A stretch of 38,106 nucleotides of DNA from a virus: positions 1 to 38,106 of the IMG/VR virus record IMGVR_UViG_2660238120_000001; one strand, written 5' to 3'. This document shows, piece by piece, positions 1-38,106 of this stretch. Positions within the stretch are counted from its first letter, which is position 1; each line of letters begins with the position of its first letter. Both the position numbers and the translations under genes were made by a program. The notes below the pieces were generated by a model. That model searched no databases and had not been told where the DNA came from. It saw only the letters and a program-made list of their open reading frames with translations.

Positions 1-501
1 AAAGTTAAACAATGGAGTCAAGCAACGCAACAGAAGTTAGGTTTAACTTTTAGTTCCATTCAAGCTATTCAAAAATTCTGTAATAACAACGTTGAAAAGT
101 GTAAACATATCGTACGTTTAATTTTAAATGCACGTAATGTTGTAGCTAAACAGAATCAAATTGCTAAAAGTGAGATTACACAATTTGAATCCAATCTAAA
201 TATAAAAAATGGACTGGCTAAACAACTAGACCATATCTTTTCATACGCTTTAAATTTACCCAAAAGTAACTATGCTGGATACGTAACTAACGCTTTAAAG
301 ACTTATTTCACTCAATCTTTCGGATTAGAAACTACCCAAGTTGTAAAGCCTAAAATGCATCAAGTGAAGTTTAACAATGGTCAAAAACACATTCATGAAG
401 AACTACCTGAATGGGCTAAAGATGATTATGTATATGTACCGGATAATAATATAGATTTAGAGAAAAAAGCTAAGTTAGAAAATATGTTAAAGGAAATTTA
501 A
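1..501 (+). CDS. repA: RepA_N-family plasmid replication initiator, 3' part (ORF starts at 37622 and crosses the circular junction; about 309 aa in total)
   Basis: Frame 1 is open from base 1 to TAA 499-501 and is in phase with ATG 37622 through the 56-nt overlap. The C-terminal tail reads HEELPEWAKDDY. Confidence 0.8.
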   Translation, partial: KVKQWSQATQQKLGLTFSSIQAIQKFCNNNVEKCKHIVRLILNARNVVAKQNQIAKSEITQFESNLNIKNGLAKQLDHIFSYALNLPKSNYAGYVTNALKTYFTQSFGLETTQVVKPKMHQVKFNNGQKHIHEELPEWAKDDYVYVPDNNIDLEKKAKLENMLKEI

Positions 502-514
502 AGGAGATATAAAT

Positions 515-721
515 ATGAATTATGCTGAAAATATGTAAAATAAATTAAAAAAAGAATTTAATTACTTTATAAAAGTTTTAAAAAAAGATTTTTTTAATGT
601 AAAAATATTTAGAGATGAAAACAAAATATGCATAATTGAGTATGCAGGAAAAGATTTTAAAAAAAATCTCGGAAATAAGTATATTGTTGTTTATATCATG
701 GAATTTACCTACAAAAAATAA
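515..721 (+). pseudogene. Short ORF after rep, interrupted by one in-frame TAA (536-538)
   Basis: A strong SD (AAGGAG, 502-507) precedes ATG 515. The 68-codon frame is open except for the TAA at codon 8: MNYAENM*NKLKKEFNYFIKVLKKDFFNVKIFRDENKICIIEYAGKDFKKNLGNKYIVVYIMEFTYKK. Confidence 0.3.
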
Positions 722-829
722 AAAAATAGATTTTGATAGTTTTGCTGCATCTTTTATGGTATCAGCGCAACTAAACTTTGCTAGAAATACTTTTTAGAGT
801 TAAAAATTTGCATTTAGTTTTAAGAATAA

Positions 830-870
830 AATAATCCTATAAGCTATTTTATATAGCCAATAGGATTATT
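830..870 (-). terminator. Long imperfect hairpin, possible minus-strand terminator
   Basis: The arms are AATAATCCTAT (830-840) and ATAGGATTATT (860-870), with inner pairing GCTAT/ATAGC. The tail is T-rich only on the minus strand (TTATTCTT). Confidence 0.4.
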
Positions 871-890
871 GTGAATAATATATTTATTAT

Positions 891-919
891 TTGACTTTTT
901 AACATTTTAATTAGATAAT
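891..919 (+). promoter_or_regulatory. Sigma-A type promoter for the small + strand ORF
   Basis: TTGACT (891-896), 17-nt spacer, GATAAT (914-919). Confidence 0.55.
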
Positions 920-968
920 GTTCAGTGAAATGTGCATGCTATATACTTTTTGAACAGAGGTGTTTATA

Positions 969-1142
969 ATGAAATTTAATCATATATTTAGCAAGGTTAA
1001 AAAACAAACTAATCTTAATAAAAAATTTATAAACAGCATCTCAAAATCCATCAATGATGGCGAAAAAGCTCAAAAAGATATGGAAAACGATTATCAAAAA
1101 CATAAAGCTAAAAATGAAAAAATTTTATCTATGTTTAAGTAA
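969..1142 (+). CDS. Small basic hydrophilic protein (57 aa), convergent with and overlapping the 3' end of the 283-aa cargo gene
   Basis: SD AGAGG (956-960) lies 8 nt before ATG 969, with its own promoter and terminator. I recognise no family. Confidence 0.5.
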   Translation: MKFNHIFSKVKKQTNLNKKFINSISKSINDGEKAQKDMENDYQKHKAKNEKILSMFK

Positions 1143-1986
1143 AGTAAATGGCAATGGGTTTAATTAACCTATTGCCTTTTTCTATTTTAAATAAATCATT
1201 TAGCAAAGTAAGGCTAAGGTTAGGCATCATATTTTCTATCCCTGATATATTTTTGAGTAAGTCATCTATTTCTTGACTATTTATGTCAACTATAGATTCT
1301 ACTCTTCCAAATATTGTCATTTTTCTATTTGTAAAGTTTATCATTGGTAACTGACTGTGACTCATTCTCATTTTTTGATCTTTTGCAATTATTATTGAGT
1401 TGTCTGCTTTTAACAAAGCAGAATCAGAATAGACTATGTTTAATACAGTGATTAAATTTTTCAGGTTTTCTGTACGCTTTTTATCCTGTTCAACTTCTTT
1501 TAAACTTTTATCTTCAGATATAGAAACATTTAAAAATGCTTCACTGTTATATAAATCTTTTAATTTTTTTAAATCTAAAATGTTAAACTGCGATCTAAAT
1601 TTAACTAATGCCCCTTCCTTTATTTTTCTATTTCTAATATTGTCTAACAATCTATCGTTAAGTTCATTTTCAATAACATTTAGAGCATAGTCTTCATATA
1701 CAGAATCTACTGCACTTTGATTTAAATTAGAATTACCTACTATATGTTCATGTTTTCCGGATATACCTGATTGTATTTGACCTTCAGATGTTAGAGGTAT
1801 TTTTAATTTAGCACTGCCTTTTGTATCTGTACTTACTGAATGGCCTTTTTTATTAGTTTTACTGTCTCCAACGGTAGAAGTTAATTTTGACGGATAGCCA
1901 TTTTTAATTTGAGCTAAGATGGAACTTATTTCTTGGTCGTCAAAGTAAATGTATTCGTTTATTTGTTTTTTTTCGCTTTCACTCAT
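1135..1986 (-). CDS. Hypothetical cargo protein (283 aa) between the lysis cassette and rep
   Basis: SD AGGAGGAA precedes ATG 1986. The gene is separated from the late operon by the terminator at 2172-2212 and is very AT-rich. It has a central Gly/Ser/Thr/Lys-rich segment. No family was recognised. Confidence 0.8.
   Translation of the reverse strand: MSESEKKQINEYIYFDDQEISSILAQIKNGYPSKLTSTVGDSKTNKKGHSVSTDTKGSAKLKIPLTSEGQIQSGISGKHEHIVGNSNLNQSAVDSVYEDYALNVIENELNDRLLDNIRNRKIKEGALVKFRSQFNILDLKKLKDLYNSEAFLNVSISEDKSLKEVEQDKKRTENLKNLITVLNIVYSDSALLKADNSIIIAKDQKMRMSHSQLPMINFTNRKMTIFGRVESIVDINSQEIDDLLKNISGIENMMPNLSLTLLNDLFKIEKGNRLIKPIAIYFT
1150..1181 (+). terminator. Rho-independent terminator of the small + ORF, lying inside the 3' coding end of the convergent gene
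   Basis: Stem GGCAATGGGT / ACCTATTGCC (one G-T pair), 7-nt loop, then TTTTT. Confidence 0.55.
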
Positions 1987-2171
1987 TCTATTCCTCCTAT
2001 TCGTATTATGATTAAAAGCACCAATAATTATATCTTAAAAATCAAAAAAATAAAATTGTAAAACTTATTTGACAAAAAATCATTCATTCAAGAAGGATAT
2101 TTTTATAGTGGTGTATTATAATACTTTAAAAATATCAATTATTATATGTTCTATAATTTTTACTATAAATT

Positions 2172-2212
2172 AAAAAAATGCTATCAGCTCAAAAGAGCCG
2201 ATAGCATTTTTA
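2172..2212 (-). terminator. Terminator closing the late (lysis) operon; bidirectional shape
   Basis: Stem AAATGCTATCAGCTC / GAGCCGATAGCATTT with loop AAAA, an A-run before and a T-run after. Confidence 0.75.
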
Positions 2213-2265
2213 AGTGATAACATGATACAACTTTTACTATGTTTATATCATGATTTATTTTAACA

Positions 2266-3087
2266 TTATTTAACTTTATCAATCCATTTTTTGTTGGCAG
2301 TCATGTAACCAATGGCGGTTTTTAAACGGTATACGGTAGTTCCTTGTTTATTTTTACCAACTTTGATAGGTGTTGCATATAATACCGAACCCTTGCCTAA
2401 TTTTACTTTTCTTTTATCAGTCAATTTATCGTCATGATACATTGGTATTACTTTAGCAGTGATTTTAAAAAGTGTACCATCTGAATAATATTCATCTGGT
2501 TTATCGCTTTTAATTGGTTTAAAAGGCTTTGAATAATCAAAAGATAAATCTACATCGCCATATGGTGTATAAGCGGTTTGTGTATATTGCCATATATCAT
2601 AATCACAAGCCGGTTTAACGCTACTATATTTAGCTATCCATAACTTAGGATTATGGTGTAGTTTAGCACTATTTACTCTGGTTAGGCCAAAACTTTCATT
2701 GTAATACACTGCTAGATTGTGATACCCCTTACTGTAGCAGTAATCCAAAAATTCATTTATTTGTGCGGTTAAATTACCACTTAAAGAACCCTCAACGTCC
2801 ATCATTAGCTCGGTGGACTTATCAAAGCCTAAAGATTCTACACGGCTAATAAAATGCTTGGCCTCTGCTGGATTCCCCAAATAAAAATGATAAGCGCCGA
2901 CCTCGTCAAAGACTTTAAAGCCTGCTGCTATTTGGTTGCCGGCTTTTTTATTATCATATGCTGGATTACCATATGAAACTTGTACCGAAAGCATATCTAC
3001 GCCATATCTAGTCTTTAAATCTTTCATAAAGGCAACGCTATCTGATTGCCATACTGATATATCAGCTCTTCTTCTAACCATTTTCAT
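2266..3087 (-). CDS. Endolysin: GH25 muramidase domain plus C-terminal SH3-like cell-wall binding domain
   Basis: The N-terminus carries ADISVWQ, and DVDLSFDY lies at the end of the catalytic domain, both typical of GH25. It is the last gene after the holins. The start may be the second ATG at 3081, which has better SD spacing. Confidence 0.88.
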   Translation of the reverse strand: MKMVRRRADISVWQSDSVAFMKDLKTRYGVDMLSVQVSYGNPAYDNKKAGNQIAAGFKVFDEVGAYHFYLGNPAEAKHFISRVESLGFDKSTELMMDVEGSLSGNLTAQINEFLDYCYSKGYHNLAVYYNESFGLTRVNSAKLHHNPKLWIAKYSSVKPACDYDIWQYTQTAYTPYGDVDLSFDYSKPFKPIKSDKPDEYYSDGTLFKITAKVIPMYHDDKLTDKRKVKLGKGSVLYATPIKVGKNKQGTTVYRLKTAIGYMTANKKWIDKVK

Positions 3088-3505
3088 AGCTCCTTTGTGC
3101 GCTAATTTTTACATCTTTAGTTGCTTTAATTTCATTATGGTGTATTTCCCCGCCATTGTTTTTTAAAAGCGTTACAGCGTTTTCTATTAGTCCACTAGCC
3201 TCATTGTTAGTAATAGTAATACCATGCTGGTTAGCAATATCTACTAAACTATTTAATGCTTTTTCCTTTTTAGCAGCACCGCCAGCATCATACTGCTCTA
3301 CATGTGCTGATAAGTTATAAGATACATCAGACAAATATTTACAAGTATTGCTTAATTTAATGGCTCTATTGCGTTCTTGCTCGCTTTTAGCTGATTTAGA
3401 TTTAATAACTAAATACTCGCTTAATTTTCTCAGCATGAAAGCTAACATTAAGCAGATTGCACTAAAACCTAAAACAGTGATTATATCTAATAAAACATTT
3501 TTCAT
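3074..3505 (-). CDS. Holin-like protein, LL-H type (single N-terminal TM helix)
   Basis: One N-terminal TM helix (VLLDIITVLGFSAICLMLAFML) followed by a hydrophilic tail. It lies directly upstream of the endolysin. Confidence 0.6.
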   Translation of the reverse strand: MKNVLLDIITVLGFSAICLMLAFMLRKLSEYLVIKSKSAKSEQERNRAIKLSNTCKYLSDVSYNLSAHVEQYDAGGAAKKEKALNSLVDIANQHGITITNNEASGLIENAVTLLKNNGGEIHHNEIKATKDVKISAQRSYENG

Positions 3506-3912
3506 TTTTTACTACTCTTTTCATCTTCATTCTTTATATACGTTCTAGCCTTATCTAAGATAGCACCTAAATTTCCAGTGAAAATCCCCATCATTCTAAA
3601 ATTCTCAACTATACTACTAGCCTCATACAAAAGCACCGCCATTGTGTACATATCAGATATATCAATACTTAGCGGAATATGCATGTAGTTTAAAAATAAA
3701 TCATCTATCATATTGGCCAAAGGTATTAATAAAATAGCACCAAATTTCCTTAGTATTCCATATAGATATGACCTGGATTTAAACTTTGATTTTACAATGC
3801 TATTGATTGAGCCAATCACAACATCAATCGCTAATAATATTAAGTACCACTGGATCAAGTGCATTCCGTTAGCATCAAATAAATAGACTAAAACGCTTTC
3901 TACAAAATTCAT
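3502..3912 (-). CDS. Holin (phage_holin_4_1 / TcdE-like, multi-TM)
   Basis: It has 3-4 hydrophobic helices and a charged C-terminus (NEDEKSSKK), and sits in the lysis cassette. Confidence 0.65.
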   Translation of the reverse strand: MNFVESVLVYLFDANGMHLIQWYLILLAIDVVIGSINSIVKSKFKSRSYLYGILRKFGAILLIPLANMIDDLFLNYMHIPLSIDISDMYTMAVLLYEASSIVENFRMMGIFTGNLGAILDKARTYIKNEDEKSSKK

Positions 3913-3959
3913 ATACTAATTGGCTAAAGCCTCCTTTAAATAAATTTACATAAAAAATA

Positions 3960-4157
3960 CTACTGATTATCGGCTTGGTTATCCGGTTCATCAGTAGTAT
4001 TTTTATTTTGTTCTTCGATTTGCTTTTCTGCTTTTATTTTATCTTTAATTTGATTATATCCATCCTGTGATAAATCTCCTGTTTGCAAAAACACTTGCAA
4101 AATTTCATCTGTAAAAAGTTTATAGTTGTTAATTATCCATTTTTCGTAAAAATCCAC
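3960..4157 (-). CDS. XkdX-like small tail-associated protein
   Basis: GTG start with SD AAAGGTGG. The W..NY....T.E.L..F...G.L...GY..I pattern and its position after the fibre genes match PBSX. Confidence 0.55.
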   Translation of the reverse strand: MDFYEKWIINNYKLFTDEILQVFLQTGDLSQDGYNQIKDKIKAEKQIEEQNKNTTDEPDNQADNQ

Positions 4158-4159
4158 TT

Positions 4160-4501
4160 TTAGTTACCACCTTTAATTTTATTTTGAGCATTTTCTGACA
4201 TTATTTTACTAATCATCATTTTATTTTGAGCATTGTCCGACATTATTTTGCTCATTATCACTTGATTAGTAGCATTTTTTCCCATTAAATCAGCATTGAT
4301 TTTTTGTAAATCTCCATTATCATCCACTGCTTGTTTAAGTTTCAAGACTATCATTGAGCTATCGTCTATAATGACTTCATTTGTTCGCAAATTTAAAATT
4401 TTCCAGTAGCAGAAAGTGTCACCGCCTATAACTATCTCATCGGTAAACAGTCTATGATTAACATCTGGGATAGTCTGCGTATCTAAAATATAATAATTCA
4501 A
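4160..4501 (-). CDS. XkdW-position protein with a 42-bp (14-aa) tandem repeat near the C-terminus
   Basis: TTG start with SD AAAGGAGTG. DNA repeat 4176-4217 / 4218-4259 encodes SKIMSDNAQNK / SKIMSENAQNK. Confidence 0.5.
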   Translation of the reverse strand: MNYYILDTQTIPDVNHRLFTDEIVIGGDTFCYWKILNLRTNEVIIDDSSMIVLKLKQAVDDNGDLQKINADLMGKNATNQVIMSKIMSDNAQNKMMISKIMSENAQNKIKGGN

Positions 4502-4515
4502 AAATAATCACTCCT

Positions 4516-6273
4516 TTAAAATTTTACAAATTCATCTGCAGAACCATCTATTAACTTGGCATAGACATATAGGTAACAACCATACTTACCGTATGCACCA
4601 TATGCATTTCCACTCATTAGTCTTAAAGTACCGTTTCCGCTTTGCAAATTGACTCTTGATGAATTTAGTACAGTTGAGCTGGATACGTCACTAGGACTAT
4701 GAGTATTACCATAGTGTTGCCATACAGTTATGCTAGCTACTTTCGTTTTATAAAAGCCTAGAAGAGACTGATTAACTGTATAAGAAATAGATGTTACATC
4801 TTGCGGTTGGTCTGTTTTAAAAGTTAGTAAGCTATCTATCTTAGATGTATCTATCATTTTAATCGAAACTACATTTGATTTTTGGCTTTCTCCTACCGAA
4901 TTGCTTGCAGAAACTTGTGATAGATACGTTTGCCCAATTTCAGCATTAGGAATAGTGCCTGTTAAATTAGTTGTCCTAAAAGTTTGCCAATCCATATCAC
5001 TTTCACGCTTATAGTAGATTGTGTAGTAGTTTAATTTGAGTGGATTACTACTATCATCAGCAGGCGTGATTTGATAGTTTAAACTTCCATTGAAACTTAA
5101 ATTTAGTTGTGGAGCGGATAAAACGTTACCTACAGTAACTGTTTGCATATCAGTAACATTGCTTTCGCCAACCGCATTAAAAGCGATTGCTTTTAGCAAG
5201 TAGGTGTGTCCTAACGTGCAACCATCTATTTTGTAGTTGTTTTCTTTGATATCGTTCCACTTCCAGTTAGCATCGTTCGTGTCTTTAAACATGAGCCTAT
5301 AGTTAGTTACCGGTGTGTCAGCGTTGCTGTCAGCAGTAATAGTGTAGTTTATAGTTTTGCTTGATACATCAACTTTATAGCTTAATTTAACGTTATAAGG
5401 CACTTTTCCTAGTATATATGATTGTGCAGCGCTACCGTCACTCTCATAGCTTTGGTTGACTGCGGTTGCATAGAAATCATATTGATTTCCACCTTGTAAC
5501 TCTAAGCTGCCACTTAGCTGGTGTATATCTACATCAATATGACTATAGTCGGTATCAGTGTGCTTTTTATAATAGAGGACAAATTTTTCAATTTCGGCAC
5601 GTCCAAAATACAGTCCGGGTGTAATTGTGTAATCTACACTTGAGTCATTAGTTTTAATTTCTAGTGATGGTGATTCTGGTTTAGTAGCAATTACAACTTC
5701 CTTTGGTAATTTTGGCATATGATTATCAGTATACTTATTAGCTACTTGTATAGATTTTGCAACATCTTCTTTAGTTGCAAAATTTCTATTAAGATACGCT
5801 ACTGTAACAAAGTTATCTGGATTAATATTTAAGTTTAAATTAGCTTTATCGCCAACTACTACATAGATAATTAAATCAAATTGGTTATACACTTTGTTAG
5901 AGTAATCGTTCATATAGTAAGGACTATCAGCTAAAGTGATTGAATATAGATACTCGGTATCATCCCCGTTAATCTTTGCATATAAACCAACTGCATTGAT
6001 TTTAAAAGCGGTCTTAACATTAGTGTTAGTAAATCTAACTTGTGTACCAGTTGTGCCTTGCTGGTCGGTATCGTCTAATTCATCAACGATACTTCCGTTT
6101 TGAATCTCATTAGGTAATTTAGTCAATGCTGCTAAATTATCATCGTTATAGCTGCTAAAATCAGCATTAGATGCTACAGTTCTGGTAATTGTGAATTGCA
6201 ACTTACCCTTAGCGGCATCGCTGGCTATTGAGCTACCACGCTGTGTTAAAATCGTGTCTTTATAACTAGACAT
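4516..6273 (-). CDS. Tail fibre / receptor-binding protein with three FN3-like repeats
   Basis: The N-terminus (ILTQRGSSIASDAAKGKLQFTITR) resembles fibre N-termini. Three roughly 90-aa repeats each end in ...N.VGES. It follows the baseplate genes. Confidence 0.75.
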   Translation of the reverse strand: MSSYKDTILTQRGSSIASDAAKGKLQFTITRTVASNADFSSYNDDNLAALTKLPNEIQNGSIVDELDDTDQQGTTGTQVRFTNTNVKTAFKINAVGLYAKINGDDTEYLYSITLADSPYYMNDYSNKVYNQFDLIIYVVVGDKANLNLNINPDNFVTVAYLNRNFATKEDVAKSIQVANKYTDNHMPKLPKEVVIATKPESPSLEIKTNDSSVDYTITPGLYFGRAEIEKFVLYYKKHTDTDYSHIDVDIHQLSGSLELQGGNQYDFYATAVNQSYESDGSAAQSYILGKVPYNVKLSYKVDVSSKTINYTITADSNADTPVTNYRLMFKDTNDANWKWNDIKENNYKIDGCTLGHTYLLKAIAFNAVGESNVTDMQTVTVGNVLSAPQLNLSFNGSLNYQITPADDSSNPLKLNYYTIYYKRESDMDWQTFRTTNLTGTIPNAEIGQTYLSQVSASNSVGESQKSNVVSIKMIDTSKIDSLLTFKTDQPQDVTSISYTVNQSLLGFYKTKVASITVWQHYGNTHSPSDVSSSTVLNSSRVNLQSGNGTLRLMSGNAYGAYGKYGCYLYVYAKLIDGSADEFVKF

Positions 6274-6897
6274 TTAATCACTGCCTTTCATTTTTGAAAT
6301 TGCTTTACTTCTTTGGATGTGTTTAGTGCCAATATACATATTTAAATTACTATTATTGATAGTGCTTAGTTTAGGATTAGATATATTTGTAACCATTGAG
6401 ATAGCTTTACTTCCAATGCTTTCATGATGATATGATTTAGCTTTATCTAGTAGAGATATTTGTTTAGCTAATCTAGCTGGTAACATCTTATTCATTAAAT
6501 ATCTTAGCCTGTAAATTTGGTCATCTCTTAAACTGTTAGTGTCATCAATCGCATTAGCTAGTGATTTAACGCTATCTACATCTAAGCGAACTGGAATATT
6601 AAAAGAACTCAATAATTGTTTAAAATATCTAAGTGTAATCGGGTGGGGTGGTAATAACCGTAATAGAATGTTATATCGCCTGGTATCTAAATCCGCATCC
6701 CTATCCACTCTTAAACTATATTCATGCTCTAAAATGCTTAACCCTTGACTATCTGCGGTTTTCACAAATAAATTAGCGAAAATATTATCTACATAATCAG
6801 CTTTATCATCATAAATTGGTTGCTCGGCATTAATAATTACATTCATTTCTACAACATCATCATAATAATCCGGCAAGTTATTCTTTAAATCATTCAT
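6274..6897 (-). CDS. Baseplate protein, XkdU / DUF2313 (P2 gpI-like)
   Basis: N-terminal LPDYY....E...I...E motif and synteny after the baseplate J gene. Confidence 0.7.
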   Translation of the reverse strand: MNDLKNNLPDYYDDVVEMNVIINAEQPIYDDKADYVDNIFANLFVKTADSQGLSILEHEYSLRVDRDADLDTRRYNILLRLLPPHPITLRYFKQLLSSFNIPVRLDVDSVKSLANAIDDTNSLRDDQIYRLRYLMNKMLPARLAKQISLLDKAKSYHHESIGSKAISMVTNISNPKLSTINNSNLNMYIGTKHIQRSKAISKMKGSD

Positions 6898-8059
6898 TGC
6901 TTAAATTCACATCCCTTAAAACTGGTAATTCTGATGTGTCATTATCATATTTAAGGATTAAATCACTATCAGCGCCATTAATCTTTGGAATGCTAGCATT
7001 AATTACATGTTCTACTTTTAATACTTCGGCTAAAATCTGTGAACGATATAAAGTTAAGTGATAGCCGCTATAAGTATCTTTGTCGATAACATCCCACTTA
7101 GTGCTAACTTGTTTCTTAATGTAGCTATTTATAGCATTTTGAATGTTATAGCGTAAATCATTAGGGTTGATATTAATATCATCAGTAGTGATACTCATAT
7201 CTATATCAACGTCTACAACGCTAGGGGCTACTACTGTTACATTGTCCCCTATTGGTGCTAGACCGTAACCGCTGCTAGTTTGATTTACTGGATCAATGGT
7301 TTCTTTAACTTCATTCAGTAGCTCTTTTGAGGCTGCATTATTTGAGTTATCTAAAATAACTAATTTTACAGTTCCCCCACCTTGCCAGGCAGAATAGACT
7401 TGGCCCTTACCGACTGATTTAATATTTTTAAGCATGTCTTGATAATCGGCAATGTTACCACCGTAAGCGGTATAATCATCGCTGGCTAAAATCCTATCCC
7501 TATACACATCATCAGTTTCATCATCCCTAGCTGGTATAGATATTTCAGTTATTTCAGCCCACGAAAGACTATCGTTTGGTGTAACTGGCAATATCTGACC
7601 TATATAACCATTAGGATTAGTTCCAGCTATTTCCGCACTAATTAAACCGGTTAAATCGCTATTTATCTTAATGACGGTATAAAAAATAGGCTCATCTCCT
7701 AAGGAGGCAAACCTATCCCCTACCGCTACATTATTAATTGCTTTTCCGTCTGTATCTAAAAATTTAGCTGTAACCACTGCATTAGTAGCTACATCCCTGG
7801 ATTTACCTTTTTCAAATCCTTTTAGGTCTAAGAACTCGCCCTCGGCACTAATGGTATAAGACTGCTTAATATACTCTGATAATATCAAATTATCTTCGGC
7901 TTGTTGTTGTGCTGCTGGCGCTAGAGCATCATAGATAATTGAACCCTGCCGCTTATCTAAATCATCTGGCACGTTATCTAGCATACTATCCATGTAGTAG
8001 TCAAAATCTCGACTTAATAGGTCATCTATCAAGTCTTGTACAGTAACATAGTTAGCCAC
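6890..8059 (-). CDS. Baseplate J-like protein (XkdT)
   Basis: Size, synteny and J-family look (DKRQGSIIYDALAPAA). Confidence 0.8.
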   Translation of the reverse strand: MANYVTVQDLIDDLLSRDFDYYMDSMLDNVPDDLDKRQGSIIYDALAPAAQQQAEDNLILSEYIKQSYTISAEGEFLDLKGFEKGKSRDVATNAVVTAKFLDTDGKAINNVAVGDRFASLGDEPIFYTVIKINSDLTGLISAEIAGTNPNGYIGQILPVTPNDSLSWAEITEISIPARDDETDDVYRDRILASDDYTAYGGNIADYQDMLKNIKSVGKGQVYSAWQGGGTVKLVILDNSNNAASKELLNEVKETIDPVNQTSSGYGLAPIGDNVTVVAPSVVDVDIDMSITTDDININPNDLRYNIQNAINSYIKKQVSTKWDVIDKDTYSGYHLTLYRSQILAEVLKVEHVINASIPKINGADSDLILKYDNDTSELPVLRDVNLSNE

Positions 8060-8486
8060 TTAGGTTTTCCTCCTTTCTTATGTCGACTGGTCCAAAAATG
8101 GTTTCACAAGTTCCCTCAATCAGAATGCTATCTTTATCAACCTTAGTGATATTGTCGATGTCCGTACTGATAACCCTATCATCAGATAACAAACACTCAT
8201 CTATCATTCTGGCCACTTCTACCTTAATGTATTCAAAGTCTTTGCCTACTAAATCTTGAATGTCATTGCCATAATCTTCATTGTAGATTAACCATACAAA
8301 GCGCTCCGTTTGTAGTGCCTTGTCAATGGCTTGTAGCATGGCATTATATCCATCAGTAAAGCTAATGATACGGTTATTTTTAACTCTATAAGTTTTTGAT
8401 GGTAAGGTTACTTCTTCATAGTCATCCCCTAAATCGTCTTGTAAGCCATCGTCTTGAACTTCTTCAACGCTTTCAGCTGCATCCAC
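8052..8486 (-). CDS. Baseplate wedge protein, XkdS / DUF2634-like
   Basis: Acidic N-terminus, TYRV...RI motif and synteny. Confidence 0.6.
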   Translation of the reverse strand: MDAAESVEEVQDDGLQDDLGDDYEEVTLPSKTYRVKNNRIISFTDGYNAMLQAIDKALQTERFVWLIYNEDYGNDIQDLVGKDFEYIKVEVARMIDECLLSDDRVISTDIDNITKVDKDSILIEGTCETIFGPVDIRKEENLSG

Positions 8487-8840
8487 CTAATCATCTCCTA
8501 ACTTTTCAAATACATAAAATTCCTGGCCTCCATCTTTTCTAATCATTGCAACAGCATCCCCCTCTTCTAAATGCTGTTTAACCATAATCTCAATATCTTT
8601 AGTTTTATCTTCCGGCTTATTTATTATCATTTTGTCGGAATCTTTAACGATACTAATTTTTTCTTTATGGTCAGTTACATTACGCCCTAAAGTTAAAAAA
8701 TCTTCGGTTAAAATTAGTGTGTTACTAACTTCAATTTTTAAAGGACTTTTACTAACTACTTTCCCAAAAACTACATCAGAATATTCACTAGCGTGGCCAC
8801 CACGCTTATTAAATTGTTTTAAAAGGTATTCTCCTGCCAC
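8487..8840 (-). CDS. XkdR-like small baseplate protein
   Basis: Synteny and size only. Confidence 0.5.
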   Translation of the reverse strand: MAGEYLLKQFNKRGGHASEYSDVVFGKVVSKSPLKIEVSNTLILTEDFLTLGRNVTDHKEKISIVKDSDKMIINKPEDKTKDIEIMVKQHLEEGDAVAMIRKDGGQEFYVFEKLGDD

Positions 8841-9811
8841 TATACATTCAACTCCAAATCTACCGTATAATCTCTATCGTTAAAATGGTGTGTGCTTTTA
8901 GTGATTAATAAGGATTTAGTACCTAAGCCCACTTCTTTCAAGCTTTGGCTTTTAATGATGCAAGCATTTCCAGCGACCAAATCGGTATGACCTACTGCGG
9001 TAACTTTCAAAGTGTTCTCTTCCTTACTTTTTTGCTTGAGTAATTGCTTGGCCCTAGCTTTAATCTGTGCCGGATTTGCTTTCTCTTTAGCTTTTTCAAT
9101 ATAAGTTAGTCTACCTAGCTTTTTAATTGAACTCGGCGAACTTTGAGCAGTGGCACTACTACGACCTTTTTTCTTTTTGCTGTCTTTAATGATTCTAACC
9201 ACATTAGCTGTATTTTCTATTGACCTGGATAAGTTAAAACTCTCCATTAGGCTCTTATCCCCTATAACTAGCTTTAACTGCTTGTAAGGAAATTTCCTAA
9301 GCTCTACAACGTTGTAATTAGCGTATAGATAAAAATGTTTATTAGTAGCTCGTTTGGTTTTAGCAATCGCTCCGCTCAACATGTCAAAATAACTTTTATT
9401 ATCGCAAACTTCGGCTTTTAGTTTTTCGCTTGATGTGGCCACCGTTTTAAATTTAACGCCTGCCATTTTTGCTACTTTTTCAAACCTTTGTGAAACGGTA
9501 GAGATAGGCATTACTAAGCTATCTTGATTTTTAAAATAGCGTAAAGCATCGTAAGCAGTAACGCTAAATGTTTCATCGCTACTATATTCATACTTAAATA
9601 CATAGCCATAAAAAATCTTCTTTTTGTTCCACTTTAAGCAAATTACATCCCCATTTCTAATCACAAAGCCCTCTTGCACTTCTAAAAGGTTAAAGGTTAA
9701 AGTCCCTGCTGCAAAGTTAGTAGTAGTTTCCCACTTAACGTTGTAAGCAAGTTCCCTAATGTCCCAAACCTTACTAGAATTTCTTTTTTTACATGTAAAT
9801 GTAGTAATCAT
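8840..9811 (-). CDS. Baseplate hub / late-control-D-like protein (XkdQ-like)
   Basis: Synteny after the tape measure and XkdP-position genes; size about 320 aa. Confidence 0.65.
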   Translation of the reverse strand: MITTFTCKKRNSSKVWDIRELAYNVKWETTTNFAAGTLTFNLLEVQEGFVIRNGDVICLKWNKKKIFYGYVFKYEYSSDETFSVTAYDALRYFKNQDSLVMPISTVSQRFEKVAKMAGVKFKTVATSSEKLKAEVCDNKSYFDMLSGAIAKTKRATNKHFYLYANYNVVELRKFPYKQLKLVIGDKSLMESFNLSRSIENTANVVRIIKDSKKKKGRSSATAQSSPSSIKKLGRLTYIEKAKEKANPAQIKARAKQLLKQKSKEENTLKVTAVGHTDLVAGNACIIKSQSLKEVGLGTKSLLITKSTHHFNDRDYTVDLELNV

Positions 9812-9814
9812 GGT

Positions 9815-10714
9815 TTAACCTCCAAAAGCATTAATCTTAGGAAACTTTGGCAAAGATTTATTATTCTCTTTAGGTTTAGACTTAGGGATGCTATGAGGAG
9901 ATTGAGGGGCTTTAGCGGTCTTATTATTAAAAATATCGGTTGGTTTAATAAATCCAATCGAACCACTAGGTACTTTAATCGGATGTTTATAGTGTGGTTG
10001 ATTTTCTTTTCTAAAAAAATATTGAGGTTGTAAATTATTGTCATGCTTAATCAAGTAAGACTTACTGGCTAATTTTTTCCTCATGGCACTTTTGCCATTC
10101 CCCACTTTTATATTATTGGCCACACTGCCAACACCTGTACCGCCTCGTTTACCAACGATTCTACCAGTAACGTTTTTATGTTTTTTATTATTAATTTTAA
10201 CTTTTGAGCCACGGCTTTTTTTGTGAGATGGCTTTTTCCTGGATTTGCCTTTTTTAGCAACCTTTTTCTTTTTACCAGTAGTTTTGAGCTTTTTAGCTTT
10301 AAACTTCTTAAATTCAGTAAAGGTTAGCGTACAAGCGTACTCTTTGGCATAACCATCTTTAAAACCATATTCAAAGTTGAGTGTGGCCCTTACCGATATA
10401 GAGGTAGTAGTTAAAACTACCCGGCAAGGCTTTTTAGATTTATAGATGTTATTTAGAAAAGAAATATATTTATTACCGTTAGATAAGGTATTTTTAGCAG
10501 TTAAGTAGTGGCAGTGCTTAATATCTATAGGAATAATTACATTGATACTAAAATCAATTAGCTTATTATCCCCAATTCTATTAACTTCTCCCAGCTTAAC
10601 TACAGTTTCCTTTTTGTCATCAGTCGTCTTTTTGATAGTCATCTCTGATGGTGCAACTGGTAATTCTATAGTTTTATTAAGGTGGTTGGTAATATAAACT
10701 CCAGCATTCCGCAT
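9815..10714 (-). CDS. XkdP-position tail protein with an extremely Lys-rich C-terminal half; no LysM seen
   Basis: Synteny only. The sequence KKFKAKKLKTTGKKKKVAKKGKSRKKPSHKKSRGSKVKINNKKHK is low-complexity and basic. Confidence 0.5.
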   Translation of the reverse strand: MRNAGVYITNHLNKTIELPVAPSEMTIKKTTDDKKETVVKLGEVNRIGDNKLIDFSINVIIPIDIKHCHYLTAKNTLSNGNKYISFLNNIYKSKKPCRVVLTTTSISVRATLNFEYGFKDGYAKEYACTLTFTEFKKFKAKKLKTTGKKKKVAKKGKSRKKPSHKKSRGSKVKINNKKHKNVTGRIVGKRGGTGVGSVANNIKVGNGKSAMRKKLASKSYLIKHDNNLQPQYFFRKENQPHYKHPIKVPSGSIGFIKPTDIFNNKTAKAPQSPHSIPKSKPKENNKSLPKFPKINAFGG

Positions 10715-10738
10715 TAATTAGCATCCCCTCACTTATTA

Positions 10739-13700
10739 TTAGTTAGATAGCATTCCTGTGTTTTTCTTAATTAAATAATTTTCAACCATTTCAACCAATG
10801 TTTCGGCATCGTAATTAGCGTTACCACTGGAATTGATTTGAATAGCGCCATTTTCTATATGGATATGATGCTCATTATTGCTACTCTTATCACTTTTAGA
10901 ATAGCTATTATTTACAACCCCACTAGCTTGAGCAGTGCTTAGAGAACTATCATAAGGCACGCTATTAGCACCAACTACACCGCTATTGTTAATGTTTTGA
11001 TTAGGGATGCTTTGCGCCATGTTGGAACTATTAAAGTTAGTATTAGCGTTGACGTTTAAATCTTTACTAGATAATCCATTCATAGCTTTTTTAATATTTC
11101 CAACCATTGATAACGCATTACCAAAAGAACCGGTTAGCGAATCCCCAGCATTATATTTAGCAATATCTCCAGCTTGTAAATCTGGCATCTGTGTACCTGC
11201 TATATGGTTGGTTATACCGTTAATTGTTCCTTTAACTTGACTAAAACCATCATTTAAACCGTTGTTCAGTCCATCCATGATTAAATTACCGGCTGGATTT
11301 AAGAGCTTTCTATCATAAGATAGTGGCCCTTTATGTGCCTTAATCCATCCAGCAATTCCACTAACGAAACTTTTAACACCCTCAAAAGCTGATTTAATAC
11401 CGTTTAAGAAACCGTTAATAATAGCATGACCAGCACCAACTAAAGCACCACCAAAGCCTCTAGCAATACTAACAGCGCCTTGAATACCACTGCTAACCGC
11501 ATTTTTAACCATGTTCATACCGTTTCTAACTGCGGAAACAACACCATTGATAGCACCAGCAACCACGGTTACTAGTATTCCAAAAGCTACCGCAACCGCC
11601 GCTATTCCAGCCGCTAACACCATAGCACCAGCACCGGCAAACATTAAGCCTGCTCCTAATACCATAGCACCAGCACCTAAAATAACTGCACCGACTGCGG
11701 CAACGGTCATAGCTACAGCTCCAATTAATAAAGCAGCACTTAGCACTACTATCCCAACTGATGCAGCTATAGCTAAAACACTAAATGTCATCATGGCTAC
11801 ACCCAGCGCCATAAGATTAATGGCTGCCATCATCCCGTAATTTGCAATATTTGGCAGTTGTGTAGCTAATAACGTAATTCCTGCGGCAACGATAAATACA
11901 GCAATACTAACTAAAATTAAAGCAGCGCCAAAAATTGCAAAGCCTACTGCTCCACCAATCATAGCCGTTCCGGCCACCGTAACCGCTGTACCAATTAGAG
12001 CAATCACGGCAACCATTCCAACCATTACAGCAACAGCTGGCCAACCAGCGTTAGCTAAAGAAATAGCAGCGTTAGCCATTATCCATAAGCCAACCCCAGC
12101 TAAAGCAACCCCAGCACCAATTAAAATAACTGCTGCTCCCAACTTAATGAAAGAACCTGCTGCTTGTGTTGCTCCAGTGGATGCACTTTTTAAAGCGCCT
12201 CCACTGCCTAAAGATGAAATACCATTTTTCAGCATCCCAAATATGCTAACTACTCCAGTAAGTGTTTTATATATAGCAATCGCTCCTGCTAAAAACATAA
12301 GCCCATAAGCTAAAACATTTAGAGCTGATGGATTTAACTTAGATAATAGGTTAAGACCTACCACGATACCGGTAATAGCCCATCCCTTAGCACTCATTTT
12401 TAACACTAACATTGCTCCAGCAAACACTTTAATTACGTTAGGGTTCAAGTTTTTAACAGCGTTAGCAATAGCAGATATTGCACCGGCCAAACCATTAATA
12501 GCTCCACCGGCAATTCCGCCAATCGTTCTAAAAGCTGCAAAGGGGTCTTTTTTACCACCAGCGCCACTATCAAAAACATGGCCAATAGCTCCACTAATCG
12601 AACCTAACATATTCATTACGTTATTAGCTGCTCCAGTATCGACTAATGAACCCCAAAAAGCACCAACTGCACCAGTTATTTTTGATAACGTACTCTCTAC
12701 AACACTTAGGCCGTTATCAATGGCTGGCGCTAGTTTTTTAGCTGCACTATCTAAATTAATATCGCCGATTTTGTCAGTGATACCGGATAGATGTTTAATG
12801 GCTACTTTTCCTAACGTGTCATAAGCTGGCTGTAGTCGATTAGCTATGGTTTCTTTCATCCCATCCATAGCTTGATCAACAGTTTTATATTCAGTGGCCA
12901 TTTTAGAAAACACTCTGTTGTTACCAGTTTTTTCTATAGCGTTGAAAAAGTCTTGAGTTTTTACAGTTCCGCCTTGTACACCTTGCATTAATTCACTCAT
13001 GCTCATGTTCATGCTCTTAGCAACGGCTGATATACCAGCTGGCGTTTGTTCCATCATTAACTTAAAATCTTGCCACTGTACTTTAGGTTTAGCGGCCATT
13101 TGAGTAGCTTGTTGCGACAAGGTTTTCATCGCTTGTGTAGGCTCACTAGATGCAGCTGCTAAACCACCAAAACCTTTAACTAATTGAGTAGTGTTTTTAG
13201 TTCCAGTAGCCTCTAATTGCGAATAAGTAGAGGCCATATCACTAGAACTATAAATTGTATCTTGTGCGAACTTTTGTAGTTCGTTTCTAACAGAGTTAAT
13301 CTTAGCTTGTGGCATGTTCAACTGTTGCATGTTCCCGTTGAAAGTGTCCCAGGCTTTTGTAGAACTTGATAACTCTTCATTTAGGGATGTTACTGCCGAC
13401 CTAGCTAAATTAAGGCCACCAACTACCGCACTAGATGCTAGATTAGCTCCTAGCATGGATTTAAACATCCCACCACCGCCAATACCTGCACTCTTAGGCT
13501 CTTGTGGTGTTTTAGGAGTTAAATTATTACGATTGCCGGCTTGATTTAAAGCGCTAATAAACTGTTCTGTCTGCACTTTGCCATTTTTAATATTGCTGAT
13601 TAAATCACTCATGCTAGTGTTCATAGAACTTGCTACTCTACTCATAGTGTTAGGCATGGTATTTAGCAAATCGTTAAAATCTTGCCATTGTACTTTAGGC

Positions 13701-14143
13701 TGCTTGGCCATTTTAGCGGCTGTTTCAGATAAAAGGATTAAAGAACTCTTAGGGCTGTTAGTAGCATTAGCAAGGGATGCTAAAGATTGAGTTAATTGGC
13801 TAGTATTAGATACTCCAGCCCTAGATAGATTTACATAAGCCTTACTAATTCCATCTATTGATGTATTAGTTTGCCTGGCAAAACCACTTAACTCATTTTT
13901 AGCAGCACCAATCTGAGCAGTTGGAATGTTCATACTACCTAATTTGTTGCTAAAATTAGTCCAGGCCTCTGCCCCTTTATTAGCTCCGGTAATCATCCCT
14001 GTTACCTTGCTTTTGGCTTGTGTAAACTTATTGGATAACTCGGATAACTTACTAGAAGAGTTAGATAGTTTACTAGCAAAAGCGGATAGGGGATTACTAA
14101 AGCCATCCACGATATTAATTTTCGTGTTCAAATTTTCTGCCAT
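10739..14143 (-). CDS. Tape measure protein (about 1134 aa)
   Basis: SD AAAGGGGGTG lies 6 nt before ATG 14143, which is preferred over the track start at 14215. The KPKVQWQDF... module is duplicated. There is a long Ala/Gly/Val/Ile hydrophobic core and a C-terminal AHKGPLSYDRKLL motif. Confidence 0.9.
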   Translation of the reverse strand: MAENLNTKINIVDGFSNPLSAFASKLSNSSSKLSELSNKFTQAKSKVTGMITGANKGAEAWTNFSNKLGSMNIPTAQIGAAKNELSGFARQTNTSIDGISKAYVNLSRAGVSNTSQLTQSLASLANATNSPKSSLILLSETAAKMAKQPKVQWQDFNDLLNTMPNTMSRVASSMNTSMSDLISNIKNGKVQTEQFISALNQAGNRNNLTPKTPQEPKSAGIGGGGMFKSMLGANLASSAVVGGLNLARSAVTSLNEELSSSTKAWDTFNGNMQQLNMPQAKINSVRNELQKFAQDTIYSSSDMASTYSQLEATGTKNTTQLVKGFGGLAAASSEPTQAMKTLSQQATQMAAKPKVQWQDFKLMMEQTPAGISAVAKSMNMSMSELMQGVQGGTVKTQDFFNAIEKTGNNRVFSKMATEYKTVDQAMDGMKETIANRLQPAYDTLGKVAIKHLSGITDKIGDINLDSAAKKLAPAIDNGLSVVESTLSKITGAVGAFWGSLVDTGAANNVMNMLGSISGAIGHVFDSGAGGKKDPFAAFRTIGGIAGGAINGLAGAISAIANAVKNLNPNVIKVFAGAMLVLKMSAKGWAITGIVVGLNLLSKLNPSALNVLAYGLMFLAGAIAIYKTLTGVVSIFGMLKNGISSLGSGGALKSASTGATQAAGSFIKLGAAVILIGAGVALAGVGLWIMANAAISLANAGWPAVAVMVGMVAVIALIGTAVTVAGTAMIGGAVGFAIFGAALILVSIAVFIVAAGITLLATQLPNIANYGMMAAINLMALGVAMMTFSVLAIAASVGIVVLSAALLIGAVAMTVAAVGAVILGAGAMVLGAGLMFAGAGAMVLAAGIAAVAVAFGILVTVVAGAINGVVSAVRNGMNMVKNAVSSGIQGAVSIARGFGGALVGAGHAIINGFLNGIKSAFEGVKSFVSGIAGWIKAHKGPLSYDRKLLNPAGNLIMDGLNNGLNDGFSQVKGTINGITNHIAGTQMPDLQAGDIAKYNAGDSLTGSFGNALSMVGNIKKAMNGLSSKDLNVNANTNFNSSNMAQSIPNQNINNSGVVGANSVPYDSSLSTAQASGVVNNSYSKSDKSSNNEHHIHIENGAIQINSSGNANYDAETLVEMVENYLIKKNTGMLSN

Positions 14144-14198
14144 AAATTTCACCCCCTTTCTAAGCATTTTTATATGTATGAAAAAAGCGGTTAGAGTG

Positions 14199-14860
14199 CT
14201 AATGACGTTTAGCATCTCTTTCCGCTTTCTTTTTCTGTTTCTGTTCTTCTGCTACTCTCAAATCAATAGCAGCTATGATTAGGTTTTTCTCGTGCCTGGA
14301 TAAGTTAGCCCACTCGTGAGGTTTCCAATGATATTCATTAAGCGTATAGATATAATATCTAAACTCTGCACCGGCCACCTTATCATTTATTATTTTTTTA
14401 CTTGGTCAACTTCGCTGGCATCGTTAGTGCTGATACCGGATAGATTGGTAATTTCTGTTCCTAAATTAGCATAATCTCCACTACGAACTACCATATCTTG
14501 TAATAGACCGATTGGATCAGCTACACGTCCCCAACTTTCTTGTAATTGAGCGTTATTTAGGTCAGGTTGGATAATTCCCTCAATCATCATTAAATCAGTT
14601 AATTTCGATTGATTTACGCTTTGTGATTTCATCCCAGTTTTACGATTAAAGCTAGTAGTAGTTGCATCGTTTTGAATTTCTTTAAAGCGTTTAGATGAAA
14701 TAGTTTGGATTACAAAGGGCGCTTTGATTCCTTTGATTTTAATAGCTTTTTTATCTAATTGAGTATCTACGTTATCTTTTAAGAATAAATCTAGTGATAC
14801 TGGTTCTGTACTTAATTCTTCTTGTTGTTCATCGTTTGTGTTTAATTGTTCTTCTGCCAT
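14199..14860 (-). CDS. Predicted -1 frameshift extension product of the tail assembly chaperone (slip at 14393-14399)
   Basis: After the A7 run the -1 frame stays open for 64 codons (IINDKVAGAEFRYYIYTLNEYHWKPHEWANLSRHEKNLIIAAIDLRVAEEQKQKKKAERDAKRH) to TAG 14199-14201. No separate start or SD is present. Confidence 0.55.
14390..14860 (-). CDS. Tail assembly chaperone (XkdN-like), frame-0 product
   Basis: It sits between the tube and tape measure genes, has an acidic N-terminus, and ends GTA AAA AAA TAA. Confidence 0.75.
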   Translation of the reverse strand: MAEEQLNTNDEQQEELSTEPVSLDLFLKDNVDTQLDKKAIKIKGIKAPFVIQTISSKRFKEIQNDATTTSFNRKTGMKSQSVNQSKLTDLMMIEGIIQPDLNNAQLQESWGRVADPIGLLQDMVVRSGDYANLGTEITNLSGISTNDASEVDQVKK

Positions 14861-14928
14861 TTTAAAGGCCTCCTTAAATTTTGTGTAAAAAAATAACCCT
14901 ATCTACATAGCGTTAGTGATTAATTATT

Positions 14929-15393
14929 TTATTGTTCATCAAAAGGTGTATCTAAGTGGATATTTTCAAAAGTTAAATCACTTTCCCACTCCATAACGCC
15001 ATCATCAGCCTCTGCATCAATAATAGGGATGTCATCAAGATTGACTTCTCCAACCGTAACAACTTGTCGACCACTTTTAGATGTCTTGTCCTCTACTTCC
15101 ACTTGAATAGTGAAATATAGGTCTTGGCCACCTTGTACATAAGGCAAACCGTATTTTAACCAGCGTGAAGAGATTAGGTAACCGGATAAACTACCAGTCC
15201 CCTCAACTCCAGTTACTTTTTTCTTTTTCCAATGGTCGCCAAAAGTGGCTACATCAGTTTTTTTCTTTTCAATTTTTAGCTTAATTTTATTAGTATCACT
15301 CATGACGATAATTTGGTCGCCAATTTTCATGAAAACTTTAGCATCTTTAGTAGAGATTGCATCCCTACCATTCATAAACTCATTAAGTGGCAT
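14929..15393 (-). CDS. Tail tube protein (XkdM-like)
   Basis: Size and synteny directly after the sheath gene. Confidence 0.85.
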   Translation of the reverse strand: MPLNEFMNGRDAISTKDAKVFMKIGDQIIVMSDTNKIKLKIEKKKTDVATFGDHWKKKKVTGVEGTGSLSGYLISSRWLKYGLPYVQGGQDLYFTIQVEVEDKTSKSGRQVVTVGEVNLDDIPIIDAEADDGVMEWESDLTFENIHLDTPFDEQ

Positions 15394-15407
15394 TTAAGCA
15401 GTCCTCC

Positions 15408-16760
15408 TTATTCCGCAATGATTGTCATGTATAGTTTTTCCATGCTATCAACTGGTTTAACGTTCAACTGTACTTCTACAGCGTCCTTATTTTCGCCCTT
15501 GACCACTTCAATATCACTAGCTTTAAAATCTTCGATACAGCCGGCATCTTGTAAGCCATTTAGGTAAGTAATTCTATCTGACTTAAATAAATCACGACCA
15601 GTAGCGTTATTACTGATTTTGCCAATATATACTTTTTCAAAAGTATCTTTAGTATCATTAGCAATTAAGTCTAAAATTCTGATTAAGCGGTTTTTAGCAA
15701 AGAATTTAGGTTTGGTTTTAGTAAATCTAACTAAGGTGTTGATGTCATCTTCAATGACTACAGAGCCATCCCTGCGGTTAGTGAAGACCACTTTACCACC
15801 TTTGATAGCTTGCTCGATTAAATCGTTAGAAAGTCTAGGGATGGTATCAATAGCCTCTGGATATTCATAGTATGTTAATGATTGGTTAAATGGAACTGAT
15901 GCACTAGCTCCGGCAAAGAAACCTGCTGCGAAAGTACGCTCAATTTGAGTTCCGTCTTGTAAAACAACACCGTTCATAACAGCGCTAGTTCCCTCATAGT
16001 TATAATCACTAGATGGCAATGTAGGAATTACAGCAGTTACATGATAGCCCTCTTTTTCTCTTAAATCTTGCACTAATTGAGCTACTAACTCATGAATATT
16101 GCTATTAACTGGATAGCCAGCAGTAGTTACAACATTAAAAATGTTAGTTTCTAGGGCCTCGGTAATAATATCTGGTACGCTGTCATCTAAGTTTTTAGAT
16201 GAGCCACCAGTTAAGCTATATGAGTTTTCGCCAGCCAATTTACTAAACTTGTTATCAGCATCATCAGCAACTTCAACATCAAAATAATCATCTGACATAA
16301 TTTCTTCTGCCATTTCGATTTTTTGAGTATTAACTACAGATGTGTTGAAAATGTATTTAACTGTTACGGAACTATCGTTAATCCCCTTAATAACGTCTAC
16401 TTTAAGGTTATTACCTTTCGCTCCAGCATGTTTAGCAGTGAATTTCCACGGTAGGCTATTATCCACTAAACTAGCTTTTTCTCCATCGTTAAAGTTCAAA
16501 TAAAGCACTTTTTGAGCCGATTTAACGGTTTCTCTTAATGCTTTATTTGAATCATCTTCTAAATCGCTACCTAGTTCTTTTTTAAAATTGCTACCACGAT
16601 CTAGTTCAATGATTCCGTTGTTACCCCAATCGTGTTTAACACCATCGACTAATAACACGATTCCACGGTAACTATCAGCAGAGGGACTATCTACACCAAT
16701 GGTATTGATGTAAGCCCCTGGTCTGATTTTATTTTGTGTTACCCAATTTCCTCCGGCCAT
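15408..16760 (-). CDS. Contractile tail sheath protein (XkdK-like)
   Basis: 450 aa with N-terminus GNWVTQNKIRPGAYIN; synteny. Confidence 0.9.
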   Translation of the reverse strand: MAGGNWVTQNKIRPGAYINTIGVDSPSADSYRGIVLLVDGVKHDWGNNGIIELDRGSNFKKELGSDLEDDSNKALRETVKSAQKVLYLNFNDGEKASLVDNSLPWKFTAKHAGAKGNNLKVDVIKGINDSSVTVKYIFNTSVVNTQKIEMAEEIMSDDYFDVEVADDADNKFSKLAGENSYSLTGGSSKNLDDSVPDIITEALETNIFNVVTTAGYPVNSNIHELVAQLVQDLREKEGYHVTAVIPTLPSSDYNYEGTSAVMNGVVLQDGTQIERTFAAGFFAGASASVPFNQSLTYYEYPEAIDTIPRLSNDLIEQAIKGGKVVFTNRRDGSVVIEDDINTLVRFTKTKPKFFAKNRLIRILDLIANDTKDTFEKVYIGKISNNATGRDLFKSDRITYLNGLQDAGCIEDFKASDIEVVKGENKDAVEVQLNVKPVDSMEKLYMTIIAE

Positions 16761-16966
16761 TAGATTCCCTCCTTAAATTCATTGATTTTGTTTCTTACAG
16801 CATCTAGCGTGTACTTATCTTCATCGTTTAAAACGATTGATAAGATAGCTTTTTCTGCCTTGCTATAACTAGCATCCCCAACAAGTGCTTTTTTAGAATA
16901 CATCGCTTTATCTTCGCTACTTGTATTATTACTAGGGATGATTGGTGTTTTTAAATCATTGTCCAT
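16760..16966 (-). CDS. Small hypothetical protein upstream of the sheath gene
   Basis: ORF with overlapping stop/start coupling on both sides. Confidence 0.5.
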   Translation of the reverse strand: MDNDLKTPIIPSNNTSSEDKAMYSKKALVGDASYSKAEKAILSIVLNDEDKYTLDAVRNKINEFKEGI

Positions 16967-17378
16967 CTTCTTTTAAACCCCCTTGATATTTTAAGCTGCC
17001 TTGCTTGGCATTTTTATCTACATAGTCAGCTCTTACCGGCACGTCAAAGTCGATATACAGCAAATTATCTTTAGTCTGTATATTTAAGTCTTTAATCAAT
17101 GCAAAACCGTCTAAAACGTCAAAATTATCCATTATCAAGTCATTCATAGCAAGTAGCTCTGTTGAGGGGTTGTCCTCATCTTCTGGCATGTAAATAACTT
17201 GATAGTAGTAAGTTCTATCTTGATTTTTAAAAAACTGCTTTTGTAAAGACATACTTACTAAATTAACTAAAAAAGCTGGCTGTTTAAAGCCACCTTTAAC
17301 GTTATCTCTATAAAAATTACTGTTAGGAGCTATTTTATACAGTTTATTGATAATTTCTCCTGTAATATCAACTATCAC
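16956..17378 (-). CDS. Tail completion / tail terminator-position protein
   Basis: Synteny only. Confidence 0.5.
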   Translation of the reverse strand: MIVDITGEIINKLYKIAPNSNFYRDNVKGGFKQPAFLVNLVSMSLQKQFFKNQDRTYYYQVIYMPEDEDNPSTELLAMNDLIMDNFDVLDGFALIKDLNIQTKDNLLYIDFDVPVRADYVDKNAKQGSLKYQGGLKEDGQ

Positions 17379-17776
17379 TCTATAGCCTCCCTTAAAGCCT
17401 CAGTAAATCTTTGTTTCCAAACGCTGTTAAGGTCTTTTTTATACTTGAGGACAGTGTTTTTTAAAAAGAAACTACCCTCAACCCAGCCACCGCCTTTATT
17501 TCGATGGCCATTCTCGACATAAAAACCGTACTCAACGTTATTTTCTAGTGAAAAGCTAAAAGTAGAGGCAGCGTATTTAACACCGCTACTACGCCAACCA
17601 CGCCTTAATGTACCTGTATCAACGTTAGTAACCTTGATAACATCCCCTAACATTGCCTGGCTCATGGTATTAACTTCTCTAGTAATGTTTTTAGATGCAA
17701 TCTTAGCTTTAACTCGGTCATTTACATATTTAGCGTAATCTTCAAAGACTGCGCTTTCTACATCCCCTAAATTCAT
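17375..17776 (-). CDS. HK97 gp10-family head-tail joining protein
   Basis: DTGTLRRGW motif and VEYGFYVENGH; synteny. Confidence 0.7.
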   Translation of the reverse strand: MNLGDVESAVFEDYAKYVNDRVKAKIASKNITREVNTMSQAMLGDVIKVTNVDTGTLRRGWRSSGVKYAASTFSFSLENNVEYGFYVENGHRNKGGGWVEGSFFLKNTVLKYKKDLNSVWKQRFTEALREAIE

Positions 17777-17780
17777 CTAA

Positions 17781-18143
17781 TCACGCCTTTTCGTCATACA
17801 TAACAGCTAACTCTTGATGGCTTACATAGTTAGTATATCCAGTAGTAGCTTGCTTATAACGTCTAGTATTACCGTTTACATCAGTAACTATCATAGTAGA
17901 ACCACTAGGCACTTCTATATCGTTATCTAGGAGTAATACAGCGTTATAACTATCTTCATTTACACCATTGTTCATCTTATCCGGACTTAAACTCGGCTTA
18001 ATGATTTTGCATGGCTTATCTTCGGCAATTACTACACGTTTGTTTTTATTAACTAAGCCATCTTTTACGCTTGTATATTGAGTGATTGTTACCTTATCAC
18101 GCCATAGCATTTTAGTGGCTTTAGTAAAGCGTTTATAGTCCAA
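17781..18143 (-). CDS. Head closure / head-tail adaptor-position protein
   Basis: Synteny only. Confidence 0.5.
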   Translation of the reverse strand: MDYKRFTKATKMLWRDKVTITQYTSVKDGLVNKNKRVVIAEDKPCKIIKPSLSPDKMNNGVNEDSYNAVLLLDNDIEVPSGSTMIVTDVNGNTRRYKQATTGYTNYVSHQELAVMYDEKA

Positions 18144-18519
18144 AATCTACCACCCTAAACTGATTTAAAGTCTTTTTATAGTCCTTAGTAACTGCATTGG
18201 CACTCTGGATTTTTAGATACTCATCAGCAAGTGATTTAAACGAAATACTTTCGTTCCCCTCGGTAATACTGGCCACACCGTTATTACTTTGCTCAGACGT
18301 TGGAATTAAAAGCTCATCAGACTTAATCAACGCAATACACATCCCTACCGCTGTATGATTTAGTTCTTCTGGCAATTCTGCTGTAGGAATGTGTGTATAG
18401 TTCGCTATATCCTGTATAACTTTATCTATTACATAATCTAAAATATCATCATAGGAATCATTTTTAGTGCTGTTAGGGATGAGTAATTTAACTTTGTCTA
18501 CAATAAATTGCTTATCCAT
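18133..18519 (-). CDS. gp6-like head-tail connector protein
   Basis: Position directly after the capsid gene; helical N-terminal domain. Confidence 0.55.
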   Translation of the reverse strand: MDKQFIVDKVKLLIPNSTKNDSYDDILDYVIDKVIQDIANYTHIPTAELPEELNHTAVGMCIALIKSDELLIPTSEQSNNGVASITEGNESISFKSLADEYLKIQSANAVTKDYKKTLNQFRVVDFGL

Positions 18520-18533
18520 GATTTACACCTCAA

Positions 18534-19478
18534 TTATTTAGTTGCTTTGCCACCATCACTAGCTGGTGTAACATTCTTAGGCTTGTCAGATACATACATT
18601 TCAAGACCAGTCTCACGACCTTTGAGCAAGAATACATCAGAGTATGAGCGTTCATAATAATTAAAGTTACCATCGTTAGAGGCAGTTGGATTATCCATAC
18701 CCACGAAACTATATTTTTGCGGAGCAATTTGTACACCATTTTGAATTAGCATCATGTTAATTTGTTTAGCATCATCTTTTAGCTTTGCACCTACAGTGAA
18801 ATCATAATCAGATTGCATTAGGTCGGATGGCACAACTTTGATTGTTACATCATCTAATGAGTAGATAGCACGGTCAACTTTGCCATTACCTGAGATAGAT
18901 AGCGCACGGTTACGAGCCTCGGCTTGTTTTAACATCTTGTTAATTTGTGGTGTTACATACAATAGACGATTATCAGATGGTACACGCTTTTCATCCATGT
19001 TCATCATCATAGTGTCGAAAGCATCCAAAATGCTCTTCTCATCTAAACTATCATTATGAATACCGCCATCATCTGCTTTTAACTTTTCTTTGTACAATTT
19101 GGAAAACATATATCTATCCATCTCTGGTAGTTTTTCATAGATGTTAAAAGTTTTAGTGATGTTGGCAATGGAAACAACCATATCAGATTCATCAACATCC
19201 ATTGGATCAACTAAAGTAGACCATTGTCTGTCAAAATCTAAGCTGTATGGAATCCAAGCATTTTCATAGTTCTCGCCACTATGTTCAGTAATTGTTTTAC
19301 GATTACGATTAGTACGACCTGCTAAAATTTTTAAGTTAGGGACTTTAATCATTTTAGCTTCCATAAAGTTCACTAAGTTATTGCTTGGAGATTGCCATAG
19401 TGCCGCTGTCCTTAATTGTTCATCAGCAAAAGATTGAACTAAGGCACTTTGGTATTTTTCTGCATAATTTACTGCCAT
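18534..19478 (-). CDS. Major capsid protein (XkdG / P22-coat-like)
   Basis: 314 aa following the scaffold gene, with N-terminus MAVNYAEKYQSALVQSF. Confidence 0.8.
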   Translation of the reverse strand: MAVNYAEKYQSALVQSFADEQLRTAALWQSPSNNLVNFMEAKMIKVPNLKILAGRTNRNRKTITEHSGENYENAWIPYSLDFDRQWSTLVDPMDVDESDMVVSIANITKTFNIYEKLPEMDRYMFSKLYKEKLKADDGGIHNDSLDEKSILDAFDTMMMNMDEKRVPSDNRLLYVTPQINKMLKQAEARNRALSISGNGKVDRAIYSLDDVTIKVVPSDLMQSDYDFTVGAKLKDDAKQINMMLIQNGVQIAPQKYSFVGMDNPTASNDGNFNYYERSYSDVFLLKGRETGLEMYVSDKPKNVTPASDGGKATK

Positions 19479-19495
19479 TTATATTACCTCTTTCT

Positions 19496-20062
19496 TTATT
19501 CTGTAGTAGTTTTCCCTTTAAAAATATCAATCATGCTCTTGGTAGAGCCAGTATCGTTATTATCATCGTGGCCACCTGGCTTATAATCGCCGGTAGAACC
19601 TTCATCAAATAAATAGGGATGAGATTCTTTAACGGCTTTTAGTTGGTCATCTAAGCCGTCTAGTTCGCCTTTATCATTGAATTTGATTTTATCCATATCA
19701 AACAATGCTTTAACCGGTTTAGCATCCCTAGCTTTAGCGTTAGATAATCCATTATCAATAGCGTGGTCCAATTTAATTTGAGCAATTTTAGCTTTAGAAT
19801 CAGCTTGAATAGTCTTATTTTGCTGTTCTAAATCTTGAATTTTGCCCTTTAAGTCATCGTTATCTTTCAACTGGCCTCGTAAGTTCTTTAAGTCCTTGTT
19901 ATGCTTATCAACTTGAGCGGTTAATTCTTCGTTTTGTGCTTTAAGCTCGTCATAGTCGGCATAACTTTCTTTAAACTTATTAATGCTTTGGCCATGTAAC
20001 TTCATAACGCTATCAATAATTGAGCTTTCAAGCCCTAAATCCTTTAAATCTTCTCTTCTCAT
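19496..20062 (-). CDS. Scaffolding protein (GP20-like, coiled coil)
   Basis: Charged heptad-rich sequence, position before the capsid gene, and an N-terminus DLKDLGL....I..VMKLHG. Confidence 0.75.
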   Translation of the reverse strand: MRREDLKDLGLESSIIDSVMKLHGQSINKFKESYADYDELKAQNEELTAQVDKHNKDLKNLRGQLKDNDDLKGKIQDLEQQNKTIQADSKAKIAQIKLDHAIDNGLSNAKARDAKPVKALFDMDKIKFNDKGELDGLDDQLKAVKESHPYLFDEGSTGDYKPGGHDDNNDTGSTKSMIDIFKGKTTTE

Positions 20063-20147
20063 AATCTCAAAACCTTTCTCGCTAGTTTTACGGGATGCGA
20101 ACCCGATAAGTATAAAAAAATAGCAGTTTAACGACTTGCTAAGGTCG

Positions 20148-20186
20148 TAAATAAAAAGGACTACTTAATTTAGTAAGTAATCCTTT
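20148..20186 (-). terminator. Hairpin plus T-run inside the late operon, between MuF and scaffold genes
   Basis: On the minus strand: AAAGGATTACTTA, loop, TAAGTAGTCCTTT, then TTTTATTT. Confidence 0.5.
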
Positions 20187-20337
20187 CATCTAACAAATCT
20201 TGTTTATATTCTTCAAACTCTTGTTTAGCCCAATCTGGAGCGTTTGAATCAATGTAATATCCAATCACTTCATCGTCATCCCCAGCGTTAGAATTATCTG
20301 CAACGTGCCAATATTCAAACCCCTTAGGTCTGTTCAT
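20170..20337 (-). CDS. Possible small acidic ORF (55 aa) below the track cut-off
   Basis: ATG 20337, sequence MNRPKGFEYWHVADNSNAGDDDEVIGYYIDSNAPDWAKQEFEEYKQDLLDERITY. The SD is weak and the stop lies in the hairpin loop. Confidence 0.35.
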   Translation of the reverse strand: MNRPKGFEYWHVADNSNAGDDDEVIGYYIDSNAPDWAKQEFEEYKQDLLDERITY

Positions 20338-20376
20338 ATTAAATCAACTCATTTCTTTTTTACTCATTAATACTCG

Positions 20377-22275
20377 CTACTCTTTTAGTAACTTATCAAT
20401 TATTTTTCTAAATGATTTACCTACATTAGTTCTCGAACCACCACAATAAGCATTAACAAAACCCTCTGCAAATAATTCACTAGCGTTAGTACGTGAATAT
20501 TCACTAATAACGCCATCAATATTTTGTATTTCAGCTTGTAACTTCCAACTTGCTCTAGGGATGTCTGTTTTTCCCTGGTCTTTAAGCACACTCTGATAAA
20601 AGTCTTTATAAAAGCTGGTTCTTGCCCTCTTAGTAGCCGTCATATCTTTAGGAATTGCGCCATCATGTTTAGCTTTATAGTGTCGCTGTATTAAATCGCT
20701 TGCTATAACGTGGCCAAACTCGTGATTAAAGGTGTGAGTAATACCATCATCAGTTTTAGCGTTCCATCCCTCATTTTGCATACTTTTCTGTTCTTTCATA
20801 ATCTCTTTAAATGGTTTATTCAAAAATGCACCATTAAGCACCATATCTAATTTGTTAGTAGTTAAATCACTGGAAACATAAGCAAGCGTTCTCTTCTCAG
20901 GTAATCGAGGAGTTGTAGTCAAACTTCTAAAATTGATAGTTCTCTTCTCATTCCAGTTATGCTCATCACTAAATTTATCCATGAATTTCAAAGAATGATA
21001 TAAATATTCTTTATTTACATCATTAACGCCCTCATAAGTAGCAAAATCTTGATGCTCGGTACTAATACCGTATTTACTGCTTAAATGATTAATCATACTG
21101 TTTAAATTATCTTGAGTATAAGGCTCGGTAACTTTAGAGCCGTTATTAACAGTATTAGGTTTATTCTTTGGCGCTTTGCTTGGTTTTTTCTGTGGCTGTT
21201 TTGTAGGTTGTTGTGCATCCCCACCATTACCATTCTTAGTATAACGTTCAAGCCATTCACTATATGGCATATCTTTAATGACTTGGCCCTTTTCGTTGTC
21301 ATCCTTAGCCCAACGTTTTTGAGCTGTAGGGATGTCTTTAATGCTAGGAATAGTAGTGCAGCGGCAATAAGGATGTAAAATTGGATAATTAGTACCATCA
21401 ATCTTAGCAACTAATGAAAATACCTTACCATCTAAGTATCTACATGCTTGGCATGTTCTACTTTCCAATGTGGCCACATATTCATACTTCTCTACGTCTT
21501 GTGCTGCGTACACATCAGCACTAGCTAACTCTTGAATATGTCCTATTTCAGATATAACCAACCTATGAATATTTTTGCTCTGCATACCTGTAAAGCGCTG
21601 TCTAAAGTCTTGTTCCACCTTATGATAGTTACTACCTATCAACGTGTTTCTTAGCAGACTATCCATTAATTGAGATGGTAACTCATTTACATAAGTACCC
21701 CACAATCTACTAGAAAAATCTTTGCCATCCCTGGCCCACGGTTTAGCTATGATGTATTTTAGCTCGCTATTGCTTAACTTGTTGAAATTAGCCGTAAAGC
21801 CTAAACCTTGATATTGCTGTAGGTCGTAAGTTTCACGTAAATAAGTATTGTTATACTGATTAACTAACTCGGTTTCCATTTTATCCTTTTCAGATTTAGA
21901 AAACTCGGTAGCTTTCAGCCTTAATTGGCTTTCTAGTTGCTTTAAACTGGCCACACGACTATTAAAATATTGTTGATTCAATAATTTCTCATAGCCACCG
22001 CTAATCGCCTTTTTTCTAAACTCATCTAGCGTTAAGTCCCAATGCTTAAACTCAATTCCATCTAGCATTTTAGCAACTTGCTCTTTAGGAATCCCCAAAT
22101 CAGTAGTATATCTTTTATACCATTTACTTAACTCACGGTCATAGATATATAGCAACTTGTTAAGCCGTCTACTTAAAGCAAATTCATAATCTTGGCACGA
22201 TTGTAGCCCAATAATTTTACTTTGTATAAAACGCCTTTTCCAATACTGTTGATTATTTTGTTTATTCATCGTCAT
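20377..22275 (-). CDS. MuF / SPP1 gp7-like minor head protein fused to a C-terminal HEFGH zinc-metalloprotease-like domain
   Basis: The MuF part carries SRTCQACRYLDGKVF...HPYCRCT. A Pro/Lys/Gln linker follows. The C-terminal roughly 240 aa contains HEFGH (20710-20724) and a downstream SELFAEGF. Confidence 0.85.
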   Translation of the reverse strand: MTMNKQNNQQYWKRRFIQSKIIGLQSCQDYEFALSRRLNKLLYIYDRELSKWYKRYTTDLGIPKEQVAKMLDGIEFKHWDLTLDEFRKKAISGGYEKLLNQQYFNSRVASLKQLESQLRLKATEFSKSEKDKMETELVNQYNNTYLRETYDLQQYQGLGFTANFNKLSNSELKYIIAKPWARDGKDFSSRLWGTYVNELPSQLMDSLLRNTLIGSNYHKVEQDFRQRFTGMQSKNIHRLVISEIGHIQELASADVYAAQDVEKYEYVATLESRTCQACRYLDGKVFSLVAKIDGTNYPILHPYCRCTTIPSIKDIPTAQKRWAKDDNEKGQVIKDMPYSEWLERYTKNGNGGDAQQPTKQPQKKPSKAPKNKPNTVNNGSKVTEPYTQDNLNSMINHLSSKYGISTEHQDFATYEGVNDVNKEYLYHSLKFMDKFSDEHNWNEKRTINFRSLTTTPRLPEKRTLAYVSSDLTTNKLDMVLNGAFLNKPFKEIMKEQKSMQNEGWNAKTDDGITHTFNHEFGHVIASDLIQRHYKAKHDGAIPKDMTATKRARTSFYKDFYQSVLKDQGKTDIPRASWKLQAEIQNIDGVISEYSRTNASELFAEGFVNAYCGGSRTNVGKSFRKIIDKLLKE

Positions 22276-23653
22276 TGCCTAATTTAAGAGCATTGTCATT
22301 GCTATAGCCATCATCAACTAATTGCTTTTTACGTGCTGCTAATTCTTCTTTCCAATCAGATACAAACGGATTAGCTTTAGCTATGGTTTCATCTGATGAG
22401 AATTGAGCTACTTGATTAAGCGCTTGTGCTTGTTCTAGCGTGTTTTGCACGGTTGCCCTAGTCCATGTTTGAGATATTTTTGCATCGTCATAGTTAGGGA
22501 TGTTCAAAAACTTCAGTATAGCTCTTATAAGCTCATTTAAGCCCTTTTGAAAGTATTGTTGAGTAAGATTGGCTTTCTCTTCTAGTTGGCTCTGTAATTG
22601 CTTAATAGCGGTAGCAGTGGCATTACTTAAAACGACTTTAGATGGATCAACCGATTTAGCCATTAGGAAAATTGACGACCTGGTTATATCTAGCATATCA
22701 TCCCTAGCCTCTCTAGGAATTTCAATGCTTAGAGTATCAACTCCGCCATCATCTTCAAATTTCAAGGCCTTTGTTTCTTTTAAGTCCTTTTTGAAACTTG
22801 CTAAATCTTGGCCACCAAAGTTTTTCAAAACAAAAACGACCTCTTGGATGTCGTCAAGGTCGTTTAAATAGCCATTATATATACTGTCGTAAGCATCAAT
22901 TAGCCCCTTATATTTACTGATTTCGGGCTGTTCATGCAAGTTCTTAGCAAACTTTATAAAAGGGATGCGCCCTAAGTTATGCTCATATACGTTGCTATTA
23001 TCAGTGGTTTCTTCAGTAGTATTGTCAATGTATTTTATTTTATTATAAATCGCTAAACTCTGATAAGTAGCATTACTGCTTTTGCATTTGAAAAATGTAC
23101 AAGTTTTATCATCCCAATACTCGTGTATATCATACAAAGTACCGTCATCATCACGTTGACTATAAGTACGCCTAACAGCAATCATTCCATTTACAAGGCT
23201 TTCATCATAGATTGGTGTTACCTGCTCTGGTGGGACTATAGCATAGTTGAACTTTTTATTTTTACCAACCCAATAATGAACCCAACCAGCACCGGCATTA
23301 CTAGCATCAACAACTAATTTATTTAAAGTTAAGGTTAAATCATCCCCTAGCACTTCATCAACTTGTTTATTAATATTGTCGTTATCGTCAACATCAATCT
23401 GGGGGCGGTTAGACGTTAAATAACTGGCCTCTTGGTCGACAATTAGTTCATGAAAGTTATTAGAAATACGATTATCAGCAGACCTTAGAGCCTCGTTTTT
23501 ACCTTTTTTGTTAATTTTAGAGATTCCGTTATTTCTAAGTGTAATATCATTCTCATTAAGATAATACCTTAGGGATGTAATATTTTGGTCAACCACACGC
23601 TGTCTAGCTGTATCAGTATCATCTAGTATCTGTTTCATCGTTTCTACGTCCAC
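22262..23653 (-). CDS. Portal protein (SPP1 gp6-like)
   Basis: 463 aa directly after terL. Confidence 0.9.
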   Translation of the reverse strand: MDVETMKQILDDTDTARQRVVDQNITSLRYYLNENDITLRNNGISKINKKGKNEALRSADNRISNNFHELIVDQEASYLTSNRPQIDVDDNDNINKQVDEVLGDDLTLTLNKLVVDASNAGAGWVHYWVGKNKKFNYAIVPPEQVTPIYDESLVNGMIAVRRTYSQRDDDGTLYDIHEYWDDKTCTFFKCKSSNATYQSLAIYNKIKYIDNTTEETTDNSNVYEHNLGRIPFIKFAKNLHEQPEISKYKGLIDAYDSIYNGYLNDLDDIQEVVFVLKNFGGQDLASFKKDLKETKALKFEDDGGVDTLSIEIPREARDDMLDITRSSIFLMAKSVDPSKVVLSNATATAIKQLQSQLEEKANLTQQYFQKGLNELIRAILKFLNIPNYDDAKISQTWTRATVQNTLEQAQALNQVAQFSSDETIAKANPFVSDWKEELAARKKQLVDDGYSNDNALKLGNDDE

Positions 23654-24897
23654 GGTACATAGCCACCTTTCTTCATATTTTTCTCTAGTCCATAGCGTGA
23701 GGCATCTAGTGTATGGTCATCGCCATCTGGATAAATTGCTTTAAAATTGCCTTGATTATCTTTCTCATAATGATAACCAGTATATTCACGAGCAGTAGTC
23801 GGACACCTTACTGGATCAATAATAATTGCCCTTAAACCTTGCAACCACTTATAACCTTGATTACGGCTATCTTTACCTTTTTTAGCTTTAAGCAACTTTA
23901 AGCCTAAGCTCCTAAATTCTGCTATAGTTCTAGGCTCGGCACTATCACAAGTTATATAGTCGTTATCCTTGTTTTTAGCTTGTATTTTGCTAACTGCCTC
24001 AGCATTAGATAAACCGACTTTAACCAGTTCATCAAAATAATATAAAACACGTCTAGTTTTATCATAGTGCATAGTTACATAAGCGAGTGGATCACGAGCA
24101 AAACCAAAATCAAGACCACGTTTGATATTATCAAAGCGTTTTAACTCTTCATCGCTAATCTTTCTAAGCGTAACGTTATTAAATACTTCTGCACCTGTTC
24201 CAGTTACTTCCCCTAGATATTCATGCTTATATGACGTTAAATTGTCCTTTTTAAGCTGTTCAGCATCCATTAGGAACTCACGCCCTAGCCATGCTTTAGG
24301 AACTGTTAAATAAGTTGATAGGCTAACCACTGTATCATCCCTTAATTTAGCTCTTTCACTAGCTTTATTAACCCAATTAGTAGGGGATGCTGGGGGGTTG
24401 TATGAGTAAAAAGTACATATATCAGAGCCACCACGGTTAAGTGATTGATTAATCGACCTTATCTCATCTTCGCCTTTAAACTCATCGCATTCTTCAAAGT
24501 GCTTGAACTTAATATAACCGGTTCTAAATTTTTGTGATTTAATCTTTCTAGGATTATCTGCACCTTTAAATCTAATTTTCTGGCCGGTCTTAATATAAGT
24601 TAGCTCTAGTGGGCTATAAGAGGCGTGCCACCAATTACTAACACCTAGCTTGTCAATCGCCCAAATATATTGGTCGAAAACAGAATCACGCAAGGTACTA
24701 GCTACTTTTCTAAGCACCAGGGCGTTAGCTTGCTCATCTTTCATAATTCCTAAAATAATTTCAATCGAAACAAAAGAGGACTTGGTACTACCACGTCCTC
24801 CTTTTAACCAAAAATTAGAGTATTTTTTAGCCTTTATCATGTTATGTAGTCCATAAAATGAGGGGGCTATCATAGTATCAAGGGTTGGCATGGTCAT
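23644..24897 (-). CDS. terL: Terminase large subunit, PBSX family
   Basis: Walker A-like KGGRGSTKS near the N-terminus; size and synteny. Confidence 0.92.
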   Translation of the reverse strand: MTMPTLDTMIAPSFYGLHNMIKAKKYSNFWLKGGRGSTKSSFVSIEIILGIMKDEQANALVLRKVASTLRDSVFDQYIWAIDKLGVSNWWHASYSPLELTYIKTGQKIRFKGADNPRKIKSQKFRTGYIKFKHFEECDEFKGEDEIRSINQSLNRGGSDICTFYSYNPPASPTNWVNKASERAKLRDDTVVSLSTYLTVPKAWLGREFLMDAEQLKKDNLTSYKHEYLGEVTGTGAEVFNNVTLRKISDEELKRFDNIKRGLDFGFARDPLAYVTMHYDKTRRVLYYFDELVKVGLSNAEAVSKIQAKNKDNDYITCDSAEPRTIAEFRSLGLKLLKAKKGKDSRNQGYKWLQGLRAIIIDPVRCPTTAREYTGYHYEKDNQGNFKAIYPDGDDHTLDASRYGLEKNMKKGGYVPWT

Positions 24898-25336
24898 CCT
24901 CCTTTACTGGTGGGATGTTATCAATAATCTCAACGCCTTGTGAGATGTTAGCATTGATTTCCTGCTTATCAGTAAATGCGCCATGAAACTTACCTAACAT
25001 CTCCGCTGCCTTATTTCTATCTTTTAGGGATGGCATGGTTAAAAATGTACCGCCAGCGGTTGCTACTTCGTCATATTCCTCATTGTTCATAACTCTAGTG
25101 TAATACTGCATTACTTCGGTTTCGCTTGCTATATCTGCATCCCTAATCCTTTTAGAATGCTCTTGTATAGCCGTCTGTATATCTTTTCTCTGCAATAGTT
25201 GAGAGGCTTGTACCCTTGCTGTTTTTGTAGAATAACCAGCTAAAACGGCTGCTTTAGTTCCGTTATGAGTTTTGATATAAGCATCAACAAACTTCTCATA
25301 TCTTAATTGTGTAGCTTTAGAAACAATGACTAACAC
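24878..25336 (-). CDS. terS: Terminase small subunit (Terminase_2-like HTH)
   Basis: ATQLRYEKFVDAYIKTHNGTKAAVLAGYSTKTARVQASQLL. The track's GTG start is part of the SD AAGGAGGTG, so the true start is possibly ATT 25325-25327. Confidence 0.85.
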   Translation of the reverse strand: MLVIVSKATQLRYEKFVDAYIKTHNGTKAAVLAGYSTKTARVQASQLLQRKDIQTAIQEHSKRIRDADIASETEVMQYYTRVMNNEEYDEVATAGGTFLTMPSLKDRNKAAEMLGKFHGAFTDKQEINANISQGVEIIDNIPPVKEDDHANP

Positions 25337-25362
25337 CTCCTTTTATATGTATTTTGTACAAA

Positions 25363-25392
25363 AAAAGAACGCAATATAAGCGCTCTTTTTTA
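25363..25392 (-). terminator. Terminator after the 220-aa membrane-anchored cargo gene, just upstream of terS
   Basis: AAAGAACGC, loop, GCGCTCTTT, flanked by an A-run and a T-run. Confidence 0.6.
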
Positions 25393-26052
25393 TTTACCTT
25401 TTTTAGCTTTATCCCACTCTATTTTAGAATATATTGATAAAACTTCTCTCGTTCTGCTAACAATGCTCAATATATCATAATCAAAGTAATCGCTTGAAAT
25501 CATGTCATGATCAGTAGCTAGCATTTCTAGTATATAAATATTTTTATGTTCATTATCATATGGATATCTTAGTAGTTTGCACATTTTTTCAATATACCCA
25601 TTAAAAAAATCGTTTATATTATCAAATCCTAATTCTTGTAAACTAATATCTGACTTTTCAACAATATCCCTAGACATAATATTATTAGTAACCTTAGACG
25701 CTAAAAAACGATATTCTTTTAACTCTTGCAAATATTCAGTGTCGGCTTTACCTTTATGCTTTTTACCAGTCTTTTCAATGTTATTAAAATACATCATTAA
25801 TTTAGTAAGATTATAAATATAATCGTAATACTCTTCAGATTTATAAGGATAAGTACCTTTGCTGCTTTCGAACTTTAAAAGGGACTCTATATATCTAGCA
25901 GTATCTTCTCTTAAATTATTCAGCCAATCAATTCTGGACTTAGACTTAACATCCGAATTAATTTTCGCTCTGTTTAAATAAACGTTAATGATATTAGTGA
26001 TAAATGATGCAATGACAGTACCACTAATTACAGCACCTAAGAAATTATTCAT
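25390..26052 (-). CDS. Hypothetical protein with one N-terminal TM anchor (220 aa), cargo between recombinase and terS
   Basis: N-terminus FLGAVISGTVIASFITNIINVYLNR followed by a helical soluble part. AT-rich. The N-terminal module resembles that of the 33777..34877 product. Confidence 0.75.
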   Translation of the reverse strand: MNNFLGAVISGTVIASFITNIINVYLNRAKINSDVKSKSRIDWLNNLREDTARYIESLLKFESSKGTYPYKSEEYYDYIYNLTKLMMYFNNIEKTGKKHKGKADTEYLQELKEYRFLASKVTNNIMSRDIVEKSDISLQELGFDNINDFFNGYIEKMCKLLRYPYDNEHKNIYILEMLATDHDMISSDYFDYDILSIVSRTREVLSIYSKIEWDKAKKGK

Positions 26053-26064
26053 AACAAATTGCTC

Positions 26065-26988
26065 CTAACCAAAATTAATATCATCAAGCATTTTTTCAGT
26101 GCTTTCTCTATCTAATCCCAAATATTTCAAGGTCATTGCCTGGGATGAATGATTTAGCAAGCTCATAACTAAACTAATATTATAATGTGATTGTACATAT
26201 ACACGATAAGCGCCTGTTTTACGCATAGTGTGCGTACCTAAGTAGTTTATACCTATTAAATCCCCAACACGCTGCATAACTAGATAAAAATTATCTTCAT
26301 CAATATGCTTATCTTGCTCATCTGGGAATAGCCATTTGCTTTTAACACCCCTACCATCCATCCAATCAACATACGCTTTGATTTTGTCTTTTAGCTCTAT
26401 GATACTAATATCTTCATATTTGTTAGTATTCGAGCTTTTAACATGTAGATAGTCTTTTATATGGCTATTATCATCAAGTACGCTAGCCTTAGTGATTTTT
26501 AGAATATCCTTAATGTTTAAAGGCGTACTATCAAGAAAACTAATTATAACGTTATCTTTAGGGCTTTCATCAAACGATGGATTAACCAAAGTTACAGACT
26601 TAATATGCTCTTTCACTTCATCACTTAAATTGAGTTCAGTAATGTGTTTGTCATTTCTGGAACTTGGAAATAGCCATTTTGAATGTATATCATTCTTTAA
26701 TAGCCAATCTCTATACTCTAACAGTTCATTTCTAACTGGCTTTAAATATAAAATGTTAGTCTTACCAGTCTTTTTATCACGAGTATAGGCATCATGCTTA
26801 ATATTGCCTTTATCATCAAAAACATCACTGTATTTAAGTTTTAAAACATCACTAACACGTAAAAGCGTGGCTTTTCCTACTTGAAAAATAGTGAAATTCC
26901 TACGACCAAACTTAAAATTATGTAGTAATGTGTCTTGTACTTGCTTTAGTACGATTGAATCTTTTATTGGATAAACAACGTTTCTCAT
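26065..26988 (-). CDS. Small tyrosine recombinase with an internally duplicated N-terminal half of the catalytic domain
   Basis: SD AGGAG precedes ATG 26988. Catalytic boxes are LLRVSD (Arg I), THTMRKT (H-x-x-R), LNHSS and TLKYLG (Tyr). Segment 26629-26862 is repeated at 26290-26520. Confidence 0.85.
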   Translation of the reverse strand: MRNVVYPIKDSIVLKQVQDTLLHNFKFGRRNFTIFQVGKATLLRVSDVLKLKYSDVFDDKGNIKHDAYTRDKKTGKTNILYLKPVRNELLEYRDWLLKNDIHSKWLFPSSRNDKHITELNLSDEVKEHIKSVTLVNPSFDESPKDNVIISFLDSTPLNIKDILKITKASVLDDNSHIKDYLHVKSSNTNKYEDISIIELKDKIKAYVDWMDGRGVKSKWLFPDEQDKHIDEDNFYLVMQRVGDLIGINYLGTHTMRKTGAYRVYVQSHYNISLVMSLLNHSSQAMTLKYLGLDRESTEKMLDDINFG

Positions 26989-27085
26989 ATAGCTATCTCC
27001 TAACACATAGTATTTTTGTGTTTTACTTAATTATAGTATGTCTTGAAAATAGTATATAATACATTCGCTATTAAATCAACATTCT

Positions 27086-27116
27086 ACACATAGGATAATG
27101 TAATAATCCTATGTGT
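27086..27116. promoter_or_regulatory. 11-9-11 (or 12-7-12) inverted repeat upstream of the recombinase; candidate core recombination site
   Basis: ACACATAGGAT AATGTAATA ATCCTATGTGT. No T-run follows on either strand. Confidence 0.4.
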
Positions 27117-27118
27117 GA

Positions 27119-27244
27119 TTACTTCCTTAAACAAAAATAGTAAATAGCTACAAAAATCAAAATGATAACGGCAGATGACAAAATCATAATCATACTCAAA
27201 TCATTCAATGGCATATTCCACAACTCATCAAAAAGTTGTTTCAT
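27119..27244 (-). CDS. Possible 41-aa membrane peptide
   Basis: MKQLFDELWNMPLNDLSMIMILSSAVIILIFVAIYYFCLRK. ATG 27244 is coupled to the upstream stop. The ORF is below the track cut-off. Confidence 0.4.
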   Translation of the reverse strand: MKQLFDELWNMPLNDLSMIMILSSAVIILIFVAIYYFCLRK

Positions 27245-27248
27245 CTCA

Positions 27249-27521
27249 TCAACCCCTAAATTTTAAAATAGTTGCTAATATTTTATTGTCTGGATCAGCT
27301 ACATCAATTTCAGCACTGGTTTTAGTATAACTATTAACACTAGCTGTATTTAATAGCTGCTTTTTCAAAGCATTAGCAAGTTTAGGGATGTTAAGCGCCT
27401 TGAACACTGATTGCATAATACTTTGAAATAAAGAATTATCAAAAATAATCTCATCTTTAAAAACGCAATCAACCGTTAAAACGCCTTGACCATACCTAAT
27501 ATAGACATTATCTTCACTCAT
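27249..27521 (-). CDS. Hypothetical protein (90 aa)
   Basis: ORF with SD GAGGGA. Confidence 0.65.
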   Translation of the reverse strand: MSEDNVYIRYGQGVLTVDCVFKDEIIFDNSLFQSIMQSVFKALNIPKLANALKKQLLNTASVNSYTKTSAEIDVADPDNKILATILKFRG

Positions 27522-27572
27522 TTTTATCCCTCATTCCGCTATATGTTAAGTTTTGTTAAGTTTTCAATAGAT

Positions 27573-27848
27573 TTAGTTAAAATCTCTGTCGATTAAAACG
27601 TAATTGTTTTTAAATTCATCAGATTTACAACATGTATAATCTAGCATTCCATGTTTAATGACATAGTCGCCTATGGCACACGTATGACTGCCAAACGGAC
27701 TATGTACGGTTAAGTTTCTATTTTCATTAGTGCTAAAGGCTTTTAATTCCATAGAACCAACGTTTTTAATCAAAGTATTGCGGAAACCGTCCCACTTAAA
27801 AGCATTAACAACGTTAGATTTTCGTTTATATAGATTAATTAAAAACAC
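27573..27848 (-). CDS. Hypothetical protein (about 88-91 aa)
   Basis: ORF whose listed GTG lies inside SD AGGAGGTG. An in-frame ATT at 27837-27839 has ideal spacing. Confidence 0.65.
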   Translation of the reverse strand: MFLINLYKRKSNVVNAFKWDGFRNTLIKNVGSMELKAFSTNENRNLTVHSPFGSHTCAIGDYVIKHGMLDYTCCKSDEFKNNYVLIDRDFN

Positions 27849-27921
27849 CTCCTGGTATCATTGTATTTTTTTATTATTTTATTTTTATAAGTTAAAGTAA
27901 GCTGATACATTTTTATGTAAC

Positions 27922-27955
27922 AAAAAAAGGGCTGGTAAACACCAGTCCTTTTTAA
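27922..27955 (-). terminator. Bidirectional-looking rho-independent terminator downstream of the RinA-family gene
   Basis: AAAAAAAGGGCTGGT, AAAC, ACCAGTCCTTTTT. Confidence 0.7.
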
Positions 27956-28109
27956 GAATGTCGATTCAAAATATTTACAATAAGCAAAGTTACAGTAGGA
28001 TTTGTTAATTCACATTAGCAAAAGTTTTCAATTAGCAAATAACTAATCGCTAACTAACACCATACATAATATAACACATAACTACCCCCAATTTTTACCC
28101 AATTTTTAC

Positions 28110-28586
28110 TCAATTATGTTGATGCTTTTTAAGTCGCATTTCTTTCTCGTATTCATCCCGCTCGATTATATGGTGCATCCCCATATACTTCATAATGTCT
28201 TTTAATAGCTTTTTGCGTTGCTTATATAAATTGTTGTTGGCATAGCCATGATTTAAACCAATTCGCCTAAACGATTTATGGTTGTAGTGGTCAAAGTAAT
28301 ACTCTTTTACTACTTCGGCAAACGCTGGCTCACATCTAGCTAGTGCATCTTCTATTGCTGCTTTTTGAAATAAGAATTGTGAGATGAACTTGCTATCTTC
28401 AATTTTGAGTAATAATAGTTCCGCTTTAGCCTCTTTACTACCACTAGCAGTTCCACCTCCCACATTATCATCCCTACCAGCTATGTAAGGGTGTGCAATC
28501 TCTTGACGTTTCCTAGCTATATATCTTGGTATATTTGGATAATCTCTAAGTATGTGTTCCATGAAATTTACAGTATCTTTGTTCAT
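28110..28586 (-). CDS. rinA: Late-gene transcriptional activator, RinA family
   Basis: LRDYPNIPRYI, EIAHPY, GGG, and KEYYFDHYN match the DYPN...EYYF pattern of RinA. It is the last gene of the early operon. Confidence 0.78.
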   Translation of the reverse strand: MNKDTVNFMEHILRDYPNIPRYIARKRQEIAHPYIAGRDDNVGGGTASGSKEAKAELLLLKIEDSKFISQFLFQKAAIEDALARCEPAFAEVVKEYYFDHYNHKSFRRIGLNHGYANNNLYKQRKKLLKDIMKYMGMHHIIERDEYEKEMRLKKHQHN

Positions 28587-28588
28587 TT

Positions 28589-29044
28589 TTAGCCCCCTAC
28601 CTTGATTCTATTTATCTTCTTTACTCTGTACATCTTATAGCGCCCTTGTATTAGTTTGCTACTGGATAGCGCATTGCTTAGTTGCCTATGAGTAAATTCA
28701 ACCCCTAAGTTTTCAAGGGCCTCAGATAAATCTTTAAATCCTTTGAATATTTTTTTATGTCTAGTACAAGTATCTTCAATCACGATATATCTAACCACTA
28801 GCTTATTAACTCGGATTATTCGGCTAACGCTAGTGGGGTTTAAATTCATGTACTTAGCTATGTCTTTAACTCGATAACCTAAATCTAACAATTCAGCAAC
28901 CTTTGCAGTATTTTCATTAACTTCTGCATTTTTAACCATTTCGGCTATTCTTTTAACTCTAGGATCATCACTACTCACATTTTTAAGGCTGCCCTCTTGA
29001 TACTCCAACTGATAAACAGCTTGTAGTATTGGATTGTTCTTCAC
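28589..29044 (-). CDS. HTH DNA-binding protein
   Basis: VKDIAKYMNLNPTSVSRIIRVNKL looks like a helix-turn-helix. Confidence 0.6.
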   Translation of the reverse strand: MKNNPILQAVYQLEYQEGSLKNVSSDDPRVKRIAEMVKNAEVNENTAKVAELLDLGYRVKDIAKYMNLNPTSVSRIIRVNKLVVRYIVIEDTCTRHKKIFKGFKDLSEALENLGVEFTHRQLSNALSSSKLIQGRYKMYRVKKINRIKVGG

Positions 29045-29047
29045 AAC

Positions 29048-29761
29048 TCATCCCCCATTTGTGTATTTTATTGGTTCTCCCATATGCACATCGTATTTTT
29101 GATTTAATCTACCTAAATGCAATCTTTTAGATAGTTCTTTATCAACTCTTACGCCTGTTAAGACGTATTTATCTAAAAAGGTCTTAATACCTATAGTGTG
29201 CTGCATATTATGATGCTCATAGCAAAGTGGTAATACTGTATAGCCAATATGTACCATTTTCTGTCGATTAGCGCCCATCCCAATAGCGTGAACGTGTGCT
29301 ACTTGCATTTTATGGCCACATATACAACATTTTTTATTGTTTAAGCAGTTTATCTCCCAACCGTAACTATCTTTAGCAATATCTAAAGCCTTACTAGCAA
29401 ACTCAACATCCCACTCTAAGCAAATATTAACTAAGTAATCTATAAAGTTATTAGCAATGGTTACAGTGCAGTTACTTAACGAAAACATTTCTTGGTGGTG
29501 TTGTTTACAAAAATTACGCTTTAGTTCTTGCTTAATTGTTTCTAAGTCCATTTGCATGGTTTTAGTTATTGAGTTCAATAGTGCGTATATTTTCCGCTGC
29601 TGCTTATAACTAATAATTCTTTTATCGTCAAAATCCAGCTCTAAATAATTGCCAATATTATTTTTAAATAAATTGGATTCGTGTACATCAATATCATCTA
29701 GTTTTAAAACTATAGTATTTTCTTGATGGTTAAACGCCTTTATTTCGCCAAAGTATTTCAT
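29048..29761 (-). CDS. Putative HNH-type nuclease (Cys/His cluster)
   Basis: CCICGHKMQVAHVHAIGMGANR...LPLCYEHHNMQH. Confidence 0.5.
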   Translation of the reverse strand: MKYFGEIKAFNHQENTIVLKLDDIDVHESNLFKNNIGNYLELDFDDKRIISYKQQRKIYALLNSITKTMQMDLETIKQELKRNFCKQHHQEMFSLSNCTVTIANNFIDYLVNICLEWDVEFASKALDIAKDSYGWEINCLNNKKCCICGHKMQVAHVHAIGMGANRQKMVHIGYTVLPLCYEHHNMQHTIGIKTFLDKYVLTGVRVDKELSKRLHLGRLNQKYDVHMGEPIKYTNGG

Positions 29762-29782
29762 TGCTATAGCTCCTATACTTAG

Positions 29783-29855
29783 TTCAATCGATTTTCAATC
29801 AAATAATGGCCTTTAAATTAACGTTTATATTATTTTTCAATCGATTTTCAATCAA
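29783..29855. repeat. Two perfect 20-bp direct repeats, each made of two TTCAATC units
   Basis: TTCAATCGATTTTCAATCAA occurs at 29783-29802 and 29836-29855, a period of 53 bp, in an intergenic position. Confidence 0.85.
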
Positions 29856-30154
29856 TAATCTTTGATGCTTTCTGCCAATTCATAAACGATTTTCAATATT
29901 CTGTAGTCAATAACGGGATGTTTACTAAAAAAAGTCATCCCATCAGACTGAATCCCAATAAAAACATGTCTATAATCTTTTGTTTTAGCCCACTCAATAT
30001 CAGCAAGATAAATTGTATTTGATACTGTACTTTTGAAAAACTTAACTTGTTCTCCAGCTGTATTACTATATTTAGATAATCTATCATTAGCATTTAAAAT
30101 GGCTTGCTTAACGCTCTCGTTACTCATAATTATTAATTTATTGTTTTTACTCAT
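29852..30154 (-). CDS. Hypothetical early protein (100 aa)
   Basis: ORF in the early operon. Confidence 0.65.
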   Translation of the reverse strand: MSKNNKLIIMSNESVKQAILNANDRLSKYSNTAGEQVKFFKSTVSNTIYLADIEWAKTKDYRHVFIGIQSDGMTFFSKHPVIDYRILKIVYELAESIKDY

Positions 30155-30160
30155 GATTGA

Positions 30161-30406
30161 TTAAACGTCCTCCGCTGGTATTTGATTCTCTACCACATAC
30201 TCAACATAAGCATCTGTATGAGTAGCAAAGCCACCGCCAAATTGCTGGCCATGTTTAGTCAGTAGTTTTATTGCTTGGCTATGGTTCATTTCAAAGGCGT
30301 TTTTAGGGTTGGCATTGGTAAACATTCTATGCTTTTTACAATGCACATAGTTTTTAGTTCTCTGTTCATCATAAAAGTAAACTACAAAATCTTTTTTAAT
30401 AGGCAC
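30161..30406 (-). CDS. Hypothetical early protein (81 aa)
   Basis: ORF in the early operon. Confidence 0.65.
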   Translation of the reverse strand: MPIKKDFVVYFYDEQRTKNYVHCKKHRMFTNANPKNAFEMNHSQAIKLLTKHGQQFGGGFATHTDAYVEYVVENQIPAEDV

Positions 30407-30710
30407 TAACTAAATCCTCCTTAAAATTATCAATTTTTAACAATCTCTGATTAGCACTAGCTATATATAACCTAGAAATCAATTCTCTTAAATCTGGATT
30501 ATCTTTTAGGCTTGATTTATATAAAATCTTAAACAACTTAAAAGCCTCTTGATGATTTAAAACCACTCTGTCTACATAAGGGTTTAAGAACTTATCTAGC
30601 TCTTTAACAGAGTTTTTAGGTCTGATTAGTCTATAAGTATTAAACTCATCATAGAATTGCTTATATCCAAATTCTGATGCTATTAAATGCTTTATATTTT
30701 GTAAGTTCAC
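30396..30710 (-). CDS. Hypothetical early protein (104 aa)
   Basis: GTG start with SD AGGAGGG at 7-nt spacing. Confidence 0.65.
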   Translation of the reverse strand: MNLQNIKHLIASEFGYKQFYDEFNTYRLIRPKNSVKELDKFLNPYVDRVVLNHQEAFKLFKILYKSSLKDNPDLRELISRLYIASANQRLLKIDNFKEDLVSAY

Positions 30711-30739
30711 AAATCATCCCTCCTAACAAAAAATTGTCA

Positions 30740-31555
30740 TTACATATCTTTAAGCTGCTGTTGTAATTCAGCTTTTTTACTTGCATCAATATGTTCTTTA
30801 GGTGGTTTGTAATCATCCCTGGCCCAATTAGGTAAGCTCTCTTTAACAGATTTCTTTTTATTAACTTTTCTATTAGTAATGGTGCTTTTGTTCCTACTGT
30901 TCATATAAGCATCAGCACTCTTAACGTCTGTAACGTTATGTTTTTGCCAATCTTTTAATATTTTTGATAAATACGAAAAGCTGGTTTGTACAGTTACTCC
31001 GTTAGATGCAGCTACATTCACTGCATGATTAAACAAATCTTGGCCATATTCTTTTATTAAATTTATCAGTTTTCGTTTTAAAACTTTGTTCAGTTCTGGC
31101 CATACTGATTTGTAAAATTTCAGTGCGCTTTCTTCCTCTTCTTCTTTATTAAATAATCTATTAGATAATCTTTTATCTTGGACATTTTTGTCGTAAGGTG
31201 TAGACAATTTTGTCGTGGGGTATGGATATGTTCGTCCACACCCCCTAGACATTTTTGTCGATAGGGTAATATATCTTTTTTCTATTTCTTTTGAATCTTT
31301 TTTATAAATTATTTCAACATTTATAAGACCAACATCTCTTAGCTTACTAATGGATCTAGAAACAGACCTAGTAGTTACTTCTACTCCTTCGGCTAATTTT
31401 GCGTTACTCATAAAACAAACATCGACAATATTTAACATGGTATAAATTTGTGAGTAGATAATTTTATCTGTAGAGTTAAGACCTTTACCTGTTAAATTTT
31501 CTATCGGCATTTGGATAAATTTATTTGGAGTTGTAATTTGATTATTTGTGGCCAT
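30740..31555 (-). CDS. Phage replisome organizer / DnaD-like replication initiator
   Basis: N-terminal winged-helix region (AKLAEGVEVTTRSVSRSISKLRDVGLI). C-terminal DnaD-type motif FSYLSKILKDWQKHNVT. Tail LPNWARDDY. Confidence 0.8.
   Translation of the reverse strand: MATNNQITTPNKFIQMPIENLTGKGLNSTDKIIYSQIYTMLNIVDVCFMSNAKLAEGVEVTTRSVSRSISKLRDVGLINVEIIYKKDSKEIEKRYITLSTKMSRGCGRTYPYPTTKLSTPYDKNVQDKRLSNRLFNKEEEEESALKFYKSVWPELNKVLKRKLINLIKEYGQDLFNHAVNVAASNGVTVQTSFSYLSKILKDWQKHNVTDVKSADAYMNSRNKSTITNRKVNKKKSVKESLPNWARDDYKPPKEHIDASKKAELQQQLKDM
31181..31260. repeat. Iteron cluster inside the organizer gene (candidate lytic origin)
   Basis: GACATTTTTGTCG at 31181-31193, GACAATTTTGTCG at 31203-31215 and GACATTTTTGTCG at 31248-31260. 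An inverted repeat GGGGTATGG / CCACACCCC lies between them. Confidence 0.7.
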
Positions 31556-31561
31556 ACCGTT

Positions 31562-31825
31562 TCACCCTCTTGCTTTATTAAGTTTAAAATCATCATGTGT
31601 TTTATATGCTGTTTTTATAACTTCAGTCAATATTCTATGCAGCAATTCTTTATGACATATTTCATTATCACTTATCCAATTTTTTTGTATTGGAAAAGCA
31701 TTAAAGTCAACTCCATAAGCTTTACAAAGATTTTTAGATAAGTTCATCACAAAATCTTCTTTTTTACTAAAGTGTTCATTATTTAATCCAATTAATTTAT
31801 TTTCATTAAAACTATACTTTGACAT
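31562..31825 (-). CDS. Hypothetical early protein (87 aa)
   Basis: ORF with SD AAAGAGGTGA. Confidence 0.65.
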   Translation of the reverse strand: MSKYSFNENKLIGLNNEHFSKKEDFVMNLSKNLCKAYGVDFNAFPIQKNWISDNEICHKELLHRILTEVIKTAYKTHDDFKLNKARG

Positions 31826-31842
31826 TATTATTCACCTCTTTA

Positions 31843-31867
31843 TGTAATATCTCTCTATGAGATATTA
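31843..31867. promoter_or_regulatory. Perfect 10-5-10 palindrome carrying the GAGATAT operator motif
   Basis: GTAATATCTC TCTAT GAGATATTAC, between the cro-like gene and the next gene. Confidence 0.6.
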
Positions 31868-31872
31868 CATAA

Positions 31873-32109
31873 CTAATCAAAAAATAAACGTTGAGGGGTA
31901 TCTTTCAAAACATATGAAATTATAGCTATTTCATAATCATGAAAAGGATATATTCCTCTTTCTTTAAGTTCATACTGTCTTCTACTAGAACCTATACAAT
32001 TACCTAGGTATTCTGTTGATAATTCATTACTTAACCTAACTTTTCTCAGGTTATATTTAGGCTTTAGCCATTCATTTCTTAAATCTTGTTTTTTTACTTT
32101 TAAATTCAA
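31873..32109 (-). CDS. Cro-like XRE-family HTH regulator
   Basis: LRKVRLSNELSTEYLGNCIGSSRRQYELKERG; divergent from the repressor gene. Confidence 0.75.
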   Translation of the reverse strand: MNLKVKKQDLRNEWLKPKYNLRKVRLSNELSTEYLGNCIGSSRRQYELKERGIYPFHDYEIAIISYVLKDTPQRLFFD

Positions 32110-32273
32110 AATATCTCAAATCCTTTCGCAATATATAAACTTTATACATATAACAATATGTATATCTCAACGTAATTATCACAAACTGTGATATTATTGT
32201 CAATGATTTTATTCTTTTATGAGATATTTATTTACTTATGAGATATTTATGTTAATATTAATTTTGTTGGGAG
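32110..32273. promoter_or_regulatory. Genetic switch region: divergent promoters plus repeated operators
   Basis: The minus-strand promoter is TTGACA (32198-32203), 17-nt spacer, GATAAT (32175-32180). Palindrome TATCACA-AAC-TGTGATA lies at 32177-32193. The (A/T)TGAGATAT motif occurs at 32111-32119, 32163-32171, 32219-32227 and 32238-32246. Confidence 0.65.
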
Positions 32274-32645
32274 GTGATTACTATTGTTCCCAAAAATATG
32301 TTAGGCCCTATTATCAAAAATATAAGAAAAGAAAAACATATGACGCAAAATCAGTTAAGTGAGATTACTGGTTATAAACAAAACACGATTTCTCAGCACG
32401 AGGGGCAGAAAAGAGAGCTCGGAGAAAGTGATTTGAGAACATATGCAAATGCTTTTGGGATAACGCCTCAACACTTTTATGACAGGCTTAGTGGTAGTAG
32501 TGAACAAATAGCCAAAATGATAGCGGATAATAAAAATAAAGATGATACAAAGAAATCGCTTTTGAACATAATAGATCGCTTAACTGTTGAAGAACGACAA
32601 TCTGTATTAGAATTTGCTAGATTTAAACTAAGTCAACATAAATAA
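32274..32645 (+). CDS. CI-like repressor, XRE HTH, no S24 peptidase domain
   Basis: IRKEKHMTQNQLSEITGYKQNTISQHEGQKR. The start is uncertain because the GTG is embedded in SD GGGAGGTG; ATT 32283 is well spaced. Confidence 0.8.
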   Translation: MITIVPKNMLGPIIKNIRKEKHMTQNQLSEITGYKQNTISQHEGQKRELGESDLRTYANAFGITPQHFYDRLSGSSEQIAKMIADNKNKDDTKKSLLNIIDRLTVEERQSVLEFARFKLSQHK

Positions 32646-32673
32646 AAAGAGAACTATTGAGTTCTCTTTTTTT
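32645..32673 (+). terminator. Terminator after the repressor gene
   Basis: AAAAGAGAAC, TATTGA, GTTCTCTTTT, then TTT. Confidence 0.8.
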
Positions 32674-32778
32674 GCAACATACTAATTCATATCATTAGAA
32701 ATATTTAATTTTTGTAATTATTAAAAAAATGTTAAGATTACAAGGTTCATATTTAAATATTTGGAGGAATGAATATCA

Positions 32779-33552
32779 ATGGTAAACTTAATATTATTTT
32801 ACATAATACTATCATTACTATTAATATCCACTGTAACTTTTGGAATTATTTGGTATAAAAGCAACAGAGAAAAAAAGAGTTTATTTTTCAAACTATTCAT
32901 CGGAAGTTTAATTAGTGCTATAGGACTAGCAATAACTCCCGCAATGCACGATTTAATTGCAGGAATAGGAATACTAGCCGTAATGGTTTCCATAATCTAT
33001 ATTTACATGGTAAGCAAAGGAAAAGCAACAAACGTGTTTTTAAAGTATTCTATCATGAGTATTGTGATAGGAGCTTTATTTACAGTAATGGGATTCTGCT
33101 TTAAAAGTTATTCACAACAAGGATTAGATAGAGAAGCAGCAATAACTAAATCTATTTCAGAAGATGCTAATTCTAGTAGCTCTTCTGAATCAAAGAAAGA
33201 AAAAGAAAGTGAAAAGGACCAAAAAGATTTAGAAAACGCTAACTATTTAGGATATAAGTATATGCTGGAAGATGTTCCAAAAAACACTAATCATGTGATA
33301 ACAAAAGCATATATGGATAAGGATAAAAACTATAATACGACCATCTTTGTAAACGATCAAATTTCTTCATTAAGCGGTTCTGAACTGAAACGATATGTAA
33401 AAGTTGTTTTTGATAAAGTTAAAAAATTAGAAGATGGATATGAACCTAACGAAAAATCTGGAGCAAGTAGAATAATAATAAATGATTCATCCGGCAACAG
33501 ATTAGCACATTCTTCATTTTTTACTAGAAAAATAAAATATGATTTTGAATAA
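32779..33552 (+). CDS. Polytopic membrane protein with Ser-rich linker and C-terminal soluble domain; candidate superinfection-exclusion protein
   Basis: Four N-terminal TM helices. It sits immediately after the repressor on the lysogeny strand, with its own SD TGGAGGAA. Confidence 0.75.
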   Translation: MVNLILFYIILSLLLISTVTFGIIWYKSNREKKSLFFKLFIGSLISAIGLAITPAMHDLIAGIGILAVMVSIIYIYMVSKGKATNVFLKYSIMSIVIGALFTVMGFCFKSYSQQGLDREAAITKSISEDANSSSSSESKKEKESEKDQKDLENANYLGYKYMLEDVPKNTNHVITKAYMDKDKNYNTTIFVNDQISSLSGSELKRYVKVVFDKVKKLEDGYEPNEKSGASRIIINDSSGNRLAHSSFFTRKIKYDFE

Positions 33553-33554
33553 AT

Positions 33555-33605
33555 AAAAAATAACCACTTTTTCGTAATTAAATACTGAAAGGTGGTTATT
33601 TTTTA
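33555..33605 (+). terminator. Strong bidirectional terminator
   Basis: AAAAAATAACCACTTTTT ... GAAAGGTGGTTATTTTTT. Confidence 0.8.
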
Positions 33606-33743
33606 TGGATGAAGAATTAATAGAAAAAATAGAATATTTGATTGCATATGCTGATGAGGATATTAAATGGATGATTGATCATGGAGAGCTGTAGTATATG
33701 TGAATGTTGATGTGAATATATATTAACACTTTGTTATAAGAGA

Positions 33744-33778
33744 TAAAAAAGCCCATATCATTAAGATATAGGCTTTTT
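33744..33778 (-). terminator. Terminator of the 366-aa membrane protein gene
   Basis: On the minus strand: AAAAAGCCTATATC, TTAAT, GATATGGGCTTTTTT. Confidence 0.7.
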
Positions 33779-34877
33779 AACATTTATAAAAATCATGAGA
33801 TATTTTGTTTGATGGAAAACCAAAGGATTTACTTAGAAATGAATTAATAAAATTAAAATAAATATCTAATAGCGGAAAAAATATAACGGCATTAGACTTA
33901 TTATCGGTAAAAAGACATATCAAAAAAATGGACACCACACCGTACCTTACAGAGTATGAGAAAAATTTAATCAAATGTTGTTTTCTTTTAAAAAGCTTTA
34001 AAAATTTTTCTATCAATAAAGATAGTCTTCTGAATTTAATATATTGTGATATCGTTCTTACATTTGCACTACATGCTTTTATAATTAATGTAATCTCAAT
34101 AGGTATATATATCAAAAAAGCAAAACAAAGTGGTGAAGCCAAAAGACTACTAATGACATAGTGAAAATCACTAAAAAAATGGCCTTTAGAAGTTAAAAAA
34201 TATATAATATGTGTTAAATATTTCCATTGTAAAGTTTGATAAATAAGCATTAACAAAGAAATTATGAAAAAAGCTTTCGAAATATCAAAAGATATTATAC
34301 TACTACCATTTTTTACAAAATGAAAATATTGCTTTTGAAGATAATCTATGTCATTAGCATTTAAGGTAGTAAAGTCGCAAACTTTATAAACAAGACTTAC
34401 AGCTTTTTTATCTTCTTCACTAGTTTTTACAAAACAGGATAATTTATTCATAATACTATTTTTAACATCTCGAGTATTCCAATCAGATTTTAATAAAATC
34501 CTACATAGCTGTCTAAAAACAAATCTTTCATTTGCACCTCTAACATACATGTTTCTCCTTATATTAATAAGTCTATTTGATAACAAATAATGATAATAAA
34601 ATAAGCAGACATCATCTATTTCTAGATATCTATTTGCTGTTCTTTCATCAAATAGTTTATTATCCATTCCTCTAGTTGCACTTAAGCAAGTCCTAAATAG
34701 TTCTAAATCTTGACGACTTATTTCAGTCTTTTGAGATAGTTTGTATAAGTCTGCCCTCCATTCCGATTCACTATGTATAGATGATTTTTCACTATTTATT
34801 CTATTAAAAACGGCAGTTATTATAGCTGCTACAACACTTCCAGTAATTAAACTAGTCACGAAACTCATACCAAACAA
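33777..34877 (-). CDS. Hypothetical cargo protein: N-terminal TM anchor, about 180-aa soluble part, C-terminal multi-TM domain (366 aa)
   Basis: This looks like the most AT-rich gene of the window. It has its own promoter and terminators on both sides. N-terminal module SLITGSVVAAIITAVFNRIN....W. Confidence 0.75.
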   Translation of the reverse strand: MFGMSFVTSLITGSVVAAIITAVFNRINSEKSSIHSESEWRADLYKLSQKTEISRQDLELFRTCLSATRGMDNKLFDERTANRYLEIDDVCLFYYHYLLSNRLINIRRNMYVRGANERFVFRQLCRILLKSDWNTRDVKNSIMNKLSCFVKTSEEDKKAVSLVYKVCDFTTLNANDIDYLQKQYFHFVKNGSSIISFDISKAFFIISLLMLIYQTLQWKYLTHIIYFLTSKGHFFSDFHYVISSLLASPLCFAFLIYIPIEITLIIKACSANVRTISQYIKFRRLSLLIEKFLKLFKRKQHLIKFFSYSVRYGVVSIFLICLFTDNKSNAVIFFPLLDIYFNFINSFLSKSFGFPSNKISHDFYKC

Positions 34878-34939
34878 CTCTTTCTATATAAATTATAAAA
34901 ACATAAGCATTATATATAATATCATTTTCAAGCAATAAT

Positions 34940-34965
34940 AAAAAAGCCTATTTGCATAGGCTTTT
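34940..34965 (-). terminator. Minus-strand terminator insulating the cargo gene from the par/TA region
   Basis: On the minus strand: AAAAGCCTAT, GCAA, ATAGGCTTTTTT. Confidence 0.6.
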
Positions 34966-35025
34966 GATGAAGTTATAGTTTGGTATTATTTAACGATTCA
35001 TATCTAATTTTAAAGTTATCTAATT

Positions 35026-35035
35026 TAATGTATAA
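35026..35035 (+). promoter_or_regulatory. Extended -10 promoter (TGTATAAT) for the toxin mRNA
   Basis: AATGTATAAT lies about 100 nt upstream of the toxin ATG. Confidence 0.4.
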
Positions 35036-35135
35036 TAACGTCTAGTAGAGAAGTTAATGGACGGTGGCTGTCTTTTTCCCGAAGAGGTGATTTCTATGGA
35101 AATATGGAATAATCTACAGAAAGGTTTCACAGCCA

Positions 35136-35222
35136 ATGAGTGTTTTTCAAGCACTTAGTTTGATGTTTATGTTTGGTATGTTTATTTTAGCATTGCTAAC
35201 ATACATCAGTAATCATAAATAA
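35136..35222 (+). CDS. Type I toxin, holin-like toxin (Hol_Tox-type) hydrophobic peptide, 28 aa
   Basis: MSVFQALSLMFMFGMFILALLTYISNHK matches the (D/E/Q)AL.LM..FG.F...L pattern of this peptide family. It has a long 3' UTR with a terminator. Confidence 0.7.
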   Translation: MSVFQALSLMFMFGMFILALLTYISNHK

Positions 35223-35348
35223 AAAAGCCGTCCCATTATATAACTTTGACCGGTTATGGGATAGCTTTCAATAGTTTTTCGTAACTTAGTCACCGTCTTT
35301 TAAACGGCTTTACTTGAAAGTCCTGTTACAGCAGGGCTTTTTATTTAC
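35221..35348 (-). ncRNA. Candidate antitoxin antisense RNA overlapping the toxin 3' UTR
   Basis: The minus-strand promoter is ATGACA (35378-35383), 17-nt spacer, TATACT (35355-35360). The minus-strand terminator hairpin is at 35227-35265, followed by T6 (35221-35226). Confidence 0.35.
35317..35346 (+). terminator. Terminator of the toxin mRNA
   Basis: AAAGTCCTG, loop, CAGGGCTTT, then TTATTT. Confidence 0.65.
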
Positions 35349-35452
35349 AAACATAGTATATAACACATTATTTTATTTGTCATTTATTTAATTTACGTTA
35401 TACATTTATTCACTCATACATAAAACATTACCTATTCTAGTATTTTTTTACT

Positions 35453-35749
35453 TTATTTGCCTTTGCTTCTTATCTCATATGCTCTTAAATACATATTAAA
35501 TAAAGTTCTCTGTTCGGCTGTTAAGTCTTTTTCAGCCTTATCTAATATATCAGCTACAAAATCATCTTGACTAGAATATCCAAGTGCATTTTGAAAAGCA
35601 TTAATTTTTCCAACACTTTGTTTTTGTATTCTCAAACTACTATATTGTTTATTTTTGCGTGGTCTTCCTAAATTGTTAGTTTTTTTCTTAGTGTTTCGAG
35701 ATTCTATTAACTCAACCTCACCATTGATTTTATATTTAATATCATCCAC
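35453..35749 (-). CDS. Small basic DNA-binding-type protein, third paralogue in the parA operon (98 aa)
   Basis: GTG start overlaps the upstream TAG. N-terminus KYKINGEVEL, a basic linker, then SLRIQKQSVGKINAF...LFNMYL. Confidence 0.7.
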   Translation of the reverse strand: MDDIKYKINGEVELIESRNTKKKTNNLGRPRKNKQYSSLRIQKQSVGKINAFQNALGYSSQDDFVADILDKAEKDLTAEQRTLFNMYLRAYEIRSKGK

Positions 35750-36048
35750 TACTTTCTTTTTGAATCAGCTAATTCGTCACGCTTTTCTAACGAGTTGTAT
35801 AGCATGTTAAACATTGGTTTTCTATCATCTGGCAGATTATCATAATAAAGTCTCATAGCAACTTCAAAGCCATCCTTTTGTGTTGGAGCATCACCCATTA
35901 AAACCATTGTTTGAAGTTTATTTTTTGTTCTACTATCTATGGACAACGTTGTTTTTCTTGAAAAATTACTTTTATCTAAGTTTTTATTATCGTTTGATTT
36001 ACCCACATCAGACGTAATTTCTATTTCGCCATCAACTTTATATTTCAT
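35749..36048 (-). CDS. Small basic DNA-binding-type protein, second paralogue (99 aa)
   Basis: N-terminus KYKVDGEIEI, a basic linker, then TLSIDSRTKNKLQTM...MFNMLY. Confidence 0.7.
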   Translation of the reverse strand: MKYKVDGEIEITSDVGKSNDNKNLDKSNFSRKTTLSIDSRTKNKLQTMVLMGDAPTQKDGFEVAMRLYYDNLPDDRKPMFNMLYNSLEKRDELADSKRK

Positions 36049-36056
36049 CTATATTA

Positions 36057-36335
36057 TCACTCCATAAAAACATTGTATTTACGTTTTTCAGAATCTGAAG
36101 CCTCAGCAATATATTTGTCAGCTAACAACTGAATAACTTCATAATCGTAAGTTAATCCATTGATCATTTTAATTGCATCGATAGATTTCTTTTGTATTTC
36201 AGAAACCTTAATATTTTTTCTGTGTTGTTCAACTTTTTTTGGTGTTTTTTTAGCTGTATTTTTTATCTTTTTTTCATCAAATGAACTTTTAGGCGTAAAA
36301 TTGCCAGCTTTTCTAAACATTGTACTTTTAGCCAT
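36057..36335 (-). CDS. Small basic protein directly after parA; candidate centromere-binding adaptor (RepC/PrgO-position)
   Basis: Basic disordered N-terminus, then NIKVSEIQKKSIDAIKMINGL... (a strand-helix-helix look). Confidence 0.7.
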   Translation of the reverse strand: MAKSTMFRKAGNFTPKSSFDEKKIKNTAKKTPKKVEQHRKNIKVSEIQKKSIDAIKMINGLTYDYEVIQLLADKYIAEASDSEKRKYNVFME

Positions 36336-36346
36336 TGTGTACTCCC

Positions 36347-37201
36347 CTATTCATATTCATAGTAATTTAATCTTTTTAGGAATTCATTTGTAACTCTTTC
36401 ATACACACCTATTACCTTTTTATCAAAGAAATCTACTTCTTTTATTCCGTTCACATCAAAACGTTTGATACGTTCCATTTGTGGCACTACATTTTCAAAT
36501 ATATTTTCTGCACCAAATTCTTTTTTGGCAGTTTTCATTATATATTGATCGACAGTGCCTTTATTTTTATGAAGAACTTCTAGAACTCCGAGTATATCTA
36601 CATCTAATTCATATTGGTTTCTTAACTTCAATAAAGTGTTCAAGTAGTTTTCTGCACCAGTTAAAGCACGTTCTTGAGTTTGTAGAGAAATTAAAACATA
36701 GTCACTCATTATGACTGAATTATTTGTAACCTCTAAACTCATAGGTGGCACATCTAACAAAATTATGTCGTACTTTTCTTTTAAAGGTTCAAACATTGGT
36801 TCTAGAAAATGGTCCACTTCTTCATCACTAGACGTATTTCTATATATAAACTTTGGAAAATCTTCAAAGTCTATAAAACTAGGCAGCAAATCTAAGTTAG
36901 GAACTATATTAACAGGCAAATCTGTTAAGTTACCTTCTTGAACTCCAGCCATTAATGTTTTAGATATAGTAGATACTTCATCTGGAGTATTATTTGATTT
37001 AGTAAGCATCAAAGACTTTGTAGCATTTGATTGCGGATCTAGGTCTGCTACAAGAGTTTTGATTCCAAATTTCGATAACATATACCCTATTAATGTAGCA
37101 TTAGTAGTTTTTCCAACTCCACCTTTTTGGTTTCCTATAGTTATAGTTATTGCTTTTTTTCTACTTTTTAATTTTTTTATCAAATCTTCTTTTTTGTACA
37201 T
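36347..37201 (-). CDS. parA: ParA/Soj-family partition ATPase
   Basis: Deviant Walker A ITIGNQKGGVGKTT. DLDPQ. Divergent from rep. Confidence 0.92.
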   Translation of the reverse strand: MYKKEDLIKKLKSRKKAITITIGNQKGGVGKTTNATLIGYMLSKFGIKTLVADLDPQSNATKSLMLTKSNNTPDEVSTISKTLMAGVQEGNLTDLPVNIVPNLDLLPSFIDFEDFPKFIYRNTSSDEEVDHFLEPMFEPLKEKYDIILLDVPPMSLEVTNNSVIMSDYVLISLQTQERALTGAENYLNTLLKLRNQYELDVDILGVLEVLHKNKGTVDQYIMKTAKKEFGAENIFENVVPQMERIKRFDVNGIKEVDFFDKKVIGVYERVTNEFLKRLNYYEYE

Positions 37202-37234
37202 TAAATCAGCCCCTTTAACAATATTATATCACAA

Positions 37235-37322
37235 AGATACATGGCTACATAGCTCTAAAGATACAAAGGTACAAGGGTACATTTATCTTTTGATACATGG
37301 ATACAAGGGTACATAGATACAT
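37235..37322. repeat. Array A of phased 8-bp repeats (consensus RGNTACAW), 9 of 11 octads match
   Basis: AGATACAT GGCTACAT agctctaa AGATACAA AGGTACAA GGGTACAT ttatcttt TGATACAT GGATACAA GGGTACAT AGATACAT. The array abuts the parA -10 region. Confidence 0.85.
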
Positions 37323-37370
37323 TCAATTTTTAAAATATTGATATAAAGGCTATATAAGCTGTTTAGCCAA

Positions 37371-37442
37371 AGATACATGTAGCTTCTGATACATAGATAC
37401 AAGGGTACATAGATACATAGATACATAGATACATGGCTACAT
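37371..37442. repeat. Array B of phased 8-bp repeats, 8 of 9 octads match
   Basis: AGATACAT gtagcttc TGATACAT AGATACAA GGGTACAT AGATACAT AGATACAT AGATACAT GGCTACAT. Confidence 0.85.
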
Positions 37443-37456
37443 AATAAATTAGTGGT

Positions 37457-37485
37457 TTGACAAAGCCAGCTTTATAAGGTTTAAT
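37457..37485 (+). promoter_or_regulatory. Candidate rep promoter
   Basis: TTGACA (37457-37462), 17-nt spacer, TTTAAT (37480-37485). Confidence 0.45.
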
Positions 37486-37493
37486 TAATGTAA

Positions 37494-37572
37494 ATAAAAA
37501 AGCAGTCATCCACGGGCATGGATAACTGCTTAAAATAATTACATAACAATCAAATTGTGTGTTTTCAAATCA
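37494..37572 (-). ncRNA. Candidate countertranscript (antisense RNA) against the rep mRNA leader
   Basis: The minus-strand promoter is TTGAAT (37602-37607), 17-nt spacer, TATAAT (37579-37584). The 12-bp hairpin at 37501-37530 is followed by a T-run only on the minus strand. Confidence 0.45.
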
Positions 37573-37621
37573 ATACATATTATAACATGATTGTTATGTA
37601 TATTCAAAAGGAGAATGTACT

Positions 37622-38106
37622 ATGAACAGTCAATTTATTAAACTCTACATAGAATTTGAAGAACAAGGTTTAAATCCAACTGAGGTATCTATAATGTCTC
37701 ATCTCTATAATTATGGGGAATTAAGCCTTAAAAATAATTGGATTAAAAATGGCATGGTTTTCGTGAAATACCTACGTGAGTCCTTAGCCGACCAAATCAA
37801 TGTTTCTAAAGATACCATTACTCGTACTGTTAAAAGTTTAGAAGATAAAGGCTGGATCATTGCCAAGCGACAACGTAACGCTGCAACTATCTACTTTTTA
37901 CCTCAATATGAGTTCAATTCATCAGTTAGGAAAACGCAAATTGCAACCCCGGAAAACGCAAATTGCAACCAGAACTATACTAATTTAAATAAACTACATG
38001 CTAATACAGTTAATACAGGGTCAGCAGCTAAAAATGAATCCGTAGTGGATAAAGTTAAACAATGGAGTCAAGCAACGCAACAGAAGTTAGGTTTAACTTT
38101 TAGTTC
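37622..38106 (+). CDS. repA: RepA_N-family plasmid replication initiator, 5' part (continues at base 57 after the 56-nt overlap)
   Basis: SD AAGGAG at 37608-37613. LNPTEVSIMSHLYNYGELSLKNNWIKNGMVFVKYLRESLADQINVSKDTITRTVKSLEDKGWI fits the RepA_N N-terminal pattern. Confidence 0.85.
   Translation, partial: MNSQFIKLYIEFEEQGLNPTEVSIMSHLYNYGELSLKNNWIKNGMVFVKYLRESLADQINVSKDTITRTVKSLEDKGWIIAKRQRNAATIYFLPQYEFNSSVRKTQIATPENANCNQNYTNLNKLHANTVNTGSAAKNESVVDKVKQWSQATQQKLGLTFS
37929..37970. repeat. Two 20-bp direct repeats inside rep (candidate plasmid oriV)
   Basis: GGAAAACGCAAATTGCAACC at 37929-37948 and 37951-37970, a period of 22 bp. Confidence 0.8.
38051..38106. repeat. 56-nt copy of bases 1-56 (contig closure overlap)
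   Basis: Base-for-base identity, in frame with rep. Confidence 0.95.

Follow-up and report, generated by a model that had tools for sequence, protein, structure and literature searches.

A probable 38-kb phage-plasmid of Apilactobacillus ozensis with a RepA_N-type maintenance block in the usual place of the phage integrase

How does a temperate phage that carries no phage-type integrase persist in its host? The question is raised by a stretch of 38,106 nucleotides (here the window) from the flower bacterium Apilactobacillus ozensis DSM 23829 (= JCM 17196), which an earlier note, made from the sequence alone, had read as a phage-plasmid, i.e., a temperate myovirus with plasmid genes instead of an integrase. 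Our comparisons lead to the same reading: because a plasmid maintenance block is present and a phage-type integrase is absent, the window is very probably an entire phage-plasmid genome of 38,050 bp, that of a contractile-tailed temperate phage whose prophage is a low-copy circular plasmid. A collinear closed plasmid, published relatives, the integrase slot of phage KC5a, and a recombinase of a plasmid family all favor it. The features are listed in Table 1.

Table 1. Features of the window, with positions in the 38,106-nucleotide stretch
Feature	Position	Strand	Remarks
Terminal overlap	1..56, copy at 38051-38106	none	Part of 72-bp repeat 38035-38106
repA, 3' part	1..501	+	Bac_RepA_C-like C-terminal domain, stop codon
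DUF6414 gene	1135..1986	-	Variable slot, endolysin to rep
Packaging, head, contractile-tail, and lysis module	2266..25336	-	Profile matches
Tyrosine recombinase, 313 aa	26065..27006	-	Family of plasmid 195-aa 'integrase'; Phage_integrase domain
14-bp inverted repeat	27086..27116	none	Upstream of recombinase promoter; third half-site near ribosome-binding site
Early operon	27249..31825	-	Profile matches
PHROG transcriptional-regulator homologue	28110-28586	-	In early operon; precomputed Pfam hit DUF722
HNHc_6 nuclease	29048-29761	-	In early operon
DnaD/DnaB_2-like replication protein	30740-31555	-	In early operon
Lysogeny switch	31873..32645	both	CI-like HTH repressor, 19-bp repeats, divergent Cro-like gene
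Cro-like gene	31873-32109	-	50% identity to XRE regulator of A. apisilvae p2
19-bp repeats of switch	32208-32250		
CI-like repressor	32274-32645	+	HTH_19/HTH_3; PHROG repressor families
257-aa membrane protein	32779-33552	+	Between immunity gene and toxin-antitoxin locus
366-aa protein	33777-34877	-	Between immunity gene and toxin-antitoxin locus
Type I toxin mRNA	35022..35345	+	Rfam rli28; 3' end 35345 read by eye
RatA-like antitoxin RNA, convergent	35268..35383, RNA at 35358-35268	-	Promoter-like site 35383-35355
Two tandem DUF5388 genes, 99 and 98 aa	35453..36048	-	Family match
92-aa basic protein directly after parA	36057..36335	-	Family match absent
parA, Walker-type partition ATPase, 284 aa	36347..37201	-	AAA_31 1.3e-36
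8-bp arrays, ~20 units GATACATR / GGTACAWR	37236..37443	none	Three clusters between parA and rep
Putative antisense RNA against rep leader	37497..37607	-	Promoter-like TTGAAT-17-TG-TATAAT at 37607-37579
repA, 5' part	37622..38106	+	RepA_N winged-helix N-terminal domain and linker; ORF resumes at base 57 of circle
Two 22-bp direct repeats GGAAAACGCAAATTGCAACC, each with 9-bp palindrome GCAAATTGC	37929..37970	none	In rep linker

Phage genes and their relatives

The packaging-to-lysis module runs in the order terS, terL (PBSX family), portal, minor head protein, scaffold, major capsid, connectors, sheath, tube, XkdN-like chaperone, tape measure, baseplate, fibre, two holins, and GH25 endolysin, and is collinear with those of loci L001 and L002. 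The complete PBSX-like virion and lysis gene set and the CI/Cro switch claimed in the earlier note were thus both recovered. For the 257-aa and 366-aa proteins, Pfam, PHROGs, NCBIfam, and PADLOC gave no informative match; the variable slot holds AbiH in relatives and here DUF6414, a gene with no PADLOC match.

The window is collinear with p2unnamed of A. apisilvae SG5_A10 (NZ_CP093364.1, 38,616 bp), a closed circular plasmid in a complete genome. About 40 proteins are common to the two (30 to 81% amino acid identity), with no nucleotide-level similarity by megablast. Both have the order recombinase, terS, terL, head, contractile tail, lysis, variable gene, and rep, continuing through arrays, parA, a holin-like toxin with a RatA RNA, repressor/Cro, and early genes. 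The A. apisilvae plasmid differs in having AbiH at the variable slot, one small gene after parA versus three here, a terL split into two CDS, and a Rep of only 40% identity with another C-terminal domain.

The closest isolated phage by capsid (59% identity) is KC5a, an integrative myovirus of L. gasseri with the same structural gene order. In contrast to the window, KC5a lacks rep, par, and toxin-antitoxin genes and carries, between endolysin and repressor, a 373-aa integrase in the exact slot that these genes occupy here, which bears out the earlier view that rep, par, repeats, and toxin fill the usual int position beside the repressor.

Could the element instead be a plasmid with a defective or domesticated prophage, e.g., a producer of tailocin-like or PBSX-like particles, kept as a plasmid and forming no infectious virions? 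The PBSX type of the tail and terminase genes would fit, as would the split terL of the A. apisilvae relative, and in pLP39, the Lactobacillus-dominated community of predicted phage-plasmids, no member had been experimentally demonstrated as of 2021 (PMC7969092). We nevertheless regard this as unlikely, since the Illumina-based contig has the virion, packaging, and lysis genes all as full-length ORFs, the capsid shares 51 to 59% identity with its counterparts in the isolated Lactobacillus phages KC5a, phiAQ113, and phi jlb1, and the size of the element agrees with their genomes of 36 to 38 kb.

The plasmid maintenance block

As the earlier note had it, the rep ORF (309 aa) crosses the junction of the window's ends in frame, from its start at 37622 to its stop at 501. 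Assignment of the product to RepA_N holds at the level of the family: its profile matched the solved RepA_N domains 4PT7, 5KBJ, and 4PQL (pSK41/pTZ2162 RepA structures) at E=4e-16, and 13 of 17 members matched both PF06970 and PF18008. The window protein alone, in contrast, falls just short of the Pfam cut-offs (27.9 to 29.3 bits versus 30 for RepA_N; 23.9 versus 25 for Bac_RepA_C). Compared with the Rep of a 114-kb A. ozensis plasmid contig, its N- and C-terminal domains are 29% and 86% identical, respectively; compared with that of the A. apisilvae phage-plasmid, they are 67% and 20% identical. This is the RepA_N pattern of a C-terminal domain matched to the host (PMC5703833).

RepA_N plasmids have their origin inside the rep gene (PMC5703833), and the 22-bp repeats in the rep linker, whose reading frames differ between the copies, are candidate Rep boxes and a candidate oriV; imperfect copies with the 22-bp spacing kept occur in the relatives from A. 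xinyiensis and A. apisilvae. The putative antisense RNA, ending in a terminator hairpin (37531-37500) and then a T-run, is kept in four phage-plasmids with compensatory changes at 7 of 12 stem pairs, suggesting that it may act against the rep leader.

The ParA operon and the 8-bp arrays beside rep, also claimed previously, are both present. All array units lie in one 8-bp register, and strict matches number 13 in 260 bp versus 11 over the remaining 37.8 kb of the strand; comparable arrays occur in loci L001, L002, and L004. They are a candidate centromere and operator. ParA shares 76% identity with its A. apisilvae p1 counterpart and 65% with that of an A. kunkeei phage-plasmid, and its best NCBIfam match is PrgP (161 bits, cut-off 400). 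Instead of the single small third protein described in the earlier note, three small genes follow parA. The first product, with no family match in Pfam or NCBIfam, is 52% identical to that of the gene after soj in an A. kunkeei phage-plasmid and is a candidate centromere-binding partner, with a ribbon-helix-helix read by eye only; the other two are of the DUF5388 family, found downstream of ParA on ordinary Apilactobacillus plasmids.

The predicted type I toxin was likewise found, its mRNA scoring 53.5 bits against Rfam rli28 (gathering score, 45). Preceded by a promoter-like site at 35009-35036, it contains an ORF (35136-35222) for a 28-aa hydrophobic peptide, MSVFQALSLMFMFGMFILALLTYISNHK, that is ComI-like at 41 bits, under the 55-bit cut-off, and matches, by megablast, a gene with the annotation 'putative holin-like toxin'. 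The antitoxin RNA overlaps the 3' end of this mRNA and reaches 47 bits against RatA (gathering score, 49), while its counterparts at the corresponding position in A. apisilvae (61.7) and A. xinyiensis (49.2) both exceed that score.

The RepA_N theta replicons pSK41, pAD1, and pCF10 resemble the block in their winged-helix Rep N terminus, mid-rep repeats, host-conserved C terminus, and divergent ParA-type gene with a small partner; pSK41 also has a counter-transcribed RNA (~83 nt) against the rep leader, and pAD1 has 8-bp iterons and a type I toxin-antitoxin locus, both kinds of which are also in the window. The pAD1-type layout suggested earlier stands as architecture (divergent repA/parA, 8-bp arrays, type I system) but not as membership: by its PrgP score ParA is not the PrgP/RepB equivalog, NCBIfam profiles found no RepC/PrgO match, there is one array region versus two, the antitoxin is RatA-like whereas pAD1 uses par RNA II, and the replicon, unlike those of pSK41, pAD1, and pCF10, lies within a phage genome.

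The recombinase and the circular topology

The only recombinase of the element shares its family with the 195-aa 'integrase' found on plasmids of lactic acid bacteria rather than with phage integrases, and is internally duplicated (residues 7-124 resemble 144-245). It matches 2,225 plasmid records, including plasmids of 5 to 15 kb (48 to 66% identity over two aligned pieces in the single plasmid checked in detail), whereas matches to phage records are at most 32% identical over part of the length. The earlier note correctly had it alone and far from the immunity region, but at 313 aa it is not small, and one gene separates it from terS. It is a candidate multimer resolvase, and the 14-bp inverted repeat is a putative binding or recombination site; A. 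apisilvae p2 has the same layout with a different sequence. The presence of a tyrosine recombinase and the position of Rep just below the Pfam cut-offs weigh against the phage-plasmid reading.

Were the element an integrative temperate phage sampled while excised or replicating in circular form, the recombinase, with its Phage_integrase domain, would be the integrase, and rep and par would be accessory or remnants. Circular 'plasmid' records may be excised prophages, e.g., the 39.8-kb L. buchneri 'plasmid', whose capsid is the closest (61%) and which carries a 386-aa integrase at the customary position and has no rep or par listed in its gene table. For the window this is very unlikely, given that the recombinase lies near the packaging genes and away from the repressor, belongs to a family so common on plasmids with such weak phage matches, and is encoded at the same place in the closed extrachromosomal A. 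apisilvae plasmid; that rep, par, and toxin-antitoxin genes are intact and conserved across relatives; and that none of the assemblies examined joins the element to chromosomal DNA.

The end identity of 56 nt, exact and with no longer prefix/suffix match in a self-comparison of the window, gives the unit of 38,050 bp noted earlier. The 72-bp repeat to which it belongs is also found, exactly, in the rep gene of the co-resident plasmid contig NODE_132 (L007 10312-10383). In the Logan assembly of run ERR433479 the contig corresponds to window 27-38064, exactly the unique unitig predicted at k=31 around this repeat, and 56 equals k-1 for k=57. The overlap therefore stems from the assembler, at a branch point that the repeat induces; alone it does not distinguish a free circle from a cointegrate, and the earlier use of it as sufficient proof fails. 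Circularity itself stands. BBAX01000007.1, a separate JCM 17196 assembly of 38,105 bp, aligns as a single block from window 30349 through 38050/1 to 4526, thus spanning the junction, with its own break ~4.5 kb off, 0 mismatches, and 45 gap openings that we take to be homopolymer sequencing errors. Together with the continuity of NODE_132 through its own copy of the repeat, this confirms that the unit is circular or circularly permuted. The element is a separate ~38-kb contig in three assemblies from two culture collections, two of which differ in break point, each unbroken where the other breaks. A circular assembly would equally result from an integrative phage in its excised or replicating form, or from virion DNA packaged by headful. 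A reading in which the window is only part of a bigger cointegrate, formed with the co-resident RepA_N plasmid and flanked by two copies of the shared rep sequence, with its circularity a de Bruijn graph artefact, would suit the contig ends on the shared repeat, the repeat-bounded Logan unitig, and ~540 bp at 88% identity that could allow recombination, but is barely credible when BBAX01000007.1 passes the repeat with phage-plasmid sequence on both sides and another break point, NODE_132 passes its own copy, and one unit plus overlap is the contig size in two assemblies.

Kinship and proposed working of the phage-plasmid

Relatives in A. kunkeei (e.g., OX335181.1) have been reported as phage-plasmids whose read coverage did not exceed that of the chromosome; Dyrhage et al. 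2022 (PMC9648514) placed them in groups pLP39 and p48 of Pfeifer et al. 2021. Like the window, they measure 30 to 40 kb and have repA beside parA, similar 8-bp arrays, related ParA and partner proteins, and myovirus gene families; they differ in a Rep of only 27 to 29% identity, the lack of a recombinase homologue, and an early region with helicase and tRNA genes. Phage P1 (general description in PMC7969092) shares separate plasmid and lytic replication, ParA-type partition, an addiction module, headful packaging, and a tyrosine recombinase with proposed multimer resolution, but has no sequence relationship to the window, a host of another phylum, a genome 2.5 times larger, and a type II rather than type I system.

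The comparisons above establish the gene content, the circular topology, the protein families, and the homology and shared gene order with closed plasmids. For the phage-plasmid we infer a plasmid state in A. ozensis, virion production, and infectivity, with binding and regulatory steps as follows. During lysogeny, the CI-like repressor would silence the leftward early operon, while the RepA_N initiator, acting on the two 22-bp boxes within its own gene, would drive theta replication and recruit the host replisome via its host-matched C-terminal domain, Rep synthesis probably being limited by the counter-transcribed RNA. ParA and its small DNA-binding partner would act at the 8-bp arrays to segregate the copies, multimers would probably be resolved by the plasmid-type recombinase, and cells that lose the element may be killed or arrested by the type I toxin with its RatA-like antisense RNA. 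Upon induction, the early operon with its DnaD-like replication protein would take over, followed by headful packaging by the PBSX-family terminase and virion release by the holins and GH25 lysin. Elements of this kind are already known, close relatives having been described in bee lactobacilli.

Phage genes and the integrase slot

The element in the window is very probably a phage-plasmid. According to the PHROG and Pfam assignments, it carries the full packaging, virion, lysis, and lysogeny-control set by which Pfeifer et al. (2021) recognize such elements, and beside it the plasmid replication and partition genes expected of one, i.e., a RepA_N-family Rep, a ParA, and repeat arrays. The phage module comprises terS, a PBSX-family terL, the portal, minor head protein, scaffold, major capsid, adaptors, tail sheath, tube, an XkdN-like chaperone, the tape measure, LysM and baseplate proteins, the fiber, two holins, and a GH25 endolysin (271 aa). 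Upstream, an early operon encodes a DnaD/DnaB_2-like replication protein, an HNHc_6 nuclease, and a homologue of PHROG transcriptional regulators (DUF722 in the precomputed Pfam hits). Opposite the repressor lies a 78-aa gene whose product shares 50% identity with a relative's XRE regulator; with this repressor/Cro-like pair, the gene content bears out the earlier description of a complete PBSX-like virion and lysis set with a CI/Cro switch. No tRNA genes were found in the window; two are present on an Apilactobacillus kunkeei phage-plasmid (L002 14367-14602).

By capsid, the nearest isolated phages are the Lactobacillus phages KC5a, phiAQ113, and phi jlb1 (51 to 59% identity). Since no integrase is annotated in phiAQ113, making it uninformative for the integrase slot, the integrative myovirus KC5a was used for comparison. 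KC5a has a 373-aa integrase between endolysin and repressor, whereas in the window the same slot is occupied by a DUF6414 gene, rep, par, a toxin-antitoxin locus, and two genes of unknown function. The part of the slot between endolysin and rep is variable, with DUF6414 in the window (1135-1986) and AbiH in two relatives, which suggests a cargo site for defense genes. PADLOC returned nothing useful for DUF6414 or for the two genes of unknown function beside the repressor. Among plasmid records, the nearest capsid (61%) belongs to L. buchneri “plasmid unnamed2” (NZ_CP043616.1). A 386-aa integrase occupies the classical slot of this record, whose feature table contains neither rep nor par; it probably represents an integrative prophage that had excised and was deposited as a plasmid.

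The earlier note had described the only recombinase as small, far from the immunity region, and next to terS. It is indeed the sole recombinase and lies far from the repressor, but it has 313 residues and is separated from terS by one gene. A phage integrase would be about 350 to 400 aa long, placed beside attP and the repressor, and akin to other phage integrases; this protein departs from that description, its best phage matches reaching 23 to 32% identity over 52 to 74% of its length. It matches 2,225 plasmid records from Lactobacillales and their relatives, many of 5 to 15 kb, the plasmid genes aligning across nearly the whole recombinase. Most homologues in the protein search have about 195 residues, and in the single plasmid compared in detail the gene encodes 196 aa with 48 to 66% identity over two aligned pieces. 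Residues 7 to 124 and 144 to 245 can each be aligned with the initial 119 residues of the short plasmid form; the two segments also align to each other with 30% identity (E = 4e-13). As judged from these alignments, the protein is a longer form of the 195-aa lactic acid bacterial plasmid recombinase with its first ~120 residues duplicated in tandem; as we read the motifs, LLRVSD (the arginine motif of box I) is kept in the first copy only and lost in the second. The long form was found in only four protein clusters, three on 38- to 39-kb contigs and one on a 1.3-kb fragment. NCBI annotation sometimes calls just the last 183 to 192 residues. An AlphaFold model (37-sequence alignment; mean pLDDT 56.9, pTM 0.37) was not good enough to search for similar folds. 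By analogy with Cre and plasmid recombinases, on which a general statement is available (PMC7969092), the enzyme could serve in multimer resolution. The inverted repeat upstream of its promoter may be an autoregulatory or recombination site; its layout is kept in the A. apisilvae plasmid p2unnamed (L001 655-790), with the sequence changed in all three copies together.

With rep, par, and toxin-antitoxin genes in the KC5a integrase slot and a recombinase of a plasmid family, the proposal of a temperate myovirus with a plasmid maintenance block and without a phage-type integrase is upheld. Plasmid lysogeny in the Apilactobacillus ozensis strain, and virion production, are inferred.

Coordinates of features discussed in the text (window positions unless a relative is named)
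Feature	Position	Strand	Remarks
Packaging/head/tail/lysis module	25336 down to 2266	-	PHROG and Pfam assignments
Tyrosine recombinase, 313 aa	26065-27006	-	Sole recombinase; one gene from terS, 5 kb from repressor
Inverted repeat upstream of recombinase promoter, with third half-site at ribosome-binding site	27005-27116		
HTH repressor, 123 aa	32274-32645		Faces 78-aa gene; 19-bp repeats between
Three small basic proteins after parA	35453-36335	-	92-aa protein and two DUF5388
Candidate counter-transcribed RNA against rep leader	37497-37607	-	Extended -10 promoter (37579-37607) and strong terminator hairpin; predicted small RNA at 37497-37572
Two exact 20- to 22-bp direct repeats	37929-37970		Linker-coding part of rep; palindrome GCAAATTGC in each; candidate Rep boxes
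Homologous tail, DnaD-like gene	30740-30862	-	Last 41 codons
Homologous tail, rep	376-498		Last 41 codons
AbiH slot in relatives	L001 25706-27352; L005 8708-10330		

Source and circularity

An exact-sequence match assigns the recombinase (KRM69238.1) to a 38,106-bp contig of A. ozensis DSM 23829 (= JCM 17196). The identical protein is encoded on BBAX01000007.1 (38,105 bp), which comes from another assembly of this strain, and on Logan contigs of ERR433479 and DRR017677. The window, with a G+C content of 33%, is DNA of a cultured isolate, not of a virome.

Bases 1-56 equal the last 56 bases exactly, with no longer prefix/suffix match, leaving a unit of 38,050 bp when one copy is removed; the rep ORF (309 codons, start at 37622) runs in frame over the junction to a stop at 501. 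The 56 bases are part of a 72-bp exact repeat (38035-38106, i.e., 38035-38050 plus 1-56) also found inside the rep gene of NODE_132, the 159-kb contig of a co-resident plasmid (L007 10312-10383), and the two rep genes are 88% identical over ~540 bp around it. This repeat sets the contig ends in two assemblies. The Logan contig corresponds to window 27-38064, the unitig expected for k=31 between the repeat copies, and the window ends fit k=57, so that the 56-bp overlap is explained as a k-1 overlap. A graph of such shape is compatible with two separate circles or with one cointegrate holding two copies of the repeat.

BBAX01000007.1 ends ~4.5 kb from the window's ends and matches the window in one alignment, from 30349 over the junction to 4526, with no mismatches and 45 gap openings that we take to be homopolymer sequencing errors. 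Since this contig crosses the junction and NODE_132 is continuous across its own repeat copy, the unit is circular or circularly permuted. The single circle of ~38,050 bp described earlier thus stands on BBAX01000007.1, while the terminal overlap on which it had been based is likely an assembler k-1 overlap. A 110-bp junction-spanning pattern had no exact match in IMG/VR. A closed unit does not by itself discriminate between a plasmid and a replicating or packaged phage genome; a prophage kept outside the chromosome would be consistent with the recovery of the element, in independent assemblies of DNA from the isolate, as a self-contained circular contig, and with relatives that are closed plasmids. 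More generally, a terminal direct repeat in a contig may reflect k-mer overlap where two replicons have a repeat in common, and genome scans that use this signal need an independent check.

Replication, partition, and toxin-antitoxin genes

Taken alone, the Rep protein scores higher for MarR than for RepA_N (27.9 to 29.3 bits against a cutoff of 30), and Bac_RepA_C reaches 23.9 bits against a cutoff of 25. All 16 homologues come from Apilactobacillus, and several carry the name replication initiator protein A; of the 17 family members, 13 match both PF06970 (RepA_N) and Bac_RepA_C. A PDB search with the family profile finds 4PT7, 5KBJ, 4PQL, and 4PTA (E = 4e-16 to 3e-15), with E = 4e-16 for the solved RepA_N domains of pSK41 and pTZ2162; MarR, the next best match, follows some twelve orders of magnitude behind (5e-4). 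The N-terminal winged-helix domain of RepA_N proteins is therefore present at the family-profile level, and the RepA_N initiator recognized earlier is confirmed even though the single protein falls below the Pfam cutoff.

The two domains of Rep have different affinities. Compared with the Rep encoded on a 114-kb plasmid contig of A. ozensis, identity is 29% in the N-terminal and 86% in the C-terminal domain; compared with that of the A. apisilvae phage-plasmid, the figures are 67% and 20%. The C-terminal domain hence follows the host rather than the plasmid lineage. The repeat shared with NODE_132 points to a recent exchange of this domain between the window element and the co-resident plasmid. 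A Rep with a C-terminal part nearly identical to that of a co-resident plasmid and an N-terminal part like that of other phage-plasmids provides a clear example of module exchange. The direct repeats within rep recur imperfectly, with unchanged spacing, in two relatives. That the two copies in the window are translated in different frames speaks for selection at the DNA level, not at the protein level. RepA_N replicons classically have their origin within rep and a C-terminal domain matched to the host (PMC5703833).

The region separating rep from the divergent parA contains ~20 8-bp units in a single register, with 13 strict matches in 260 bp versus 11 in the rest of that strand; a second 8-bp periodic region was not found anywhere else in the window. 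The A. kunkeei and A. apisilvae relatives have comparable arrays, and so does an ordinary A. ozensis RepA_N plasmid (L004), in which they consist of GTAGTGCT units between parA and rep (9340-9650 and 9760-10000). ParA belongs with AAA_31 (1e-36). Among NCBIfam models PrgP fits it best, with 161 bits where the cutoff is 400, and plasmid genes annotated prgP are 25 to 28% identical to it, so it falls outside the PrgP/RepB equivalog.

Where the earlier note had a single small third protein after parA, there are three. The 92-aa protein directly after parA is shared with the A. kunkeei element and has no family match. The two DUF5388 proteins are of the partner type that follows ParA on ordinary Apilactobacillus plasmids and are ~39% identical to that of the co-resident plasmid. 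The GTAGTGCT repeats of the co-resident plasmid, a possible DUF5388 target, are absent from the window, and DUF5388 was not mentioned in the literature searched.

The pAD1 8-bp repeat is TAGTARRR, printed as TAGTRRR in one paper. The window has instead a strong GATACATR array between the divergent repA and ATPase genes. The pAD1/pCF10 stability region has a second array after the operon, which the window lacks, and a small RepC/PrgO-type partner after the ATPase, a place taken here by the 92-aa basic protein and two DUF5388 genes. Of the pAD1-type organization put forward earlier, the divergent repA/parA pair with 8-bp arrays between holds, but the ParA score and the single array region do not fit; the resemblance is one of layout only.

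The predicted type I toxin noted beside the plasmid genes is supported by RNA models. A 28-aa hydrophobic peptide ORF lies inside an RNA scoring 53.5 bits on Rfam rli28 (gathering score 45). On the opposite strand, just downstream of this ORF (35268-35358, minus strand), the RatA model reaches 47 bits against a gathering score of 49, with a promoter-like site present; at the matching place in two relatives it exceeds the gathering score. With a hydrophobic peptide and a predicted convergent antisense RNA over the 3′ end of its mRNA, the locus has a TxpA/RatA-like layout.

Relatives and replication control

Megablast against phage and plasmid records gave nothing beyond a 73% match within the tape-measure gene and a 79% match at the toxin; within these records, no close relative at the DNA level is known. 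At the protein level the relatives are evident. A. apisilvae SG5_A10 p2unnamed (38,616 bp), a closed circle in a complete genome, has the same gene order, ~40 proteins in common with the window, and the recombinase in the same place. A. kunkeei plasmids of 30 to 41 kb share virion genes, ParA, and its partner; these elements were named phage-plasmids by Dyrhage et al. (2022; PMC9648514), who found their coverage to be no higher than the chromosomal one and placed them in the pLP39 and p48 groups of Pfeifer et al. (2021). The kind of element is hence one already described in Apilactobacillus. Its modules are mosaic, with Rep nearest to a 39-kb A. xinyiensis contig (86%), ParA to A. apisilvae p1 and A. 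kunkeei, and terL to A. apisilvae p2. A. apisilvae p1unnamed (NZ_CP093363.1; 42.7 kb) is a second, different phage-plasmid in the same strain as p2; it shares 76% ParA identity with the window and has a gene for an RNA-directed DNA polymerase adjoining that of the tail fiber.

Two features may bear on replication control. The candidate RNA opposite the rep leader is conserved among four phage-plasmids, where 7 of its 12 stem pairs show compensatory changes; as of a 2017 review, antisense copy control of RepA_N plasmids was known only from staphylococci (PMC5703833). The ordinary A. ozensis RepA_N plasmid (L004) has a different, conserved rep leader, in which a terminator-like hairpin immediately precedes the ribosome-binding site. 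In addition, Rep and the DnaD-like protein have a homologous 41-residue tail (46% identity, E = 1e-8) with the motif (E/S)LP(E/N)WA(K/R)DDY ... KKA(K/E)L, which may be a docking peptide for one host replication factor used by both initiators. That pSK41-like antisense copy control operates outside staphylococci and, at the same time, plasmid and lytic initiators dock on one host factor, possibly competing for it, is a speculative combination that we think rather unlikely to hold in full.

Lactobacillaceae phage-plasmids are known almost solely from sequence, and as of 2021 no member of the pLP39 community had been tested experimentally (PMC7969092). The main use of the present element lies in its presence in an available type strain: because the strain is held in two public collections (DSM 23829 = JCM 17196), curing, induction, copy-number, and incompatibility experiments are directly possible. 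For this phage-plasmid family, the control of replication may be of more interest than the family's existence.

Follow-up and report, generated by a model that had tools for sequence, protein, structure and literature searches.

The opposition between Chi sites and recombination genes has already been described for phages of E. coli and Pseudomonas and for P1. Chi is over-represented in phages without recombinases (median observed/expected ratio 3.1), while phages with both a recombinase and a RecBCD inhibitor have a median ratio of 0, the host ratio being ~2.3, and P1-like phage-plasmids are among the most Chi-enriched (PMC3784561). The rule holds in Pseudomonas too, and P1 itself has 50 Chi sites in 94.8 kb and needs host RecA and RecBCD to circularise its terminally redundant DNA (PMC12315714). 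In Firmicutes, AddAB/RexAB takes the place of RecBCD, and the Chi sequences differ in size and composition (PMC1193525). The stretch of DNA analysed here in full, the 38,106-nt window, belongs to Apilactobacillus ozensis and is a circular phage-plasmid of myovirus type; the hexamer GGGATG, not reported as a Chi site in the literature searched, is in large excess in it.

The described Chi-rich systems that it most resembles are E. coli phage LLS, ~70 other lambdoid phages and Pseudomonas phage MD8 (Zheng et al. 2025, PMC12315714; Bobay et al. 2013, PMC3784561). As in these, the word is short, asymmetric and G-rich and outnumbers all other words of equal length in the phage; it occurs only where a recombinase and a nuclease inhibitor are missing, relatives having them being without the word; its distribution over the genome is uneven, with cargo regions empty; and its composition-aware excess is similar (~3.5 here vs a median of 3.1). 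Unlike these systems, the window has a Gram-positive Lactobacillaceae host with AddAB/RexAB rather than RecBCD, its word is a 6-mer at a density of 1 per 395 bp vs 1 per 1.9 kb, and it is a plasmid-prophage that is probably headful-packaged; unlike cos phages, with their near-exclusive single orientation, it uses both orientations, 2:1. Like P1, which combines pac/headful packaging with a site-specific tyrosine recombinase gene near the packaging site, the window is a non-integrating plasmid prophage without an annealing-type recombinase, its top word is the (here candidate) Chi, and it apparently has pac/headful packaging and a tyrosine recombinase near the packaging genes. It differs from P1 in host, in its unrelated virion and replication modules and in the confinement of the motif to roughly two thirds of the element, and its dependence on host recombination is only proposed. 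The experimentally defined Chi sites of AddAB/RexAB are AGCGG in B. subtilis, GCGCGTG in L. lactis and GAAGCGG in S. aureus; like these, GGGATG is short (the 5–7 nt class), G-rich and non-palindromic, with reading of one strand by AddB expected, and its host frequency (~one per 2–5 kb) is within the range of other Chi sites. This candidate Chi has no GCG core and no resemblance to these AddAB Chi sequences of other Firmicutes, which counts against the Chi reading.

The element and its motif-rich block

An exact search of the window found 63 copies of GGGATG/CATCCC, the first at 5961–5966 and the last at 30814–30819, and none in 1–5960 or 30820–38106. The + strand reads CATCCC 42 times and GGGATG 21 times, i.e., 42 copies lie on the coding (−) strand of the block. 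The parts of the element are as follows.

5961–30819: motif-rich block with all 63 GGGATG; tail, head, packaging and early lytic genes
23644–24897, minus strand: terminase large subunit, TerL (PHROG terminase large subunit, 3e-49)
24878–25336, minus strand: terminase small subunit, terS, the presumed pac location (Pfam Terminase_2, 5.8e-26)
26065–27006, minus strand: tyrosine recombinase adjoining the packaging genes (Phage_integrase, 3.8e-20; PHROG 216)
27249–31555, minus strand: early lytic region (profile matches; also small ORFs)
28110–28586, minus strand: ArpU-type late activator, in the early lytic region
29048–29761, minus strand: HNHc_6 nuclease, in the early lytic region
30740–31555, minus strand: DnaD-like helicase loader, in the early lytic region
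30820–38106: motif-free zone, part 1; most of the DnaD-like gene, cro/cI, cargo, a type I toxin, ParA and the start of a RepA_N-like gene
36347–37201: ParA, in part 1 of the motif-free zone, 76% identical to the ParA of the motif-free replicon L032
37622 onward: start of the RepA_N-like initiator, in part 1 of the motif-free zone
1–5960: motif-free zone, part 2; rest of the RepA-like gene, a DUF6414 cargo gene, GH25 lysin, holins and distal fibre (gene 4516–6273)

GGGATG is the window's top hexamer (63 vs 6.4, z = 22; runner-up z = 9.3), and 100 dinucleotide-preserving shuffles of the window gave a mean of 6.56 copies (sd 2.6, maximum 15). Within the block, 63 copies stand against 5.0 expected, an excess of about tenfold at a density of ~1 per 395 bp. 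The octamer TAGGGATG/CATCCCTA occurs 22 times (14 + 8) vs 0.73 expected, and CATCCCTAGC has three copies, at 7522, 19723 and 22699. The copy numbers and positions had been given correctly by the sequence-only reading, as had the expectation of 5–8 hexamers and fewer than one octamer, the Ile-Pro and Arg-Asp codon spellings at the sites it listed, and the occurrence of copies in every frame and either orientation. Sorted by context, 25 sites are in sense frame 1, 10 in frame 0, 3 in frame 2, 19 antisense and 6 intergenic. The excess also stands under the codon-preserving shuffles that the reading had named as a check: with every protein sequence and the codon counts kept, the block genes hold 57 sites vs 15.4 (maximum 24 of 500), or vs 11.2 with pooled codons, the excess being ~3.7-fold over all frames and both strands.

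Positions flanking the sites carry no real information, so the hexamer is the unit of the motif; in neighbour-word counts neither GGGATH nor HGGATG was enriched in the window. Sense GGGATG is spelled at 37 of the 58 block positions where synonymous codons permit it (64%), and antisense CATCCC at 19 of 55, while genes outside the block spell the motif at none of 19 opportunities. Counted by motif-free zone, the figures are 0/15 in 30820–38106 and 0/9 in 1–5960. Spacing within the block is evener than random (CV 0.77 vs 0.98, p ~0.02), and the largest gap is 1243 bp vs 1888 bp at random (p ~0.02). The block borders had been read as module-exchange points, which is possible; however, a positional requirement fits as well, because the lysis and distal-fibre segment 2200–5960 is purged of restriction-type words like the block (GATC 1/6.7, CCTTC 0/3.3, GAAGC 0/5.1) yet is motif-free. 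Such words are weakly purged in 30820–2199 (CCTTC 5/7.7, GAAGC 6/9.7).

GGGATG in other Apilactobacillus elements and in the host

Across Apilactobacillus mobile DNA the motif is bimodal, strongly enriched in three elements, the window and two others, and absent from five replicons. The first of the two others is L031, the plasmid p2 of A. apisilvae, a distantly related phage-plasmid in which GGGATG is again the top hexamer (38 vs 8.6; 35 vs 10.2 by synonymous shuffles) and sits in the same modules as in the window, with none in the maintenance or immunity genes of either. Among the loci compared, these two alone share closely related TerS (69%), TerL (81%, over 279 aa), HNHc_6 (74%) and tyrosine recombinase (71%; not in L032–L035) proteins. 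The terS gene has 3 motif copies in 459 bp in the window and also 3 in L031, at other positions. Because the structural proteins of the two have diverged (44–58% identity, no closer than motif-free relatives) and the motif position is the same at 7 of 19 alignable sites and differs at 12, the excess is being kept up by ongoing selection rather than by descent. The second is an unrelated conjugative-like element of A. timberlakei with a sixfold enrichment (16 vs 2.7), which suggests that the factor involved is the host's and not a phage enzyme; its integrase belongs to PHROG 216, as does the window's recombinase, and in the 20 kb covered Pfam and PHROG searches found no terminase or HNHc_6 nuclease.

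No recombination module was found in the window or in the equivalent early region of L031; the window's early lytic region (27249–31555) yielded no match to an ssDNA-annealing recombinase, an SSB or a Gam-like gene. Small unannotated early ORFs there could conceal an unrecognised inhibitor or recombinase. The five motif-free replicons have no GGGATG vs 28.6 expected by synonymous shuffles, and L032, L034 and L117 spell it at none of 292 synonymous opportunities. The phage-plasmids without the motif carry recombination or end-protection modules: L034 has an SSB, a Sak4-like protein and an end-protection protein resembling Mu Gam, L117 a Sak-like protein and an annotated ssb gene, and L032 an Erf together with an HNHc_6 homologue. 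The RecT-bearing L134 was predicted beforehand to be without GGGATG and then found to have 0 copies. The motif is also absent from the non-phage plasmids L116 and L132, which the Chi rule does not directly predict. Also counting against the Chi reading is a phage-plasmid of A. timberlakei that bears a Gam-like gene and yet has the motif at the expected level (4 copies vs 3.8).

In the host, GGGATG occurs at 0.2–0.45 per kb, 1.2–1.8 times the Markov expectation, in a small sample (one syntenic, accessory-rich chromosomal region from three species, A. ozensis itself not among them), and synonymous shuffles show a modest enrichment (20 vs 10.4). Being at or slightly above expectation in these samples, GGGATG is not a word that the host forbids. 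Gene orientation confounds the strand bias in the sample, which favours the G-rich strand by ~20:4.

Explanations for the excess

Of the three meanings offered by the sequence-only reading, a Chi-like attenuator, a modification target and a lineage signature, we favour the first, given that the motif is enriched only in the absence of a recombination module and absent from related elements with one. On balance, GGGATG is probably a Chi-like signal of Apilactobacillus AddAB/RexAB, under selection because it would protect the ends of headful-packaged DNA and let them recombine; most likely the phage-plasmid has been selected for its near-saturating density because it lacks a recombinase or nuclease inhibitor of its own. 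From the PBSX type of TerL, as annotated in relatives, we infer pac/headful packaging, presumably starting in or near terS, with position and direction assumed. Virion DNA would then be linear, circularly permuted and terminally redundant, its ends lying at pac and, step by step, further downstream of it. Host AddAB would load on these ends after injection, and on free ends of replicating concatemers, and degrade until it met 5'-GGGATG-3' from its 3' side, where it would switch to producing a RecA-loaded 3' tail, sparing the genome. The tail would drive host-dependent recombination, namely circularisation through the terminal redundancy and concatemer formation. From whichever end it entered, the enzyme would have to meet a site before leaving the short redundant segment. 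This would favour numerous sites, at even intervals and in both orientations, where ends fall, and none far away. Relatives with their own recombinase and end-protection proteins would need no signal and would be selected to lack it.

The block reaches ~5.7 kb beyond terS on its upstream side and 19 kb on its downstream side. The use of antisense opportunities declines downstream of terS in the window (8/17, 4/10, 3/10, 1/8) and also in L031 (4/13, 0/8, 0/11), and this costlier orientation would be the one read by an enzyme entering at the pac end. Both block edges are dominated by sense sites, with no orientation flip between them; this runs against a simple end-entry model, which predicts such a flip. 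Also cited for the Chi reading are the mild host enrichment and the location of sites around and downstream of the terminase genes.

It is unlikely that GGGATG is instead the word recognised by a restriction-modification or similar defence system widespread in Apilactobacillus and is avoided by most mobile elements, with the enriched ones always propagated in modifying hosts and gaining in some way from many modified sites, e.g., by titrating the enzyme or blocking another nuclease. Such a system would account for a word that is missing from several phage-plasmids and plasmids of the genus and normal in the chromosome, as for a host-methylated target, and GGGATG is short and asymmetric, resembling Type IIS or Type III sites; other words are avoided restriction-style in these phages (GATC; GGATG in L034, L035 and L118; CCTTC and GAAGC in the window). 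However, the absence of GGGATG (0 of 28.6) is more complete than those clear avoidances in the same genomes (ratios 0.02–0.6), and known restriction logic does not select a tenfold gain of targets, to 64% of synonymous opportunities, in other elements of the same hosts, nor does it predict that presence or absence follows recombination gene content. No methyltransferase or restriction gene was found in the window, and neither kind is annotated in L031, leaving the proposed modification target without support.

We give rather little weight to the suggestion that the motif is bound or cut by an element-encoded protein (the TerS, HNHc_6 nuclease or tyrosine recombinase shared with L031) and serves packaging, recombination-dependent replication or lytic-gene silencing in the plasmid state. 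The relatedness of just these proteins in the window and L031, the restriction of the motif to lytic modules in both, and the three copies per terS gene agree with it, but the enrichment of the non-phage A. timberlakei element does not, and L032 has an HNHc_6 homologue yet zero sites; avoidance in other elements and chromosomal presence would be left unexplained. Known dispersed operator or stoperator sites are 13–17 bp and intergenic, unlike a coding hexamer every ~400 bp.

A passive compositional or ancestral signature without function (donor lineage, codon or dipeptide usage, or mutational bias) is very improbable and largely refuted by the shuffles. In its favour, the block exceeds its flanks in G+C (0.35 vs 0.29) and GC3 (0.29 vs 0.22), and under a dinucleotide model a z of ~10 is common for the top hexamer in 98 distant relatives. 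Against it, shuffles that preserve proteins and codons never approached the observed count, none of the 98 exceeds 2.2-fold for GGGATG, sites have turned over between the two enriched phage-plasmids, in which divergence of the structural genes has reached saturation, contradicting the lineage signature proposed earlier, and the one-mismatch depletion expected of repair-driven bias is inconsistent (AGGATG 3/9.2 in the window, 15/16.1 in L031).

On the Chi-like reading, GGGATG would be a Chi sequence not reported before in the genus Apilactobacillus, its enrichment where recombination genes are lacking and its absence where relatives have them being the known signature of Chi.

The GGGATG excess in the window

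An exact search found 63 copies of GGGATG in the window, 21 as GGGATG and 42 as CATCCC on the + strand, with the first copy at 5961, the last at 30814-30819 and none in the other 13.2 kb; these are the counts and limits that the sequence-only reading had given. Dinucleotide-preserving shuffles of the window yielded 6.6 copies (maximum 15) versus the 63 observed, and GGGATG is its most over-represented hexamer (63 versus 6.4 expected, z = 22; the runner-up has z = 9.3). The copies occur in every frame and in both orientations, 57 of them within genes and six intergenic, and because the genes of the block (5961-30819) are on the - strand, 42 are sense and 21 antisense. Codon-preserving shuffling, which the same reading had proposed as a check, leaves the excess standing: synonymous-codon shuffles within genes, keeping proteins and codon counts, gave 15.4 sites (at most 24 in 500 shuffles) versus 57 in the block genes, and in genes outside the block about 0.7 versus none observed. 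These shuffles, together with the occurrence of copies in every frame, rule out codon usage and a dipeptide or peptide motif as the cause; the excess of GGGATG in the window is real and strong. Within the block, sense GGGATG is spelled at 37 of 58 synonymous opportunities (25/32 in the frame xGG GAT Gxx) and CATCCC at 19 of 55, and the spacing of sites is more even than random (p about 0.02 each for the CV and the largest gap).

When flanking positions were compared, the information proved to be confined to the six bases of GGGATG. The longer word TAGGGATG occurs 22 times versus 0.73 expected, and was rejected as the motif since the flanks carry no information and it reflects codon context only. 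Shorter units were likewise rejected, as GGGATH (GGGAT followed by A, C or T) and HGGATG (GGATG preceded by A, C or T) are not enriched, and a repair-driven, very-short-patch-like bias was dismissed because one-mismatch neighbours of GGGATG show no consistent depletion.

The palindrome TGGCCA is the second over-represented word of the window, with 23 copies versus 5.8 in synonymous shuffles (maximum 12):

TGGCCA in the window: 3714, 8210, 8794, 9436, 10117, 12038, 12579, 12895, 13705, 15125, 17505, 18270, 19569, 19989, 20711, 21471, 21948, 22809, 29313, 30246, 31041, 31097, 31549

It is also enriched, with or without recombination genes, in the A. apisilvae plasmid p2 (L031; 26 versus 7.6) and in the A. 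kunkeei phage-plasmids L117 (31 versus 6.4) and L034 (13 versus 5.3); it is not enriched in L032, the other phage-plasmid in the A. apisilvae strain that carries L031, and is scarce in chromosome samples (0-1 versus 2-4).

GGGATG across Apilactobacillus mobile DNA

The window begins and ends with the same 56 bases (1-56 and 38051-38106), an overlap left by assembly of a replicon that is a circle of 38,050 bp, and removal of the overlap restores a 309-aa initiator ORF on the + strand, running from 37622 across the junction to 501, which the linear window splits. This ORF has weak, sub-threshold matches to RepA_N and Bac_RepA_C plus a MarR-type HTH, the architecture of the initiators of relatives, and together with ParA it marks the window as a circular plasmid. 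As the replicon also encodes a complete myovirus virion, TerS/TerL, a lysis cassette and cI/cro-like regulators, it is a phage-plasmid; such elements have been described in A. kunkeei (PMC9648514). The lysin matches a protein of Apilactobacillus ozensis DSM 23829 with full identity. Further genes of the replicon encode a tyrosine recombinase, an HNHc_6 nuclease and a DnaD-like helicase loader. TerS/TerL are of a type annotated as PBSX-family in relatives, and headful packaging was assumed from that type. Two features of the packaging region are:

24878-25336, - strand: terS, the inferred candidate location of pac
26065-27006, - strand: tyrosine recombinase, about 0.7 kb upstream of the packaging genes, as it is in L031

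A tyrosine recombinase adjoining packaging genes recalls P1, in which the cre/lox-pac neighbourhood lies near the packaging site, and the enzyme may have a role in circularisation or multimer resolution. An exact look-up of the window portal protein returned no record, searches of IMG/VR and JGI metagenomes with the portal, HNHc_6 and TerL proteins found no relative above 49%, and the genome collection yielded distant prophages only, none with a GGGATG excess.

The word is bimodal across Apilactobacillus mobile DNA: the window, L031 and L129 show a 4-12 fold enrichment, and five other replicons have no copy. L031 is syntenic with the window; GGGATG is its top hexamer too (38 versus 8.6; 35 versus 10.2 by synonymous shuffles), lies in the same modules and leaves the fibre-to-immunity zone nearly empty. 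The third enriched element, L129/L130 of A. timberlakei, has 16 copies in 20 kb versus 2.7 expected, eight per strand (10 versus 1.05 in genes):

L129 (1-20138) and L130, contigs QUAQ01000006 and QUAP01000006: A. timberlakei element of low G+C (27%)

It encodes a DUF87 ATPase, a lysozyme/M23 peptidase, an integrase and a dUTPase, and is probably conjugative. Those without a copy are the phage-plasmid L032, the A. kunkeei phage-plasmids L034, L035 and L117 and the A. kunkeei plasmid pLPX (L116), for which 33-36 copies are jointly expected under low-order Markov models, 28.6 under synonymous shuffles and 10.8 under an order-4 Markov model (12.7 with the two motif-free zones added). L031 and L032 reside in one cell. 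Among 98 more distant relatives none exceeds a 2.2-fold excess. A related phage-plasmid from another genus, the Lentilactobacillus buchneri plasmid L033 (NZ_CP043616), has a milder excess (21 versus 9.7 by synonymous shuffles; sense-strand CATCCC 11 versus 2.8), despite an annotated AAA-family ATPase (possibly Sak4-type) and a DUF669 protein.

The pentamer GGATG, which we take to be a FokI-type site, is strongly avoided in L034 (7 versus 40), L035 (3 versus 41.5), L118 (2 versus 11.5) and L032 (17 versus 45), which suggests a separate, strain-specific restriction system. The window, the A. xinyiensis phage-plasmid L134, L116 and L117 show no such avoidance; as GGATG is tolerated in L116 and L117, the word excluded there is the hexamer GGGATG.

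Shared ancestry with L031 was ruled out as the cause of the excess by protein identities and site turnover: structural proteins of the two are 32-58% identical (mostly 44-58%), no closer than to motif-free relatives, and GGGATG positions coincide at only 7 of 19 alignable sites. Because synonymous positions are saturated at this divergence, excess and absence alike are held by ongoing selection.

The two motif-free parts of the window differ in their other words. The block strongly avoids restriction-type words (CCTTC 1 versus 32, GAAGC 1 versus 40, GATC 11 versus 45), whereas 30820-2199, with the replication loader, immunity, cargo, partition and RepA genes, is weakly purged (5/7.7, 6/9.7 and 10/20, respectively) and encodes a ParA sharing 76% identity with the one in a motif-free element, which fits a different, probably more recent history. 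The lysis/distal-fibre segment 2200-5960 is purged like the block (GATC 1/6.7, CCTTC 0/3.3, GAAGC 0/5.1) yet has no GGGATG, and the corresponding segment of L031 is likewise purged yet without the word. The combination points to selection that is limited by position or to exchange with motif-free phages sharing the host. Module-exchange points at the block borders, as the sequence-only reading proposed, are one possible reading, and a positional requirement is another. CCTTC and GAAGC are not avoided in relatives from other species.

Recombination genes and GGGATG as a candidate Chi

The window and L031 share their packaging/early module (TerL 81%, TerS 69%, recombinase 71% and HNHc_6 74% identity), and gene and domain scans detected no annealing-type recombinase, SSB or end-protection gene in either. 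Among the elements with zero copies, L034 encodes a Sak4-like annealing protein, an SSB and a Mu Gam-like end-protection protein, L117 a Sak-like protein and an annotated ssb gene, and L032 an Erf; L035 is a near relative of L034, the member of the pair that the recombination-gene scan covered. For L134, with RecT and a DUF3799 protein, zero copies were predicted beforehand and zero were counted, versus only 2.3 expected. The exception is the A. timberlakei phage-plasmid L119, which has a Gam-like gene and four copies versus 3.8 expected. Its copies, at 2998, 4084, 6597 and 6915, are all sense and confined to 4 kb of tail genes, the remaining 17 kb having none; L119, which also encodes a helicase, appears to be a hybrid in which motif-rich modules are combined with motif-free ones.

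Among these few elements, then, GGGATG is enriched where a recombinase and nuclease inhibitor are missing and absent from relatives encoding them. Chi, the short word that regulates the host helicase-nuclease, behaves in this way in lambdoid phages, in which its median O/E is 3.1 in phages without recombinases and 0 where a recombinase is accompanied by a RecBCD inhibitor, as compared with about 2.3 in the host; cargo regions show no concentration of Chi, and P1-like phage-plasmids rank with the most enriched (Bobay et al., PMC3784561). RecBCD helps the growth of the Chi-rich, recombinase-less phage LLS, and Pseudomonas follows the same rule with a different Chi, hybrids arising from module exchange (Zheng et al., PMC12315714). 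In Firmicutes AddAB/RexAB stands in place of RecBCD, AddAB is nearly ubiquitous, and Chi sequences vary in size and composition (PMC1193525). The GGGATG pattern of the window and L031 matches the class already described for Chi-rich, recombinase-less phages. Searches of the literature for GGGATG, alone or with Chi/AddAB terms, returned nothing relevant and no link to Chi. We know of no Chi reported for Apilactobacillus or most Lactobacillaceae, in searchable papers or otherwise. The phenomenon is of a known class, and what it adds is a candidate for Chi from a host group new to that class. A Chi-like AddAB/RexAB attenuator was the first suggestion of the sequence-only reading, and as enrichment tracks missing recombination genes, a candidate Chi of the Apilactobacillus AddAB/RexAB is the best-supported explanation.

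Chi is over-represented in host chromosomes, most of all in core genes (in E. coli by about twofold), and its orientation there is skewed with replication direction. For the host we sampled chromosomal segments of 20 kb each from A. apisilvae (CP093362), A. micheneri and A. timberlakei, reached via a small toxin; these are syntenic loci of a single accessory-rich region and hence not independent. Across this one region in three species GGGATG occurs at 4-9 copies per 20 kb, 1.2-1.8 times the Markov expectation, and 20 times versus 10.4 in synonymous shuffles; the host thus does not avoid the word, and may have a mild preference for it. Most copies are on the G-rich strand (5:1, 4:0, 7:2, 4:1), a bias confounded by gene orientation, with a codon-aware expectation already at about 4:1 sense. 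A search with a plasmid LPxTG protein toward the A. kunkeei chromosome retrieved only mucin-binding proteins of other genera. The window has a 28-aa ORF, MSVFQALSLMFMFGMFILALLTYISNHK (35136-35222, +), resembling Hol_Tox type I toxins of Apilactobacillus chromosomes and plasmids, and the toxin of L031 has an identical copy on the A. apisilvae chromosome.

The main rival, that GGGATG is the target of a restriction-type system, accounts for the avoidance (0 versus 28.6 copies in motif-free elements) but leaves unexplained the tenfold gain, with the word enriched 4-12 fold in three elements, the link to recombination genes, and the presence of enriched L031 and motif-free L032 in one cell; gene and domain scans found no methyltransferase gene in the window. 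That the word is the site of an element-encoded protein is weakened by the enrichment of the non-phage L129 and by avoidance in other elements. The HNHc_6 nuclease was rejected as the actor on similar grounds, since L032 encodes a homologue yet lacks the word and L129 is enriched although not a phage, and no HNHc_6 link to NinG/Rap was detectable in Pfam. It seems unlikely that GGGATG marks an undescribed, genus-wide self/non-self system instead of Chi, avoided by most elements and saturated by a few as a decoy or protective-modification platform; the few exploiting it, just as improbably, would be this phage-plasmid, A. apisilvae p2 and the conjugative-like A. timberlakei element. A passive signature of the block is largely refuted by the synonymous shuffles and site turnover. 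Dispersed repressor sites of the stoperator or P1 C1-operator type (13-17 bp, mostly intergenic, tens of copies, one orientation) are excluded by six informative bases, 57/63 genic copies and both orientations.

Placement around terS and what a Chi would mean

Relative to terS, the block reaches about 5.7 kb upstream and about 19 kb downstream, and sense opportunities are used at 58-78% throughout. With the pac site and packaging direction assumed, antisense use falls with distance from terS in the window (8/17, 4/10, 3/10, 1/8), and with pac assumed likewise in L031 (4/13, 0/8, 0/11; 6/21 near versus 0/19 far). No orientation flip, as a simple end-entry model predicts, was seen at the block edges, and a replication-oriented strand switch opposite the plasmid origin was rejected (23:8 versus 19:13, no flip). 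Under the candidate Chi explanation, headful packaging from a pac in or near terS would produce permuted, terminally redundant molecules whose ends fall at pac and then progressively downstream. Host AddAB would enter these ends, and at GGGATG degradation would give way to RecA loading, a switch that would protect the genome and promote circularisation and concatemer formation. The antisense sites, which are codon-costlier, would be those read by enzyme entering at the pac end, and sense sites are codon-cheap. We infer that sites are needed at packaged ends, and that the high density, even spacing, both orientations and confinement around terS arise for this reason.

If GGGATG is Chi, a handful of mobile elements would reveal which sequence regulates the main enzyme of double-strand-break repair in the host, and the rule of no recombination module and many Chi sites, known from RecBCD in Gram-negative hosts, would also cover an AddAB host that is Gram-positive, and phage-plasmids. 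Its all-or-nothing distribution would also offer a simple sequence test for phages relying on host recombination. In the bee-associated lactobacilli that have become subjects of engineering, adding or removing GGGATG could then alter the survival of linear or rolling-circle DNA and the efficiency of recombineering, and possibly also CRISPR spacer acquisition.
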